Source: Raillietiella orientalis (lineage: Eukaryota). From it: DNA of 55,169 nucleotides. Under the pieces are notes generated by a model. The model was not told where the DNA came from, searched no databases, and was given only the letters and a program-made list of their open reading frames with translations. The position numbers and the translations under genes were made by a program. Location: contig JAYWIR010000115.1 of assembly GCA_036172245.1 (NCBI GenBank), positions 62,001 to 117,169 of the forward strand, written 5' to 3'. Each line of letters opens with the position of its first letter. Position 1 is the first letter of the stretch. Shown here one piece after another: positions 1 to 55,169 of this stretch.

Positions 1-193
1 GCCAATCCAGAAACAGGGAAATATCCGAAGAACCTCGGTTGAAAAAGTAGGTGAGCAAGAAGATCGCCATAAAGCGAGGACTTCCAGCTCAAACCCGCTA
101 TCCCTTCCCAAACCGGCAAACCATCAATATAACGTAGGGCTCTCTACGGCGGCTACGAAACCCGTAGCAAGCGGCGGCGCGCCGCGCAAAAAC

Positions 194-874
194 ATGCTGC
201 ATGCAGCCGACCCTCCACGGACTCGGCAAGAGAGGAGCAATCTCCCGACTGCCAAGAAGGTGGCTCCGCTGCCACCTTTGAAAGGCGTGGCGAAAGCGAC
301 GCCCCTAGAGGCGGCAGCGAAAACTCCGGAGGTTTCCGAGACGAACGTCCTGGAAGCGTTCGGAAATCGTGAAGGAGAATGGAAGGTTGTGGAGAGGAGA
401 AAAGAAAAACCTTCCAAGAAGGCTTCGCAACCTCCATCCGTTAGCTCTTTGAAGGCGCAGAACAGCCTCTTAGACAAGAAAACACGCGCGGAGGAAAAAG
501 CCAGCGCCGTCAACGCTTACAATTCCGCCTCTCTGAGCGCCGAGAAGACGATTCCGGTGCGATCGGAAGGATTCAAGGGTACGTCGATCGTGCGAGCATC
601 AAACTCTGTAAAGGAGTCCGATAACGACGCTGAACGACGTGTTACTTGCGCGGGAGCGAGCGTCCGCAGGGCTGAAGCCCTGAGGCATGACACACTCGCC
701 GCGGAACGCCGAGTGCTCGAACCGGAACCCACAGTTTCTGATCCCGGGGTGGTGGACTCGATAACGCGCAGCACGGTGAAGGCCGGTAGCGACCGCTCCC
801 TCCAGCCCGTCGTGCTGCTTACTGCCCGCTCGCCGGGTGAGCCGAGCACCACGGCCTCGCTATCCCAGCCGTGA
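194..874 (+). CDS. ORF1 (gag-like) C-terminal region of B1, partial
   Basis: Ala/Ser/Lys-rich ORF with WKVVERRK motif; its TGA (872-874) overlaps the ORF2 ATG (874-876). Confidence 0.7.
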   Translation: MLHAADPPRTRQERSNLPTAKKVAPLPPLKGVAKATPLEAAAKTPEVSETNVLEAFGNREGEWKVVERRKEKPSKKASQPPSVSSLKAQNSLLDKKTRAEEKASAVNAYNSASLSAEKTIPVRSEGFKGTSIVRASNSVKESDNDAERRVTCAGASVRRAEALRHDTLAAERRVLEPEPTVSDPGVVDSITRSTVKAGSDRSLQPVVLLTARSPGEPSTTASLSQP

Positions 875-1931
875 TGAGGGCAATCGCGTCTTCTCGTCGT
901 GTTGCGGTGGCGTGCTGGAACGGCAACGGTCTCCAACACGACAAGAAGAGGCGACTAGTAGCTAACGCTCTGCGCGCCTTCGACTTGACGCTCCTGCAGG
1001 AGATTCACAGCATCTCCGAAGAGCAGGCTGCCGAAATCGAACGTCGCGCGGGCGGAAGGCTACATTATAGGTGCGGCGTCGCACGTACGTGCGGCGTCGC
1101 TTTCGTTTTACGAAGAACTTCGGCGGGAGCGGTGCCCGGTGTTTGCTTCGATACGGAAGTCCGTGTGGGACAGCTTGAACTCAAGTGGTCCGACTCGATC
1201 GACCTTGTCGTAACGAACGTGTACGCGCTTAACGGTGCTGGATGATGGGCCGAAAGAATTGAGTTCTTCGGTACCGTTCAAAGCCAGTGGCTCACTCGAT
1301 CTCACCCTACTGTGGCCCATCTCATTGCGGGAGACTTTAACGTCCACCTGCTTTCCGAGAATAGCTTCCACAAAAGGGAAAAGTTTCTAGCGGAAGAGAT
1401 GTGCGCGGCCGTGCACGCGTCCAACTTTTTCGCTAGCGACCCTGTTCTGGCGACATCACCGGACCATGTATTCCTCGATGAATACTTGCTCTCTCGAGTG
1501 GGTCCGAGATGTTCCATGCCGTCCGTGCTTTCGGACCACATCAGGCACGAATTCGAGTTGCTCCCGCCAGGCAAGGGGCCTCCAAACTGTGTTTGGAGGA
1601 AGCCAGCAGACTGACTAAGTCACCCGGAGGCGGCGGAGCATCTTCGCCTGTACCTACGCGGCTTCGCCATAAGTGAGCTCGCTGACTGGGACGATCTGAA
1701 CAGATCGGTCCGCGAGTTTTGCTGCCAGTTTCCCTTGCACCAGCTCTCGCGCCGCTTCGGAGAAGGTGGAGGGAACAGCAGAAATTTTCTGCAGGCCCGC
1801 TCCTACTCCAGGCGCGCAGACGTTGGTCGATTATACGAGTACAAAGCCAAGGCTGAGCGCCAGGTCTGGCAGTCTGGAGCTACATTTCTGATCGACGACC
1901 AGGACCGGGAATGCTCGGCACCAGCCAATGT
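874..1931 (+). pseudogene. ORF2 apurinic-like endonuclease domain of B1 (disrupted)
   Basis: ORFs 871-1245, 1312-1614 and 1735-1968 carry consecutive APE motifs; homologous to the less disrupted 51892-52857. Confidence 0.9.
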
Positions 1932-2822
1932 TTGTCACCCGGATATGCCGGGGCATTTACTATTCTAATTTTGTACAAAAATTAGATAATAAAGTCTTTA
2001 AAAAGAAGTTTACTGTGGGGAAACACAGGGTTCTCCCACCTTGCTCGACGTGTCGGTTGCCGGTGCATAGACCGGTTAGGTTCATTTCCGAGGCACATGG
2101 GAAGAGAAAACTAGAACAAAAACAAACAAAAAGACAGATAACGGTGAGGGAAACAGTTATATGGAGAGAGGAATGGGGGCAGGGAAAAAATCACTGGGCG
2201 CCTGGGTCGGTCCTCCGCATCCTGTTGAGGATGCAGTCAAGTTCGGTTTTTATTGTGAAAGGTAGACGCCACCTTGTCGCCGTCTCTAAAGAGATCGTCG
2301 TTTAGTGGATGGCGTCCCTGCATCTTAAGCCTCTTCTCCTGGCGTGCCACCTTTGCACAATGCCGCTCACGCAGCAGAGGACTGCTAGAGACGCAGCGGG
2401 GCGCAGGCCGTCACTCAGAAAGAGGCGACGGAAAATTTCCTTAGGGTCGCCTACTGGAAGATGGAGGATTAAGGCGATTCGACTCCAGAGTCCATCCTGA
2501 GCGACACACTCGAGGGTGAGATGAGGGAAGGTTTCTCTTTCTCCGCACTCGACACAGCGGGCATCCACATTCCCCAGTGTCCAGTGAGACAGGCGTGCTC
2601 TGCTTAACAGTCCTAAGTGCAGAAATAGCAACGCCGTCTCCTGCAACATCAACGGGAGTGTGTTGCAATCCCAACACGCTGGGGGCCACTTCACCTCCTC
2701 CGGAAGTATTGCGACCAGCTCTCCCCAGCGCGCAAGTCCGTGAGGCGGGACGCTCGGGGTGGCAGCGTCCGTTAGCTCCCGAGTCGTCTACGCCTTTAAA
2801 GGTTTTTTGCGGCCTCGGAAAT
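1932..2822 (-). mobile_element. Family A copy A1, 5'-truncated (C-terminal CCHC + 3' UTR)
   Basis: CVECGERETFPHLTLEC in ORF 2302-2694; 3' stem-loop 1938-1952; flanked by CCAGCCAATGT (1921-1931) and CCAGCCGACGT (2823-2833). Confidence 0.9.
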
Positions 2823-2833
2823 CCAGCCGACGT

Positions 2834-5709
2834 TTGCCACCCGGATATGCCGGGGCATTTATTATTCTGATTTTTTACAAAAATTAGATAATAAAGTCTT
2901 TCAAAAGTTAATTGTGGGAAACACTTGGTTTTCCCACCTTGGTTGACGTGTCTGTTGTCGGTGCATAGACCGGTTAGGTCCATTCCCGAAGCGCATGGGA
3001 AGGGAAAACTAGAACAAAAACAAACAAAAAGAGAGATAACGGGGAGGGAAACAGTTGTATGGAGAAAGGGAGGAAGCAGGGAAGGGATCACTGTGCGCCT
3101 GGGTCGGTCCTCCGCATCCTGTTAAGGATGCAGTCAAGTTCTGCTTTTACTGTGAAAGGTAGACGCCACCTTGTCGCCGTCTCTAAAAAGATCGTCGTCC
3201 AGTGGATGGCGTCCCTGCATCTTGGGACTCTTCTTCTGGCGTGCCACCTTTGCACAATGCCGCGCACGCAGCAGAGGACTGCTAGAGACGCAGCGGAGCG
3301 CAGGCCGTCACGCAGAAAGAGGCGACGGTAAATTTCCTTAGGGTCGCTTTCTGGAAGATGGAGGATTGGGGCGATTCGACTCCAGAGTCCATCCAGAACG
3401 ACACACTCGAGGGTGAGATGCGGGAAGGTTTCTCTTTCTCCGCACTCGACACAGCGGGCATCCACATTCTTCAGTGTCCAGTGAGACAGGCGTGCTCTGC
3501 TTAACAGTCCCAGTGCAGAAATAGCAATGCCGTCTCCTGCCACTTGAACAAAAGTGTGCCGCAATCCCAACACGCTGGGGGCCACTTCACCTCCTCCGGA
3601 GGTACGGCGAGCAGCTCTTTCCAGCGCGCAAGTCCGTGAGGCTGGACGCCCGGGGTGGCAGCGTCCGTGAGCTCTCGAGTCGTCTATGCCTTTAAAGGTT
3701 TTTTTCTGCCTCGGATGAGGCAGGACACTTCCCACGATGCCAGCTCGTTGCTGCTCCTAGTGTTATTCAGGGAGGACAGAACGGGGGCAAGGGGACTGAA
3801 AGAAGCCCACAGAAACTTCCGGGGCGTGTTGATAATCTCCTGCAGCGGCTGTCGAGCGTACGGTCCTCGTCGTAGGCAGTTTTATTCCGCCTCGCTCGTG
3901 CCGTTGATCTTAGCCCACGCGGAAGCTGACTCCTGAAGCCAGGCAGTGCAGTTCGCGGGGATGCAGGAGATCCAGGTATTCTCCCTCATCAGGGCGACCA
4001 TCTGGCGCAAATCGGGGCCACAGTTGGAGAGGCTGCGCTGGTAGGCCACGAGGATCGAGGACAATCCTTCGCAGCCAGTCGCTCTTCTGGCAAGGAGCCG
4101 TGCAGGATCGCACCATGGCGTCATCCATAAGCTAGCCGCAAGGGCTAACTTCCGAAGTGTTGTCTGTAGTTGGATGCGCTCTAACGTAAGGAGGCTCAAG
4201 CCAGAATCCCTGCGTGGAGCGCACAAGTCTTTCTATCGAACTCGCGACCTCGCTGTGCCCCAAAGGCCAGTCCTCAGAAGGGCTTTGGTCCGTCTCTGTA
4301 TGATGGGAGGGGCGGGGCAAACAAAAAGTAAGGGGCGAAGGAGGGGGGCCAGGAACGCGTTCCACACCGCGGCCCGCTTCTGCAAGTAAAACTTGCCGTT
4401 CCGGAACGGGCCGATCGCCAACTCCACCTTTTGGAGACGGTCGGACCAGCCTTCTGCAACGTAGAAGTCCCCTAACGGAACGCCAAGGTACTTGAAGCAC
4501 CTGCCCGTCGGGATTTCCAAGCGGATCCAGTACGGCCGTCCGGCCCACGCCGTATTGTTTAAAAGTAGTGGTGATGCTAAAACGATGGAAGATTTCTTTC
4601 TGTTCACCTCGAGGCCCGTCCCGCGGCGCAGCAACTCAAAGAAATCTTCGAGCGCCGACGCCTGGGTGGACCCGGGGAGCAGGAGCAGAAGGTCGTCGGC
4701 GTAGGCCGACACGGCAGACGTGCCGGGACACGACCTTGGCAGGGTTGCCAGAGTCTCCCTGTATGCCCTCAGCACCAGCTCGAAGTAGATGCTGAAGAGC
4801 GTGGGGCTGAGACTGTCACCCTGCCTTATGCCACGCCGAACCGATACGTCGTACACGTGCCGGCCGCTAAAAGAGATGTTTATTTGAGCGAAGCGCCAGC
4901 AGGAGCGCAGGTGAGCCCGGAAGACGGCCGGGAATCCCAAGCGTTCCAGGAGCTCCAGAAGGAGTTCCTGGTCGACGCAATCGAACGCTTTACGCAGATC
5001 GACTGCGACCGCAAGGGCTCCTGGCGCGGCTCTTCCATGAAGGGCGTCCCCTTCTTGTTCTGAGGAGAATCCGGGATTCTCTTGACCTCCCTGCTCTTCG
5101 CTTTGTTGCAACTGCCACCATGTACTGGCGAGGAACAGGTTGGCCTCCATGCTTCGTCTGGGAACAGCGTATGTCTGCTGCGGACTCACCACGGATTCCG
5201 CTACCCGTCCCAGTCGCTCAGCCCAAATCGTGGCAAGCAACTTCGCATCCGCATTCACTACTGTGATGGGACGCCAGTTGCCTACGTTGCGATTGTCTCC
5301 TCCTTTCGGCAGGAGACGTACTCTAGCTGACCGGAACGATTTGGGGACGTCCCCTTGTTCTCGGATCAGCATGCAAACCCGATGCATCAAAGGGGCCAGC
5401 TCCGCCACGAAGCCTTGTTAAAATTCTGCGGGCAGACCGTCTTCCCCTGGTGCTTTCCTCTTTCTGAGCTTTCCGATGGCGGAGACGATCTCCGTCATCG
5501 AGAAAGGCTCCTCAAGTTGATGTGTCTGCTCCTCCTGTAGCGCGGGGGTGCCTTGCGGCAGCAAGCGCTGCGCCTCGACGCGCTCTGTTGTTCTACGCGC
5601 GTACAAGGAGGAGTAATAGTCCCGCAGGATTCGGTTTATTCTCGCCGGAGCTGAGCATTCCTGGCTTTGGGCGTCCAGCAAGCTGCCCGACCCGGATTTC
5701 CAGGCGCCG
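2834..5709 (-). mobile_element. Family A copy A2, 3' portion (linker, RT, CCHC, 3' UTR)
   Basis: KAPGEDG, NWRPITVVNADAKL, DLRKAFD, GIRQGDSLSP, YADD, KYLGV motifs; 3' stem-loop 2840-2854. Confidence 0.92.
4233..5408 (-). pseudogene. Non-LTR reverse transcriptase domain of A2
   Basis: 391-aa ORF with all core RT motifs including YADD; in-frame stop just upstream, near 5418. Confidence 0.92.
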
Positions 5710-5815
5710 TAAATAGAGATTGTGCTCCATTGCCATCTTTGAAGCCATCCGCGTTTTTGAACGTGGGCACTTTCGATGGCTCCGACACGCTCGTCATGGA
5801 CGCTGCGTTTGCCGT
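5710..5815 (+). mobile_element. Left stub of plus-strand host B2 (APE-RT linker fragment)
   Basis: Reads GTFDGSDTLVMDAA and continues after A3 as SAVQRVVKRNY (6571-6606), homologous to PADVQRIVRRYY. Confidence 0.55.
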
Positions 5816-6570
5816 TTGCCATTTGCCACCCGGATATGCCGGGGCATATATTATTCTAATTTTCTAGAAAAATTAGATAATAAAGTCTTTCAAAAGTTAA
5901 TTGTGGGAAACACTTGGTTTTCCCACCTTGGTTGACGTGTCTGTTGCCGGTGCATAGACCGGTTAGGTCCATTCCCGAGGCGCATGGGAAGGGAAAACTA
6001 GAACAAAAACAAACAAAAAGAGAGATAACAAGGAGGGAAACAGTTGTATGGAGAGAGGGAGGAAGCAGGGAAGGGATCACTGTGCGCCTGGGTCGGTCCT
6101 CCGCATCCTGTTCAGGATGCAGTCAAGTTCTGTTTTAACTCTGAAAGGTAGACGCCAGCTTGTCGCCGTCTCTAAAGAGATCGTCGTCCAGTGGATGGCG
6201 TCCCTGCATCTTGGGCCTCTTCTTCTGGCGTGCCACCTTTGCACAATGCCGCGCACGCAGCAGAGGACTGCTAGAGACGCAGCGGGGCGCAGGCCGTCAC
6301 GGTAAATTTCCTTAGGGTCGCCTACTGGAAGGTGGAGGATTGGGGCGATTCGACTCCAGAGTCCATCCAGGGCGACACACTCGAGGGTGAGATGCAAGAA
6401 GGTTTCTCTCTCTCCGCACTCCACACAGCAGGCATCCACATTTCCCAGTGTCCAGTGAGACAGGCGTGCTCTGCTTAACAGTCCCCAGTGCAGAAATAGC
6501 AACGCCGTCTCCTGCCACTTCAACGGAAGTGTGCCGCAATCCCAACACGCTGGGGGCCACTTCACCTCCT
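5816..6570 (-). mobile_element. Family A copy A3, 5'-truncated
   Basis: Near-identical to the A1/A2 3' ends; stem-loop 5829-5843; flanked by GCGTTTGCCGT (5805-5815) and GCGTCCGCCGT (6571-6581). Confidence 0.9.
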
Positions 6571-8790
6571 GCGTCCGCCGTACAGCGCGTAGTCAAGCGC
6601 AACTACGAGAGCTTTTGGAACGTCTGGGTCTTCCGGCATCCCTGTTGGCGTCCTTGCTTTCCTGCAGGCGCCACGGGATTACATCCATTGTTTTCAGTGG
6701 CTGTCACGTGTACGACGTGCCGGTTAGGCGAGGAATTAGGCAGGGCGATAGCTTGAAGCCGCTGCTCTTTAGCATCTATTTTGAAATGGTTCTAGAGGCT
6801 TACAGGCTGACGCTGGCCAACCTGCCGAGCTCCTCTTCAGGTACGCCGGCCGTGGCAGCCTATACCAACGACCTGCTTCTTCTGTTGCCCATGTCCACCC
6901 CGGCGGCGTCGCTTGAAGATTTCTTTGAGTTGATCCGTCGCGGTGCGGGCGTGAGCGTCAACACAAGCAAGAGCCTGGTTGTTCCGGTTGGAGCGACGTG
7001 GGAGGGGCAGTCCGACTGGATCCGCCTGGGGATCCCCACGGGCAGGTATCTAAGGTACCTTGGCGTGCCGTTAAGCGACTTCTGCATCTCAGAAGCGTGG
7101 TCAGACTGCCTTCGGAAGGCAGAGCGTGCACTTGGCCCGTTCTCAGGAGGCGAGTTCGTCTTGCCGGAACGAGCCAGCATCTGGAACACCTTCGTTGCTT
7201 CCCTCCTCCGTCCTCAGTTTTTTGTTTGTCCACCCCCCCAGGAAGTCAAAGTCTGGGCGCAGCACCTTCTACGCAAAGCGTTGTGGGGCGCTGCAAGATC
7301 CCGTGTTAGACTTAAATTCTTGGTGGCGCCGCGTCAGGATGCAGGCTTGGGCATCCTCGACTGAAACAGTATGGACCTGCAGGTGCAGTTTCGCATTCTG
7401 CGTCTCTGTGCTTAGCTGTAGTGTACGCCGTGGTGCTTACCCGTACGCTTTCTACTGAGGCGTTGTACGGGAAGCGAGGGACTGCTTTCGTTGCTGCCCC
7501 ATTTTCGGCACATCAGAATAGAGTTTGCCTTTCCGCTGAGGCAGCTTTCCTCACTGTTGGAAGCCCAATGCTGTATCTCCTGCCGCTGTATGAACATTAA
7601 TGCATGACGGCAGGAATCTTTCTCATCGTGGGCAGCTTCCGAAGGAACGCGCATGGAAGATCTTCGACGCCTGCAACTTCTCTTCAGTCATCCAATGGAC
7701 GATATCATGCAGGACAAGAAGTCGAATCGTCTGCGCACAATACTACTCGCCTCAGCGCTGTTTGCCCAGAGGGAAAGCAACGACGGTTGCCTACCGGAGG
7801 AATGGGAGTTCTCCTGCAAAATCGCGGGAGACAGTAAGCTCCTCGGCAGCTGGACGACAAAGGAGCTGGTGCAAGCCGCCACTCCTCGGAATCGGGCGAT
7901 GGGCCTGCTTCGGTGGAGGGAACATTTAAGTGTGCCCCCCGGAGAGATAGTCGTTCCCCCCGTTTGTTTGTACAGCTCCGTGTTCCCCCTAAAGTGGAAA
8001 CAAGATGTGCTGCTCTTTTTACATTGCGCATTACACTGTAATAGGCATCGAAGCATCGTTTCCGGGGGAGCTGCTTTGCCAAACTGTTCAAGGTGCCAAG
8101 AGATCGAGTCTTTTCCGCACCTTTAGCTGGACTGCGGTGACCTCCGGGAACTGTGGCGAAGGCTCACTTCGGCCACCATGTCACAAGGAGGCACTGCCAT
8201 TGATGTGCTGCGGCGCTTCTTCAGCAGAAATGGACTTTCGGTTGGCGCGATTGTCGCAACCATGTGTTGCGTTCGCGCCATCGTGAAGGCCCGCTAAGCC
8301 CTGGAGTTGTCATTGCAGCGAAGGGAGGCTCACCTGCTTGCAGCTCAATTCATGGAGAAGGCTTCAAGGTGGTCTCATCTTCGTGACAAGGTGAATGAGG
8401 ACATCAGCGGCATACATCGCTGGTTTACACACCTTTGAGAACGGCGAAATCCGGTGACCTCTGCGACCTCTCGCCCACCCATACTCCGTCCCCATTCGCT
8501 CGGTAAAATTTCCGGTTCCCATGCTTTTATGCCCGTGTCTTCCAGAGCGATCCCAAAGACCCTTATCCCGTCCTCCTTATCCATTGTTTTTATTTTATTT
8601 TGGTTTCTTTGTGTTCCCCGCCCTTCCCACACCGTTCGCAAAACTGTTACTCTGGCCTGCGTGCCAGCAATATTCTCTTCATTCTTGTTCAGTCGTCGGT
8701 TGGGAGTTTGGTTCCCAACTGGTTTATTTTATATAATTGTTTTTTGTTTATGTTATATGGAATAAACGCCTTGGCGTGACCGGGTGAGAA
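6571..8790 (+). mobile_element. Family B copy B2 (internally deleted; RT C-half, CCHC, 3' UTR)
   Basis: GIRQGDSL, YTNDLLL, RYLGV, GLGI, CSRCQEIESFPHL; collinear with about 10300-12474; AATAAA at 8761 followed by the stem-loop. Confidence 0.9.
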
Positions 8791-9606
8791 ATCCTCCGGG
8801 CTTGATCTGCGGAGATCACGTGGATCTCCTGCAGCAGCACCAGGTCGAAGGATGCCAAGGTGGCGGCCACGTCACGCGTCTTGCCGTCGTTGCTTAGCCC
8901 GTTGACGTTCCAGCAGGCGATCAGCAGACGACGATTGGAGGCGATTCCCGGCTTTATTGCTGGTAAGGTGTCGCTGCAGCACCTGCCGCGGGGCAAATGT
9001 TGGGGATGTCCATGGGGACGGAGGCCTCTTCAGGCACCAGATGCACCTGTTCGGCTTCCACCCCCTCCATCCCCTTCGTGTGGGAGCGTGGGATTCTCTC
9101 TGGCAACGGATCCCGGAAGTTTACCACGCTCAGCGCACCATCGCTGAAGGAAGCCATCTCTTCCCCTTCGTCGGGGAGACGATCATCTTGGGCTTTGGGG
9201 ACTTTCGTCCAGTTCTTTTGCGAGGTGCGCTGCAGATATAAGCTGAGCTTCCGGCCTCTACCTCAAGGCCGGAAGTAAGGGACTTCTGAGGGGAGGCCGG
9301 ACGCCTGACGGCCTTCTTTCCAGCCTTCGGGGCAACCGGCTGCAAAGAGGCAGCCAGTTCCTCCGCGACGCGCTCGAAGGCGACGTCCTCAAGCGTGGGC
9401 TCGATGACGGACGCCGCCGCCTCGCTCCACTCCTTGTTGACTTCGTCAACGGAGGGTTGAGCGGAGGCAGCAGGGAGTTCTTTAGCGCCGCATTCGTCGA
9501 TGGCGGAAATCCGCTCTACGTCGACGCAGCAGCTTTTGTTTTTTTCGCAGCGCGGAGCGGTTTCGCTCCTATCCGCCACGTTCTTTTCCTTTTTAGGGAA
9601 GTTTTT
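8791..9606 (-). mobile_element. 5' portion of A2 (ORF1 C-terminus + APE N-terminus)
   Basis: IACWNVNG...LLQEIHVISADQARRI cut at 8791. The right end abuts CCAGCCGACGT (9607-9617), identical to 2823-2833, which links it to A2. Confidence 0.8.
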
Positions 9607-12474
9607 CCAGCCGACGTGCAGCGGATAGTCAGGCGCTATTACTCTTCTCTGTATGCAGAGGCACCAACGGCACGCAGTCTCTCCGAGCTGCTTCTGCCGA
9701 TTCATGCACCTGTTGTAGACGAGGAGGAACGCGCGCGTCTCAATGAGCCTTTCACGGCAGAGGAAATTTCTTCGGCCATCTCGCGGCTTAAGAGACGAAA
9801 AGCGCCAGGCAAGGATGGACTCCCCACAGAATTCTTCCAGAGCTTAACGGCGGAGCTCATCCCCCTGGTTCTTCAACTCTCATCGCTGATGCGAGACGCG
9901 GGCGATATCCCCGCCTCGTTTCGCTCACCGAAGGTGCGTCTCCTGCCGATAGGCGGAGATTCGCGTCTACTGAACAATTGGCGTGCGATCCCCTTAGTGA
10001 ATTCGGACGTCATGTTGTTCTCGAAACTTTGGGTGGCGCGGATGGGGAGGATCGCGGAGTCTTTGGTAAGTCCGGAGCCGACCTACGCTGTTCCTGGGCG
10101 CTCCATGGACGCGAACCTCTTACTCCTCCGCACATGGCTGCAATTGCAGCATCGCGTGGCGAAGGATCGTCGTGCGGAAGCAACGCCTTCGATCTCTGAC
10201 CGACGGAGGCGCGGGTCACAAAGGGAAACCCCGGGAGCCTTGGCGGTTGCAGTCGATTTGCACAAACCTTTCGATTGCGTGAACCAAAAGCTTCTTCTTG
10301 AGCTCTTGGAACGTTTGGGCCTACCGGCATCCCTGTTGGCGTACTTGAGCTCTTTGCTGGCGCCACGGGATAACATCCATTGTTTTCAGTTGCTGTCACG
10401 TGTACGGCGTGCCAGTTTGGCGAGGAATTAGGCAGCGCGATAGCTTAAGCCCGCTGCTCTTTGGCATCTACTTTGAAATGGTGCTGGAGGCTTAGAGGCT
10501 GACGCTAGCCAACCTGCCGAACTCCTGTCCAGGTACGCCGGCAGCGGCAGCCTATGCCGACGACCTGCTTCTCCTGTTGCCCATGTCCACCCCGGCGGCG
10601 TCGCTTAAGATTTCTTTGAGTTGATCCGTCGCGGTGCGGGCGTGAGCGTCAACAGGAGCAAGAGCATGGTTGTTCCGTTTGGAACGACGTGGGAGTGGCA
10701 GTCCGACTGGATCTGCCTGGGGATCCCCACGGGCAGGTACCTCAGGTACCTTGCCGTGCCGTTGGGCGACTTTTGCATCTCAGAAGCGTGGTCGGACTGC
10801 CTTCGGAAGGCAGAGGGTGCACTTGGCCCGTTCTCAGGAGGAGAGATCGTCTTGCCGGAACGGGCAGCATCTGGAACACCTTCTTTACTCCCCTCCTCCG
10901 CCCCCTGTTTTTTGTTTGTCCACCCCCCCAGGAAGTCAAAGTCTGGATGCAGCGCCTCCTACGCAAAACGTTGTGGGGCTCTGCAAGATCCCGCGCAAGA
11001 CTTAAAGACTTGGTGGCGCCGCGTCAGGATGCAGGTTTGGGCATCCTAGACTTAAAAAGCATGGAGCTGAAGGTGCAGTTTCGAATGCTGCGGCTCTGTG
11101 CCAAGCTGTGGTCTACGCCGTGCTGCTTATCCGCACGACTTATACTAAGGCGATGCACGGGAAGCGAGGGACTGCTTGCGTTGCTGCCCCACATTCGGCA
11201 CATCAGAATAGGGTTTGGCTTCCCGCTGAGGCAGCTGTCCTCACTGCTGGAATCCCAATGCTGGATCTCCTGCCGCCCCATCAACATTAATGCATGGCGG
11301 CAGGAATCTTTTTCATCGTAAACAGCTTTAAGGGAACGCGTTCGGAAGATCTTCGGCGCCTGCGACTTTTCCTCAGTCATCCAATGGACGAAGTCATGCA
11401 GCACAAGAAGATGTCGGATCGTCTGGCCGCCACACCGCTCGCCGCAGCGCTGTCTGCCCTCAGGGCAAGCAACGACAGTTGCCTACCGGCGAAATGGGAG
11501 TTCTCCTGCTCAATAGCGGGAGTCATTAAGCTCCTCGGCTACTGGACGACAAAGGAACTGGTGGAAACTGCTACTCCTCGCAATCAGGTGAAGGGCCTGC
11601 TTCGGTGGAGTGAACATTTAAGTGTACCTCCCGAAGAGATAGTGGTCCCCTCTGTTTGTTTGGACAGCTCTGTGTTCCCCCTAAAGTGGAAACAAGATGT
11701 GCTGCTCTTTTTACATTGCGCATTACACTGTAATAGGCAGCGAAGCATCGTTTCCGGGGGAGCTACTCCGCCAAATTGTTTGAGGTGCGGTGAGATCGAG
11801 ACTTTTCCGCACCTCATGATGGACTGCGGTGACCTCCGTGAACTGTGGCGAAGGCTGATTACAGCCATCCTGCCGCAGGAAGGCACTGCCATTGATGCTC
11901 TGCGGCGCTTCTTCAAGAGGAATGGATTTTCGTTAGGCGCGATTGTCGCAACCATGTGTTGCATTCGCGCCATCGTTAAGGCCCGCTACGCACTGGAGTT
12001 GTCAGCGCAGCGAAGGGAGGCTCACCGGTTTGCAGCAGAATCCATGAGAAACGCTGCTAAGTGGTCTCATCTTCGTAACGAGGTCAAAGAGGACATCGTC
12101 GGCATCCACCGCCGGATTACAGACTTTTAGGAACGGCTTTATCCGGTGACCACTACGTCCTGAAGCCTACCCATACCCGTTCCTTGCTCGCTCTGCTAAA
12201 ATACCGGTGCGATTACTATAATCCCGGAGAGAACCAGAGCTATCCCAAAGACCCTTGTCCCCGCGTCAACCGTGGATTTCTTCTTTTGTTTTTGTTTGAT
12301 TGTTTTCTCAGTTCCCTCAAACCGTTCTGTGTAATTCTGGCCTGCGTGCCAGCAGTATTCTCTTGACACTTGTGCCGTCGTCGGCTGGGGGCATGGTACC
12401 CAACTGGTTTATTTTATATATTTATTTCTATTGTATTTATATGAAATAAACGCCCCGGCGTGACCGGGTGAGAA
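9607..12474 (+). mobile_element. Family B copy B1, 3' portion (linker, RT, CCHC, 3' UTR)
   Basis: KAPGKDG, DLHKPFD, YADD (gcc tat gcc gac gac near 10550), CLRCGEIETFPHLMMDC; AATAAA 12445-12450 and stem-loop 12454-12468. Confidence 0.9.
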
Positions 12475-12925
12475 ATCTCTTGCGCTTGTTCTGCAGAGAT
12501 CACATGGATCTCTTGCATCAGCACAATGTCGTAGGACTCTAGCAGGGCAGCCATGTCTCGTCTCCTGCCGGCGTCTGTCATGCCGTTCACGTTCCAAAAG
12601 GCGATGCGCAGTCGACGGCGGGAGGAGATTCCCGCCATTACTGCTGGGAAGATTAAGGTGTGGGATAGCCCGCCTCTTGCGAGGCGGGCGGGATGTCCAT
12701 GAGGGTTTCGGCCTTCTCAGGCACCTGTTCGGCCTCCATCCCCTCCATCCCCTCCGTGTCCGTGCGTGGGAGTCTCTCGTGCGACGGGTCCCGCGAGTTT
12801 CCCACGCTCATGGCATCACACACGTCGGGGTGGTCATGGGTAAAAGGAGAAGGTCATCGGCATAGGCCGCCACAGACGGCGTACCTGGACAAGACCTCGG
12901 CAGGTTGGCCAGCGTCAGCCGGTAC
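12475..12925 (-). mobile_element. C-type element fragment (APE N-terminus + ORF1 tail) fused to a short RT (YADD) fragment
   Basis: IAFWNVNG...LMQEIHVISAEQAQEI cut at 12475; homologous to 49150-49480; 12825-12925 encodes YRLTLANL...AYADDLLLL. Confidence 0.8.
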
Positions 12926-13165
12926 GTGCAGACGTGTGTCCATGTTGCTCCCGTAGGTGACAGTTTAGTTGTGAAGTTCGTGAAATCTTCTGCAAGCATT
13001 TACGTTTATATTGTATTCCGTGTATCTTACGGAGTTATTTTACTTGTTCACAAGGAATCGTAGTGATACAGTGATTATTGTAGAGAATGAAAGGTCTCTT
13101 CTTTGGCCGTCCGCATCTGCTAGCGTCTAACTAGAAAGCTGTTGTTTGGCCAAGGTAAGACTTAC

Positions 13166-13396
13166 CCCAAGTTGCTTTGACCTCAATATTTTGGAACAAC
13201 CATTTAAGTTTTTTCAAAACTTCTTTTGGCGCTAAGTCGGCAGCAAAATTATCAGGGCAACGCCTGAATTGATTCACAATAGTTACTGTCGCATAGCATC
13301 CCAAGATCTCAACTCTTAATTTCGAGTTTGAATTCTCAATACAAGCAACAACTAGCACTTTCTGTGCTTTCTGCAATATTGTGTAAACCAAAATTT
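13166..13396 (-). other. Candidate host exon, unknown gene
   Basis: Open frame (ORF 13131-13391) bounded by ACTAAT...CAG acceptor and GTAAG donor; 231 nt, phase 1-1. Confidence 0.25.
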
Positions 13397-13440
13397 CTGA
13401 CCAATTAGTTAATTTTTCTTTTTATTTGCAATACTGAGTT

Positions 13441-15430
13441 TTAAAGATGGCGGGCCGACCACTTGACGCGCATATGGCAAACTCTTACCGCGCGCAGCGT
13501 AGCTGCAGTTGCGCCTGCACCCCCAACGCCGTGCTCGCATGCACTCCCGTACCTGCGTGCTTGCTCGTTTGTGGAAAATTCCCCGTTGCCCCGGTTACAT
13601 GAGAGCAACCACTCCTTGAAACCAAGTTCAAAAACAAACTTTGGAACCCGCCTTTTTAGACGCCGACCATGGTTTATACAGTTGCATTTCGCTTCCACGT
13701 CCTTGCCCATGCCCTATTCCTGACTGTAAATTTGCATCCTCAGCCGAAGAAAGGCACAATCGTTCCCGTAACCTGATGCACCATCTGAAACGTATACGTG
13801 GTGTAACTCCCCAAAATTCCACTTGCTTTTGCGCCCGATGCGAATTTACGAGGGACCTGTTCCACTATTCCCCCGACTCTCATAAATGTACCCACTCAAT
13901 TCGAAATGTGGAGCTTCCTCGTCTCCTGAAAAAACTTATATATCCGTGCTCGTCCTGTGCATCCAGCTTCCACCGTTAAAAAACCTCTACGCAAAAGCGG
14001 ACAACACACGACACATCAAGAACCAAGAAATCGTTACTATACGAAGTCTTTGACGAAGAACCTGGCACTAGTAACATGACAACGTACGAACACCCCATTG
14101 AAGACCAATCAGCGACTGTCAGCAAAATATTAAGCACCTACCAACCACCTCTCGATGCGACTCCTCAACGTCAACCTGACAACAAGGTGATTCCCGACCC
14201 ACAACTTGTATCAATGCCTGGACTGCAGGTTGGTGGAAAATAGCAATTGCTTCCTGCAGTCCAGGCATTGATACATTTTCCACCAACACAAAGACTCATT
14301 CCAACCTTTGCCTGCCGAAATTCTCTCACTGACTGATTCTTCCATCCCTGTGCAACTGGAAACACATCACGATGCCCAATCACCCCTGGATTCGCGTCAA
14401 ATGAATTCTACCCTGTCCTCTTCGTCACCGACATTTGCTGATGTGGAAAATCAGCCTCGCGTGATGCTCACGAAAATACACACGCCTAATGCGTCTTCTC
14501 CACGCTCCCCACCCTTCACCCAAACCTTCCTCACCATAAGCGGCAGTACATCTCCCATTAAAATGCGATTCCTCGGAAAGATTCCTGTGACGGCTCAAAG
14601 ATCATGCCCTGTTGAGCATGCTCCACCCACCATGCATAGCACCACACAATCAATTTCTGTTCCAATACTCAACAGAGAAGACAACCCATCACCTCCCACC
14701 TCGCAACCATTACATACTGCTGCTTCCTTGTCCCCCACATCTATACGGCGCAAAGGACCTTCTCCAAAATACAATCACAATCCAATACCACCTAGATTCC
14801 GTCCATCTCATCGTCAGTGTGTAGTAACCCACCTCTCGATCGCGCCCTTGCTACCTCTACTGTGTACTCACCCCCCACTCCCCATCCTACTACCCCCCAC
14901 TCACGGACATTCCACTTCCGCCTATAGGCAACAACGATGTAGCTCTTACATCTACCAACGTCCTTTCAGTGCAATTTCCCGTATCCCTTACCCTAAGCTG
15001 CATAATACCTTCCTGTCCCTGGAGAACACAAACTCTCGATGCCAGCAACACGCTTCGATCTCTCAAACGCCACTTAACCACTGCACACAAGCTACCTTTT
15101 CACAAGCACAAGTTGTAAGAAATCCAACTCGGATGTCTCCTATCCTACACACCACCACCCATGCTTTAAACACATCGCTCCCCTGCAGTTTTCCGTGGCA
15201 CTCCTTTCCTTCCAATGCACCATTCCCAACAGTAAAGCCACTTTTCCCTCAATGCGTGGATCATACAATCATACTCGATGGCACATGCGATTGCAAACTC
15301 AACACAAGAAGCCACTTCCTACACCACGTGCTCCTCCTTCGATACCCAAATTCAACCGTTTTGCTGTTGCTTCCTTGTCTCATCAGAAACAAAAACCGAA
15401 GCGGCATTCTGGAGGATTCCACAGAGTGAG
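13441..15430 (+). mobile_element. Degenerate zinc-finger N-terminus resembling R2/NeSL/Utopia-type retrotransposons
   Basis: CPIPDC..HLKRI, CARC..HKC, YPCSSC..F array (13641-13979), then a Pro/Ser/Thr-rich disrupted ORF; no RT seen. Confidence 0.45.
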
Positions 15431-16824
15431 TAAAAATAATGCTCCGTAATTGCGGGGATGGTGCACACATCACCGTTTCCGGTTATTGCAATGCCAGAAG
15501 AGGAATGGCTTATCCTTCCCGCGGAAAGAACTACGCAGGTAAATTGGTTCCTGTTGCCTACTGGTTGCAGTGCATCAAATGAAATCCCGGGAAAAGACGG
15601 ACCTTTGCTTTTACAAATCGGTGTTCTGATAGAAGGACAAACAAGACGGATCGGAAGCTCCGTACATCCATTGTAGCATCCAGTAGCATGAGGCTTTTCT
15701 TACATCTCCAGTTTGATTTGAGGACTTCGCTATCCAGAATCTGTCCCATGTTTCGAGACGAGTGGCCTGCTCCTCCGTGACATCGATCCGAGTGCCTTCT
15801 GTCCAAGAGCACACTGGGAAACTCGTCTTGCCAACGCACACTTCCTTAATGTTTTCCAGTGCCTCGGTGGAATCCGACAAACCGTGGCTTTGCATGGAGC
15901 GCGCATTGACTGATTGGATTTTGGCGAAACCCTCCCAGCTATGTGGCACACACCACGCGGCGCCCTCTCAGGAAAGAGGGAGTCCATGAAGGCAATTCAT
16001 GCACCACCGCTTCCGTGATCCGTGTGCAAGTCGAAAGATGCCTTCCGGCGCACTCTGAATTCCAGTTCTACCCACGTCAGCCAGCTTCCGCACTTGAAGA
16101 TACGTTCACACTTTTCACGCTAAGTGGTGGCGCTGACCTCACTCCTATTTCAGTCTGAGTTTAACTTTACGAAGAGGCATTGTCCCATCTGTGAAGGTGT
16201 TTCTCCTCTTTCGTTCGCTCCCCGTTTTCGTGATTTCCAAAGTTCCCTTACCACACTTTCCACAAAGAGAACTTCTTTCGTTGTAACTGCGAATATCATC
16301 ACGTACATTGATCCGTCTTCTCGATCCGTTCTCGAATTTTCAAGAGGTCACTTTACTGAGAGAAATCTGTATTGCTGCATGCTTTAATTCTCGAATCTTT
16401 TTTTTTTTCCTGCTTATGCTTTGCAAACATTTCCATATCTCTCACCGTGGCGTGCTGCGGACTGCAGTTTCAGGATTCATAATCTTCCGGTGCAGACTTC
16501 CGGTTTCTCCATTCACCGATTCCTTTTTTTGTAATCAATTTAAAGTATTTCAAGGATTTCGAATATTGAGTTACGGAAACTCGTGGAGAGGGCTCTATTT
16601 CTACTTTCCATTTTCATGCACATGGGACGGAGCGGTGACCTTCACGATAGCTAGCAGCAATTGGGGTGCACTCTGGAGGCACGAATCAGGCAGGGACCGG
16701 TCGCAGAAAGAATGGGTGCTGAGCAGTGTAATGGAGGCATTAAGCTTCACAAGAGCGCATGGGTTGCCGCTGGCATCGATAGTGATGAAGGACATGCTCT
16801 TTTCTTTTTTGTTTGGACGAGCCT

Positions 16825-17575
16825 TACGAATGTTTCGTGACATCGCATCAGCCAGCCCATTTCTCCTCGTGCTTCTAAAGCGACTCGAGAGCCATTCATC
16901 CACCCACTCGAGAGTAGTTAACCTAGCCTGACCTACCTGATTTGATTTTACCTAAACTGACTTGCAAAGGAAGTAGAAAAGATAAATCATATGGCTAACT
17001 GACGTACGTCGGGGAATCCGTACACTGTGGTCCACGCACCAAGTTCATGCTGACGCTCTTCAATCTCGCATCCAGAGGGATGCACATAGCAGCTTCCTCA
17101 GGTAACCACGTACTTACCGAACTGATGCTTTGCAAAGGCGATTCACGAGAAGGTCACGAGCTCGAGAATTCGGAGTCACGTTACTAAAGCGCACTCATCC
17201 GGAAGGAATGACGCGCACACATGTACCACGTGCATGTGGACCGTTCAGGAAACGAGGAACGCGTGATTTCGATGTAGGGTCTGAGCAACTCTGCCCCAGT
17301 GTATAGCGTACTGACTCGACCAATCCTCGGATTTATGGAACCAGGAAGATGAAACATAGAAACCAACGAGAGAAATAATCTCGGATGACATAGGGGGACT
17401 GCAGAGTTCTAATTGGTAAAAAGAATACTGTTCCCGTTACTCCGCATGTTTCTTTGTGCATCATTTTGCAGCATCCAGGCAGGGACTTTCCCTTGCCTAA
17501 TGCACAACTTGAGAGTCTCCTCACTGCATGCGTAGCTTGTGTGACGTCACGACAGCAACGTATCTGCCTGCAATC
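16825..17575 (-). repeat. Dispersed repeat, copy 1; probable decayed 3' end of a restriction-like-endonuclease non-LTR element
   Basis: Collinear with about 38780-39575 (shared ALGKGK peptide; identical 38-mer CACTCGAGAGTAGTTAACCTAGCCTGACCTACCTGATT). Confidence 0.6.
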
Positions 17576-19199
17576 TGAATTACCAGCCTAGAAAGGATCC
17601 AGCTATTGGAAGTTCATCTACAGAAGAAACCCGCATAGGAACCGCTTTTTGTTTGCTCCTCTGAAGAGAACCTCGGAGGGACGCTTCCCTTTTCTCTTTG
17701 GAGGACATTCCCCGAAAGGAACAGCACGCTTCTTCACACTCTGGAGAAACATCATCAATGCACTAGCTCCATGGAACGCGGCGGAGGGTCATCTTCCGAG
17801 GGGGAAGAGCGCATCTTTTGCACGAACGGACGGGACCTCCGAAGGGAACTGACCCTTTGGTTCCGTTTCTTGGAAGGACACTGTGGGGGTCGACTTCCAT
17901 TTTCCCAGCCACTTATCGGGGGCATCCGTTTTAACGGCCACCAGTGCTTCCTCCGGATGAATGTGAGAAAACCAGTGTAATCTTCCAGGAGGAACTCGAC
18001 TACACGACCCACTCATGTCTCGAAGTCGACTCTTGCCGACGATTCGAACCAGTAACGCTTGATACTACTCTTGGAGACGGTAAGCACACGTCCTCCGAAA
18101 CGGATGTGAGTGCTCCCGCGAACTTGGATTTTTCAAACTTCTTGCCCTGACTCTTCATTTGCAAGGATCTCCGGCCCTAATGTGCCTTATGCAATAACCG
18201 AAGGGCTCCCTCACATCCGTAGTAAAAAATATCTGGGAGTGTCCTCGTCAAATCTCTGAAGATGAAGCCTGATGCAAGACATTGATGAGAGCGAGGGTGC
18301 CCATAGGGAGAAAGTTGTTGTGTCGGCAGCGTCCTGGGTGGTGGTGATCTTTTTGTGCTGCAAAGATGAAGTCATTCACTCTTGCAAAAGGGCTTGTGTT
18401 GACCAAGGGTACTCTTAATTGCAAAGTAGGTCCAACAAACTGTATTTTTGGAGTTCATGAAGCAATTTCAACGATTCGGGATGCGCCTGGTGACTTCCGA
18501 GAACCGAGGACGCTTGGTGGCGATACGTGGATCGAAAGGTTGTAGCATGGGTGAGCCCCATGCTAATGTTTCTAGTAATCGTAAACGGGAGAAAGGCTTT
18601 CCCTAACGCTAAGGAGGAATCGATGGTGGTTTCTCTAGAAAGCATAACCCAACTATCAAAGTTCTGCATTGTTCATGCATTATGGCGCCAAATCATGCCA
18701 TGTTGGAGCCTTTTAAAGGTTAAACAGGCTAGCTTCAGCGAGCACAACCATGAAGAGTAGGTCGAGCATCCCAGAAAAACCACACGTGATGGAGGCTAAT
18801 TTGTCACAACAACCATGACAACATACGGTGATTAAGGAGAGTAGAAATCACAAAATAACGGCTACTTCAATATACATTACATGTCCGCTTAAAGAATGAT
18901 TGACTGCGCAGGTTTTATAAAGTTTTTCACATGTTTGGGAAGGATATGAAGGGAACGATATTCTACCAATATTCGATACACCATGAGATAACCGTAAGTT
19001 TTTCTTTTTCAATCGAAATCGTCGATAAGTGGCACGTGGACAAACCCAGATTTTGTGGGCTTCCTAAGATCACGTGACACCTAGAAAGGGTGTGACCGGA
19101 AGTCAAATATTCGCGCTGCAATAATCCAGACACACACAAGTTACTTGATAATCTGATACAGCTAGAAAAGTTGCACAGAAGGCACCCCAATAAGGAAAA

Positions 19200-21950
19200 A
19201 CACAGAGACCAAAGAGCTTCCTCGTGAGGGCAGTCCTACGCGCCGGAAAGTGCAACCGCTGCAACAGGCGCATCCTGAGGGCCGGACAACTCCTGGTAAG
19301 CACGCCCTTCTATGATGTTAAAGGCGACTGCATGGCTAACGGAGACTCGAAAGTTCTCAAGAAATACCGAAGAGGGAGAAGAGACTCCGTCTGGCGAGGC
19401 GTCCACGAGAGATAGAAGTGCGCAGGCGGTGAATGGGCTGGCAAGTGAGAGCACCCCTCTTGAACGCGAATTTCTCAAGCCGACGCTTCCGAAGTGAACC
19501 AGAACCTATCCCCCTCCAAAATAGAAACAAATCATCTCGGACGCGGAAGTCTATAGACAGCGATGCCGACTCCGAAGAAGAATGAGACGGCGGTGCTCCA
19601 TGGTTCCCAAGAAGGAACGGATTCGTAGTGAGGAAACTTCGGAAAAGGAATCTCCGACGCGTCCCTGGAGTAAGCGTGCAGGACACGCATTCCCGTGACT
19701 CTTTGCAGGACAAGAGGCATAGTCTACTGGTGGAATGAATGACCGCGATGCATCCAGGAAGCCACAGTAACACTAGCTGTGCATAGGACTGAGAGGTACA
19801 CCCGCCTCATAGGAAGGAGGGCACACTGGAATCTTCCCAGGTGCGACAGAAGAAACCTCATGGCTGCTTGGAACGAGGAGTTTCCATCATCATGCATTTG
19901 AAAGAGGTGCACAGGCTTCCCACGCGTATGATTTTGGGATCAAACCGTTCTTAGGAGGAACCGATGTGAAATGCGGCTCTGCACTCACTTGAGGAATCGA
20001 GTAGTCCCGTGATCTACACGCAGAGATGATGCAACGCGTTTGCTTCAACAAAGGTGGTCGGGTGATACAGCTGCTACTCCGGTGTTGTGACTCGATCGAC
20101 CTTGTCATAACAAAAGTCTATGCGTCCTGCGACTACCAACCCTATCGGAACCGAGTAAACTTTCCGAAGCACCTGCAACAAGACCGGCTGTAGTCGGCGC
20201 ACTCTAAGATTGCACTCATCAAAAGACGCTTGATGGCCGCCTGTACCCAAACTAATCTCACTTCCGGAGCCTGGGCTTGAAATTCAACGAAATGCATGCA
20301 GCGGGGCACACGTCAAACCTGTTATCAGACGAATATGGAATGTGCGACTCCATCAATAGCCAATTTCTTGACGACCACCTCTAATCGAAAGTGAGACGAC
20401 GAGGACAAATACGGTCTACCTTACCGGAACATCCCTGGGTCCAGCTTGATCTGGTTACTCTTGGAAAAAACCTTGAGACGGAGATCTGGAAAATTTCAAA
20501 AGTGACCCCGGATTTCCTACTGGCAGGTTTTGCTGAAAGAAGGGCGAGCGCGCAGCGAAGCCCCTTTAAAGGCGCGCACTTTCGGCAGACAGCTCTTTGC
20601 GAGATGACTCGTGGAATGCGGTACTTTACTGGGGAGAGACCTCTGGAAGCTGGATGCAGTAAACCTGCTAATCCCGGAAGGCCAAGTGCACTTCTCGCCG
20701 AAATTCACAAGACGTGCACAGCGAAAAACTGACTTCCACTTGTGCGTATGGACCCTTACCGATCATAGACATCCCTGCGCTGCCCTTATTGGAGGGCTGC
20801 AAACCACAGTTGTCCAAGGTGCGGATGGACGGCCCTTCATTCATTCAAACACTTTGAGGAAAAACTAGCATCCATGGAGCATCAGTCAACGCAGCTAATC
20901 CTGGAAGTCATCTAGGGTCTGTCTGCTGGCTGTCGGAGATGACATTGAAAAGACCTGCGCAGCATGAGCATCTGGAGTCCGCTTGCAATCATCAACACGG
21001 AGTCAGGTTGCTCTCCAAGGTGTGGACAGCTCAGATTCGTCAGTTGTCGGAATCCCTAATCAGTCCGGTGCCGACCCAGATCATAAATGCCAAGATGCTC
21101 CACACCCACGGCAGCCTAAACCAGCCCACGGCTGGTTTAGGCTGCCCGAAGAGGCTGCGATTGCTTTCGAAAATAGCAAGAGCTGCAAGATCCCACCCGA
21201 GAATTTAAGAGCACTGGCGGTCCCGGATGACCTTGAAAAGATTTTGGACTGCCTCCCTCAGGAGTTTTTACCCAGGATGCTGGAAACGGCTTGGCTTTCC
21301 ACTCAGTTTCCTCCGCAACTTGCTCCAGCTATGATGCAGGGAAGAGATTTGGAAAGCTTTCAGTTATCCTCTCACCAAGGGGGTTTAGGTCAAACGTGAA
21401 ATCAGAAAGGGAGACAGCTTGATGACGATGCCGCTCGAACTGATCTTTGAACTAGTGCTGAACGAGCAACCGCACACTCTTGACTGTCTCTGAGCGACTG
21501 TGCCAATACGCCTGGAATAGCGGGCCAACGTTGACGAATCGCTCCTTCTGCTAGCGCTATGAATCGCAGGCTTTTGGCGTAGCCAGGGACGCGAACTGGT
21601 CTTGAGAATTTTTGCAGGAAAGTTCCTCCATTACCTCGGTTTACCATGAGTTCATTCTCCCCAGGAGAAGTATGATTCGTCTGCTTGAAAAAGACAACGT
21701 GGCCTGGACCACTTTGGCGACAAGGGAATGTGCCTTTTAAGAGGGCAGCAGCGTGGCACATTTTTGCCGTGCTCGTTTTTGGTCCCTTTTTTTCGAGCAT
21801 CTTGTTGAAAGCTGGATGAGCCGTCATGTCGCCCACTTGAAGAAGCAAACCCTATGTGGCTTCTCCAGATCTAACTGCGATTGCAAGACTTGGTTACCCC
21901 TGCGAAGACGAGCACCTGAACTTATTCTTCGTCTATCAGAGGGAGGTGCA
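19200..21950 (+). pseudogene. Highly decayed L1/Tx1-type element related to families A/B
   Basis: DSIDLVITKVYA near 20090 matches the B1 APE (DSIDLVVTNVYA); ALAVPDDLEKILDCL near 21210 matches RT ALAVAVDLRKAFDCV. Confidence 0.65.
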
Positions 21951-23802
21951 GGCATCGTTCCGGATTTTGCAACTCTAGGTGAGACTGCGGATCACTCACT
22001 GGTGTCTTCTTTTAATTTTCAGGGGTTCTCTGCCTTTAGTCAGGTATCAGTCTTTCGCGGGAACTTTCTGAGTTTCTGAAACAATTCCAAGTAATGTATG
22101 ACAATAGCAAAGGAAGAAAATCATGAGCACACGATGTAAAGAGGCATTTCCTAGATTGCGTTCCCTAATACCCACGGTGAGCATTTCTTTATTTCGACTC
22201 ATAAATCAAGAAGCTATTCAATGACTAATGTTTTAGATCCAGAAGTATTAATTATCTGTTGAGAAGTCCATGAATGCGGACAGTTTAGTGCATTCCTCTC
22301 CTTTTCGTAGTTCCACTCTTTCAAGTGATGTCTAATTGGTCAAGTGGTCAACTAGCAAACGGAAGGCCAGCCAACAAGAAATTGATGTTTGACAAAGGAA
22401 CTGCTTCCTATTATCCTCTATCTTCTTCTGCTATCAACTCGAAATTTCTCTACCGATAATCACACAGCCTTCCCTTCCCATTTCTCAGTGTGGAGTCCCA
22501 TCACCGATCTACCTATTACAACAAAACCAATATGAAAAAAACTATTAGAAATTTCGTTCTTTAGAAAGGAAATGAACGAAATCCATAAAATCGGAAGTGC
22601 AGAGCAAAATAAGAAAGAAAAATGTAAAATCATGGGAAACTGAAAATGAGAAATGAAATGAAAAGGAAGCCATACTCATTCAAGTTTTAAGTAATACCTT
22701 CATAAAGGAGATCGATAATGTGAGAAAATACATTCCAAGCATGTTTCATTTCAGCTGACTGATTTCGTTCACAATCACCTCCAATATTTCTCAACTTCAT
22801 TTCAGCCTGATGGCAATGAAAAGTCACTTTTATAACCTTTCACGGCTGCTGGGCAGTCCCACCGACCCCACTAAAAGAAACACCAATGAAAGTCCCTTCA
22901 AAGTACACAACACTTGTCTGTCCTCAAGTAAATTAAGAAATGAATGAAGAATTCGAAGGCTAATTCGAAGGCTCGGTGGTGGTTACTGAAAATCAGTTGC
23001 ACCCAAATCAAAGTCGAGCTACGCTGCTGCGGGAATTTCAGCCACTACTCAAGGAAGAGTACGTCTTGAGGGATGCTGACCGACTGTCAATTGCAAAGAA
23101 GCAAATGTGAGGGCATGCTAGAGAGCCTTCTTTTCATTGGTTTCTTACCACTGGTGGAAGAAGAAACACAGTCAAGAATCAAGAGCGAACCTATTTTATC
23201 CATAAAAAAATCAAACCCTATCATAGGAAACATTCTGTCCCACGGAGGTGTCATTCAGAATATCGCTGGTGCATTCATAAGGACTTGTAATCTGCAGAGC
23301 AGTGATTAGGTTTCATAAAAAGGGAAGACAGAAGTACCGAATCTTGCATTTGTAATGTGTGCAGGTATTTATGCTGATAAAATCGAGAGGTGCCTCAGTT
23401 TATATAGGCAATTCTAAGGTCTGAAACTGTAACATAAATCAGCAAAACTTCGAAAAAACTTTGTTCTCATGGAGTAGCCCAAATATTCATAAACTTTGAA
23501 TCGAAATCATTGCCTGAATTTCGTATGTGCAGAAAATTGATGCATATGCAAAATTGCAATCCCATAAGAACTGTGGATAATAATCTGCACTTTCCTCGGG
23601 TAAATGTAAATTTTGTAAGCAATATGTAAACATATAAAAATGTTGTTCCTATTATGTTGTAAGCACTTGAAATCGAGCACGGTTTGAACTTTGGACAGTT
23701 TGTCACCAGTGGTTCTCAGTTGAAAATCGAAGCGCGGGAGGTTGGCACGCTGTTGGGGGAATTTGCTGGGAATTTACCGGCAAAAGGTGAAAGGGCGTGA
23801 AA

Positions 23803-24099
23803 ATGAACTCAAAAGGCAGTGAACCGAAAGTTCTTGTAATGTGTACCGGAAGTGTGGCAAGCATAAAAGTCCCGGAACTGGTGCGGGCTCTTGAGGAACG
23901 TTTGTCAGCTCATGTAAAAGTCGTTGCCACCGTGAACGCAGCAAAGTTTTTCTGCCTGGATGGCATCTATACAGATGATTTGGAATGGAAAACTTGGGAG
24001 AAGAGAGGAGATCCGATTCTGCACATTGATCTGCGCAACTGGTGCGACGTGGGGGTAATTGCACCCTTGGATGCAAACACTCTGGGAAAGATAGCAAAC
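23803..24099 (+). CDS. PPCDC: Phosphopantothenoylcysteine decarboxylase (HFCD flavoprotein), exon 1
   Basis: CTGSVASIK, W..RGDPILHIDLRNW (catalytic His) and IAPLDANTLGKIAN; GTAAGT donor at 24100. Confidence 0.93.
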
Positions 24100-27000
24100 G
24101 TAAGTGGAAAATCAGGTTCGTGAAACGCCCATTAATCTCATTAAATGAAATTTCCGAAAAAACCTATTTGAATAGTTTACTTCATGGCAAAATTCGACAG
24201 CCCTTGGATGTTATTTTTATTATCAATTCTACTTACCGTAGTGTACAGTTTGAATGTGTTCATTTACTCATTTCTGAACTACATAGCCATTTGTTTTACC
24301 TCAATGCGTTTCAACTCTGGGTCTGATCAGCTTTATATGGTATCTCCTATATCTACTGCCGCATTGTTAACCAAATAACAAGCCTACATCTTAGGAGAAG
24401 ACTGTTTTAATTTGGAAAAGATGAACAGATTTTTGCACCGACATTCAAAAGTAAATTTGTATTGCTAATTGGTGACCGTTTTTTTCTTTGCGCATTCATT
24501 TTTTGATCTAGGTTTCTTATGTCAACTTCATTATCTAGACATAACTGGTTTTCAGTTTGCTTTCAAGTGCAGAGCTTGTGTAGGATGTTCCATTAGTTGG
24601 CCCTTAAAGGTCATGTCGTAGGGTAGTGGTCAGACATGAAGGAATTCGCAAGGTTTTCTCCTTGATGCACTCTGAGCAAGAAAACTGATTAGCAAAGAGA
24701 AAAGAAATTTACCAACCAGATACCTGAAAACAGTTTTATCAGAGATGGGGTCATAGAAGGAGGCAGTGCTTGGAAAACACACTAACTTATTAACTGCTAA
24801 AGTATGTCAATTGGAAAGCAGCTTTCATGGATGTTTGTTTGTTATCATTTCTAGTGAATCTTAATAAAAATAATGCACCCTTTTTAGTGATGCGTAATAT
24901 AATGCAGATAAAGAAAGATAAAGGGTTAAAGAGACTGATCTTTTATTGTGAGAGATGAAAATTTATCATCATCACTATATCAGGACTGTTCTCATCATAA
25001 AAATTCAAGTCCATGTATAAGGTATTATCAGAAGTGTTTTGTTGAAGACTTATTGCACATTACTATGCAAACAATTTTGCAACAGATGGTCAATTGAATT
25101 CCTGGTCAGCCTACATTCATCTGGGTGTGGCACTGGTAGTGGTTAAAACTGGGACAAATGATAGTTGACTTCCGGATCCTTCCAGGAATCATGGAGTGGG
25201 GAGTTCCCCTCTGGTTGTGAAGGGGCAGACCCCCTATTGCTGGGGGACCTTCTGCATCATACTGATGGTGTAGGTGTGTTGCCACCACCTCTCCAGAGAC
25301 TGCAGAGAAGTGAGCCACTCCCTTCGGGGAAGCTGCATCCCTTCTGGGTTCTCTTCAGAGGAGTAAAAACAGGAGTGGATTCCTTGTGGGGGATTCTTCC
25401 AGAGCAGAAATTCCAGGAGTGCATCCTTTCCTGCATTCCCTTCAGAGAAGAAAGAATGGAGGGGACCCCCCTGGGGGTCTTCCAGAGAGAATAAGGAAGG
25501 AGATTCCTTTTCGGATTCTCCTTTGGAGACAACCAGGGTGGAGGTGATCTCCATTTCCGAGGATCCCTCCCCAGGCATGAGAGGAACAGGCTCCGAGTTC
25601 TCCCTGGATTCATAGGGTGGACCCCTACCAGGGCACCCATCTTGAAGCATTACCCACCCTCGGGTGGTGTGGAACCATGTCAAAGAACTGTGAAAACAGA
25701 AAAGAAGGATTTCCATCAAAAAAAAAAACTAAAGCTAAATTTGAAAATTGTTTTCAATTTGGAGCTTTAGGAGTCCTAGGACAACTTTATCAGAACTGCC
25801 AGATGAATGCAGAATGAGTTGAATGAAGTGAAGATGAATTGGAAGGAAATGATCGAATCTTCTTAGAAAGAAAAATTAAGGATCGTGTAGACATTTATGC
25901 ATTCTCTACAGAGTTTCTTTATGTCATGAAAAAGCAAGATCCATTGCTAGCTATGATTTGACAAATCCCATCCAAGAGGTTGGTCTCGCCTTTGTGATTT
26001 CATTTGCTAAGAAGAAAGAAACCTTTAGCTTATGAAAACTAAACATCATATGATATTTGTGTAGTATTTTAAAATTAAACGATGAAACAATGAAAGGTGC
26101 AGTTATGAAAACAAGTTGACCTGAATTTATGTTTTCATAAATTTGCACCCAACTTAGTAATCAACTCAAAGCAAATAGCAAAAAGTGTCAGCGCACCTGA
26201 TACAGTGAAACGAAAAAAAGAAAAAGTCAGAAATCTAAATATTGTTCTACTAATTAACATCTTTAAAGGACATGTGACTGTTTTTATCGCAAACTGTCAA
26301 GTAACCAAGAAGCTGAAAGCTATACACCAGGAAACAATTAAACGTGGAACCATCAGACATTTCTCTTGTAGATAGGTGAGTGTTTATCATCCTTGAAATA
26401 CCTTTTTTGCTTTTAAAATACATATAGTTTTCAAGGATGCTGCAAGGAAACAGTGTAGGAGCTTGTGCAGTGTTTGCTTATAGTTGGTTATTGAAAATAA
26501 GGAATAACTTCTTATGGGTCTTTAATTCAGGCATCTTGAAATTCAGATATTGTTTTGATTATTTTGTTTCTCTCACATGTCTTCAGTCTGAGTGAAAGTA
26601 TGCACACATGTGTGATGCTATTGATGTGAAATGCAAGTCTGTGTTCTGGTACTTGTATTGAAGTTATTTACAAATTCATGCATGGTAATTTATAAATGTA
26701 AGCTATGGATTAATGGTACTGTTGCATTGTCTGCTTTGAGTATGGAGAGAATCTTACTAATGTGAGTGTTGAACAAAGCGTACTTGTTCCAGTGATGAGT
26801 AATTGGGTTTATTTTCAAATTCCTCTGCAGAATGTGAAGTATTTCTCCATGTTTATGAGAAATAGTGAGTGCCAACGAAGCAGCCAGTTCAATATTGAAC
26901 TAGTTAAAAAATTATATGGGAACTCTTATTAATGTGTGGGTATTTCATGTTACAAAAAAAAAGCAAAGACGTTTCGGGAATTCAATATAATTTTCCTCGT

Positions 27001-30000
27001 GCTCTCCGTCGGTACAAACAGTAAGTTTGTTCGGTTGACGGTTTTGCCAGACTTTATTGGATCCACGTTATGGTACGCTTGGTGGTTTGGATCCGACTTC
27101 TTGAGCAAAGTCATCTTTTCTTTGAAGGTTCTGTGGTCGGAATGTTTCATGGAAACGAGTGGTTTCCTTTTCCAAAAACAGAATGGCAACTCATTTCTAT
27201 CTTTGTTGGCCAATCACCAGATCATGCACATCACGATCGTTTCAAACTGGGATGCTTATAGACTATGCTTTGTAGGCTGTAGCTGATCCTTCAGAACTGC
27301 CTTTTTTTTTCCATTGTAATCTGATATGTAATTGATTGTTTGTTTGTTTGTTTTTTTGCTGCCCTACTTACGTTTTAGTAATCTCTTTTCTGGATTCTCG
27401 TTTTCCAACTCAGTTCAAGAGGCTTTTTATTTCCACAAATTCATTCAACATCATTGCCTATTTGAGGTTTGAAGGGATTCGTGTCGTCTTTCGCATATAA
27501 ATGCAAGTGATTTCTGATTCTATGCAACATGATAGATGTTTACTATGTGAACTGTTTTCATGCAGGTTTTCGTTTGACATGTTCGAAATTCCTTAGTTCG
27601 AATCCACTGCTTCAATTTTTGAGCATTACACTGGGATCTGGGCAAGGTTTTCGAAACCACAGCAGATTTTCTCGTGTTTCTTTAGGTAATCCTTTGTACA
27701 CAGTAATGATACACAGTGGTGAGTCACTTTTTAAGGAGGACAGAAAAAATGCGTGTTCATAATAGTCTTCAATGCATTCCGGAAGCAAAACAACAGCATT
27801 CCGTAAAAATATTCTTAGCCATGCTTTTTGAGTATTTACGTAAGGAGAAGTCATGATGTATTTGTTGCATAGAAAAATCAGCGAAACGAATAGCGCATGG
27901 AGGGTCTCCGCGATTTCCTGATGAACCAAACAAGCTGCGGTATGCGAAACTCCAAGCTGCGGTGTTTTGCAGCGTGGAGTTTGAACGAACCCTCTGTATC
28001 TGTACCTGTTTTTCTTTTTTTCCACTTGAGATGTCTGCTTTACTTTGAATACTTCGGGTGGTTATTGTGCTCTTGTCGTTATTACGGGACGGCCGATACC
28101 TTTCCCCTGCTGCAGAATTCGTACTCTCGGCTGTGCATGTGATAAATTTAGGAGTTGGGAGCTCCGAAACGAATCTGAATCGAATCTGATCAGTTTTGCA
28201 CAACTTTCAATTCCATCCCTGTACATTCTCTCCGGGAGCTTCGGTACGCACGTACCTCCAATACCTTTCCAAATGTGGGAACCTTCAATGCATGATCTTT
28301 GCTCTTGAAAAGGTTGTGGGAGTGCGTCTCTTCTGCATCTGTTGCGCATTCCAGTGGTTTCTTGCTTTGATTTCGAAGCACGAATTGTCTTGGCGGTTGA
28401 AAGTATTTGTCATTGGTTTTTGCTTTCACCTATGACATGGAGCAATTTTGTTTTCTCACGGGACTGAAGTAAGGGCATGCTCTCATTTCGCAGTTAGCCA
28501 ACTTTAAAGTCTTTAGTTTAGTACTTGGAAGTGTCTCCCGAGATTTTATATGACCTGCAGCCCAGATTAGTTTCGTTTCCCTAATTCGGTAGTCATCACT
28601 GAAAAGTACAGTTTTGGCTCCTCGGTTGTGTTCTAACGTTCAATCTCTCTGTGTTTTTCTTTGTAATTTTGATTTCATTTTACTTTCTCAGCACTTCTGG
28701 AAAGTTTGGTAAATTTTCAATTACTTTTATAATACTTCAAGATTTTTAATTATTTGCAAAGCATTTTGAAGCGGCCTGGCTTCATGTTCTCCAGTCGAGC
28801 TACCCGTTCCGGAAAAGGAAACGCAGAAAATGCTTTCCTGAGGGCGTTTTTGTTACATTAGTTGATGTGCATGAACCCACTGAGCACTTCAGTGTGGTTT
28901 GTATTCCCAATCTGCTCCGGGCTTGTCGAATGTGGTAGTCAGCTTGTGAAGTAATGTACCTCTATCTAGTGTTCCATGGCTTTCTTTCGAACGGTGGGAT
29001 TATATGTTAGGTTGTTCTTTGGAGTCCAGTGATCTGTGAGCAGTTTCGACTAGAATCTGTCAGGATGTAAACATTTAGCAGTAATCCAGCCATTTTGGAA
29101 ATCAGCTATTTAACCTGGGTACTTTGTTTTGTGCCTTTCTTTATTCTGCTAGGTATTTTCTAGTCTTTCCACGAATGGGATGTTGTTGCTCGCTTCAGGA
29201 AGGGCGTTCGTTTGTTTTAAAAGAATCCCCCAGTTGCCATTTGCAGTGGTTTTGCATTTGTTTTGTTTTTTCCAGTATTTTTTTCCAAAGCATTCGCAGG
29301 GTTACGAATGCTATATCGTTATTGTGTCGTTATTGACGAAAATGCAACTGTTATTATTTGTTAGATTTTGTGATTATATTAACATAGGTGAAATGGTTCT
29401 GTAGAAACATCGAATTGTTTCCTAAAGCAGTGTAAGAAGAATGATTTCTACTATGACACACAAAATCTGTGGCTTGTAGGAATGTTAATTGGAGGAAAGA
29501 AACTGGATTGTGGATTATTTTCCATGAGAGTCACTACTAATTATGTAGGCAATGGCACCTGGTTCTTAGTGTCATCTAGTATGATTTTGATTTCAATGAT
29601 AAGTGATCCTCTGCGTCTCTCTAGACACGTCTAAGTTTTCATCTGTTTCCGGGATCTTTTGTGTTTCTAATTCCTGCAAGCTGTGGTCATAACAGGATGC
29701 ATCGAGAAACTGATGCACAATTGTTCCCGTTTGGTGGCATTGGATGTTTGTCAGTGTCCCAGGTTTTCTCTGGCGCAGCTAGTTGACAACAGACTGCGTG
29801 CAATCGGAAAAACTTTGATCCTACAGCAGCCGTGTCTTTTTCGAATGTAATGAAAAACGTAATTTTGTATATTATTGCGAAAAATTTCACATACTAATGT
29901 CGTGAATGCATTTCTTATAATGCGATTCGGAATTCTTTTTAACCTGTTTTATTGTTTTCTGAAATTTTCTTAAGCAGTGCTAGGATGTTTTCGTTGAAGA

Positions 30001-31110
30001 TTGAGGGCTGATTCGACTGATGGTTTCAAGCTGCAAAACAAGTTTTCGTAGTTAGCAGGGAAATCTAAGTCAGTGCTATTGGGATAGAGACGGTGAAATT
30101 CTACAGGAAAAGGCAATCGCATGAATTGATTTGTGGATTAAAGAAACCACAAATAAATAAGATTCAAACGAAAACGTATTGAATGCAATGGATATGCAAG
30201 TCAGGTATATTGCTGTGAAATTCTTATAAAAGTGCTTTTATTTTCATGCTTTAATGGGTATATTATACTGCTTATTTTTGCAATAATACTAGTAATACCA
30301 TATTACAAAGCAACAGCCGTATAGGAATTGAAACGTTGCAGTAGTATTTCTGTTTTGTATAAAGTACAACATGCTGAATGTCAAGCGGCAATGCTGCATC
30401 ATATTTCATGTCACGAATTTATGTTGTATGTTTTAATTATAATTAAGCATCAGCACATTGATAAATTGACACGGAAGGCGCTTAGTAATGGAATGCAAGT
30501 AATTTTTCTTATCCCAATTAGTTGCTCACTTAGTTTTGCCAACTTGTGAGCATTTTATATATCCGAATTTTACTTTGAGGATGAATTTGGCCATTCATCA
30601 AACGACAGTGTGTTTATATGTTGTAGGTATTGCTTTTGTAAGACATGGTCAGTTCCTTGAATTGTTTTGTAAATTTATTCAATTCTTGTTGTGGGCTTTT
30701 CAATTTTTTTAAAAAATGTTTTTTTTGACACCAACAACATTTTTTCTTTTACTCCGGAATATCATTAATAACCCCCTAATTGATAGACTTGTTTTGTTTT
30801 GCATTCGTTCTGAATTCCCTAATTGACTTCACGATGTTCTCTAAGTATTTCTGAAAGCTTTCAGAAGTTTTAATGTTTAATACAGTATGGTAGCAATAAC
30901 GCCGTTTCATGATTTCGTCAGCATGTAGCGGGTTTTTACGACAACGGATTAGCATTGGTGAAAAGAGTGGCTCCTTAGCTTCTTGCGCTTAGAGCTTTTA
31001 AACATTTCTGCGCGAGCATCGATCGATTGAATTTCAATTACAAATACCGAACAGTGTACTTGCATATAATTGGTTCTACAGTCGAATTTGATAATTTTTT
31101 GTATTTTAAG

Positions 31111-31380
31111 GGTTTATGTGACAATTTAGTCACTTCTGTAGTTCGGGCATGGGACATGCAAAAGCCATTGATGTTTTGTCCTGCGATGAATACTCATATG
31201 TTTCTCCATCCTATAACATCAGTACAAATTTCAACATTGAAAAGCTTTGGTTTTCACGAAATACCTTGTTGCATTAAAACTTTGATGTGTGGAGAAACAG
31301 GAATTGGAGCAATGGCCGAAATAGATTCTATTATTGATTGCGTAACAAATATGCTGAGCATTATGGCATCAAGCTCTTGA
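31111..31380 (+). CDS. PPCDC: Phosphopantothenoylcysteine decarboxylase, exon 2
   Basis: TTTTAAG acceptor ending 31110; phase-0 join KIAN|GLCDNL; PAMNTHM and LMCGETGIGAM (catalytic Cys); total 188 aa. Confidence 0.93.
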   Translation, partial: GLCDNLVTSVVRAWDMQKPLMFCPAMNTHMFLHPITSVQISTLKSFGFHEIPCCIKTLMCGETGIGAMAEIDSIIDCVTNMLSIMASSS

Positions 31381-31403
31381 ATTATTGCTTCCTACTTACT
31401 ATG

Positions 31404-31409
31404 AATAAA
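31404..31409 (+). terminator. Polyadenylation signal of PPCDC
   Basis: AATAAA 23 nt after the stop codon. Confidence 0.6.
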
Positions 31410-32054
31410 GTATCAAAATCTGAGTTCTGTTCTGTACTAATGTATGTAATGTATAATAGAATTTAGGGTATGAGAGTGCCCAGAGAGTTTACAGATGTAA
31501 TTTGAAATGCAAATAGTATTGCTGAAATCTTCGTTGCTGATGACGTATTCGTCGTTCTCAATACTTAACAGCAGCGAGACCAAGGCACGCCTCCGCCTCG
31601 ACGGCCACTGAGAACAAGGACAGCTTTCAGTAAGTGTGGGAGGTATGCCTCTTGCACGTAGCTTGAAAAACGCTATCAGAATGGCAAAAGTATACAAGTG
31701 CTTTTGTGCAAGTCCTGACTGTTATTGGTAATCAATAGCCTAAGGGACGCAGAGCTGCCATTTCAGTGCACGCGAACTAGCAACTCTGAGTTGAGTTGAG
31801 TTGAGTTGCCCTCAGTATGGAGTTCGCATCATCACCTCTTGTATTCGTCTGCGTATAGCGTATTTGTACGCTAACATTGGAGAAAAGAGTGACTCATTAG
31901 GCAGCTTCCTGCGCTCTGTAGAGCTTTTGTTGCTTCAAGGCATTCCCTACAAGTTTGAAGGGCAAAAGTAAAGTATTACATATAACACTTAATTTTCGGA
32001 GCGACACTACACGCACGAACACTTGTAGTCAGCATGACAACGCATCTTTGACAG

Positions 32055-33130
32055 TTTTTCACCCGGATTTGCCGGGACATTTATTAAAAAATGTCTCGAA
32101 ATTTTATAATATAGTCGTTATTTTATGACTATGGTAGTAGAACACTCGATTCTACCACGCGCGGAGGATTTTTCATGAACCGGAACGCAAACCGGCGAGA
32201 TCTGCTCCCGCGTTGAAGGAGAAGGGAAAACAAAGCAAAAATAAACAAAAAATTCAAAACAGTGGGAGAGCAATGATTCTTGGGAAGGGGAGAGAAAGGA
32301 AGGGATCACCGGTCGCCCGAAGTGCATCCATGTATCCTGTTGCGGTTGCTTAGAAGTGCTGTTAGTATGTTGGGGAGTCAGGCCTATCGAGTAGTGGCCT
32401 CCAAGATTTTCACCCAGTTGATGGCATCCCTGCTGTTTAGGCCTCTATTCGCGTTTCACCTCGACACAATTTCACTTAGACAACAGAGAAGTGCTAGAGA
32501 CACGGCAGGGGGCTTCACTCATGAGGAAGTGCTAGAAAATGTTTTTAGGGTGGTCTACCGGGATTTTCAGGATCGACGAGAGTGGATCCCAAAGTGCTCG
32601 GAGGGCAACTCTGTCTATTAGGAGATACGGGAAGGTTTCCCTTTCTCCGCACTCTGCACAATGTGCATCCATATTCCCAAGTGTTCAGTGGGACAGGCGT
32701 GCTCTGCACGGGATTCCTTAGTGCATCAATAGCAACGCCATCTCTTGCCACTTCAGGGGAAGGGCGCCACTGTCGCAACACTGGGGGTCACTTCATCTCT
32801 TGCGGAGGTATTGTGAGCAGCTCACCGCCCAGCGTCTGAGTCGTTTAGGCAGGACATTCGGGGTCAAAGCGTACTCTAGCTCCCATCTTTCCTCAGAGCT
32901 GTCCCTCTTAAGAGAGGACAGCTCTGAGGAAAGGTGAGTGAACGAAGGCCACAGCAATTTGCATGGTTTGTACACGACTCCCGCAATGGATGGCGAGCGT
33001 ACATTTCTTTTCGGAGGCAGATGTGTAACACCTCTCTCGAGCCACTGATCCTTCTCCATGCCGAAACTCACTCCTGAAGCCAGGCAGGGCCCTTCCTGGG
33101 GAGGCAGGACATCCAGTTGTCATCCGACAC
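32055..33130 (-). mobile_element. Diverged A-related element F, 3' portion
   Basis: Stem-loop 32062-32076 plus AATAAA; about 32310-32830 is homologous to the A C-terminus (gggacaggcgtgctctgc, CAECGERETFP). Confidence 0.75.
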
Positions 33131-33399
33131 GAAAAAAGCAGAGTTGGTCGACTTCGTTGTCCCAAGCTTACTCGAGAAGAATCGGGTGGGTGGTAGAATT
33201 GCTGAGTATACAGTTCTGTTGTACTAGTTTTCTGTCGCGTTTTCTCGGGAAATAGGAAACTTAAGGGCGTTCCCACAATCTCCTATTCTCCACAGGAGAC
33301 CAAAGGTTACAAGGACTCGGGGGACTTGCCTGTTGTGTTGCGCAGGATGCTCAACTTTTAATTCCTTCATGGACCTCGCAACGATGGCTCTGAAGCTCA

Positions 33400-35467
33400 T
33401 ACGAGTGGCATCAAAGCATCGAGGAGTTTTTTGCAATAAAAAAGCTCCATCGAAAGAGCTGAAGAGGCCCAAAGAGCCGATATTGACGTGCCATAATTGT
33501 TTTAACAAAGCTAGTGATGGCAGCTTCACTGCTGAGCTTAACCGGCACCACTTCGTTTCCATCGTCTTTCTTTCCTTGTGTTTCTCCCTCGACTTCGTCG
33601 GGCTGTGGACGTCGGTAAAACACAGATGACCCTAACACCTCCTTCTCTGTCTCGTCGGGGAGGACGTTACTCGTCTTCAACCTTCTGGTAACTGCCTCTA
33701 CCGACCGGCTGGCAACCTTAAGCTTCCCGCAGCCGAGAAGCGCGAACCGGGTGACGTCCATATCATGGCGTGTCATTCCGTCTGTAGGCTCGGGTAATAG
33801 CCTCTTCCTGCTCTGGTCATGGACTGCGCCTATCAAATCGTTTTCGGCGGAAACCACGTCGCCGTCCATTCGCTCCATGATCTGGTCAGCAAAAGTGACC
33901 ATCCTGTGGCGTACTGTACTTCTGCTGTACTTTTACTGGAAGGATCTATCCTTCACACTCATTCCTATACCCCGTAGGTAACCGGGGGGTGTCTCTTTCA
34001 AATTCCTTGGATATATATCTGAAGTGGGATTACCGGATATACAACCCCGGTAACTATCTTTCATAACCTTTGACTCATTTTTACTCTGCACTGTTACATA
34101 ATAAGCGTCTACATTTTCTCCTCGACGTAATCTTTGCATCTTTTTGAACGAGGTCAGGAGTTCGCGGATTCTGCAAACAAGCGTCCAAATCAGGCCATTT
34201 GTCAAATAGTCCGGCTGCGCCTTGTTTATCTTCGGCAAAACTGTTCCCAAGTATAGGGTTGCAACGTTTGTAGATAATCAGCTGTTTGCAAAATACGGCA
34301 ATAATATCTTCAATTTTTTTAGTCTCTTCACTAATGTGTACGCAGTGTTGATCTACTCTCGTCAGCATAGCTTGCATAACAAGTTCATTAGACTTGCCAG
34401 TTCCCTTCACAACACTATTGGAATAATTCCAATCACACAGATCTTTGACATATTCATGCAAATGGTAATTCCATCTTTGTCTGGACCAGTGTGCATTTTC
34501 CTACTAAAATTGAACAAAATTTTTTAATGTTGGAATGGTACTGTCTTACGAAAATTGACGCCTTTGATCTTACAACTTACCATGGTGCCATCTGCTCTAG
34601 GTATTCATGCATTTGTTTTCTCCAATTATTTCACTTATGTATGCTGGGATTATCACTGAGGTTCACTACATTTGGGGAACTGGGCGTCGTTTATGCCTAG
34701 ACTTTGTCCTCAATCCTCAGGATATGTCGGTAATTCCAGATCTGTACTCTTCCACAGTTTCGTATGCCGATCTCCTGGATGAGCCCTTTCCGGATTCCAT
34801 TGGAGATACGGCGGTGCTGGTGATCATCTTCCACCACCGCACATGATAGCATCGATGAAGAGGGCGATGGTCATCCTTACCATGGGATTGTAACGGAACG
34901 TTCCCATTTCCTTGGAATATGCCTGCTATAATTCCCATTGTCGATGTGGTGGGCAGCCCCATTACCCTTTTGAGGTTGTGCGACTCTTGTTGCATAGTGA
35001 GACAGGTGAAGACTTGGAGAAATCTTCGCATCTTCAAATAACTTGGTCTTGGCGATGACATCGCCGGAGAACACCTTTCCAGAGTAGTTCCGGAATTTCA
35101 CATCCATAACTTCCTCGTACTTGGTGAGGAAACTCCACACCGCTTGTTTATTTGTTGTCACGCAGCCTCCTCCAAGAAACACCGTCGTATCCGGCATTTT
35201 GACGATCCCGCGGACCATTCTCCCTTGTATATTTATGTCCTTTTCGATGAATACCTCGATAAAGGTTTCACTGTCCGTGTAGACTGTGAACCCCGTCGTG
35301 CTCGGTATGATCGCTTGTACGCGATCAAAGTCAACATTCTCTTTATAGAGGGTCAGATACACCTCTTTGATATTATTTATCCTGATGAGTCCTGTTTTGA
35401 ATGTGATCGACTTCATATTCTCACTGATCCGCACGATCGTCTCATCCATATTCTCGATTTTGCCCAC
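33400..35467 (-). pseudogene. L1/Tx1 ORF1-like (RRM-type) region followed by unassigned disrupted ORFs
   Basis: ORF 34877-35467 has a Tx1-ORF1-like pattern (FLTKYEEVMDV...KVFSGD..AK..L); ORFs 34081-34461, 33933-34250 and 33411-33902 follow on the same strand. Confidence 0.45.
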
Positions 35468-36315
35468 TTCTGGCTTTCCAAATGTTCGTGATGGACCATT
35501 GGAATTTCCGGCTGCCAGCGCCGCGTAAGAAAATTGCCGCGTCGTTGCAGCCGCACAAGCGCCATCAAGATGGCGTCGCGGCCTGCGAGCTCCTCGCTAA
35601 TTCGGAGGTCGGTCGTAGGCTACGATGCCAGCACCATCGCATAGGCGACACCCAGCGACCCTGCACATTCTCCGGACGCTACCTCCATCCGCTGGGGTGA
35701 CGTCGGCCTGTCCCCCAAATCCCCTTGCATTCTTCCGGTGGACTGGTGAACTGTCGCCGTGGTGGAATGCAAGTCCTCCCCTGTGGTATCGCTGCTATTG
35801 GTGATTGTCCTCACCTGTACTGCACTGTCACTTCCCAGTGCGTAGGCTTTATTAAATAAATAAATGCATTGTAAAATATAAATAGGCACAAAGCACGCAA
35901 GCGCCGTGGTCGCGTCTAGTATGCACCGTATGCGCTCGCCAAGCCGCGGCAGGGGAGTGCATACAGTTGGTTCCTTATGGTGCTTATTTATACTGCTCAG
36001 GAAGAAGAATCTGGAAATCTGGAAAAGAAAGGACGTGGAAATCGTGGAAAAAGCAGATTGGAATCCGCAAACACGCGCGGTCACCTTACTTTATCCATAA
36101 GTTCCTAAAATGGCCTGTGGCGTCACAGGTTGCGAATGCATATCCAGGGCAGCACTCGTTGGACTCTAGGTACAAAAAATGAAAAAGCATATTTTGAGCT
36201 TAAATAGAGTGGAAGATGTATCAGTGAAATATAAGTGTAGGAGGTGTAGTGCTGACATACTTTAACAAGACACTCCCACCATGTTTGCGATGGAGAACTC
36301 TCCTCGCCTGCCCCC

Positions 36316-37275
36316 GTGGTAACGGTACGAGTGCTCACGAGGTTTGTCTGTGCCATACCGGAGTGCGGCATGGTCTCTTCAACGAGAAAGCTTCTGCTAA
36401 GCCATCGAACATGGCATGAACGAGCTGGGAGGCTGCAACCTGCCAGCGGTGGAAGCATGGTGCAGATGGAAGCTCCTGCCTCGGATACACTTCGAGAACA
36501 AAACCAGAAAAGGAGTGCTGAGGAAGCAAAGAAACAAGATCATACCTCGGTGAGATCATTACCCGAGATGCCTCCCCTGGAGGAATTACATGAAGGAGGG
36601 CTGTTTAGCAAATTGGTAGCATTTGTAGATCCTCTGATTAAAGATCCGATGGATGAAAGCACCGAAAAGGAACAATTGCAGCCCCCTTCCATTGATTACA
36701 AAGTATGGTGTGATTCTCTTCTCCTACACCATCCTCCTTCAGCCACAGTTGCTCGTTACCAACCTACGCAGAAATGTGAGCATCCTGGACATCGTCCCGG
36801 CCATCCGATAGGGCGGGGCGCCCTCGTAAGGGCGATCGTTTTCCGAGTTGGAATGGCTGCTAGCAGGCAATTGGAAGCTGCTCACGGCGTGCGCTGGTTT
36901 GTCAGGTCTAGGTATAGGAACAACATATCAGCGCAAGGGAGCACAAGGTTCGTGTTTCCTCGCGCTCCGTGGATGGAGTCAGGACAGAGGAGTGCTTTGG
37001 ATGGCGAAATGTATTGTCATGTATATCATGGAAGAGTGTATGTGATGAATCATATGTCAGGACAGGAGATGCCGGATGATTTCAAGGACGGAGGGATATC
37101 CAGAGTTTTCCCGGATGTTGGAACTTTAAGGGCTGGAATGCCTGTGTATAGGTTTTTCGAGAAAGTGTATTTCACATTCGAAGGATCTAGAGACAGAGGA
37201 TTGTATTCAAATGATTTATTGCTAAGAGTCTATCTGGAAACATCAGTGGGGTCTTTTGGGGGGACTTGTATTTGA
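36316..37275 (+). CDS. Intronless 319-aa ORF with an N-terminal C2H2 zinc finger, unknown function
   Basis: FVCAIPECGMVSSTRKLLLSHRTWH; the remainder is unrecognised; start codon uncertain (GTG). Confidence 0.4.
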   Translation: MVTVRVLTRFVCAIPECGMVSSTRKLLLSHRTWHERAGRLQPASGGSMVQMEAPASDTLREQNQKRSAEEAKKQDHTSVRSLPEMPPLEELHEGGLFSKLVAFVDPLIKDPMDESTEKEQLQPPSIDYKVWCDSLLLHHPPSATVARYQPTQKCEHPGHRPGHPIGRGALVRAIVFRVGMAASRQLEAAHGVRWFVRSRYRNNISAQGSTRFVFPRAPWMESGQRSALDGEMYCHVYHGRVYVMNHMSGQEMPDDFKDGGISRVFPDVGTLRAGMPVYRFFEKVYFTFEGSRDRGLYSNDLLLRVYLETSVGSFGGTCI

Positions 37276-38779
37276 GCGAGGGGTTTTATTCCATGGCAAA
37301 ATTTTGCCAGGGTCATCCATTGTTCAAGCAGTTTTCCTTCTGTTGGAGTGAATGTCGAGGTCCATTGTGGACCACCTGTCTTGGGAGATTCGAATAAGTC
37401 TGGCTCCTAACTGGCAAGTACTATGACACGAGGAGTATCATAGTACTTTATTGACACCTGGTTTTTGGGATCGAAGAGTATTTCATTTTTCTAGGTTTGA
37501 ACGAACCCGTATTGGACGAGTTCTTTGTCATGCCTGGTGAAATCTGCAACTATTATGGGCTCACCGTTGTAGAGGTGAGCGACATCCGCCTTTTTGCACG
37601 ATTGCGTGTAAACGGTTTTTTTGCGTAGGAAAAGGAACTTGCCGAAGGTTGCCTTGCCTGCGTTTCCCATTGTGTCTTTTACCTAGTAAATGTTAAGTGG
37701 ATGAGGAGACTTTCGTGGCACCTCAAGGATAGCCAGCTGCCACGAGCGTAGACGCTGTGATGCCATCGGATAGGTGAAGTTTCGTTTCGGAATATGCGGA
37801 AACATTCGTTGACGACATTGTTTCAGGAGTGAAATTTTGTATGATGTTCGATGATGTACTTCTCTGTGGCTCCAATTTTGACGAGTTGTAGTAGCTGAAA
37901 TGATAAAAAAAATAAATACCAAAGCAGTCATGTGAGGTAGCGATTACCTATTTTTCGTATGAATCTTGTGTGGGATCGTCGTTGAGTGCTCCGTATGACC
38001 AAGGCATCGGATCTTGCTTGGAACAGTACTGCAGGCTGCTTGTTGCGGATCCATTGGCTTTTTCAAGATGGCACTTGGGGAACGGTGGTCGTCGTAGTTG
38101 GGGTAGGGTTCTGGCCTCGATGAATTAGGGGTAAACCTGTAGGTGTGGCGTTCTTGAGTCTCGTGTTTCCTTAACGATGATGCCGAATGAGCAATGCAGT
38201 CTGCACCATTGCTTGATGGGAATGACGTCATCGCAGGAGTAATTGTTAAGGGTAAGGCACCAGTCTTGGAAGGCTGCATAGGGCATGTTGGAGCTTCCTT
38301 CATGGTCAACGCCGTTGGTTCCGGTGCGAACGCCCTCCACGAAGGACGGCAAGTCCACGGCGAGTGCGGCTATGGAAGGCAGCTGCTCAGCACCCTTAGG
38401 TAGACCTCGGCCGCACACCAGACTCCAGATGGGCTGTAAGATGCCTCTAGTGACTGCCGTCCAGTCCCACATCGGGTCCAGCCACACATGCCCACAATAC
38501 AAGCAGAGGGAGTTTGGGAAAATCAAATCTTCAGCCCCTGGACTCAAGGATTCGGGAGCGCCGTCTCGTATCAAGGCGCCCGCGCATGCACTCCGTGCAA
38601 GTTCACCTTCGTCGGCGAACGTTTCATCTTGTCCGAAGTGTATGAAGACGAGCTGGTCGAGGTGAAGATGCAATCCACACGAGAAAGGATATTGCACCTA
38701 GCCTGCTCCACGTTGCAGTCCTCTTTGTCGTTCCAAGGCAGCTCATCCACATAGTCCTATCGCGCACGACCCCGCCCCA

Positions 38780-39630
38780 CGAATGCCGATTCGTGACGTA
38801 ACATTAGCCAGCCCATTTGCTGCCGTGCTTCGGAGGCGACACGAGAGTCATTCGTCGACACACTCGAGAGTAGTTAACCTAGCCTGACCTACCTGATTTC
38901 ATTTCACTTGAACTGACTCGGAAGGGAACTGGAAACGTAGAATCGTCTGGCTCACTGAGTAACGTCAATGAAATTCTTTCGGGAAACTCCAATCCGTACA
39001 CCGTATAGCGTGCACCAAGTTCATGCAGACGAGCTTCCTTGTCGTAGGTATGGATTCACATACCAGTTTCATCAGAGAACCGCGTATCGCCCGTACTGGT
39101 GCTGTGCAAAGGCAATTCACGAGTAAGTCGCGCACTTGCGGATTGGAATTCAAGGAACTGGTGTTGCCTTCATCACAGAATGGGCGCACTCACCCGAAAG
39201 GAATGATGAGCACACATGTACCATGTAAATGTGAATCCTTGATGACACGAGGAACGCGTGTTTTCGATGTAGGGTCTGAGAAACTCCGTTAGCAGTGTAT
39301 AGCTTACTGACTGAGGACCCATCAGTCGATTTCTGGAACAAGGAGGGAGCACAAAAACCAATTGGATAATTAATTTCGGATGTCTTGAGGAGAACACACG
39401 AACTGCAGTTTTCTGATTGGAAAAAAGCATGCTGTTTCCTTTACTCCGCATTCCGCTCTGTATGACTTTGCAACTCACAGGCAGGAACTTTCCTTTACCC
39501 AATGCACGGCTTGAGAATCTTTTCACTGCACTGCGGTGCTTGTCTAACGTCACGACTGCAGCAGCATATCTGCTCTGCAACGATGCTTGCTGTATAGCAA
39601 CAGAGTTTTGATGCTGTTCGTAGAGGTGCA
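38780..39630 (-). repeat. Dispersed repeat, copy 2; probable decayed RLE-type non-LTR 3' end
   Basis: Homologous to 16825-17575; remnants SKGNSMLFSNQK and LSGECA resemble the R2/NeSL C-terminal region. Confidence 0.6.
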
Positions 39631-39999
39631 CAATTCTTAGTCAATTGGCTGTTGCTGACATTCAGATGCATTGGGATGCATGTTACAAGTAGTTAGAGCA
39701 AAAGTCGAAATCAATAACCTACGATTCATTTTTCTAAATGATGGGTTTGAAACGCAAAAGAGAAATCTCCGAATCTCGATTCTCCCTAAATAAAAATTTA
39801 TCAGACATGCCGACATATGTTAATCCAACGAAAAGGGGAGACACTACTTTCCAAAACTGTAATCTTTCCTCAACATGAAAGCCCTCTAATCAGTGGAAAC
39901 ATTTCGTTGTCATCTCAACCTGTTTGTGTAACTTATCCGGTAAACCAAAGAAACACAACGGCGTCAACAAGGTGGGTCTGCAAAGGAAGCAGCCTACGG

Positions 40000-40698
40000 T
40001 TCTCCATGGTGTTGCACGCCGTGGCAAGTTCTCAAGAGAGGCGCGGAACCATCTTTACCGGGTTCATGCGCCTCCACAATGCGTGCACCGTGGCGAACCC
40101 CTCCAATGAAACAACAGCGTCGCTGTCGGCGATTTTCAGTCGAAAGGCCGAGAGTTGGACCATGAACAACTGGTCAAGGGTCGAGGGGACAACCTCCTTA
40201 CCCCTTATTTTCACCGGGGTTCGGAGCAGGCGCTGAACGAGGACTGCACCCTTGCAGTGCACCTCCCAATGCCCGAGCGCGCCCACCGCCATTAAAGCCA
40301 TGAGGTCGTCCTCGCGGACCCCGAAGCGTTCCAGCTCGCTCCAGAGCTGGTCACAGGTCACGTCAGAGAACATGACACTAACCTTGTAAGACAGCGCGGT
40401 CTTGTAGCCTTGAGCTACGTATGCCAGGAGCTGTGAGTCACAGCTGGGGCGCTCCGTTAGCCGCCGCTGCTAAGACAGCGGCGGCAATACTCGGTGGAGG
40501 CGAAGGAAGAGCAGTAAAGTCTCCATTCTCCTCCGAAGAGGGAGGTGCAGGGCAGGGGGATTCCTCCACATCCATTTGAACAGGCGTAGACTTCTCTTTT
40601 TTCCGAAAATTGAACCACGCCGCAAAGGAACAACCGGAAAAAGAACTCCAAAGCCGGGGCGCAAGAATATACGTCCGACAATGAGGGAAGGTCGGTTG
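40000..40698 (-). mobile_element. Element G: 5' UTR + ORF1 N-terminus
   Basis: MDVEE...AAANGAP, GHWEVHCK, ATVHALWR homologous to B3 ORF1; GGACGTA at 40676-40670. Confidence 0.8.
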
Positions 40699-42481
40699 TT
40701 TCTCACCCGGGTGCGTCGGGAAGTTTATTACTAAACCATCCGGGAACAGAGTTACCGGATAAAGGACACAGAAGAAACGAAGGAGGGAATTCCCGACACG
40801 CAGATCTGTATACCGAAAGCCCGGAACGAGTGGTAGGGGACCACAAATACACATATAAAAAAATAGAAATAAAGATATAGGGAGGGGACAGGGGTCTTTG
40901 GTTGGCCGTTCCTTTACTTCAGAACCGGCTCAGGATGCCGATGATCTCGCTCCTAACGTCCTCCGGAAGATGGGTCCACTCGGCAGTCGAGGTCATGTTC
41001 ACGCCGGCTATTCCGGTGGCCTGAAGACAAATCACCAGCTTCTCCAGCTCTCGTTGGGCCTTGTCGATGGCGCGAGTGCAACATACCGTTGCGAAAACAG
41101 CATCTAATGACAGGCCGCCCGGCATGAAGAAGCGGCGCATCAAGTCTCTTGCGGTGTCCGCCTGATGCAGGAGAGCTGAAACCAGCCTCCACCCCAGTCC
41201 TTGGAGGGCATCGGAGTCCAAGAGCAGGTGCGGAAGCGTTTCCACTTCCCGCACCGTTTACAGTTCGAGGAGACACCTCCCCCAGAAACACGGTTCGTCC
41301 GCTGGTTGGAGTGAAAACTCCAATGCGCCAGCATTATGACGTTTTGCTTCCAAGAAAAGGGGAACACAGAAGTGTTCAAAAAGGAGGGAGGGATCACAAA
41401 TTCATCGGGGGGCACACTCAAATGTTTGCTCCATCGAAGGAGTCCCTTCGGGATGATGCGAGGCGTGGCGGCGTCTGCCAGCTCACAAGTTCTCCAGCCG
41501 CCTATGGGTCGGGTTGTTGCTGCGATGGTGCAGGGGACCTCCCACCTCTCCTATAAACAGCTGTCATCACTTGCCTTGAGGGCTGACAGCGCGTCGGCGA
41601 GGGTGTGACAGCCAGGCGAGTCTACTTCTGGCTGTTCCAGACCTCTTCCACCGTGCAGAACGGGGTGAGATTGGCGCAACGGTGTGCCAAGAGCGAAACA
41701 TCCTGCTACAGTTGCCCAGGCATGCAACGATTCCTACTTCCAGCCGTCAAAGTTCGTTGGGTGGCAGGAGATCCATGCGTGGGCGACCAGGAGACGGTGA
41801 AGAGGTTTCAAAGGTAAACGGAAGCTTCTCGCGGCGAGCTCTGTATGTGTCCGGAGCGGAAGAAGGCCATCGCTGCTGGTGCAGCGCCGGAGGAGCAAAC
41901 GCGCGGGAGAAAACCACGGAGTGGATCAAAGGTTGGCGCACAGGGCCAACATTCCAAGCTGCACCTACAGCTTGAAACTCTCCAGCGTCAGAATGCCCTA
42001 GCCGGCATCCCGAAGCGCAGCCGCCAAGTCTTTGAGGCGGATCCTGTACCTCGCGGGTTGCCACAGAGGGTTCTTCAACAGGTTTTGCGCCTGGAGCTTG
42101 GCCGAGTAGGGAAGCGTACAAACAAAAAGCAGGGACGTAATTGAGGGACAACGAAGGTGTTCCATACGGTGGTCCGCTCCGGCAGGAGGAACCTGCCAAA
42201 GTGGAACGGGCTTAAAACACTCGTAGCCTTCCGAAGGCAGTCCGAAGACGCTTCCACTATGCTGATGTTCCCCAGCGGGACGCCAAAGTATTCGAAAGAC
42301 GTAGCGGTCCGGATCTCCAGGCGGTTCCAGTCGGAGAGCCCCTCCCACGCCGCACCAACAGGAACGACTACCCTGTTGCTCCGGTTTACGCTTATTCCTG
42401 CTCCCCGGCGAATCAACACGAAGAAATCCTCGAGACTGTACGCCGGGGTGGTCATGGGTAAAGGGTTAAGCAGGTCATCGG
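40699..42481 (-). mobile_element. Family C copy C1, 5'-truncated at the RT DD motif
   Basis: DDLL, YFGVPLG, CKRCG..ETLPHL; AATAAA plus stem-loop at 40706-40729. Confidence 0.85.
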
Positions 42482-42482
42482 A

Positions 42483-43466
42483 ATTTATGAACCGGATATT
42501 CCTGGGCATTTATTCTAATTTAGTATAAAATTAGATAATCAAGTCATTCAATATTGGTTTATGTTGGGGAACACTTGGTTCTCCCACGCTCGCGTTCTTG
42601 TCGTGATCCGGTTCTGAAACCGGTGAGGTCCTCTCCCTAGGACAGTACAAGGGAAAACTGAAACAAAAAGAAACAAAACGAGAAATAACGGGTAGGGAAA
42701 CAGTAACATGGGAGGGTGAAGGGCAGGGAGGGGATCACTGAGCCCCTGGGACGGTCCTCTGCATCCTACTCAGGATGCAGACGAGTTCACCTCTTATTAT
42801 GGGTGGTAGACGCCACCTTGTCGCCATCTCCAAGGAGAGCGTAGTCCAGTGAATGGCGTCCCTGCATCTGTGGCCCCTTCTAGCGCTCCACCTTTGCAAG
42901 ATGCCTCGCACGCAGCAGAGAACTGCTAAAGACGCAGCTGGGTGCAGTCCATCACGCAGAAAGAAGCGTCTGTAGATGTCCTTAGAGTCGCCTACTGGAA
43001 GACGGAGGGCTGGGGCAAGTCGACTCCAAAGTCCTACCAGGGCGAAACACTCGAAAGTAAGGTGCGGGAGGGTTTCCCTTTCACCGCACTCGACGCATCG
43101 GGCATTCACGTACCCCAGTGTCCAGTGTGACAGGTGTGCTCTGCTTAGGAGTCCCCGATGCAGAAAGAGCAACGCCGTCTCCTGTCACTTCAACGGGAGG
43201 GTGCCGCAATAGCAACACGCTGGGGGCCACTCACTTCCTCCGGAGGTATTGCGAGCAGCTCTCCCCAGCGCACAATTCCGTGAGGGGGGTCGCTTTGGGT
43301 GCCAGCGTCCACAAGCTCACGAGTTGTCCACTCCTTTATCGGTCGTGCCCTGCCGTCAATAGTGCAGAACACTGTCCATTCCCCCTGCTCGCTGCTGTCC
43401 CTAGAGTTTACAACAAAGGGCAACACAGGGGCAAGGGGAGTAATGAGAGACCACAGAAACTGGTCG
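42483..43466 (-). mobile_element. Diverged family A copy A5, 5'-truncated
   Basis: CVECGERETLPHLTFEC (ORF 42735-43172); A-type 3' UTR; degenerate stem-loop 42491-42505. Confidence 0.85.
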
Positions 43467-45887
43467 TTTATTACCCGGTTGCGCCGGGACGTTTATTGAA
43501 AAAAAACATCTGCGAACTGTGTTCCCAGGCAAGGGAAACAAAAGATGGGGAGTAGATTCCCCGGCACGCAAGCCGGGCACACTGAGAGTTCGTAACGGGA
43601 AGGAGGGAACAATAAATAAATAAATTGGGTGGGAGGGTGGGGATAGGGGTCTATAGGCCAGCCGTTCCTATTCTCAGAACCGGCGGTGAATGCCGCCGAT
43701 CTCCGTCCTCACTTCTGCTCATAAGTGTGGCCACCCGGCAGCCATTTCCAGGTTTCAGGCTGCTGTGTCGGGGACCGATGTTGGGACTGCTCGCATCTGT
43801 AATACGCGGTGGGCCCTGACAATGGTGCGGACGCAGCAGATGATTGCGACCACCGCTCCAAGAGAAAGACCGCCACGCGTGTAGAAGCGGCGCATCCAAT
43901 CGATTGCGGTGTCTCCGGGGTGCAGGAGCGCTGAAGACAGCCGCCGCCACAGCTCCTGGAGGGCACCGCATTCAAACAGCAAATGCGGAAGCGATTCCAC
44001 CGCTCCGCATTTGGCACAGTTCGGGGACGCAACTTACCCGGAAACCAGGTGCGCGTGCTGGTTGAAGAACAAACCCCAATGCACCAGCAGAAAAGCGTCC
44101 TGTTTCCACCGAAGGGGGAAGACAGTCGCGTCCAAACACACAGAAGGGACCACAAATTAATTGGTGGGCACCCCGAGGAGCTTACTCCACCGGGGAAGTC
44201 CCTTGGCACGAAGGCAAGGCGTGGCAGCGTCTGCCAGCTCGAAAGTCCTCCAGCCGCCCAGCAGTCGGGTTTCGCCCACACTTTGCAGGCGACCTCCCAC
44301 CTCGCCGGTAGGTCACTGTCGTCTCGAATCATCAGTGCAGACAGTGCTTCGGCGAGGGGCGTAGCGGCTAGGCGTATCCACTGGTCCTGGTCTTCAAGCA
44401 CCTCCCCCACTGGACAGTATGGGGAAAGGTTCACGCAACGGAGTTCCAAACGGGAAACATTCTGTTGCGCCGCCCAGGACGATAAGGCTTCCTGCCTCCA
44501 GGCGTTGAAGTTCGTCGGCCGGCAGGAGATCCACTCATGCTTTCCCAGAAGCGTGGCGAGCTGCTTCAAAGGGAAGCCGAATCCTCTCTGGGCGCGCTCC
44601 GTGCGCAGATGCAACGAACGTAGTCCGTCGCCACCCGTGCTGCGCCGCAGCAGCAGCCGCGCTAAAGCACACCAGGGAGTAGTCCAGAGCTGCGCACAAA
44701 GTGCCAGCATGCGGAACTGCACTAGCAGTCCGATCCACTCCAGCGTCAGGATGCCCAATCCTGCATCCCGCCGAGGAGCCGCCGAGTCCTTCAGGCGCAT
44801 CCTTGACCTCGCCGGTCCCCAGAGGGCGTTACGCAACAGGCGTTGCGCCCGGCGCTTAGCCGAGTAGGGAGGGGGACAAACAAAAAAGAGAGGACGGAGG
44901 AGGGAGGCAACGAAAATGTTCCACAGAAAGGCCCGTTCCGACAGGAGAAACCTGCCGCCTTGGAGCGGGCCCAGAGCAGTCTCGGCCTTGTGAAGGCAGT
45001 CCGACCACGCTTCTGCTGGACAGAAGGCGCCCAAGGAAACGCCGAGGTACTTCAAGCACCTGCCCGTGGGGATCCCCAGGCGGATCCAGTCCGACTGCCC
45101 CAACCGGTACAACGGTTGATTTCCTCCTGTTGACGATCAGGCCCGCCCCCCGACGAATGAGCTCGAAGAAGTCCTCGAGCCTGGACGCCAGGGTGGACAT
45201 GGGCAGCAGCAGGAGAAGGTCGTCAGCATAGGCGGCCACGGCCGGAGTTCCCGGAAAGGAGCTCGGCAGGTTAGCCAGCGTTAGCCTGTACGCCCTCAGC
45301 ACTAACTCAAAGAGGATGCTGAGGAGCAAGGGGCATAAGCCGTCTCCCTGCCTGATACCCCGCCGTATGGGAACACCGTACACGTGACGCCCGCTGAAAG
45401 AGATACAGCATAACGCGTAACGCCAGCAGGAGCGCAAGTAGGCGATGAGGTGCGTCGGGAGGCCTAGGCGTTTTAGAAGCTCCAGGAGGAGGTCCTGGTT
45501 CACGCTTTCGAACGCTTTGCAGAGATCGACGGCGACCGCTAAGGCTCCCGGCGTTCCATCGTGCCTTGAACACGGATGCTTTCCTTTGGCAGCAGCGATT
45601 TCGGCTGCCTGGCTCTGCTGCGCCACGCGCTGCTGCAACTCGATCCATGTTCGCACGAAGAAGAGATTCGCTTCCATGGACCGCCCCGGAACAGCATACG
45701 TCTGCTCTGGACTTACCAGAGACTCCGCGATTCTCTCCAGCCGAACGACCCACAGTTTGGAGAACAACTTGACGTCCGAATTCACCAAGGTGATCGGACG
45801 CCAGTTGCTTAATTGGCGCATGTCTCCGCCTTTCGGCAAGAGACGCACCCCTGCTGAGCGGAAAGAAGAGGGAACATCTCCCGTCTC
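43467..45887 (-). mobile_element. Family D copy D1, 5'-truncated (RT + CCHC + 3' UTR)
   Basis: ORF 44856-45848 with NWRPITLVNSD, GIRQGD, YADD; CAKCGAVESLPHLLFEC; stem-loop 43474-43488. Confidence 0.88.
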
Positions 45888-47000
45888 CCCTTCAGCGCCT
45901 GTCGCGTACGGACCTGCTTTTGCGTCGCTCCGCGGTAGGCTGACTCTTGTGTGTTTTTGTTCTGCTGTGCTTCTGTTCTGCAGTTCTTCTGTTCTGCAAT
46001 GGGAGCAAAGAATAACATCAGCCGCAAGAAGAGAACGGTAGCTGCTCCTGAGATGGCGGTTTTGGCTGCTAGCAAGGAGCCACTGTCCTCGCCGACGGCG
46101 AGGACGTTCGCCCAGGTCGCTGCCCTCGCGGCTACAATGGGACCTTCGTTCAACAGCCCTGAGCTGCAGGCGTAGTTAGCAAATGGCTACACGCCTGCAC
46201 TCAAGTATAAGGTAAGTTTGCTTATGCCTGAGCGGATTGGGTGCGACTTTGGCCAGGAACTCCAACGGATTGCAGTTCAAAAAAGACAGATGGAGTCCAT
46301 GATGCCCATGAGTGGGTGCGGCTACTGGGAGGTGTCCTGTAAGGACGCTCTGCTTACGCAGCGTTTGCTGCATACGCCGCTGCTCATTCCTGGGCAGGAA
46401 ATACTCCCCACCACTGCGGATCAGTCGTTCGTTGTCCGGCTGAGTGGAGTGAGCAAGGGCCTTTCAGACCGCCAGGTCATGGAGGCCCTTGAAAAATTCG
46501 CCTCCGTTCACGCGCTTTGGAGGTTGTCAAACCCTGCTGAGGGTTTCGAAGACCATCACAGCGAGGTCGCCTAAGTGCTAGTGACGATGGCGGATCGCCG
46601 GCCAATGCCCACGCGATTGCAGGTGGATGAAATGACCATCCGCCTGTGGTTTGCGGGGCAAACGCTTGTGTGCGCAGAATGCGGGCAGGAGGGTCACCGC
46701 CTTACCAAGTGTCCGTCGGCCGCTTACCGTTACTGCCACGAGACCCGGCACACAAAAGAAACGTGCCCGGAGCTCCTTTTGAAAAACGAAAAGCGAAAGA
46801 ACGAAGCGCGTATCGCATCGCCAAATAAACTCCGCAAATCCAGGGAAAACAACCTCAAAACTTCGGAGAGCGTTGGGAAAATCGCGAGCGCGCATGCGCA
46901 GAATACTCTTCCTCCCCTCCACAAAAAAGGGGAGAAAAACATAAAGAAACGCGTAACGGCGAAGCCTCAGGCTACCGAGCCGACGGAAGCTCGCGAACAA
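45888..47000 (+). mobile_element. Element E1: 5' UTR + ORF1 with zinc knuckles (disrupted)
   Basis: GYWEVSCK, SVHALWR, CAECGQEGHRLTKC; in-frame stops at 46175 and 46574. Confidence 0.8.
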
Positions 47001-47520
47001 TGCGACCCCTTCCCGAGACCTCGGTGGGGACGGACGTGTTTTTCCTTCGCTCCCGAGAGAGTCGAATGGAAGGCGCTTTTTTTCTTGGTGCGTTTTGTGT
47101 GGAACATCGTTGGTGTCCGATTGCATCCTTGACTCAGGACACAACGATGGAGGTAGGAGTGGGGAGGCTTGCCCAGCCCCACAGCCTACTTCATAAGGGG
47201 TATCATCCCAGGAATCGCTCTCTTTGCCCAAGGTGAGGAGCTGGAGCGCCATGGTGTCCGCACCTAGAGCGGAAGCCATGGCCGAGATTGAAGCCTACAA
47301 GGCAGCGGGATATAAGCCCTCGCTGATATACCAGGTAGGCAACCTTTTAATGGGCGAACTGCACGCGCATTTACGAAGGCGCTGCAGAACGCCAATATTT
47401 TGGAGAAGGATCTTGACGGCCTCTCCGTGCTTAGCTGGTGTCAGCGCGTCGAGGCCGTCTGTAAAGACATTAGCTTGACGCAAAGTCTGATCACCACCGT
47501 GCTGAACATGGACGGGCGCA
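47001..47520 (+). mobile_element. Element E2: 5' UTR + ORF1 N-terminus
   Basis: GGACGTG at 47032; RSWSAMV...EIEAYKAAGYKPSLIYQV homologous to B3 ELQAHAAHGYKPALCYPV. Confidence 0.65.
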
Positions 47521-49835
47521 AGAAACCAGCCTCCACCCCAGTCCTTGGAGGATATAGGAGTACAATAGCAGGTACGGAAGCGTTTCCACTTCCCGCACCG
47601 TTTACAGTTCGAGGAGACACCTCCCCCAGAAACACGGTTCGTCCGCTGGTTCGAGTAAAAACTCCAATGCACCACTTTATGACGTCCTGCTTCTACGAAA
47701 GGGGGAACACAGAAGTGTTCAAACAGGAGGAAGGGACCACAAGTTCTTCGGGGGGAACACTCAAGTGTTCACTCCACCGAAGGAGTCCCTTCGAGATGTG
47801 GCGAGGCGTGGCGGCGTCTGCCAGCTGACAAGTTCTCCAGCCGCCTATGGGTCGTGTTGTTGCTGCGATGGTTCAAGCGAATCCCCCATCTTGTCGGTTC
47901 GCAGCTGTCATCTTTTGCCCTGAAAGCTGACAGCGCTTCGACGAGGGGCGTGACGGCCAGGCGAGTCCACTAATCCTGGCTGTTGCACACCTCGTCCAAC
48001 TTGCAGTACAGGGAGAGGTGAGCGCAACGAAGTTCCAGGAGGGAAACATCCTGGTGCTTTGCCCAGCCATGTAACGGTTCCTGCCGCCAGGCTTGAAAGT
48101 TCGTTGGGTTGCAGGAGATCCATTCCTGGGCTGCCAGTAGCCGCTAGAGCGGTTTCCAAGGGAAACCGAAACTTGTCGTGGGGATCTCCGTGTGCGGACG
48201 CAACAATAGAAGTCCATCACTGCCTGTGCAGCGCCGCAAAAGAAGGCGCGCGGGAGCGCACCACGGAGTGGACTAAAGGTTGGTGCACAGGGCCAACATC
48301 CGAAGCTGCATCTGCTACCCGATTCTCTCCATCGTCAGGATGCCTAATCCAGCATCCCGACGCAGAGCCGTCAAGTGTTTTAAGCAGATCCTGGACCTCG
48401 CAGGTCCCCACAGAGCGTTCCTCAACAGGCTGTGCGCCTGTAGCTTGGCCGAGATTGGGGGCGGGCAAACAAAAAGCAGGGACGCAAGTGGGAGGCAGCG
48501 AAAGTGTTCCATATAGTGGCCCGCTCCGTCAGGACGAACCTGCCATGGTGGAACGGGCTCAGGGCATTCGAAGCCTTCCGAAGGCAGTCCCACCACACTT
48601 CCAGTGGGCTGATGTTCCCCAGCGGAACGCCCAGATATTGCATGGAGGAAGCGGTCGGGATCCCCAGGCGGATCCAGTCGGACTGCCCCTCCCATGCCGC
48701 ACCAATAGGTACGACCACGCTCTTGCTTCGGTTTACACTCATGTCCGCTCCCCGGCGAATCAGCTGGAAGAAATTTTCGAGACTGGACGCCGGGGCGGTC
48801 ATGGTTAAAGAAGAAGCAGATCGTCAGCATCGGTCGCCACGGACGGCGTCCCTGAGCAAAAGCTCGGCAGGTTGGCCAGCGTCAGCCTCTATGCCCAAAG
48901 CACCAACTCAAAGAAGATGCTGAAGAGTAACGGGCTTATGCTGTCGCCCTGCCACATGCCCCGCCGCATTGGCACGCCGTACACGTGGCATTCGCTGAAA
49001 GAGATGGAAATGAGCGCCTGGCGCCAGCAAGCCCGCAAATACGCCACGAGGTGCACCGGGAGACCGAGGCGTTCCACGAGCTCCAGCAGGAGATCCTAAT
49101 TTACGCAGTCGGCAGCCTTGCTTGCTCCAGGGTGGACGTGTTTTCTCGGATCTGCAGAGATCACGTGGATCTCCTGCAGCAGCGCAAGGTCATAGCACTC
49201 CAGAAGGGAGGCCATGTCTCGTCTCCAGCCGGCGTCTGTCATGCCGTTCACGTTCCAAACGGCGATGCGCAGACGACGGCGGGAGGAGATTCCCGGCATT
49301 ACTGCTGGGAAGACTAAGGTGTGGGGGAGCCCGCCTCTTGCATGGCGGGCGAGATGTCCATGGGTGTTTCGGCCTTCTCAGGCACCTGCGGCACCTGTTC
49401 GGCCTCCTCCCCCTCCATCCCCTCCGTGTCCGTGTGTGGGAATCTCTCGGGCGACGGGTAACGAGAGTTTCCCACGCTCAAGGCACCCTCGCTTGCGGAA
49501 GCCATCTCTTCTCCTTCCACGGGGGATACGAGCTTCCTTGGATTTGTGGACTTACGTGCAGCCTTCTTGCGGGGTGCCGTGGAAACGGAGGCTGCGCTTC
49601 TGGTCTCCACCTCGGGATCGGAAGTGGGTGACTTCTGAGGGGAAGTGGGACGCCTTACGGCCTTCTTGCCAGCCTTCGAGGTTTCTAGCTGCAACCAGGC
49701 AGCAAGCTCCTCCGCGGCTCGCACGAAGGCTACGTCATTGATGGTGGTGTCGATGACAGACGCCGCCGCCGGCTCGCTCCCCTCGCTGTTGACAGAGTCA
49801 ACAGAGGGGTTGTCGTCGGTAGCGACGTGTTCTTT
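47521..49835 (-). mobile_element. Family C copy C2 (ORF1 tail, APE N-terminus, internal deletion, RT C-half, CCHC; both ends missing)
   Basis: IAVWNVNG..QEIHVISAD joined near 49145 to KAADCVN/ELVERLG; 47521-48800 collinear with C1. Confidence 0.85.
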
Positions 49836-49837
49836 TT

Positions 49838-52800
49838 AACAGCGGTCGGAAATACGCTCGACGACAACGGTGCACGGACGTGTTCTGTGTTGCTCCACGA
49901 GCGTGATTCCTTTCCGTCTTCTTGTGTGTGGTGTGCCCGAGTGCGTCCACTGGCATGTCCACGGAGCCCCTGCAGCAAAAGATGGATGTGGAGGCTGCTA
50001 CTGGCAGTGGAGACTCTACTCCAGATGTCGGGTCCGCCTCTGATTCTTGTGTCTCGCCACCGGCGAGAAGCTTCGCCGCCGTCGTCAAGGTGGCGGCAGC
50101 CAACGGAGCACCGCCCGACGAAGCGGAGCTGCAGGCACATGCAGCCCATGGCTACAAGCCTGCGCTCTGCTATCCGGTGAGTTCTGAGATCTCCGACGGG
50201 GTCGGAGAAAATTTGCGGGACGAGCTTTCGCGCCTCGGGGTCCGACAGGACGACCTCCTGGCCGTCATGCCGGTTAACGCGCTCGGACACTGGGAGGTGC
50301 ACTGCAAAGAGGCATCCCTAGTCCAGCGCCTTCTTTGCACCCCGCTAAATATCCGCGGGAAGGAGGTCGTCTGTTGGCCATGGACCAGTCGTTCGTGGTT
50401 CGATTATCCGCCGTCCAGGTGGACACGCTTGATCGCGTGCTCGTCGCTGCACTAAGTGCATTCGCCACGGTGCACGCGCTGTGGAGAGCAGATAATCCGA
50501 TCAAAAGGATTGCATCTCTCCACAGCAGACTTGCCATGGCGCGTGTCACCATGGCGGATAGGAGGCAAATGCATCCGCACTTGCAGGTGGGCGATGCGAT
50601 CGTCCACCTTAAATTTGCCGGTCAGCGACCGGCTTGCGGTATTTGCTGTGCCCAGGGCCACCGTCCGTGGACGTGCCCTTCACGCAACTGCCGCTATTGT
50701 AAACAGCTCGGCCACTCCATCAAAGAGTGTGCAGAGCTGAAGAGGAAGCGGCAGGCGAAAAGCCGCCAACAATCTACCTCGTCCGCGCCGACAAGATCCC
50801 CCGTTGTGCCACGGGAGAAATCGGGAGCGAAGGGCGGGGCATCTTCGAGTGGCGGTCCCGCAAAAAAGGGCGCGGTTGCTTCAGGAAAGCCATCCCAGAC
50901 AACTGCGCAGACGGGAAATATGCCACGTCGCCCTGGGGACAAATCGCCTTCTTCGAAGCAGCCTAAGAGTGCGGGCACGCACTCAATCAAGGCTGCTGAA
51001 CCGTCTGCGTCCGCTTGCGCGTCCAGCGGAGCATACGGGAAACCGTGCGCGGGTACCCTCGGAGCTACCTCTGAACGGCAGTCTCCTCCTACGGCGGTGG
51101 AGATCACGTCTTCCACGCCGAAGGCACGAGCAGCGAAGGCTGCAATAGCGCCTCGCGGGACGACGGCAATCACCGCCGTTTCGCACGCATCGGCTAAGGA
51201 GCAGGTGCAGTGCGTAACGGGGACGGAGCCGTCTCCCGCCGCGAGCGCGAAACGTGAGCCGGCATCTCCGGCCAAACAATTGAGGGAGGCGTCGGCCTCC
51301 CAGGAGGGCGTCCCCGACGCGGGCTGGACTCGAGTCTCCAGGACGCCCAAAAGGGGAAGAAGAAGGTTGTCCCTTCAATATTCCCCATCCTTAAGGTAGG
51401 TGGGAGGCAAAAGAGAAGCACGCCGAACAAGGTGCGTACCCAGGTACTCACTACGGCTGCGTGCTCTGTCTTTGTCGCTTCGCGCGAGAGAGCGGCTGCG
51501 GAAGCCAAAGCTCCGGAAGCTGCGTTGGCGACTGCGACGACCCCCGCGCGGGCAGGGCAAGCCTCCTCCTGCCGAAACAAAAAGAGACTGGCAAAACGCC
51601 AGTCTCGCGCCAGGCACTCGGACTCCACCTCGGAGTCCGAGTGCAAACAAATGGAACGCGCATCCCGGGGAAGCCGGTAGCGCGCCGGGCAACAGTGCGA
51701 AAGCACGAGCCTGTTGCCGGAGGCGGTTCCGGCTCCTGCATGGAGACCGAGGCGATGATCCTCGGCTGCCAGGACTCAGCTGGGCGCGATGTGGCGGCGA
51801 ACGGGAGCCATTCCGCTTCCCTATCCGCTCTCCTACCAGCTGACTTCTCGCCGGACGGGACGAGGAGCACGCCGTCATGTCCGCAGCAGTGATGCGTGGA
51901 CTCGCGTCCGCTCGTCGCGTCAGCGTGGCCTGTTGGAATGTCAACGGACTACGTGATGCTGACAAAAGGCGGACGGTAGCCAACGCTTTGCGCGCGTTCG
52001 ATCTGGTGCTGCTGCAGGAGATACATACCATCTCCGTACGGCAGGCATCGGATCTGGAAGAGCGCGCGGACGGAACGCTACACTGGCGGCAAGGCTCCGC
52101 GCACACGTGCGGAGTCGCGTTCCTCGTCCGAGGCAGGGTGGCGGAGGCGGTGCGGAACGTTTGTTTCGACGAGGAAGGTCGTGTGGGCCAACTTGTCCTC
52201 AAGTGGTCCGAATCGATCGACCTGGTCGTTACGAACATCTACGCACCGAGCGGCGGCCGGTATTACGCCCAGCGACTTGCATTGCTGGGTGGCCTGCGCA
52301 GCCGCTGGCTCGCTGACTCCGGCCCTTACGTGGCGCACCTCCTTGCAGGAGACTTCAACGTCCACCTGCTAACAGAGGAGAGATGCCGCTTGAGGGAGAA
52401 GCAACTGGTGAGCGAGGTATGCGCGTCCGTGCGCGTGCAAAACTTCCTTGCTGGTGAGCCCGGGATGGAGAGATCGCCGAACCATGCGTTCCTCGATGAA
52501 CACCTGCTCTCACGACTAGGTCGGAGAGGGCGCCTGCTGTCCGCGATTTCGGATCATCCTAGACTGGAGTTCGAGCTCCTCCCGCCTGGCAAAGGGCCTC
52601 CGATCAATGTCTGGAGGTTGCCTGCCGACTGGCCTAGCAATTCCGAGGCGACGGGGCATCTCCGCCAACACCTCCGGGGCTTCGCCATCTGTGAACTCGA
52701 GGACTGGGACGATCTGAAAAGATCGGTCCGCGAGTTCTGCTGCCGGTTCACCTTGCACCTGCTTCCCCGCGGCTTCGGGAAGGGTGTCGCGAACAGCAGA

Positions 52801-52949
52801 TCCTATTTGCAGGCGCGTACCTTTTCACGATTTCCGGACGTCCGGCGTCTGGTATAGTATAAGGCCAGAGCCGAGCGCCAGGTTTGGCAGTCTGGAGCGG
52901 CTTGTCTGCTCGATGACGCTGACCAGGAATGTTCGGCTGCAGCCGAAGT
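49838..52949 (+). mobile_element. B-type element B3: 5' UTR, ORF1, APE; interrupted at 52949
   Basis: ORF1 from about 49955 with CGICCAQGHRPWTC and CRYCKQLGHSIKEC; TGATG overlap 51890-51894; APE ORF; ends QECSAAAEV. Confidence 0.92.
51892..52857 (+). pseudogene. ORF2 APE endonuclease domain of B3
   Basis: WNVNG, LQEIH, NIYAP, GDFN, SDH; premature TAG at 52855. Confidence 0.9.
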
Positions 52950-55169
52950 TTGCCACCCGGATATGCCGGGGCATTTATTATTCTAATTTTCTGCAAAAAT
53001 TAGATAATAAAGTCTTTCAAAAGTTATTTGTGGGAAACACTTGGTTTTCCCACCTTGGATGACGTGTCGGTTGCCGGTGCATAGACCGGTTTGGTCCATT
53101 CCCGAGGCGCATGGGAAGGGAAAACTAAAACAAAAACAAACAAAAAGAGAGATAACGGGGAGGGAAACAGTTGTATGGGTAGAGGGGGGGGGCAGGGAAG
53201 GGATCATTGGGCGCCTGGGTCGGTCCTCCGCATCCTGTTGAGGATGCAGTCAAGTTCAGTTTTTATTGTGAAAGGTAGACGCCACCTTGTTGCCGTCTCT
53301 AAAGAGATCGTCGTCCAGTGTATGGCGTCCCTGCATCTTGGGGCTCTTCTACTGGCGTGCCACCTTTGCACAATGCCGCGCACGCAGCAGAGGACTGCTA
53401 GAGACGCAGCGGGGCGCAGGCCGTCACGCAGAAAGAGGCGACGGTAAATTTCCTTAGGGTCGCCTACTGGAAGATGGAGGACTGGGGCGATTCAACTCCA
53501 GAGTCCATCCAGGGCGACACACTCGAGGGTGAGATGCGGGAAGGTTTCTCTTTCTCCGCATTCGACACAGCGGGCATCCACATTTCCCATTGTCCAGTGA
53601 GACAGGCGTGCTCTGCTTAACAGTCCACAGTGCAGAAATAGCAACGCCGTCTCCTGCCACTTCAACGGGAGTGTGCCGCAATCCCAACACTCTGGGGGCC
53701 ACTTCACCTCCTCCGGAGGTATTGCGAGCAGCTCTCCCCAGCGCTCATGTCCGTGAGGCGGGACGCTCGGGGTGGCAGCGTCCGTGAGCTCCCGAGTCGT
53801 CCACGCCTTTAAAGGTTTTTTCCTGCCTCGGATGAGGCAGGACACTTCCCACGATGCCCGCTCGTTGCTGCTCCTAGTGTTTTTAAGGGAGGACAGAACG
53901 GGGGCAAGGGGACTGAAAGAAGCCCACAGAAACTTCCGGGGCGTGTTGATAATATCCTGCAGCGGCTGTCGAGCGTACGGTCATCGTCGTAGGCAAGTTA
54001 TTCCGCCTCGCTCGTGCTGTTGATCTTAGCCCACGCGGAAGCAGACTCCTGAAGCCAGGCAGTGCAGTTCGCGGGGATGCAGGAGATCCAGGTATTCTCC
54101 CTCATCAGGGCGACCATCTGGCGCAAATCGGGGCCACAGTTGGAGAGGCTGCGCTGGTAGGCCACGAGGATCAAGGACAATCCTTCGCAGCCGGTCGCTC
54201 TTCTGGCGAGGAGCCGTGCCGGATCGCAGCATGGCGTCATCCATAAGCTAGCCGCAAGGTCTAACTTTCGAATTGTTGTTTGAAGTTGGATGCGCTCCAA
54301 CATAAGGAGGCCCAAGCCACCATCCCTGCGTGGAGCGCACAAGTCTTTCAATCGGACTCGCGACCTCGCTGTGCCCTAAAGGGCAGTCCTCAAGAGGGCT
54401 TTGGTCCGTCTCTGTATGATGGGAGGGGCGGGGCAAACAAAGAGTAAGGGGCGAAGGAGGGGGGCCGCGAACGCGTTCCACACCGCGGCCCACTCCTGCA
54501 AGTAAAACTTGGCGTTCCGGAACGGACCGATCGCCAACTCCACCTTTTGTAGACGGTCGGACCAGGCTTCTGCAACGCAGAAGTCCCCAACTTAACGCCA
54601 AGTTACTTCAAGCACCTGGCCGTGGGGATCCTCAAGCGGATCCAGTCCGGCCGTCCGGCCCACGCCGTATTATTGAAAAGTTGTGGTGATGTTGGAACCA
54701 TCGAAGAATTTTCTCTGTTCACCTCGAGGCCCATCCCGCGGCGCAGCAACTCAAAGAAATCTTCGAGCGCCGACGCCGGGGTGGACCCTGGGAGCAGGTG
54801 CAGAAGGTCGTCGGCGTAGGCCGACACGGCAGGCGTGCCGGGACACGAGCTTGGCAGGGTTGCCAGAGTCTCCCTGTATGCCCTCAGCACCAGCTCGAAG
54901 TAGATGCTGAAGAGCATGGGGCTCAGACTTTCACCCTGCCTTATGCCACGCCGAACCGGCACGCCGTACACGTGCCGGCCGCTAAAAGAGATGTTTATTA
55001 GAGCGAAGCGCCAGCAGGAGCGCAGGTATGCCCGGAAGACGGTCGGGAATCCCAAGCGTTGCAGGAGCTCCAGAAGCAGTTCCTGGTCGACGCAATCGAA
55101 CGCTTTACGCAGATCGACTGCGACCGCAAGGGTACCGGGCGCGGCTCTTCCATGAAGGGCGTCTCTTCC
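52950..55169 (-). mobile_element. Family A copy A4 (3' UTR, CCHC, RT; runs off the window)
   Basis: Collinear with A2; YADD in ORF 54603-55055; stem-loop 52956-52970. Confidence 0.92.

Follow-up and report, generated by a model that had tools for sequence, protein, structure and literature searches.

The window, by which we mean the whole 55,169-nt stretch of Raillietiella orientalis DNA that was analysed, contains nested, decayed L1-like, APE-type LINE elements of an animal genome, whose 3' module is conserved across families. The APE domain at the N-terminus of ORF2 is matched by PF03372 (Exo_endo_phos) at 51844-52854 (Pfam, E=1.8e-12, 47.9 bits versus a cut-off of 24.5), and the solved chains nearest to it are those of the human L1 endonuclease (E ~1e-6); the RT of the element A0 is matched by PF00078 (RVT_1; Pfam, E=5e-25). 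P0049, a 66%-identical relative, matches human L1 ORF2p far better (E=7e-40) than R2 (~1e-15), so that the RT is closest to that of L1. The best match to zf-RVT (PF13966), in A1, reaches 26.2 bits (E=1.3e-5), slightly below the cut-off of 27.5, the copies being decayed. The closest database proteins exhibit just 23-31% identity and bear no clade names, and scans of metagenomes and viruses revealed no close relative.

Marks of TPRT are present, namely a TSD, variable 5' truncation (2819, 6573, 6609) and ten conserved 3' ends; none of the 3' ends examined in the window has a poly(A) tail as in mammalian L1. The ends read ...GGTGGCAAA in A, ...GGTGAGAA(A) in B and E1, and ...GGTAATAAA in E2, and AATAAA, a hairpin (CCCGG-N5-CCGGG) and a terminal TGRSAAA are common to all ten. 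Judged by sequence similarity, the elements are APE-type non-LTR retrotransposons of the L1/Tx1 group, and the families may belong to the Tx1 clade. The following features were delineated:

1..1930, plus: 5' half of B1, with the ORF1 tail (2-871), APE (829-1833; B4 APE aa 2-336 align here at 62%, tblastn) and the APE-RT linker up to the putative A nick; its last 10 nt (1921-1930), CCAGCCAATG, are the left TSD copy.
1931..2819, minus: A1, a 5'-truncated A (zf-RVT region and 3' UTR) with its 3' end at 1931, 90.7-91.9% identical to A0, A3 and A4, followed by AAT and the middle TSD copy CCAGCCGACG (2823-2832).
2833..5705, minus: 3' part of A0 (called A2 in the preliminary description), with linker, RT (RVT_1), C-terminal region and 3' UTR; P0049 aa 1-615 align to 5681-3822 as one tblastn HSP at 61%.
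5706..5807, no strand: U1, ~100 unassigned nt separating the A3 tail from the last A0 residue that can be recognised, with a minus-strand frame open throughout.
5808..6573, minus: A3, a 5'-truncated A, 95.3% identical to A0, with two extra 7-nt tail units (TTTGCCG, TTTGCCA) before the canonical 3' end at 5822.
6574..6608, no strand: U2, 35 nt of filler where the truncated 5' ends of A3 and B2 face each other, without a match elsewhere in the window.
6609..8791, plus: B2, a 5'-truncated B that runs from the RT motifs as far as ...GACCGGGTGAGAA(A), with an end position that may be off by 1-3 nt owing to A/T bases common to B2 and target; 85.0% identical to B1, and together with adjoining X1 (6609-9140) alignable to 10300-12818 at 82.8%.
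8792..9606, minus: X1, 5' part of A0, a ~600-nt leader and the APE N-terminus to ...LLQEIHVISADQARR, cut by the B2 3' end and bounded on the right by the TSD copy 9607-9616.
9607..12475, plus: 3' half of B1, with TSD copy CCAGCCGACG (9607-9616), RT, C-terminal region, 3' UTR and 3' end; P0001 aa 418-586 align to 9607-10116.
12476..12818, minus: X2, the C-type host, comprising the APE N-terminus as far as ...LMQEIHVISAEQAQE, where the B1 3' end cuts it at the position equivalent to that in X1; 5'-truncated at ~12818, 88% identical to X3 and 73% to X1.
12829..12927, minus: short E-like RT fragment beside X2, the outermost layer seen (P0049 aa 306-355; E2 ORF aa 296-328 align to 12924-12829 at 85%).
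49144..49950, minus: X3, a third A/C-type 5' part (B4-APE aa 9-64 align to 49323-49156), whose APE homology ends 14 nt short of the putative B nick position; it adjoins the 5'-truncated RT of D (47522-49143, minus).
51844..52948, plus: B4, a second diverged B-type element, APE (Exo_endo_phos, E=1.8e-12) and linker to the putative A nick (...GCAGCCGAAG), 70.3% identical to B1 in nucleotides, with ORF1 upstream (~49960-51396).
52949..55169, minus: A4, a long A copy that extends beyond the window and whose 3' end occupies the linker site of B4, 93.6% identical to A0.

Layers of the nest

The junctions support four layers, in which C contains B1, B1 contains A1 and A0, and A0 contains B2. A paralogue shows the two halves of B1 (..1930 and 9607..) joined, in that the uninterrupted A0 frame aligns first to 1864-1932 and from there on to 9607-9834, and the inner elements are more intact than the outer one, with A0 giving one 615-aa HSP and B1 fragmented in tblastn. 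By the logic of its TSDs A0 is a full-length A; its APE lacks ~730-830 nt (aa ~71 to ~340) beside B2, and because of this loss the insertion of B2 was not clean.

The preliminary description had proposed five layers. Its division of B1 into two halves around the A insert is borne out by the paralogue, and its placement of A1 and A0 within B1 by their 3' ends at one position and the TSDs CCAGCCAATG/CCAGCCGACG at the ends. A C-type host around B1 is seen at the right-hand junction only (12475), the 5' end of B1 lying off the window, and B2 does lie in A0, but not as an insert that simply splits it. The fifth layer, A3 within B2, is not supported: 5706-5807 has no homologue in B1, in B2 or in the rest of the window, so that 5710-5815 is not confirmed as a 5' piece of B2, whose homology to B1 begins at 6609 (= B1 10300), and A3 sits at the edge of B2 with the 3' ends of both pointing outward. 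A head-to-tail chain E2-A5-E1-G and an internally deleted copy, D-X3, are also found in the window.

Two recurrent antisense junctions

The 3' ends of minus-strand A elements fall at one nucleotide position in the APE-RT linker of the diverged plus-strand elements B1 (1930/1931, used twice) and B4 (52948/52949), so that both B-type linker sites in the window are occupied by A. The A-type terminal 21-mer was found on the minus strand at 1936, 2838, 5827 and 52954 without mismatches and at 32060 with 2 (five matches versus 0 expected by chance), and A1 (1931; flank ...CACCAGCCAATG), A0 (2833; ...TCCAGCCGACG) and A4 (52949; ...TGCAGCCGAAG) adjoin the same homologous position of the plus-strand B-type ORF2. 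The 10-bp TSD CCAGCCGACG at 2823-2832 and 9607-9616 precisely bounds the unit 2833-9606, and the left copy CCAGCCAATG (1921-1930), directly left of A1, deviates from it by 2 CpG-transition differences. Within the window the exact 10-mer has just 3 occurrences, 2 of them precisely at the A0 ends; the third (minus strand, 12379-12388) carries no insert, so that the TSD sequence by itself does not suffice. The homologous linker of A0 itself (A-type) is empty and differs in sequence.

Among the copies of the A family proper, 3/4 in the window lie at the linker site. The exception is A3 (95% identical to A0): its flank ...GGACGCTGCG, followed by two additional units of the TTTGCC[G/A] tail, does not resemble the B site. 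The diverged A-like copies A5 (42484) and A6 (32055), 67-80% identical to A, lie at other sites, A5 inside an E-type RT and A6 inside AT-rich non-LINE DNA.

In the opposite direction, plus-strand B2 and B1 end at the one position that comes just after the motif QEIHVIS in two diverged A-like APEs of the minus strand (8791 and 12475). The B 3' end GGCGTGACCGGGTGAGAA was found twice (8773-8790 and 12457-12474), and according to tblastn and translation each copy is followed by the N-terminus of an APE on the minus strand, cut off in both at one and the same residue (B4-APE aa 15-68 align to 8960-8799, aa 9-71 to 12662-12474). Thus both B 3' ends visible in the window lie at the APE site, and B occupies two of the three A/C-type APE sites, the third, X3, being broken 14 nt away and containing no B element. 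The APEs of B1 and B4 are intact at the homologous position, where their sequence differs.

Probable independent insertion and its alternatives

We suggest that these junctions result from reciprocal site-specific TPRT by two families, each using one defined ORF2 site antisense to the host element, and assign this reading a probability of roughly 0.55. The reciprocity of direction is one of families, with A in B1 and B4, and B2 in A0.

The strongest competitor, although an unlikely one, is an ordinary LINE graveyard without real specificity, in which L1-like families related to one another accumulate in an island that tolerates them and is probably heterochromatic, and the recurrent junctions arise from weak nick-site preference combined with local duplication, gene conversion or break repair (for instance, the B1-X2 junction copied into the A0 APE). 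It would accommodate the 9/10 3' ends of the window that lie within other LINE sequence at varied positions, the chain and the internally deleted copy mentioned above, and the location of A3, A5 and A6 at other sites. Against it, A0 and A4 are 93.6% identical over 2226 nt and A1 and A4 91.9%, versus 70.3% over 1102 nt for the B1 and B4 flanks, and identity changes sharply at the B-A junction, too sharply (93.6% to 70%) for a copy; B1 and B2 are 85.0% identical over 2171 nt (91% in the RT core) versus 72.7% for the X1/X2 flank. Since the inserts are far more alike than their flanks, independent insertions are favoured. The truncation points also differ (889 nt of A1 versus full-length A0; 2.2 kb of B2 versus a longer B1), the ORF1s of B1 and B4 are unrelated, and the three TSD copies show that A inserted on two or more separate occasions at the same phosphodiester bond. 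X1, part of the TSD-bounded A0, has just 67-73% identity with X2, which for its part is 88-89% identical to X3. According to a rough estimate (~10 junctions, ~10,000 position-and-orientation states), ~0.02 coincident pairs are expected versus 4 seen.

For the B junction the evidence is more divided. The identity of B1 and B2 is block-wise (0.63 to 0.98 in 60-nt windows), a pattern that a uniformly decaying duplicate would not give, and the two do not share their lesions: B1 has frameshifts absent from B2 (compared with P0049, B1 gives four tblastn HSPs and B2 one, aa 261-597). Yet B2-X1 and B1-X2 are neighbours in the same orientation, just 3.7 kb apart, the B1/B2 differences by codon position (96/68/105) are close to neutral, and similarity is the same (~0.83) over the final ~130 nt of B as over the initial ~47 nt of X, for which reasons a local copying event at this junction is conceivable. 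Altogether, both recurrent antisense junctions appear best read as independent insertions, the evidence comprising 3 A events and 2 B events in a single 55-kb window. The earlier claim that minus-strand A copies share one site in B ORF2 therefore applies to A1, A0 and A4 and not to A3, while the claim that plus-strand B copies end at one APE site (B2 at 8791, B1 at 12475, same residue) was confirmed; reciprocal targeting as such gains from the two junctions and the contrast of inserts with flanks, and loses from A3, A5 and A6 lying elsewhere.

Somewhat less probable still is that insertion is site-specific but carried out by a guild of related families (A, B1/B2, B4, C/D/E) with a common 3' recognition module, the site depending on which family supplies the protein that mobilises the RNA, in cis or trans, or that just one direction is specific. 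The AATAAA, hairpin and tail common to all ten 3' ends would fit such a guild, as would the conservation of the A site in two B-type lineages whose ORF1s are unrelated to each other, the use of the B site in A-type and C-type APEs alike, and the count of two events in the B direction. The association within the window is nevertheless strict, with only A at the linker site (3/3) and only B at the APE site (2/2), and E-type 3' ends are located elsewhere. Chimeric assembly joins between 85-95% similar repeat copies, conceivable for mutually similar repeats 0.8-3 kb long, are very improbable, as mis-joins would neither flank a 6.8-kb insert on both sides with matching 10-bp TSDs nor keep the B1 halves colinear to the nucleotide with a paralogue, and the copies are at least 5% diverged, enough to tell them apart.

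Proposed mechanism and comparison with known systems

With reciprocal site-specific TPRT, the A endonuclease would nick the sense strand of the B-type APE-RT linker at ...GAATGCTCGGCACCAGCCGACG^TGCAGCGG, encoding ...ECSAPA^D-VQRIV..., the freed 3'-OH would prime cDNA synthesis from the A RNA end ...CCGGGTGGCAAA, and second-strand cleavage 10 bp off would generate the TSD CCAGCCGACG. B1 would have been used twice at the same bond, probably by A1 first, because A1 is the most diverged A copy, and next by full-length A0; B4 would have been used once. The B endonuclease would nick the A/C-type sense strand just past the catalytic-Glu motif of the APE, ...CAGGAGATCCACGTGATCTCCGCAGATCAAGCCCGGAGGA(TT)^, and prime from ...GACCGGGTGAGAA, C being entered by B1 and A0 later by B2. 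We infer that each site is recognised by the protein of the inserting family and that recognition extends beyond the TSD, although the assignment of junctions to endonucleases may be blurred by trans-mobilisation because all families have the same 3' terminal module. B2 and A3 may represent one aberrant event, in which two cDNAs were primed from both ends of a break and joined at their truncated 5' ends, and which would have cost the A0 APE ~0.8 kb. On the reading of mutual targeting, X3, which is broken 14 nt from where B would nick and contains no B insert, could bear the scar of an abortive cleavage.

Known precedents share parts of this arrangement. Tx1L of the L1/Tx1 group targets a specific site in another transposon, the Xenopus DNA transposon Tx1D (PMC4494074), and the crocodilian Tx1-mobilised SINEU-3 is found in Mariner-N4_AMi in 313/347 copies (PMC6719617); both are likewise APE-type systems of the L1/Tx1 group with one site in a multicopy transposon, and for SINEU-3 sequential double insertions at the same site are reported, as in B1 here (PMC4494074, PMC6719617). 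The targets in those cases, non-autonomous DNA transposons, do not target back, whereas here the target is the ORF2 of another autonomous LINE, in antisense, with a fixed site in the first family. Zepp/ZeppL are green-algal L1-type LINEs, of which Zepp targets its own family and builds 3'-end arrays; the present insertions are cross-family, antisense and at fixed coding positions in an animal host, with the families' own homologous sites empty. A Zepp-like self-targeting cluster was considered and rejected, as the recurrent sites are cross-family, and the A0 linker and the B1 and B4 APEs are unoccupied and differ in sequence. R1/R2 and other site-specific LINEs (in rDNA, snRNA genes, microsatellites) likewise have a fixed nick site with a defined TSD or deletion, and do not rely on poly(A), their 3' UTR structure being likely recognised by the RT (PMC4640811). 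Their targets are host genes or simple repeats that cannot retaliate, and R2 uses a restriction-like endonuclease, whereas the elements here carry an APE. The head-to-tail arrangement of A1 and A0 at one nick, with a TSD copy between them, resembles the tandem TE dimers that arise when two insertions use the same site (McGurk and Barbash 2018, PMC5932611); that study concerns the origin of satellites and not cross-family targeting. A described reciprocal LINE pair was not found in the literature searched.

We speculate, at somewhat less than even odds, that each of two autonomous L1-like families evolved an endonuclease for one site in the other's ORF2, which would yield self-extending alternating nests; the 'mutual predator/safe harbour' system and 'self-growing arrays' of the preliminary description might then follow. 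If so, each new copy would disable a rival copy and land in a harmless place, and each family's own paralogous site would have diverged and so escape. Should it hold genome-wide, such mutual targeting of LINEs would be of an undescribed kind.

Junctions between the A and B families

The junctions described here lie in and between the following features, in which A, B and the C/D/E group are L1-like APE-type LINE families:

up to 1930 and 9607-12474, plus strand: the two parts of B1
1931, minus strand: 3' end of A1
2833-5705 and 8792-9606, minus strand: 3' part and 5' part (X1) of A0, termed A2 in the preliminary description
5706-5807: U1, a stretch beside A3
5808-6573, minus strand: A3
6574-6608: U2, a stretch between A3 and B2
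6609-8790, plus strand: B2
12476-12818, minus strand: X2, a 5' part with an APE N-terminus
47522-49143, minus strand: D, an RT fragment
49144-49950, minus strand: X3, a further 5' part with an APE N-terminus
52949, minus strand: 3' end of A4

The preliminary description placed the minus-strand A copies at a single site in plus-strand B ORF2, and this was borne out for A1, A0 and A4, whose 3' ends (1931, 2833 and 52949) adjoin one homologous position of plus-strand B-type ORF2. The 10-mer CCAGCCGACG is matched exactly no more than three times in the window: at 2823-2832 and 9607-9616, exactly both ends of the unit 2833-9606, and on the minus strand at 12379-12388, where it is unoccupied. A variant of this target-site duplication (TSD), CCAGCCAATG, differing by two CpG transitions, is found immediately to the left of A1 (1921-1930). 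The positions of the three TSD copies thus give the order: left part of B1 with TSD, A1, TSD, A0, TSD with right part of B1. Across the break, B1 reads ...RECSAPA(N/D) up to 1930 and resumes with VQRIVRRYYSSLY... at 9607, like the uninterrupted A0 paralogue (...QECSAPA-RINRILRDYYSSLY...); therefore the two halves of B1 are contiguous and the A site lies within the APE-RT linker. According to the proposed mechanism, A would nick the sense strand of B, and A is antisense to B because the nicked strand would be that sense strand. One phosphodiester bond in B1 was used by two separate A events, hence most of the recognition must reside in one half-site. Of the A copies, A1 has diverged most and probably inserted first, before A0.

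The preliminary description also considered that all junctions could descend from one ancestral junction by copying, in which case equal divergence is expected on its two sides. For the INDEPENDENCE of A events, identity is 93.6% between A0 and A4 (2226 nt) and 91.9% between A1 and A4, while the B1/B4 flanks exhibit only 70.3% over 1102 nt, with an abrupt change of identity at the junction. Within the window, to which this comparison was confined, the contrast speaks against copying of the A junctions, and the alignments favour independent insertions.

Plus-strand B copies had been described as ending at a single APE site of minus-strand elements, which holds for B2 (in X1) and B1 (in X2). An identical 18-mer ends both B2 (8773-8790) and B1 (12457-12474), and beyond each B 3' end comes an APE N-terminus on the minus strand, interrupted at one and the same codon in X1 (...LLQEIHVISADQARR) and X2 (...LMQEIHVISAEQAQE). 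B would again nick the sense strand of its target, at a position known to within 1-3 nt, since A/T bases are common to tail and target. Pairing of the RNA 3' end with the nicked target, inspected by eye, was absent for A and limited to 1-3 shared A/T bases for B. X2 is of C type; B2 resides inside an A element, since X1 forms the 5' part of A0, which the TSD copies bound.

Independence of the B events is favoured by the identity of B1 and B2 (85.0% over 2171 nt, vs 72.7% for X1 and X2), by its block-wise variation (0.63 to 0.98 across 60-nt windows) and by tblastn with the relative P0049, which gave four HSPs for B1 and one for B2 over aa 261-597. Against it, both B junctions have the same orientation and are only 3.7 kb apart, the B1/B2 differences by codon position (96/68/105) are near neutral, and right at the junction the identity is about 0.83 on either side. 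Given this mixed evidence, we hold the independence of the B events less firmly than that of the A events.

Our own rough estimate of chance coincidence, assuming ~10 3' junctions, ~5 kb of homologous coordinate and two orientations, yields about 0.02 expected coincident junction pairs vs four observed (A0-A1, A0-A4, A1-A4 and B1-B2). Altogether, most of the observation stands as real, and chance does not suffice to explain it. The best-supported mechanism, to which we assign a probability somewhat above one half (about 0.55), would be reciprocal site-specific target-primed reverse transcription (TPRT), with five events in one window.

Order of the nest and exceptions

Of the five-layer nest proposed in the preliminary description, four layers found support (B1 in C, A1 and A0 in B1, B2 in A0), with one junction only behind the step that places B1 in C. 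The fifth layer was not supported, as U1 lacks B homology and the flank of A3 is unlike the B site. Positions 5710-5815 had been taken for a piece of B2; BLAST found no homology to B in U1 (5706-5807), and B2 starts at 6609, behind a 35-nt filler. Assignment of U1 and U2 to B2 or A0 was without BLAST support. A3 carries two additional 7-nt tail units, and A0 lacks APE residues ~71 to ~340 (730-830 nt). The 3' ends of A3 (minus) and B2 (plus) face outward and their truncated 5' ends meet between them. Twin priming is a model for priming from both ends of a break, and we infer that A3 and B2 may represent a single aberrant event of this kind at a double-strand break. The nest order is consistent with the decay of the elements, the outer one being more damaged: B1 is frameshifted, and the inner A0 and B2 give one long HSP each, with at least one in-frame stop in A0.

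Meetings of 5' ends between minus-strand A/C/E-type and plus-strand B-type elements occur at three places: A3 and B2 (6573-6609), E2 and B5 (about 45900-46314), and X3 and B4 (about 49950), where no more than a few tens of nt separate the start of the B4 ORF1 (ATGGATGTGGAGG) from the X3 5' end.

In the window, A occupies each of the two B-type linker sites; A0's own A-type linker is empty and has a different sequence (...CTCAGCTCCGGCGAGA...). Two of the three A/C-type APE N-termini carry B. In the third, X3 (49100-49180), homology is lost exactly 14 nt ahead of the B nick position, and X3 is joined to D, truncated at both its 5' and 3' ends, with no B element there; an abortive cleavage of the B site may have left this break as a scar, or an internal deletion may account for it. 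The two B-type APEs show no interruption at the equivalent position, where their sequence differs. Among the exceptions, the diverged A-like A5 adjoins the truncated RT of E1, and A6 (32055-33116) lies in AT-rich non-LINE DNA at the edge of the 36-40% GC stretch (22000-32000). The 3' ends of E1 and E2 are at other places, with flanks ending ...GGTCGGTTG and ...CTGGTCG. The E2 5' end was rejected as a further linker-site insertion, as its frame is unrelated to the linker over the initial ~96 residues, with homology from about aa 97.

At 40699-46175 (minus strand) E2, A5, E1 and G form a head-to-tail chain, in which every 3' end adjoins the next element's 5' end, truncated (near-complete in G), without a spacer or visible TSD. 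Such an arrangement, unlike the TSD-bounded pattern of A1 and A0, agrees with serial end-joining or with template switching by the RT. A short tandem repeat (45950-45997; 16-nt unit, 3 copies) is present where E2 is truncated at its 5' end.

Families, common 3' module and the remainder of the window

The families were told apart by self-BLAST and alignments within the window; identity between A and B is about 66% in the RT core.

Table. LINE families and their relatives in the window
Family A: A0, A1, A3, A4; 91-95% identical among themselves
A-like diverged relatives: A5, A6; 67-80% identity to A
B1 and B2: 85% identity overall, 91% in the RT core
B4: B-type relative; APE 70% (nt) and 62% (aa) identical to the B1 APE
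C/D/E group: X2 vs X3, 88-89%; D vs E1, 80%

The 3' end of A reads ...ATCCGGGTGGCAAA and that of B ...GACCGGGTGAGAA. All ten recognisable LINE 3' ends in the window (1931-2000, 2833-2902, 5822-5891, 8722-8791, 12406-12475, 32055-32124, 40699-40768, 42484-42553, 43467-43536 and 52949-53018), representing at least four families, have one 3' module in common, composed of AATAAA, a 5-bp hairpin CCCGG-N5-CCGGG and a short tail (GGCAAA, GAGAAA or ATAAA), and poly(A) is absent from all ten. The hairpin has five pairs that are practically invariant, with no covariation, and thus uninformative for or against structure. The common module suggests a shared RT recognition signal and possible cross-mobilisation. 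The ORF1s of B1 (2-871) and B4 (about 49960-51396, with a weak CCHC knuckle match) have no detectable similarity despite the 62%-identical APEs and the same A target site, which points to a putative modular exchange of ORF1 between lineages.

The repeats encode an APE endonuclease (Pfam: PF03372, E=1.8e-12) and a reverse transcriptase (PF00078, E=5e-25), with a zf-RVT region scoring close to the Pfam threshold. Among solved structures, the nearest to them are those of human L1 endonuclease and of L1 ORF2p (E about 1e-39, found with the 66%-identical P0049); P0049 aside, the nearest database proteins exhibit only 23-31% identity. In metagenome scans, the RT alignment had 330 pattern matches and no relatives, and P0049 found 7 loci, none usable, of only 22-61% identity across short stretches; the A 3' end had no match among viral contigs. 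Rfam and tRNA scans of the window revealed no RNA genes, and a tandem-repeat scan of 1-16000 no tandem arrays.

The LINE-derived blocks (1-13000 and 40000-55169) are GC-rich (55-62%), and the stretch at 22-32 kb between them has 36-40% GC. The latter contains a phosphopantothenoylcysteine-decarboxylase-like exon (30979-31377; Pfam Flavoprotein), with arthropod and other animal proteins as top database matches (55-65% identity). The window is eukaryotic and, judging by these matches, its host is most probably an invertebrate animal. As these are the best matches of the sole host-gene exon found, a green-algal Zepp cluster was dropped as the identity of the region.

A much more diverged LINE remnant at 20020-21505 (plus strand), with an RT fragment and an APE 29-46% identical to the B4 APE (aa 100-285), has no relation to the nest. 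A direct repeat pair (16834-17573 and 38790-39580; ~750 nt, 72% identity) is devoid of Pfam-recognisable coding content, and a 385-codon open frame without a Pfam match (14272-15426, plus strand) falls where the GC skew is strongly negative (-0.29 over 14-16 kb).

Known systems and implications

According to PMC6719617 and PMC4494074, Tx1 of the Tx1 group has a fixed target site in another transposon, Tx1D, and 313 of 347 SINEU-3 copies occupy one site of Mariner-N4_AMi, including sequential double insertions. A fixed site in another transposon, known in these accounts for Tx1-group elements, is likewise our reading for A and B. Clusters of the L1 elements Zepp and ZeppL that grow via nested insertion into pre-existing copies (PMC8226300) and tandem double insertions (PMC5932611) are also described. 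A full-text literature search, thin on subscription journals and Repbase Reports, found no reciprocal LINE-LINE targeting pair.

Should both sites fail to hold genome-wide, the region would be merely a well-resolved case of nested LINE decay. Site-specific LINEs are usually viewed as occupying harbours that are safe and passive, for example rDNA, snRNA genes, microsatellites or a dead DNA transposon. If reciprocal targeting is true, active retrotransposon families would be each other's harbour, i.e. engaged in a direct transposon-against-transposon interaction, which predicts endonuclease specificity co-evolving with the target sequence, escape mutations at the own-family site and transposon islands growing without host involvement. 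For engineered targeted retrotransposition, the A and B enzymes would then be of interest as a natural pair of L1-type APE endonucleases whose recognition sites are long and GC-rich.

Follow-up and report, generated by a model that had tools for sequence, protein, structure and literature searches.

Family A LINEs appear to be site-specific parasites of a related LINE family at one bond of its ORF2 linker

Introduction

Copies of one LINE family, A, end repeatedly at the same nucleotide inside copies of a second, B, in the 55,169-nucleotide stretch of eukaryotic DNA analysed here (the window), raising the question of how A comes to lie at that one place. Targeting of other transposons by LINEs has precedents (the Tx1 group and the Zepp clusters). 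[quoted passage not shown] Zepp and ZeppL are described, in the parts cited, as GC-rich clusters of nested L1-type LINEs in green algae (PMC3446292, PMC8226300). APE LINEs specific for rDNA or for repeats, R1 among them, according to the cited text use one bond of a multicopy target with a fixed orientation and a fixed short duplication; their specificity resides in the APE domain, and the multicopy target is usually explained as a safe haven (PMC1919474, PMC4640811). A full-text search of the literature yielded no description of one LINE having a single nucleotide in another LINE's ORF2 as its target.

Results and discussion

Family A junctions share one bond of the family B linker

As read from the sequence, family A is a site-specific parasite of the related LINE family B, itself a mobile element. 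The window, which is the whole sample and offers at most three hosts, contains four exact 3' ends of family A, and each of them sits at the same nucleotide of the B linker, the segment that separates endonuclease from reverse transcriptase (RT). This nucleotide, site X, follows the GT of the Val codon in an xVQR motif. Each of the four B fragments that reach X within the window is interrupted there, and A is antisense to B at every X junction. The copies and target sequences are as follows.

1..1931, plus strand: B-a, 5' part of B (ORF1 C-terminus, APE domain, linker), ending at X; about 73.5% identical to B-d; frame ends ...ECSAPANV
1921..1931, plus strand: target copy CCAGCCAATGT, left of A1; two CpG transitions from CCAGCCGACGT
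1932..2820, minus strand: A1, 5'-truncated, 3' 889 bases; 90.7% identical to A2; exact 3'-end 21-mer at 1936
2823..2833, plus strand: target duplication CCAGCCGACGT, right copy of A1 and left copy of the A2/A4 insertion; identical to 9607-9617
2834..5804, minus strand: A2, reaching from its 3' end as far as the linker and APE C-terminus; includes RT, C-terminal zinc-binding region and 3' UTR
5805..5815, plus strand: GCGTTTGCCGT, by its junction sequence either a decayed B-b target copy (9/11 bases) or A3 tail repeats
5816..6570, minus strand: A3, 5'-truncated, 755 bases; 93.3% identical to A2; exact 3'-end 21-mer at 5827
6571..8791, plus strand: B-b, X duplication (GCGTCCGCCGT, 6571-6581) to 3' end; 84.9-86.7% identical to B-c; 3'-end 19-mer at 8773-8791
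8792..9606, minus strand: A4, 5' region and APE N-terminus (...CWNVNGL...FDLVLLQEIHVISADQA); the B-b 3' end cuts it at a second site, Y, and X adjoins its 5' end
9607..about 12475, plus strand: B-c, X duplication (CCAGCCGACGT, 9607-9617) through RT to 3' end, placed by sequence similarity and its 3' end
12476..12818, minus strand: A5, a further N-terminal APE fragment of A type; the B-c 3' end cuts it at Y; 5'-truncated at 12818
12819..12960, minus strand: B/C-like RT fragment (AAYADDLLLLPMTTPT...), ending in CCGACGT at the A5 5' junction
49982..52949 (5' limit approximate), plus strand: B-d, second host (ORF1, APE, linker), ending at X; Pfam Exo_endo_phos, E 1.8e-12
52939..52949, plus strand: target copy GCAGCCGAAGT, left of A-d, placed by junction sequence
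52950..55169, minus strand: A-d, extending past the window end; 93.6% identical to A2; exact 3'-end 21-mer at 52954

At the four 3' junctions, CCAGCCAATGT (1921-1931) is followed by TTGTCACCCGG, CCAGCCGACGT (2823-2833) by TTGCCACCCGG, GCGTTTGCCGT (5805-5815) by TTGCCATTTGCCACCCGG and GCAGCCGAAGT (52939-52949) again by TTGCCACCCGG; at the two 5' junctions, position 6570 is followed by GCGTCCGCCGT-ACAGCGCGTAGTC and position 9606 by CCAGCCGACGT-GCAGCGGATAGTC. The six junction strings on which the initial annotation of this DNA relied were thus all present where it had placed them, and its proposal that the cut falls inside the Val codon of xVQR agrees with the in-frame readings N-V, D-V-Q-R, E-V and A-V-Q-R, in which the break lies past codon base 2. 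Both 5' junctions (6570/6571 and 9606/9607) and all four exact 3' ends use one common bond. The A 3'-end 21-mer occurs in the window four times exactly and once with 2 mismatches, against 0 expected, and every exact occurrence is at X.

A search with a degenerate 14-mer of X, for which 6.6 matches with up to 2 mismatches were expected, returned 11, those with at most 1 mismatch being confined to the two junction sites, and found no uninterrupted X in the window. A B-like copy at 43811-45897 was considered as an uninterrupted X and rejected, being 5'-truncated before the linker. At the homologous position the A linker reads GCGAGAATAAACCGA instead of the GCCGACGTGCAGCGG of B, so that A does not contain its own target; the linker of A2 itself (...QECSAPARINRILRDYYSSLYA) has no X motif.

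An 11-base duplication and an uninterrupted B paralogue

A perfect 11-base repeat, CCAGCCGACGT (2823-2833 and 9607-9617), encloses one of the insertions. The duplication is 11 bases long, or maybe 12 for the pair 2822-2833 / 9606-9617 if the preceding T is counted. The A1 flanks (CCAGCCAATGT and CCAGCCGACGT) match at 9/11 bases, both differences being CpG transitions, and the A3 flanks (GCGTTTGCCGT and GCGTCCGCCGT) also match at 9/11. The 3' end of A3 carries three units, TTGCCGT/TTGCCAT/TTGCCAC, which makes the left 'duplication' at 5805-5815 ambiguous, as this string may partly be A's own tail. Target duplications of about 11 bp, as proposed before, accordingly find one perfect 11-mer pair and two pairs at 9/11 in their favour.

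Uninterrupted B was found in a public sequencing run, X1, a 450-base contig of which joins 1919 directly to 9606. By its alignment coordinates and mismatch counts, through which the join is known, the contig lies on 1702-1919 (22 other letters) and then on 9606-9836 (19 other letters), with nothing between. Since it passes from 1919 to 9606 without extra letters, the 12 bases occur once in the uninterrupted B paralogue. Run X1 contains 0.11 of sampled words of 1-10000, only 6 of its 265 aligned contigs are at least 99% alike to the window, and it may represent a different strain or species.

Proposed mechanism of insertion

We consider it probable (roughly 0.85) that A is a non-LTR retrotransposon of L1-like APE type, autonomous and directed to a specific sequence, X, in the B linker, integrating through target-primed reverse transcription. 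In this scheme the A endonuclease would nick the B sense strand at ...(G/T)CCGNNGT^RCAGCG, and the freed 3' OH would prime reverse transcription from the 3' end of the A RNA (...CCCGG-CAUAU-CCGGG-UGGCAA, with no poly(A)), for which reason A would always lie antisense to B. A second nick on the other strand, 11 bases upstream, would then produce the 11-base duplication. This duplication would restore the target at the 3' side of A, where further copies could land, and reuse of the rebuilt site would give head-to-tail runs of 5'-truncated A copies such as A1-A2-A3. We infer both that the specificity comes from the endonuclease rather than from pairing of RNA with the target, and the order of the two nicks.

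Pairing between RNA and DNA, by which read-through A transcripts (ACGUCGGCUGG...) would anneal to nicked or broken B and X would recur even with a relaxed nuclease, seems a rather unlikely source of the specificity. Downstream read-through sequence does aid the precise insertion of R1 and R2. Each A copy at X precedes the complement of the primer strand, so that read-through RNA would pair with ...CCAGCCGACGT-3', and the three tail units of A3 resemble slippage or re-priming. However, exactly one bond is broken in hosts whose 11-mers differ at 2 to 4 positions, and the fixed 11-base stagger suggests two defined nicks. Endonuclease specificity and RNA pairing could also act together.

Insertions at X are younger than the divergence of their hosts

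Junction-adjacent A copies are 91.3-95.3% identical to one another by pairwise alignment, whereas identity between B-a and B-d, the two hosts that can be compared, is 73.5% across 1100 bases and 75.8% in the final 300. The A 5' truncation points (2820, 5804, 6570 and 9606) are all different. The insertions at X are younger than the divergence of their hosts and, on this sequence evidence, are independent events, as the initial annotation had argued from the differing host sequences and truncation points; the far greater likeness of the A copies than of the hosts now points the same way. There are probably three hosts, as it had also counted, but B-a (1-1931) and B-c (9607-12477) are most likely halves of one B copy, the X1 contig joining 1919 to 9606. 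Its assignment of the 9606 junction to family A is based on the matching duplication and orientation rather than on sequence shared with A, the fragment there (8794-9606) comprising just a 5' region and an endonuclease N-terminus.

These identities do not fit a single ancient junction copied along with its host. On that very improbable account, A entered a B master once and the composite of B and A was amplified by B retrotransposition or segmental duplication, the junction being inherited. BLAST does align 829-2819 with 51847-53832 in a single stretch of 80% identity that spans the junction, and duplications are plausible in a window that is a repeat cluster; inside that stretch, however, identity is 73.5-75.8% for the host and 92.2% for A. 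Inheritance of one junction is further opposed by the four truncation points, by tandem A copies with the 11-mer between them, by 11-mers that match their own host sequence (CCAGCCGACGT, GCGTCCGCCGT, GCAGCCGAAGT) and by the existence of an uninterrupted B paralogue.

That the junctions are artefacts, whether because a collapsed repeat was assembled into chimeras or because related LINEs recombined ectopically, is scarcely credible: although the region is highly repetitive, the A and B RTs share about 68% nucleotide identity and the nest needs at least one recombination or deletion step, the extreme 3' end or variable 5' truncation points of A are joined to a B position without A-B homology, the inserts are flanked by direct repeats, one bond is used in hosts differing in sequence, and contigs of the independent run X1 cover 30/30 bins of 1-12900.

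An alternating nest and a second site, Y

Elements of the two kinds alternate in a nest across positions 1-12960 (A-type > B > A > B > A), with a history that would run in the order B/C-like RT fragment > A5 > B-a/B-c > A4(+A2) > B-b > A3. B-b carries an internal deletion that joins 6606 to the equivalent of 10300. A2 has a left flank of B-ac type and a right flank of B-b type, mixed flanks that tell against the simple scheme and need an extra step, namely homologous deletion between two A copies. LINE nests in the window have a GC content of 56-62%, beside DNA of 36-50%.

Both B 3' ends (B-b and B-c) join the N-terminus of an A-type endonuclease at one point, Y (within 3 bases either way), which lies in the endonuclease coding sequence ...LLQEIHVISA[D/E]QA..I. 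We suggest only tentatively that the A and B lineages target each other, A at X in the B linker and B, antisense, at Y in the A-type endonuclease. Identity is 79.7% between B-b and B-c in their final 330 bases and 79.3% between their A-type flanks, and with no contrast between these values the independence test of the two Y junctions failed. Two joints of X1 labelled 'opposite strands', 1171 to 8818 and 1185 to 8809, were tried as intact endonuclease genes across Y and rejected, lying about 160 bases off the homologous register. If true, such reciprocal, sequence-specific hyperparasitism would, over repeated rounds, produce an alternating nest like a Russian doll; it would suffice to build GC-rich clusters composed of LINEs only, like those of Zepp, and would supply a molecular mechanism for them.

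Element type and relatives

A is best read as an L1-like APE-type LINE of the L1 superfamily. The RT of A2 matches Pfam RVT_1 (E 5e-25; 4233-5417, minus strand). A search among proteins of near length gave 14 matches, of which only one, P0003, was close (66% identical to the A RT); against human L1 ORF2p it scores E 1.3e-39, against R2 only 1e-15 to 1e-17. A search among longer proteins gave 48 matches, all at most 31% identical. The APE domain of B matches the L1 endonuclease (E 9e-7), the zf-RVT matches, with E 0.0016 and 0.0093, are weak and miss the Pfam cut-off, and ORF1 of B-d has a weak zinc knuckle match. Pfam searches of nine other ORFs of the window returned one weak zinc knuckle and nothing else, and scans of the window for Rfam families, tRNAs and tandem repeats returned nothing relevant.

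The window contains no intact A endonuclease, while the sister family B has a clear APE (E 1.8e-12). A2 retains only the APE C-terminus and linker, and the candidate N-terminus at 8792-9606 is placed in A by its position; it may instead belong to a C-like family present at 47682-49944. A metagenome scan with a 4-sequence RT alignment found 3 loci at 24-33% identity, useless for flanks; the metagenome and prokaryote-genome contigs scanned held no close A copy, and the prokaryote genome contigs gave 0 matches to the exact A 3'-end 21-mer.

Comparison with known target-specific LINEs

Like the Tx1 group as portrayed in the cited sections, A would be an APE-type L1-superfamily LINE whose target is a defined place in another transposable element. 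It differs from the group, as described there, in that its target is the ORF2 linker coding sequence of a sister LINE with an RT about 68% identical, and in its antisense insert and 11-base duplication. The Tx1 clade is described in those sections as an animal group, and A is likened to it by behaviour (PMC1950540, PMC4494074). The window resembles Zepp and ZeppL in its GC-rich LINE nests; the cited parts present Zepp as self-targeting and name no fixed nucleotide, whereas here at least two distinct families and a single bond are involved (PMC3446292, PMC8226300). A resembles R1-type LINEs in its single bond, constant orientation and short duplication. The target of R1-type LINEs, so far as the text cited above goes, is a host multicopy gene or microsatellite, whereas that of A is a competing retrotransposon whose ORF2 is destroyed.

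A would add a LINE lineage with single-bond target specificity and at most 31% identity to any named long protein found, and with a competing LINE's ORF2 as its target it would show clearly how one retrotransposon can take another as its safe haven and inactivate it. The rebuilt target and the alternating nest would together offer a concrete, testable mechanism for the growth of LINE-only clusters, which include ones proposed as centromeres in some algae. An APE domain recognising a long GC-rich site would also be a useful natural example for work on LINE endonuclease specificity.

Distant copies and family 3' ends

The 5' end of B-d has a GGACGTG motif, and A-type copy A6 (49151 onward) was considered as ending there; this was rejected, as the A4/A6 similarity runs to about 49923 in pairwise alignment. 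The A6/B-d boundary would fall within 49924-49981. Two more distant A-like copies count against the proposed specificity, as they lie away from X: one at 42484 (77% identical) follows the YADD box of another LINE, and one at 32053 (67% identical, with the 2-mismatch 21-mer at 32060) is in unique AT-rich DNA. The 3' ends of A (...GGGTGGCAA) and B (...GGGTGAGAAA) are both without poly(A). Zepp has a poly(A) tail, unlike A. The hairpin CCCGG-N5-CCGGG at the 3' ends, with weak z-scores of -0.5 to -2.2, folds in 5/6 family ends and is a conserved motif.

Family A inserts at a single bond in the family B linker

The stretch was found to be eukaryotic repeat DNA in which two related LINE families, defined by self-comparison of the window and mapping against four reference pieces, occupy opposite strands (A minus, B plus), with about 68% nucleotide identity between their reverse transcriptase (RT) regions. 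Pfam searches identified RVT_1 (E 5e-25) in A and Exo_endo_phos (E 1.8e-12) in B; zinc-knuckle and zf-RVT matches were weak and under the cut-off. LINE fragments are gathered in GC-rich nests (56-62% GC) at 1-12960 and about 40000-55169, separated by DNA of 36-50% GC without recognisable genes. Further relatives were as follows.

41056-42484 and 47522-49111: family C, B-like
43811-45897: a further B-like copy
42484-43461: distant A relative (77%)
32053-33116: distant A relative (67%)

A 21-mer from the A 3' end was present in the window in four exact copies and one with two mismatches, against 0 expected. The exact 3' ends follow these strings, every one of which was found where the initial annotation had placed it.

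Ending 1931: CCAGCCAATGT, B-frame residues N-V
Ending 2833: CCAGCCGACGT, D-V
Ending 5815: GCGTTTGCCGT, (A)-V
Ending 52949: GCAGCCGAAGT, E-V

Beyond the A 5' junctions the B frame reads (V)QRIVRRYY at 9607 and (V)QRVVKRNY at 6571. The residues on both sides thus set the break within the Val codon of xVQR, as had been proposed, and precisely after codon base 2. This bond (site X), between the AP-like endonuclease and the RT, lies about 13 residues upstream of the conserved linker motif YSSLYA. A was antisense to B at all X junctions, and all four B fragments reaching X were broken there, with no uninterrupted X in the window; the shared junctions bear out insertion of A at one B nucleotide. Neither of the two distant A relatives lies at X, so the specificity is a property of family A proper. 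As the A linker has GCGAGAATAAACCGA at the position where B has GCCGACGTGCAGCGG, A is predicted to be no target for itself.

Independence of the insertions and duplication of the target

The A copies beside the junctions were 91.3-95.3% identical in pairwise comparison, whereas the two comparable hosts, B-a and B-d, shared 73.5% identity across 1100 bases and 75.8% across the final 300. Had a single junction been copied along with its host, divergence would be expected to be equal on both sides. Each 11-mer also matches the sequence of its own host, and four different truncation points occur among the A copies (2820, 5804, 6570 and 9606), as the initial annotation had observed. By these comparisons the A insertions at X were independent events.

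The claimed duplications of about 11 bp stood for one pair, the 11-mer CCAGCCGACGT at 2823-2833 being identical to 9607-9617 (12 bases with the preceding T). On either side of copy A1 stand CCAGCCAATGT and CCAGCCGACGT, whose two differences are CpG transitions. Copy A3 is flanked by GCGTTTGCCGT and GCGTCCGCCGT, and here the left 'duplication' may be slippage-made tail repeats, since the A3 end has three tail units (TTGCCGT/TTGCCAT/TTGCCAC; TTGCCRY on the plus strand).

The strongest test of duplication is external to the window and came from X1, a public DNA run containing 0.11 of the sampled words from 1-10000. One 450-base contig among its 265 aligned to 1702-1919 with 22 other letters and ran on gap-free into 9606-9836 with 19 other letters. 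Read from alignment coordinates and mismatch counts rather than from its letters, this contig appears to be an uninterrupted B paralogue carrying the 12 bases once, the kind of copy that the initial annotation had suggested seeking. Its run from 1919 to 9606 points to B-a and B-c having been a single B copy, now in two halves. As only 6 of the 265 contigs were at least 99% alike to the window, X1 may come from a different strain or species.

Sequence preference and proposed mechanism

Among the few sites, conservation around X comprised CC at -7/-6, GT at -2/-1, CAGCG at +2 to +6 and TAGTCA at +9 to +14. The 7-mer CCGACGT occurred 6 times in the window (4.96 expected), three of these at A-type junctions. 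One adjoins the A5 5' junction (12818/12819; 12819-12829) in B/C-like RT sequence just past YADD, a single case in another part of the element than X; judged by homologous B-b sequence, the uninterrupted A5 target probably contains a CGACGTCG palindrome.

The anatomy of A is consistent with target-primed reverse transcription initiated by an AP-like endonuclease with sequence specificity. The B sense strand would be nicked at ...CCGNNGT^RCAGCG, priming would take place on A RNA ending ...CCCGG-CAUAU-CCGGG-UGGCAA without poly(A), the other strand would be nicked 11 bases upstream, and 5' truncation would be frequent. Read-through RNA that pairs with the target could also add to precision, together with endonuclease specificity or in its place. 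All LINE families of the window share a 3' motif, AATAAA..CCCGG-N5-CCGGG-T-(G/A)-A-rich tail without poly(A), with family-specific loops (A CATAT, B CGTGA, C CGCAC), read at ends 2834, 12475, 40697, 43464, 32053 and 42484. A small hairpin is predicted for the motif in 5 of 6 ends, with weak statistics, and the motif may, speculatively, be an RT recognition element.

Nest history and possible reciprocal targeting

The proposed plus-strand order of the nest at 1-12960 is:

B-a, up to X
A1
11-mer
A2
GCGTTTGCCGT
A3
B-b, X through 3' end
A4, endonuclease N-terminus back to 5' end
B-c, X through 3' end
A5, endonuclease N-terminus, truncated
short B/C-like RT fragment
unique DNA

We infer that this order is the right-hand side of alternating nested insertions. 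A5 would have entered the B/C-like element, B-a/B-c would have entered A5, a full-length A (A2...A4) that B at X, B-b that full-length A, further A copies X of B-b, and finally A1 the rebuilt X. A2 lies between the B-a/c 11-mer (left) and one of B-b type (right), and this calls for an extra step, a homologous deletion between two same-orientation A copies, which would also remove the B-b 5' half and the middle of the full-length A. Within B-b about 660 bases are deleted (6600-6610 versus 9640-10300), from 35 bases past X as far as the RT segment LLELLERLG.

Both exact B 3' ends (8773-8800 and 12457-12485; tail ...CCGGGTGAGAAA), reading ...GGCGTGACCGGGTGAGAAA before the join, are joined antisense to an A-type endonuclease N-terminus at the same point, site Y, located within ±3 bases, since the A/T bases at the junction are shared. 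The motif at Y is ISA[D/E]QAxxI, and the host sense strand reads ...LLQEIHVISADQARRI and ...LMQEIHVISAEQAQEI up to the junction. This suggests that B may in turn target A-type elements at a second specific site. The two units are about 79% identical on either side of Y, which gives no contrast for independence; the window has no B copy with both flanks visible, and B-d is not flanked by endonuclease sequence at its 5' end.

A third A-type 5' fragment, A6 (49151 to about 49944), is uncut by B and is fused same-strand to C-type RT 12-15 bases from Y, by either internal deletion or nested 5'-truncated insertion; across the fusion (49100-49160), ...LLQEIHVISAD is in one frame with PRKHVHPGA...DLLLELVERLG. 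Given this fusion, the 5' regions of A5 and A6, which are 89.7% alike, may be those of family C elements. A4, 79% identical to A5/A6, was assigned to A solely through the matching duplication. A nest built by reciprocal targeting is the most far-reaching interpretation compatible with the data, and we give it about one chance in three.

Relatives and comparison with known elements

The protein collection contained one close relative of the A RT, P0003 (66% identity; 619 residues, encoded on a 2870-base metagenome contig), whose ORF starts 13 residues upstream of the X-equivalent position; its source contig was not among the matches of the metagenome scan. The 48 longer protein matches were all at most 31% identical and were plant, animal or oomycete L1-like proteins. 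Among solved structures human L1 ORF2p was a far closer match to P0003 (E 1.3e-39) than R2 proteins were, and the B endonuclease matched the L1 endonuclease (E 9e-7). From these matches we conclude that the window elements form a poorly sampled L1-like lineage.

Published accounts describe Tx1L as targeting the Tx1D DNA transposon, its endonuclease nicking almost only the Tx1D site (PMC1950540), crocodilian Tx1 families as favouring Mariner, Harbinger or 'specific groups of LTR retrotransposons' (PMC4494074), and other target-specific APE LINEs as mostly of the Tx1 and R1 clades (PMC4640811). Tx1 elements and A are alike in behaviour, in that both target another transposable element. The full-text literature search, and the passages it gave on these elements, showed neither a LINE targeting one bond in a sister LINE ORF2 nor reciprocal LINE targeting. 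LINEs targeting other transposable elements are already known, and A differs from those described in having its target in another LINE's coding sequence; the initial interpretation as a whole is supported and its observation confirmed.

Other features of the window

On the minus strand of 40690-46000, three LINEs from different families, all 5'-truncated, are arranged head to tail, followed by a B 5' region, each element starting directly at the preceding element's 3' end:

45897-43462, minus: B-like
43461-42484, minus: A relative
42484-40690, minus: C copy, beginning within its own YADD box

The block at 22000-32000 (36-40% GC) contrasts sharply with the flanking 56-62% GC LINE nests. Its only ORF of at least 150 residues is 25234-25728, and neither Pfam, Rfam nor tRNA scans gave a match there. 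A dispersed repeat pair of unknown nature (16834-17573 and 38790-39580, 72% identical) is not related to the LINE families.

Follow-up and report, generated by a model that had tools for sequence, protein, structure and literature searches.

A conserved AATAAA, GC-hairpin and heptamer module at the 3' ends of L1-like LINEs in a contig of Raillietiella orientalis

Introduction

What tells the reverse transcriptase (RT) of a LINE where on its RNA to begin? Template choice by the RTs of the L1 clade is still debated, and mammalian L1 is 'relaxed' and driven by poly(A). The ancestral L1 has been proposed to be 'stringent' by Ohshima (PMC3472496), who described the LINE1-1_ZM group of maize and sorghum and L1-1_CR of Chlamydomonas as stringent L1-clade lineages with a hairpin in the last ~45 nt (Ohshima, 2012; PMC3472496). 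Divergence over these last ~45 nt was 0.144, compared with 0.570 for the rest, and was interpreted as stringent recognition (PMC3472496).

The stretch of DNA analysed here (the window; 55,169 nt of contig JAYWIR010000115.1, assembly GCA_036172245.1) raises the same question, as it holds LINE copies that end in a short hairpin module with AATAAA in front of it and almost no poly(A) behind. The original prediction for this locus set L1-clade elements, usually with poly(A) ends, apart from stem-loop recognition typical of L2 and RTE. The elements are indeed L1-like, but stem-loop ends in the L1 clade have already been published (Ohshima, 2012; PMC3472496). The form described here, with a fixed stem, a variable loop, the hexamer and a 7-nt tail, differs from the published ones. 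Here, we report the occurrence and conservation of this module, the structured 3' UTR that precedes it and the sites into which the elements have inserted, and we weigh the functions that it may have.

Results and discussion

The elements and their proteins

ORF2 encodes an APE endonuclease, a reverse transcriptase and a C-terminal CCHC motif. The Pfam scores are 1.8e-12 for Exo_endo_phos, 5e-25 for RVT_1 and 1.7e-6 for zf-RVT, the last exceeding the Pfam cut-off narrowly in one copy and falling short of it in the two others; the ORF2 C-terminus also shows a CX2C..HX4C motif. ORF1 carries a weak zinc knuckle (zf-CCHC, E = 0.008, 16.7 bits, under the cut-off of 20.8). Compared with the solved LINE RTs, which comprise L1 and R2 only and thus give a weak test of closeness to L1, the RT matches human L1 ORF2p with E values of 9e-22 to 1e-20 and R2 with 1e-16 or weaker. 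By their domain set and this closeness to human L1 ORF2p, the elements are L1-like. Long homologues carry APE, RVT and zf-RVT together, and the RT has a single close database relative (protein P0001, 66% identity). All copies seen are decayed and frameshifted. A PPCDC exon neighbours them, with only 51–58% identity to proteins of early-diverging fungi and animals.

A fixed module at the end of ten copies

Ten decayed copies from six L1-like families end in AATAAA, a GC hairpin and a 7-base tail. The 24-nt pattern AATAAA-N3-CCCGG-N5-CCGGG, with up to three mismatches, matches the window at exactly the ten sites that had been predicted, eight on the minus strand and two on the plus strand (8761 and 12445); shuffled windows average 0.32 matches, with three at most, and 0 of 100 shuffles reach ten. 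The hairpin alone, with up to one mismatch, gives nine matches against 1.52 expected: seven of the ten sites without mismatch, 40706 with one, and 51664, an unrelated chance match. The copies at 8761 and 42491 are absent here because each has two mismatches. The modules are as follows.

1931..1961, minus strand: A1 module, AGTAAA-N3-hairpin-TGACAAA; element end at 1931, where identity drops
2833..2863, minus strand: A2 module, tail TGGCAAA
5822..5852, minus strand: A3 module, hexamer AATATA
5808..5821, minus strand: extra heptamers of A3, two more units (TGGCAAA and CGGCAAA)
52949..52979, minus strand: A4 module, with identity drop; the contig joint of run X1 ends exactly at 52949
42484..42514, minus strand: A5 module, degenerate (CCAGG..CCGGT), tail TCATAAA
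8761..8791, plus strand: B1 module, two G-U pairs
12445..12475, plus strand: B2 module, from pattern match and alignment
40699..40729, minus strand: C module, 4-bp stem
43467..43497, minus strand: D module, tail TAATAAA
32055..32085, minus strand: F module, tail TGAAAAA; the F copy is ~1.1 kb (32055–33133)

The ten copies align in register over 36 columns without a single indel; 14 columns are invariant across families and seven nearly so. The alignment agrees with the original prediction in its particulars: stem and spacing are fixed and the loop varies, the hexamer is mutated at 1938 (AGTAAA) and 5829 (AATATA), pairing at 8761 is kept by two G-U pairs, 40706 has a 4-bp stem and 42491 is degenerate. 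At the family level the hexamer is invariant, the mutated forms being confined to those two decayed copies. The spacer behind it reads ATG in A, A5 and F and ACG or ACT in B, C and D, which tracks two groups of UTR architecture. The tail fits TRNNAAA in nine of the ten copies, 42491 having TCATAAA. Ten of the 11 ORF2 C-termini in the window are followed by the module, the 11th being truncated ahead of the UTR, and the exact 31-nt pattern occurs five times in these 55 kb, as read from the alignment.

Between families, the module is 78–80% identical (ungapped, pairwise), compared with 64–71% for BLAST-aligned ORF2 DNA, and is thus better conserved than the coding sequence; the UTR outside it aligns only at shuffle level. 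We count these conserved columns, amid diverged ORF2 DNA and UTR, as support for probable purifying selection on the module. A covariance model built from the ten copies recovers only those ten in the window. None of the five pairs of the terminal stem is changed on both sides in this sample of ten copies from a single window, and shuffles equal the observed value. As covariation is absent, it is conservation that speaks for folding of the terminal stem, which may be read as sequence or DNA instead of as an RNA helix.

Exact ends and the near-absence of poly(A)

As had been claimed, the module forms the very 3' end of the elements, in several diverged families that belong to one LINE group, and identity drops at its end. 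A1 and A4 share 92.2% identity within the element (815/884) and 70.7% in the flank (778/1101), with the break directly after ...GGCAAA; the corresponding values for B1 and B2 are 85.7% (1859/2168) and 75.4% (252/334). In run X1 (DNA, Logan contigs, share 0.11), the contigs over 40600–53100 include related LINE contigs and a joint in which one contig connects another LINE to exactly 52949. The predicted near-absence of poly(A) is also seen: nine of the ten copies stop at exactly AAA, and the F copy at 32062 stops at AAAAA. The A3 copy ends in three consecutive heptamers, TGGCAAA TGGCAAA CGGCAAA, as would be expected from slippage or re-initiation on a recognized end, and we count this as support for such an end. 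The hexamer stands 25 nt before the element end, a geometry that fits an AAUAAA placed 10–30 nt ahead of an RNA 3' end.

Insertion into related LINEs

The targets of families A and B are other LINEs of the same group, entered in antisense. A was inserted twice (A1 and A4) at homologous nucleotides of targets that are 71% identical, and B twice (B1 and B2) at homologous nucleotides of targets that are 75% identical. The sites are as follows.

829..1930, plus strand: target LINE T' (APE to pre-RT linker), cut antisense by the A array
51844..52948, plus strand: target LINE T, likewise from APE to pre-RT linker; A4 cut it at the nucleotide homologous to that in T'
8792..8960, minus strand: B1 target, APE N-terminal part of a LINE, site homologous to that of the B2 target
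12476..12662, minus strand: B2 target, APE N-terminal part of a second LINE, homologous site
2820..2832, minus strand: 13-nt spacer separating the 3' end of A2 from the 5' start of A1, similar over its first 10 nt to the target flanking A1 and A4

As the A and B targets are unrelated and the module is the same, the module does not serve target annealing; inspection by eye found no microhomology between tail and target. The joint of run X1 at 45867 was rejected as a third match at the A target, for it lies ~100 codons further into the RT; this third A-like junction is at a different site, so the specificity of A is not absolute. A candidate target-site duplication for F (10 nt, 2396 nt upstream) is probably due to chance, because the homology of F to other copies stops at ~33133.

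Copies also occur in head-to-tail arrays of 5'-truncated elements, namely [A3][A2][A1] and the mixed-family [D][A5][C], with 0–13 nt between members. Each member begins at the exact ...AAA end, and whatever built the arrays thus set out every time from one point, defined by the module. No A runs were found at the junctions inside the arrays. The 13-nt spacer between A2 and A1 has two candidate readings, a sandwiched target-site duplication or read-through.

A structured 3' UTR upstream of the module

The primary sequence of the UTR is nearly unalignable between families, and the original prediction took the upstream 3' UTRs to be unrelated. This was incorrect: a T-rich tract, a CCGG-N8-CCGG hairpin (H1) ~95–130 nt from the element end, a second hairpin (H2) and an AU helix containing the hexamer are common to all six families. 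The positions of H1 are as follows.

2060..2075, minus strand: H1 of A1, CCGG-N8-CCGG
2958..2973, minus strand: H1 of A2, last base mutated
5947..5962, minus strand: H1 of A3, CCGG-N8-CCGG type
53074..53089, minus strand: H1 of A4, CCGG-N8-CCGG type
42608..42623, minus strand: H1 of A5, CCGG-N8-CCGG type
8652..8667, plus strand: H1 of B1, CTGG..CCAG, compensatory
12337..12352, plus strand: H1 of B2, CTGG..CCAG, compensatory
40793..40808, minus strand: H1 of C, CAGA..TCGG, one compensatory pair and one mismatch
43561..43576, minus strand: H1 of D, loop TTGCG fully complementary to the terminal loop CGCAA
32180..32195, minus strand: H1 position of F

Compensatory changes are found in two of the four pairs of H1, and in the variable H2 of the B/C/D group three pairs are changed on both sides in one sequence with pairing kept. 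Two separate RNAalifold runs (B/C/D and A/A5/F) gave the same layout, in which H2 is followed by the hexamer AU helix, the GC hairpin and a free 7-nt tail. In single-sequence folds of the 110-nt ends (RNAfold), F and four of the five A-family copies so tested are alone in giving the local GC hairpin a high probability; competing long-range pairings win in A5, B, C and D. Placement of the hexamer in a helix is significant only in A (0/200) and B (1/200), borderline in C (11/200) and not significant in D, F and A5. In several 175-nt folds the minimum-free-energy structure is a full duplex that joins H1 to the terminal hairpin over a long range. We prefer two local hairpins whose loops pair, since the changes in both H1 arms of family B are such that the local hairpin is kept.

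Between the H1 loop and that of the terminal hairpin there is complementarity, with partial covariation. In one shared register, A, C and D form four of four Watson–Crick pairs (UAUG/CAUA in A, UGCGU/ACGCA in C, UUGCG/CGCAA in D, where a fifth pair extends the run to 5 nt), and all four positions pair in B, two of them as G-U; F and A5 lie outside this register. Two loop pairs are changed on both sides between A and C/D, and B has one such change. The cognate combinations are beaten by only 8 of 720 permutations for run length and 6 of 720 for duplex energy, values that belong to a complementarity noticed post hoc and resting essentially on one lineage split.

A stringent start signal and its alternatives

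The best reading, which we consider reasonably probable, is that a stringent-type RT start signal is combined with the element's own poly(A) signal in a module that terminates a structured 3' UTR of ~250–350 nt. A role in RT recognition would fit the exact ends and the repetition of the terminal heptamer, and it has a precedent in stringent LINEs, among them L1-clade lineages whose 3' hairpins are conserved (PMC3472496; PMC3747384). The ORF2 protein would bind the terminal GC hairpin, probably as part of a larger fold that includes H1, whose loop can pair with the terminal loop, and target-primed reverse transcription would always start 7 nt beyond the stem. Because of this fixed start point, copies would end in ...TGRNAAA whatever lies 3' on the RNA, be it poly(A) or read-through. 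The AAUAAA 25 nt before the end would most simply be the poly(A) signal of the element itself, and its use would put RNA cleavage at about the last bases of the element; in families A and B the hexamer would in addition be locked in an AU helix stacked beside the GC hairpin. The observations beneath this reading are the position and conservation of the module, the exact ends, the heptamer repeat, the target specificity and the covariation of the upstream hairpins. Kissing of the terminal and H1 loops in a compact 3' UTR domain could further provide a family-specific address on one shared RT-docking scaffold, with each protein preferring its own RNA and the distance within the fold fixing the RT start. 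We put this forward tentatively, as a possible but rather doubtful extension; if true, it would represent stringent, structure-coded recognition within the L1 clade outside plants.

A pure 3'-processing cassette would consist of AAUAAA, a spacer hairpin and a cleavage site, the RT being relaxed and primed on poly(A) and the final AAA a remnant of the latter. The family-level invariance of the hexamer agrees with this, as does its distance from the end, cleavage usually occurring 10–30 nt past the hexamer, and the tail of family A divides as ...GGCA and AA. Vertebrate L1s likewise end in AATAAA and poly(A) after T-rich UTRs (PMC5381506), and a T-rich tract is found here too. A poly(A) remnant is, however, at odds with tails that do not vary, with exactly three A's in nine of the ten copies, with the repeated unit of A3, which is a heptamer and not an A run, and with array junctions free of A runs, and a cassette of this kind is at odds with covarying hairpins across the whole UTR. 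We know of no role of an invariant GC stem in polyadenylation, and processing as the sole function seems unlikely to us. The distribution of the module could also stem from exchange of 3' ends between families, through template switching or recombination of co-expressed LINE RNAs, and not from independent conservation. The array [D][A5][C] demonstrates that mixed products form, and chimeras from L1 template switching have been documented in work cited in PMC4494074. The module variants nevertheless follow the two UTR architecture groups, as vertical descent predicts, and an exchanged module would still have to work with the protein of each family; we regard exchange as quite improbable.

The lack of covariation in the terminal stem invites a reading at the DNA level, in which the GC palindrome, conserved as sequence and identical on both strands, would act on the cDNA or the integrated DNA, for instance by priming the second strand or as a site for an endonuclease or for methylation. 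This is hard to reconcile with adjacent hairpins that covary as RNA or single-strand structures and with a loop that varies yet stays complementary to H1. No LINE mechanism known to us requires such a palindrome, and we hold a DNA-level signal to be very improbable. That the module is a functionless, slowly decaying relic of common ancestry would accord with the decay and frameshifts of all copies and the relatedness of the families, but it is scarcely credible for a module more conserved than the coding part of the same elements, in a UTR that has otherwise diverged to shuffle level.

This group, L1-like and in its behaviour Tx1-like, keeps the L1 hexamer and has an invariant hairpin and a fixed 7-nt end in place of the poly(A) tail, and it would be a natural intermediate for testing the idea of a stringent ancestor; the stem, loop, partner loop and tail offer themselves as mutational targets. 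The 31 nt of the module can also serve as a simple marker in annotation, both of these elements and of any SINEs with a tail borrowed from them; no partner SINE or other short element with the module was seen in the window. The site specificity of LINE insertion into LINEs is also relevant to the question of how these families keep harm to their host small.

Comparison with known elements

Among the close parallels are the stringent LINE ends of eel UnaL2 and zebrafish L2. Here as there, a conserved hairpin lies within a few nucleotides of the 3' end, a short unit that can be repeated follows, poly(A) is lacking and the RT start is exact; UnaL2 ends in TGTAA repeats, as quoted in PMC3747384. 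The present elements are nevertheless L1-like (APE/RT/CCHC) and not L2, and they have an invariant 5-bp GC palindrome with a variable loop, AATAAA 3 nt upstream and a heptamer that is normally single. With the plant and Chlamydomonas L1 lineages they share a conserved terminal hairpin in L1-clade elements. There, however, a stem that varies with compensation is combined with a constant loop (UCU) and 3' flank (CGAG), and the ends are poly(A) or simple repeats; in the present elements it is the loop that varies, on a fixed stem, and a 7-nt tail follows.

The 3' UTRs of vertebrate L1s resemble the present ones in their T-rich tract and in finishing with a canonical AATAAA, but what follows there is a poly(A) tail in place of the hairpin and TGRNAAA found here (Boissinot & Sookdeo, 2016; PMC5381506). 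SART1 is likewise an APE LINE with target specificity, and its start point is set by a structure in the 3' UTR, but it belongs to another clade and ends in poly(A), which is itself required (summarized in PMC3472496). Grem-LINE1 of Mucorales, placed in the LINE1 clade, resembles the present elements in its domain set (zinc-finger ORF1, AP endonuclease, RVT and zf-RVT) and has a 3' poly(A) signal; the available part of its description mentions no terminal hairpin (10.1101/706580).

In their target-specific behaviour, A and B resemble the Tx1 group (Tx1L, Keno, Tx1-Mar and others). Tx1 elements are target-specific, often insert into transposons and form tandem insertions that sandwich a target-site duplication (PMC4494074); similarly, A and B each used one site twice, and A2 and A1 sandwich 13 nt of target-like sequence. 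The present targets differ in being LINEs of the same group, entered in antisense. Unlike the present ends, SINEU, which Tx1-Mar is believed to mobilize, carries poly(A) tails.

Searches beyond the window

Rfam covariance models gave no match at gathering score over the window and nothing relevant at E up to 10 over 40650–43700, so that no curated LINE 3' RNA family, UnaL2 included, matches the module. No tRNA or other small-RNA target was found in the window. Protein-profile scans with the RT found no relative in prokaryote genome contigs or viral contigs, and the exact 31-nt pattern had 0 occurrences in viral contigs. It occurs at four loci in 596 Gb of prokaryote genomes, on contigs labelled as bacterial MAGs, and at three loci in metagenome contigs, which look like bacterial bidirectional terminators and have no LINE context.

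Occurrence and sequence of the terminal module

The 24-nt pattern AATAAA-N3-CCCGG-N5-CCGGG, searched with three mismatches allowed, matches the window at exactly the ten predicted coordinates (1938, 2840, 5829, 8761, 12445, 32062, 40706, 42491, 43474 and 52956), with eight sites on the minus strand and two on the plus strand. In 100 dinucleotide shuffles the mean was 0.32 matches, and ten were never reached. The hairpin alone, with one mismatch allowed, has nine matches against 1.52 expected; eight are among the ten sites, and the ninth, at 51664, was rejected as an unrelated chance match. A covariance model of these copies, run on the window, found them and no others. Placed in register, the copies fill 36 columns without any gap, in agreement with the fixed spacing of the original prediction; 14 columns are invariant and seven more are nearly so. 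The irregularities it had listed are also present: hexamers mutated to AGTAAA at 1938 and AATATA at 5829, a stem retained via two G-U pairs at 8761, a four-pair stem at 40706 and a degenerate module at 42491. The stem is followed by a 7-nt tail (TGACAAA, TGGCAAA in three copies, TCATAAA, TGAGAAA in three copies, TAATAAA or TGAAAAA) and, as expected, there is no poly(A) tail, nine of the ten copies having exactly three terminal A's and one having five. The base directly after the terminal AAA is C in seven of ten copies; this may be the last templated base (...AAAC) or a base common to the targets. In family D, the tail TAATAAA (43467-43473, minus strand) forms a second AATAAA at the very end of the element.

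The exact 31-nt pattern, tail included, occurs five times in these 55 kb. Three matches come from a metagenome collection, where the loci look like bacterial terminators, and four from 596 Gb of prokaryote genomes, on contigs titled as bacterial MAGs; a viral collection has none. No Rfam family matches. The module is a real and well-defined feature, resting on ten copies from one window, all of them decayed.

Elements carrying the module

Decayed non-LTR retrotransposons with an L1-like architecture, nested in one another, make up the GC-rich parts of the window. Their Pfam domains, RVT_1 (5e-25), Exo_endo_phos (1.8e-12) and a C-terminal zf-RVT/CCHC (down to 1.7e-6), form the same set as outlined for Grem-LINE1 (10.1101/706580), and in one ORF1 a zinc knuckle scores weakly, below the cut-off (E 0.008). 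A comparison of the reverse transcriptase (RT) with solved structures ranks human L1 ORF2p first (E about 1e-21) and R2 second (1e-16). Long database homologues combine APE, RVT and zf-RVT at 23-31% identity, and the database holds only one close protein relative (66% identity).

Self-comparison and protein mapping assigned the copies to families A (four copies, A1-A4, 89-94% alike), A5, B (two copies, B1 and B2), C, D, E and F, between which the ORF2 DNA is 64-71% identical. The module follows ten of the 11 ORF2 C-termini in the window; the remaining one, of family E near 47509, is truncated before the UTR. A more diverged LINE fragment at 20020-21505 (plus strand), with APE and RT pieces detected by tblastn, has no C-terminus and no 3' module downstream. 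Another repeat pair (16834-17573 and 38790-39580, 72% identity) and two long ORFs without a Pfam match (14272-15426 and 36256-37272, both plus strand) may belong to further repeat families or to ORF1/5' regions of LINEs.

Exact 3' ends and target sites

Within the element, A1 and A4 agree at 92.2% of positions (815/884), and in the flanks at 70.7% (778/1101), the identity falling directly 3' of ...GGCAAA; for B1 and B2 the values are 85.7% (1859/2168) and 75.4% (252/334). In addition, one Logan contig of the DNA sequencing run X1 has a joint exactly at position 52949, beyond which another LINE runs in the opposite orientation. The module is thus the exact 3' end of the elements. A3 ends in three terminal heptamers in tandem, which resemble the repeated terminal units of stringent LINEs, such as the TGTAA repeats of UnaL2 quoted in PMC3747384.

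The flanks of both pairs are themselves LINEs, belonging to the same group as the inserts:

829-1930 and 51844-52948, plus strand: target LINEs of A1 and A4, APE-RT linker, codons ...ECSAPAN
8792-8960 and 12476-12662, minus strand: target LINEs of B1 and B2, codon ~70 of the APE domain

Each of the four inserts is antisense to its target, A1 and A4 lying at the homologous nucleotide of two diverged LINEs and B1 and B2 at a homologous position of two others. The target pairs are 71-75% identical and the insert pairs 86-92%; since element and flank differ in divergence, the insertions are independent rather than duplications. Both A and B are thus target-specific, each for a target of its own. 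The specificity is not absolute, since an A-like junction in X1 falls elsewhere, in the N-terminal part of the RT. The B target (APE N-terminus) is present in one further, third copy (49146-49808, minus strand), which carries no B insert and breaks at the B site, where the family E RT fragment (47509-49119, same strand) abuts after about 30 nt; either a single element lost ~1.5 kb internally, with the deletion ending at the B site, or the two fragments are separate.

Head-to-tail arrays

Copies truncated at the 5' end also form two head-to-tail arrays, the second of mixed families:

1931-6573, minus strand: [A3][A2][A1]
40699-46175, minus strand: [D][A5][C]

The A2-A1 spacer is 13 nt, its first ten resembling the A target, and the D-A5 spacer is about five nt; the other two junctions have 0-2 nt. 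The arrays suggest either successive insertions into a target regenerated each time or an RT that switched templates. Under either origin, the units, though of different families, all start at the same module-defined nucleotide. Tandem insertions of the target-specific Tx1-Mar/SINEU elements sandwich a target-site duplication, and some Tx1 families target other transposons (Kojima, PMC4494074). Target specificity and a candidate sandwiched duplication are seen here too, a likeness to the Tx1 group in behaviour. The spacer-less junctions are compatible with an RT switching to the end of another RNA, as is known for R2. Template switching is also known for L1 chimeras (cited in PMC4494074).

Structure of the 3' UTR

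The upstream 3' UTRs had been described as unrelated between families. This does not hold: despite a primary sequence similarity close to shuffle level, all six families have in common a T-rich tract, an upstream CCGG-N8-CCGG hairpin (H1) about 95-130 nt from the element end, another hairpin (H2) whose sequence varies and a U-rich arm pairing with AAUAAA. Two of the four H1 pairs have compensatory changes (C-G to U-A in B1 and B2; G-C to A-U in C), and in H2 of the B/C/D group three pairs have both sides changed in one sequence with pairing kept. Two separate RNAalifold runs, on B/C/D and on A/A5/F, agree on the predicted terminal order: H2, then an AU helix with the hexamer as its 3' arm, then the GC hairpin, with an unpaired 7-nt tail at the end. 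Compared with shuffles, hexamer pairing is clear in A (0/200) and B (1/200) and marginal in C (11/200), with no excess in D, F and A5. The covariation sought in the terminal GC stem was not found, none of its five pairs having a compensatory change among the ten copies, and single-sequence folds favour this stem only for F and for four of the five copies of the A family; conservation is thus the basis on which its folding is inferred.

H1 and the terminal hairpin have complementary loops, the terminal one being variable. The pairs (H1/terminal) are UUGCG/CGCAA in D, UGCGU/ACGCA in C, UAUG/CAUA in A, UUUG/CAAA in F (register shifted) and UGCG/CGUG in B (two G-U pairs); the A5 loops do not fit. 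When a single register is used, two of the four loop pairs differ at both bases between A and C/D, and B has one. Cognate loop pairs equal or exceed all but eight of 720 permutations by run length and all but six by duplex energy. Over 13 pairs in all, from H1, the terminal stem and the helix between the loops, four double changes were counted against 1.8 in shuffles, of which 4/500 reach this number, and slid controls gave 0-3. We treat this pairing, seen post hoc and mainly across one lineage split of related sequences, as a lead. A single long duplex between H1 and the terminal hairpin was ranked below two hairpins with pairing loops because B changed both H1 arms and kept the local hairpin.

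Role of the module

Stem-loop recognition is textbook knowledge for L2, RTE, R2 and SART1. In the L1 clade, a monocot lineage and a Chlamydomonas element have conserved hairpin-forming 3' ends, and stringent recognition has been proposed as ancestral (Ohshima, PMC3472496). The present elements differ from these in the canonical hexamer 3 nt upstream of the hairpin, in the 7-nt tail instead of poly(A) and in loops that appear to pair with an upstream hairpin; moreover, they vary in the loop and keep the stem fixed, the reverse of the maize case. This particular module is not described in the literature searched, a scope that excluded most subscription journals and Repbase reports.

We consider that the module probably serves the RT as a stringent-type recognition and initiation signal, with stem folding and protein binding as inferred parts. 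The ORF2 protein would dock on the terminal hairpin inside the folded UTR, and target-primed reverse transcription would begin 7 nt past the stem. Docking and starting at a fixed point would account for the exact ends, the lack of poly(A), the heptamer repeats and the clean mixed-family array junctions. The original prediction had offered RT recognition or 3' processing; the exact ends without poly(A) fit the former, and a purely 3'-processing role is unlikely. The invariant AAUAAA, 25 nt before the end, is most simply a putative poly(A) signal of the element itself; vertebrate L1s with an AATAAA end after T-rich UTRs are noted in PMC5381506.

That the module spread by exchange between families seems rather improbable. 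The module is conserved above the coding sequence, which argues for selection on it, and we give very little credence to a functionless relic. A and B share the module and have unrelated targets, which argues against a role in target annealing; a role at the DNA level is quite improbable.

Host gene in the window

The AT-rich middle of the window contains a host gene for phosphopantothenoylcysteine decarboxylase (flavoprotein, PF02441), with two exons about 7 kb apart within a stretch of 36-40% GC:

23791-24120, plus strand: exon, PF02441
30979-31377, plus strand: exon, PF02441

Their best protein matches, from early-diverging fungi and animals, are only 51-58% identical, and the host is therefore poorly sampled. 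About 680 nt separate the second exon from the end of copy F, which lies downstream of it.

Follow-up and report, generated by a model that had tools for sequence, protein, structure and literature searches.

Introduction

Known targets of site-specific LINEs include rDNA, snRNA genes, microsatellites, telomeres, DNA transposons and LTR elements. In R1 and R2, the 3' junction falls precisely on a single nucleotide of a target that is conserved and multicopy, 5'-truncated copies are left, and the target unit is inactivated; in R1 the specificity resides in the APE domain, and R2 uses a restriction-like endonuclease, not an APE. Zepp LINEs of green algae form clusters by insertion into their own copies, with no defined coding-sequence site known, and RIME/ingi of Trypanosoma brucei insert at one position of the RHS genes, a host gene family. 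Conserved active-site-coding sequence is the target of homing endonuclease genes and inteins. The R1 and R2 elements of 28S rDNA are treated in three reports (PMC1919474, PMC5035012, PMC4370867).

Within the Tx1 clade, LINEs that target transposons have been described. According to Kojima 2015 (PMC4494074), Tx1L inserts into the piggyBac-type Tx1D of Xenopus, Tx1-Mar into Mariner-N4_AMi, Tx1-8_Crp and Tx1-4_AMi into LTR retrotransposons, and Tx1-9_AMi into Harbinger, with target specificity assigned when the target was present in >20% of flanks.

Here, a stretch of 55,169 nucleotides from Raillietiella orientalis (GCA_036172245.1, contig JAYWIR010000115.1, positions 62,001 to 117,169; hereafter the window) was analyzed, in which the same nucleotide in the endonuclease gene of two different LINE families is the insertion point of two family-B copies. 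The pattern suggests that one mobile element targets a specific site in another, rather than chance or duplication, and it comprises n = 2 family-B events only, both within one 55-kb nest. Like the Tx1-clade LINEs of Kojima 2015 (PMC4494074), B is of the APE type and enters a different multicopy mobile element at a fixed point and in a fixed orientation to the target (Tx1-Mar lies at ~position 240 in the opposite direction), and there are arrays with copies flanked by copies and those by target, with variable 5' ends. Unlike the Tx1 cases, B's target is an autonomous LINE, entered in its ORF2 endonuclease-coding sequence ~11 codons past the catalytic Glu, and the relation of B to a further family, D, may be reciprocal between two LINE families. 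The target also differs from that of R1 and R2 in being a selfish element and not a host gene.

Zepp and RIME/ingi share with this locus that LINEs pile into one another or into one multigene-family position, giving islands of nested 5'-truncated copies; to our knowledge, neither has been described as cross-targeting the endonuclease gene of a rival element. By analogy with homing genes and inteins, the recognition region would overlap catalytic-motif codons (LLQEIHVIS) that are hard for the target to change; those systems work by double-strand-break repair into an empty allele, whereas B would use target-primed reverse transcription. A literature search, with Repbase reports and subscription papers outside its scope, returned Tx1-type LINEs that target DNA transposons or LTR elements, and no LINE that targets the endonuclease gene of another LINE.

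Family B elements in the window

Two family-B 3' parts and two 5' halves are present, the latter with the E-type endonuclease:

B1, 6562..8790, + strand: 5'-truncated family-B copy with the C-terminal part of the RT, a zf-RVT-like region and the 3' UTR; 3' end ...AATAAACGCCTTGGCGTGACCGGGTGAGAA; 5' limit uncertain (6562-6609)
B2, 3' portion, 9606..12474, + strand: from the site S decamer TCCAGCCGAC (9606-9615) via the RT to the 3' end ...GGCGTGACCGGGTGAGAA
E1, 1..1929, + strand: ORF1 and a complete APE, the 5' half of B2's element; ends at S with the decamer ACCAGCCAAT (1920-1929) and leaves the window at the left edge
E2, 49850..52947, + strand: second B/E-type 5' half, with ORF1 (weak CCHC-knuckle match) and a full APE; cut at S, decamer TGCAGCCGAA (52938-52947)

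A single sequencing run (X1; share 0.14) was found, from a related genome and not the same genome. Its contigs map to 1702-1919 then 9606-9836, and to 863-1926 then 9704-10116; these joins (1919 to 9606, 1926 to 9704) indicate that E1 and B2 are one B element, interrupted at S by 1930-9605. The 7.7-kb interrupting block contains B1 and the host fragment A described below. B's own APE is therefore of the E type (ANALRAFDL, NGLQHDKK/NGLRDADK). B1 and B2 (10300-12474) are 85% identical overall, with 86-91% in the coding part and 73% in the 3' UTR.

APE and RT domains and ORF1 are present: Pfam Exo_endo_phos was matched in E2, the homologue of E1 (E 1.8e-12, 51844-52857), and RVT_1 in the RT of the related D family (E 5e-25). 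The matches to zf-CCHC in ORF1 (E 0.008, under the curated cut-off) and to zf-RVT (E 0.009) were sub-threshold, and the B2 RT-region ORF (9247-10431) had no Pfam match. The nearest solved endonuclease structure was human L1 EN (E 9e-7). A protein search with the D-family RT gave as best matches unlabelled L1-like proteins of plants, animals and oomycetes, 23-31% identical, with no close relatives. The domains of B fit an L1/Tx1-like element. A protein search with a PPCDC exon gave best matches from animals and fungi, at 51-58% identity.

The B 3' end consists of a hairpin followed by ...GGGTGAGAA. Its terminal 11-mer (CCGGGTGAGAA) is shared with family F, which is set apart from B by its RT (~73% identity) and has an unrelated flank. 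B1 and element H seemed to be 5'-truncated at one common point (B2 position 10300), an idea dropped because H extends further.

Junctions at site X

The B 3' ends adjoin fragments of two host families in the opposite orientation, and a third host-type fragment lies elsewhere in the window:

Host fragment A, 8791..9605, - strand: C-terminal part of ORF1 and the first ~53 codons of the ORF2 APE of another LINE family; cut at X (between 8790 and 8791)
Host fragment C, 12475..12815, - strand: APE N-terminus (NGMTDAGR type) with the region upstream of it, from a third LINE family; cut at X (between 12474 and 12475)
K, 49149..49835, - strand: third host-type (C-like) 5' fragment, without a B insert

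The window contains exactly two copies of the 18-mer GGCGTGACCGGGTGAGAA, one at 8773-8790 and one at 12457-12474, each on the + strand; shuffled sequences contained a mean of 0.08 matches, and 0/100 shuffles reached 2. Directly after the first copy, the minus strand from 8791 on reads ...LLQEIHVISADQARR(I), and directly after the second, from 12475 on, ...LMQEIHVISAEQAQE(I). Both antisense stubs match Pfam Exo_endo_phos over positions 2/3-49/50 of 225 (A, 3-49; C, 2-50; E 2.3e-5 and 3.6e-5). The cut falls in the same codon in both hosts, ~11 codons (~33 nt) past the catalytic Glu codon, and the base that completes the Ile codon is the last one counted as B. Given the ends ...AAAT of B and ...AAAC of other families, the nick could be shifted by as much as 2-3 nt, identically in both copies. 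In the window, 2/2 B 3' ends thus lie at X, on the same host nucleotide and in the same orientation; the chance that a second random insertion would hit the same nucleotide and orientation of a ~5-kb host may be put at ~1 in 10,000, an estimate by reasoning and not a computed value. An intact A- or C-type APE gene with its X site empty was not found in the window.

The initial annotation had placed the B 3' ends at 8790 and 12474, each followed by antisense APE cut at the same codon position, and the sequence reads as it described. Its consensus for the shared flank fits the first 33 flank bases, of which 25/33 are identical between the two junctions. The hosts belong to different families, as it had proposed from NGLSNDGK (A) and NGMTDAGR (C), with 72% nucleotide identity over 159 nt. 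It was also right that insertion destroys the partner's endonuclease: only the first ~50 of ~225 profile positions remain upstream of the insert, which leaves the host endonuclease dead. Overall, the A- and C-type stubs are 72-76% identical to one another in nucleotides and clearly distinct from E1 and E2; A is 75% identical to K at 49149-49812, and C is 87.8% identical to K at 49151-49485.

A dense nest of repeats that are 73-93% similar is hard to assemble, and a collapsed or chimeric assembly could itself produce a repeated junction. The two junction copies, however, differ at 8/33 flank bases and by ~15-27% over kilobases, so that they are not one sequence used twice, and X1 contigs from the related genome cover both B 3' regions as well as the flank beyond 12475. 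An artefact of this kind is very improbable.

The site could instead be a fragile or recombination-prone palindromic spot in the APE gene that breaks repeatedly, with B 3' ends joined to it by repair, template switching or a twin-priming-like inversion and with no sequence-specific endonuclease. At X the sequence contains a 7-bp inverted repeat (GGAGATC-ACGTG-GATCTCC, read from the sequence) within the palindromic QEIHVIS-coding stretch. The APE of K ends 13-14 nt before X and is fused to its own RT region at ~49140 and below, an internal deletion formed without any B, so the region, with its inverted repeat, may be fragile for other reasons; the head-to-head arrangements of A with B2 and of K with E2 also resemble inversion products. 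Against this, an intact B 3' end is joined by its very last base to the same host base twice, which is the signature of target-primed reverse transcription and unlike random repair, and the parallel D system has putative 10-nt target duplications. The inverted stubs are moreover of A and C types, whereas B's own APE, as connected by the X1 contigs, is of the E type. Twin priming would need the stub and the B segment to stem from a single RNA, and an L1 twin-priming inversion was rejected on this ground. Repeated breakage at a fragile spot is accordingly considered improbable.

Independence of the two family B insertions

Between the A and C stubs (53 codons only), dS was 0.77, dN 0.24 and dN/dS 0.32 (Fisher P = 0.002), and the shifted-frame controls gave dN/dS of 1.06 and 1.055. 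These values indicate purifying selection on the APE frame. A truncated antisense APE stub is free of frame selection, so the differences between A and C arose in active host lineages before each insertion. The dS between B1 and B2 was 0.15-0.22, far under that of the host stubs. The junction at 8790 (J1) also sits inside a block inserted into the element that forms the junction at 12474 (J2).

These values bear on the proposal of one ancient B insertion, whose composite of B 3' part and antisense stub then multiplied as inactive DNA, through segmental or tandem duplication, trans-mobilization or 3' transduction. Several observations are in line with it: a single HSP (6609-9132 vs. 10300-12810, 83%) crosses both junctions, the order B1, A, B2, C resembles a tandem repeat, and between the two loci the identity of the B 3' UTR equals that of the host flank (73% in each), as would also follow from joint inheritance as a composite. 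A duplicated dead composite should, however, show uniform neutral divergence and a stub dN/dS near 1; identity along the unit instead falls unevenly from 91% at one end to 73%, and the stub dN/dS differs from the controls (~1.06) as given above. The stub dS is several-fold that of the B copies, and the B1-A segment lies within the insertion block bounded by S decamers in J2's element, where a duplication would not land. The dN/dS of 0.32 also rules out that B carried the host stub along by 3' transduction. A copied ancient composite is thus unlikely, if somewhat less so than breakage at a fragile spot, and the two X junctions are taken to be separate events.

The old duplication that the initial annotation had named as a possible refutation is rejected by the same three lines of evidence, dN/dS, dS and nesting, and together with the same-site junctions these support its interpretation that B inserts at one nucleotide of the A- and C-type APE gene. 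Both of its caveats hold: the window contains 2 B 3' ends, and a 5' target duplication of B is not visible. The latter is explained by the position of the 5' ends: B2 starts to the left of the window, and B1 meets a D copy at its 5' end, on a deleted host that lacks ~3 kb.

Family D and site S

Copies of family D are inserted at S in both E1 and E2:

D array, 1930..6561, - strand: three head-to-tail D copies inserted at S (Dc 1930-2810, Db 2823-5821, Da 5822-~6561)
D53, 52948..55169, - strand: D copy, 93.6% identical to Db, whose 3' end adjoins E2 at S; leaves the window at the right edge

The array copies each end ...CCGGGTGGCAAAC or in a variant of it, and D 3' ends adjoin S at the same position in E1 and E2. 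The S decamer occurs three times around the D insertions, at 1920-1929 (ACCAGCCAAT), as an extra copy between Dc and Db at 2813-2822, and at 9606-9615 (TCCAGCCGAC), the last two being 10/10 identical. A head-to-tail array is expected from repeated nicking of a retained half-site. The APE genes of E1 and E2 have diverged under selection, with dS = 0.96 and dN/dS = 0.26 (P = 6e-9), and family D behaves like B, with a fixed site S in two independently diverged B/E elements.

The 5' end of host fragment A, at 9605, adjoins an S decamer copy, an arrangement from which A is probably a member of family D. Among the X1 joints listed, those from 863 to 5703 and from 1171 to 8818 gave no interpretable link between A and D.

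In the 30 nt that precede the nick, B's own APE gene departs from the A/C site at many positions, and the S region of D itself likewise differs; both differences are compatible with self-avoidance.

Proposed mechanism

The favored interpretation, which we hold to be probable, is that L1/Tx1-like LINEs with sequence-specific endonucleases enter other LINE families at fixed sites, and may do so in both directions. Family B would be an L1/Tx1-like non-LTR retrotransposon with ORF1, an E-type APE, an RT and a C-terminal zinc-finger-like region. Its endonuclease is predicted to nick site X on the sense strand of the A-/C-type APE-coding region, ~33 nt downstream of the catalytic Glu codon, after ...GCAGAwCAAGCsCrrGAGGAT/AGAGAT. 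The freed 3' OH would then prime reverse transcription of B RNA from its 3' end, and each B copy would be left with a precise 3' junction antisense to the host and a variable 5' end. By analogy with Tx1L and R1, the specificity may reside in B's own endonuclease, and the start of reverse transcription could be set by read-through transcripts or by terminal microhomology (AAAT/ATC).

If host A is the 5' part of D, targeting would be reciprocal, with D entering S of B and B entering X of D. A wider version of this reading, in which 2-3 co-resident LINE families home into each other's ORF2 (B into X of D/A- and C-type elements, D into S between B's APE and RT), is put forward tentatively and at somewhat less than even chances. 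The nest would have been built with C entered by B2, B2 by A/D and A/D by B1, as a reciprocal sabotage in which the rival is a safe harbor and yet is killed.

Should targeting of this kind be true, it would be a clear conflict between transposon and transposon, not transposon and host, especially if reciprocal. It would explain the build-up of LINE 'islands' of alternating orientation, and would provide natural APE endonucleases with long defined recognition sites, useful for work on endonuclease specificity.

Sequences outside the window

Metagenomes were scanned with the pattern AATAAA-N13-CCGGGTGAGAA, which returned 70 loci; 0/70 were similar to the window (blastn E<=1e-3; tblastx E<=1e-4), and the 70 loci are chance matches. 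Among the X1 joints listed, one links 8749 to 12437 within a contig whose shorter side has 67 letters. Among the X1 contigs listed, ends were placed by arithmetic near 12474 and 12480, which hints weakly at a branch point at X.

Setting of the nests

Nests of related non-LTR retrotransposons (LINEs) occupied both ends of the window, at 1-13,000 and 40,000-55,169. Their elements encode an AP-endonuclease (APE) domain and a reverse transcriptase (RT); matches to an ORF1 CCHC zinc knuckle were weak and sub-threshold, and that to zf-RVT was weak. The nearest solved structure to the APE was the human L1 endonuclease (E 9e-7), and the best protein matches were L1-like proteins, 23-31% identical. All LINE families of the window shared a 3' end without poly(A), composed of AATAAA, a hairpin (CCCGG-N5-CCGGG) and TGNNAAAY, in which hairpin and TGNNAAAY are probably the element recognized at RT entry. 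Pairing in the first family B copy (B1, 6562-8790) was kept through G-U (CTTGG...CCGGG).

Shared LINE 3' ends
8750-8792, plus strand, family B
12434-12476, plus strand, family B
1930-1972, minus strand
2823-2865, minus strand
32054-32096, minus strand
40698-40740, minus strand
43466-43508, minus strand
52948-52991, minus strand

Insertion of family B at site X

The 18-mer GGCGTGACCGGGTGAGAA was present in exactly two copies in the window, ending at 8790 and 12474 (two matches in 0 of 100 shuffles), and both terminated a B-family 3' UTR (AATAAA, short hairpin, then ...GGGTGAGAA). Directly after each B end, the N-terminus of another LINE family's APE gene followed in antisense, reading ...LLQEIHVISADQARR(I) and ...LMQEIHVISAEQAQE(I); the codon position of the cut was identical at both junctions, as the initial annotation had described, and aligning the stubs with L1 EN put the cut ~11 codons past the catalytic Glu equivalent in QE(T/I)H. 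Of the 225 positions in the Exo_endo_phos profile, the two host stubs, A and C, covered just 2/3 to 49/50, which bears out the proposed destruction of the host endonuclease. The flanks agreed at 25 of their first 33 bases. The exact nick at this site (X) is ambiguous by 2-3 nt, given that B terminates in ...AAAT but its sister families in ...AAAC; it is nevertheless the same in both B copies. The junction is thus fixed, the orientation antisense and the host endonuclease lost.

The best explanation, which we consider probable, is that B homes to fixed site X in the APE genes of other LINEs, in support of the annotated insertion at one nucleotide. No empty X site was seen in the window. In agreement with the caveat first attached to the claim, the B events at X numbered two, both in one nest, and no B 5' junction with a duplication was seen. 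Family F ended in the same 11-mer as B, with an unrelated flank.

The E-type APE of B would nick A- and C-type APE genes on their sense strand at site X, leaving a 3' OH that would prime reverse transcription from the 3' end of B RNA. We infer that the specificity of B is seated in its endonuclease, and likewise how the exact start of reverse transcription is set.

One old event or two

A single blastn HSP (6609-9132 vs 10300-12810, 83%) spanned both junctions, and a single old event, in which a composite of B and host stub was later copied, therefore needed testing. Co-inheritance of such a composite would also account for the matching identities of B 3' UTR (73%) and host stub (73%); identity was, however, uneven along the unit, and the coding sequence of B stood at 91%, 86% and 86%. 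Stubs A and C differed with dS 0.77, dN 0.24 and dN/dS 0.32 across the 53 codons available, against 1.06 and 1.055 when the same columns were read in the two wrong frames (Fisher P = 0.002 for synonymous vs non-synonymous changes), whereas B1 and the second copy, B2, differed by a dS of just 0.15-0.22 (dN/dS 0.44-0.66). Since a truncated antisense stub is not selectable for frame, the A-C differences predate each B hit and must have arisen in active, separate lineages. The old duplication named in the initial annotation as a refutation, the main rival to homing, is accordingly improbable, and the order of the nest also opposes it.

Reconstruction of the nest

Contigs were compared from X1, the only related sequencing run, most pieces of which were <90% identical and hence derive from a relative. 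Among the joints listed, one contig of 450 nt ran from 1702-1919 straight to 9606-9836, and another of 3755 nt mapped to 863-1104, 1684-1926 and 9704-10116. In intact relatives the E-type 5' half (ORF1 and an APE with ANALRAFDL) is therefore continuous with the B-type 3' half exactly at 1919/9606. E1 (1-1929) and B2 (9606-12474) thus make up a single B element, split into halves by an insertion of 7.7 kb. This block was bounded by decamers (ACCAGCCAAT at 1920-1929, TCCAGCCGAC at 9606-9615); TCCAGCCGAC recurred, 10/10, at 2813-2822, in the gap that separates two family D copies, Dc (5' end at 2810) and Db (3' end at 2823), and belongs to no D sequence there. The decamers look like target-site duplications of a second site, S, located in the stretch of B that separates APE from RT (...ECSAPA-D/N...).

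Layers of the nest, outermost first
12475-12815, minus strand, C-type element
9606-12474 with 1-1929, plus strand, full B2 element, which struck the C-type element at X
Within B2 at S, minus strand, Dc, Db and a first element bearing A
6562-8790, plus strand, B1, which struck the first element at X

The first element, linked by arrangement only, probably comprised host A as its 5' part (8791-9605) and copy Da as its 3' part (5822 to ~6561). In this order the B1 junction (8790|8791) lies within the element forming the B2 junction (12474|12475) and is therefore no copy of it. At the Da/B1 5' joint (6551-6575), the usual D reading was CACCTCCTCCGGA and the X flank reading ATCCTCCGGG; the 8-mer TCCTCCGG was common to CACCTCCTCCGGA and the X flank at 8792-8799. 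Speculatively, ~3 kb of host might have been lost here through microhomology joining.

A 100-nt RT fragment (12822-12926, minus strand), ending just past a YADD...PMTTP motif, adjoined the 5' end of host C.

Breakage near site X

49149-49835, K, a C-type stub without B (dS 0.22 to C)
49083-49160, minus strand, internal deletion of the K/H element, from 13-14 nt upstream of X in the APE into the RT

Breakage of the X region through fragility is a possible alternative to homing: K was broken 13-14 nt from X with no B present, and X carries an inverted repeat. The deletion joint reads ...HVISAD|PRKHVHPGA..., and could reflect coincidence, fragility of the palindromic stretch encoding QEIHVIS, or the scar of an aborted insertion.

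Family D at site S

S decamers
1920-1929
2813-2822
9606-9615
52938-52947

D copies
1930-6561, three copies
52948-55169

D-family 3' ends (...CCGGGTGGCAAAC) adjoined S in antisense in E1 (1929|1930) and in a second E-type half, E2 (52947|52948). The APE sequences of E1 and E2 diverged independently under selection (dS 0.96, dN/dS 0.26, P = 6e-9), and Db was 93.6% identical to the D copy at 52948. D at S is a second site-specific LINE-in-LINE system. The three copies at 1930-6561 lay head to tail with unequal 5' truncations, which is what repeated nicking at a retained half-site produces. The sequence of D itself at S differed from the version targeted, and the same held for the APE of B at X.

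Nothing else in the window matched the ~115 nt at the very 5' end of Db (5703-5821, minus strand). In an X1 contig this stretch immediately precedes the start of an APE (joint 863->5703), so the entire APE domain seems to be missing from Db.

Comparison with known LINEs

Kojima (2015; PMC4494074) describes many Tx1-clade LINEs as target-specific and several as aimed at other transposons, including Tx1 (piggyBac-type Tx1D), Tx1-Mar (in a fixed orientation at each of two positions of Mariner-N4_AMi) and further elements directed to LTR retrotransposons or Harbinger. Given these precedents the behaviour of B is of an already known kind; the likeness is one of behaviour. Neither a LINE with a fixed target in another LINE's endonuclease-coding sequence nor reciprocal targeting between LINE families was found in the full-text literature searched, a scope outside which Repbase reports and subscription papers fall. 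Reciprocal targeting between B and D is a possible further reading of the nest.

Other elements of the window

46175 to 43466, minus strand, G
43461 to 42492, minus strand, D'
42509 to 40698, minus strand, F
~40690 downward, minus strand, M
23791-24123 and 30979-31380, plus strand, two exons of a phosphopantothenoylcysteine decarboxylase gene (flavoprotein, PF02441)

The four minus-strand elements formed a head-to-tail chain (40032-46175), in which the next element's 5' end adjoined each 3' end; the flanks of F and G were unlike X or S. F was truncated 5' at nearly the same RT motif as the 12822-12926 fragment, and the D' 3' end adjoined there (42492-42509).

The closest protein matches to the decarboxylase were animal and fungal, 51-58% identical, which points to an opisthokont source lacking close relatives in the protein collection. 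A ~7-kb AT-rich intron separated its exons. Outside the nests, in or near the intron region, were found a solitary LINE 3' end (...CCGGGTGAAAAAC, 32054-32096, minus strand), with a flank unlike X or S, and a D-like C-terminal fragment (32622-32884).
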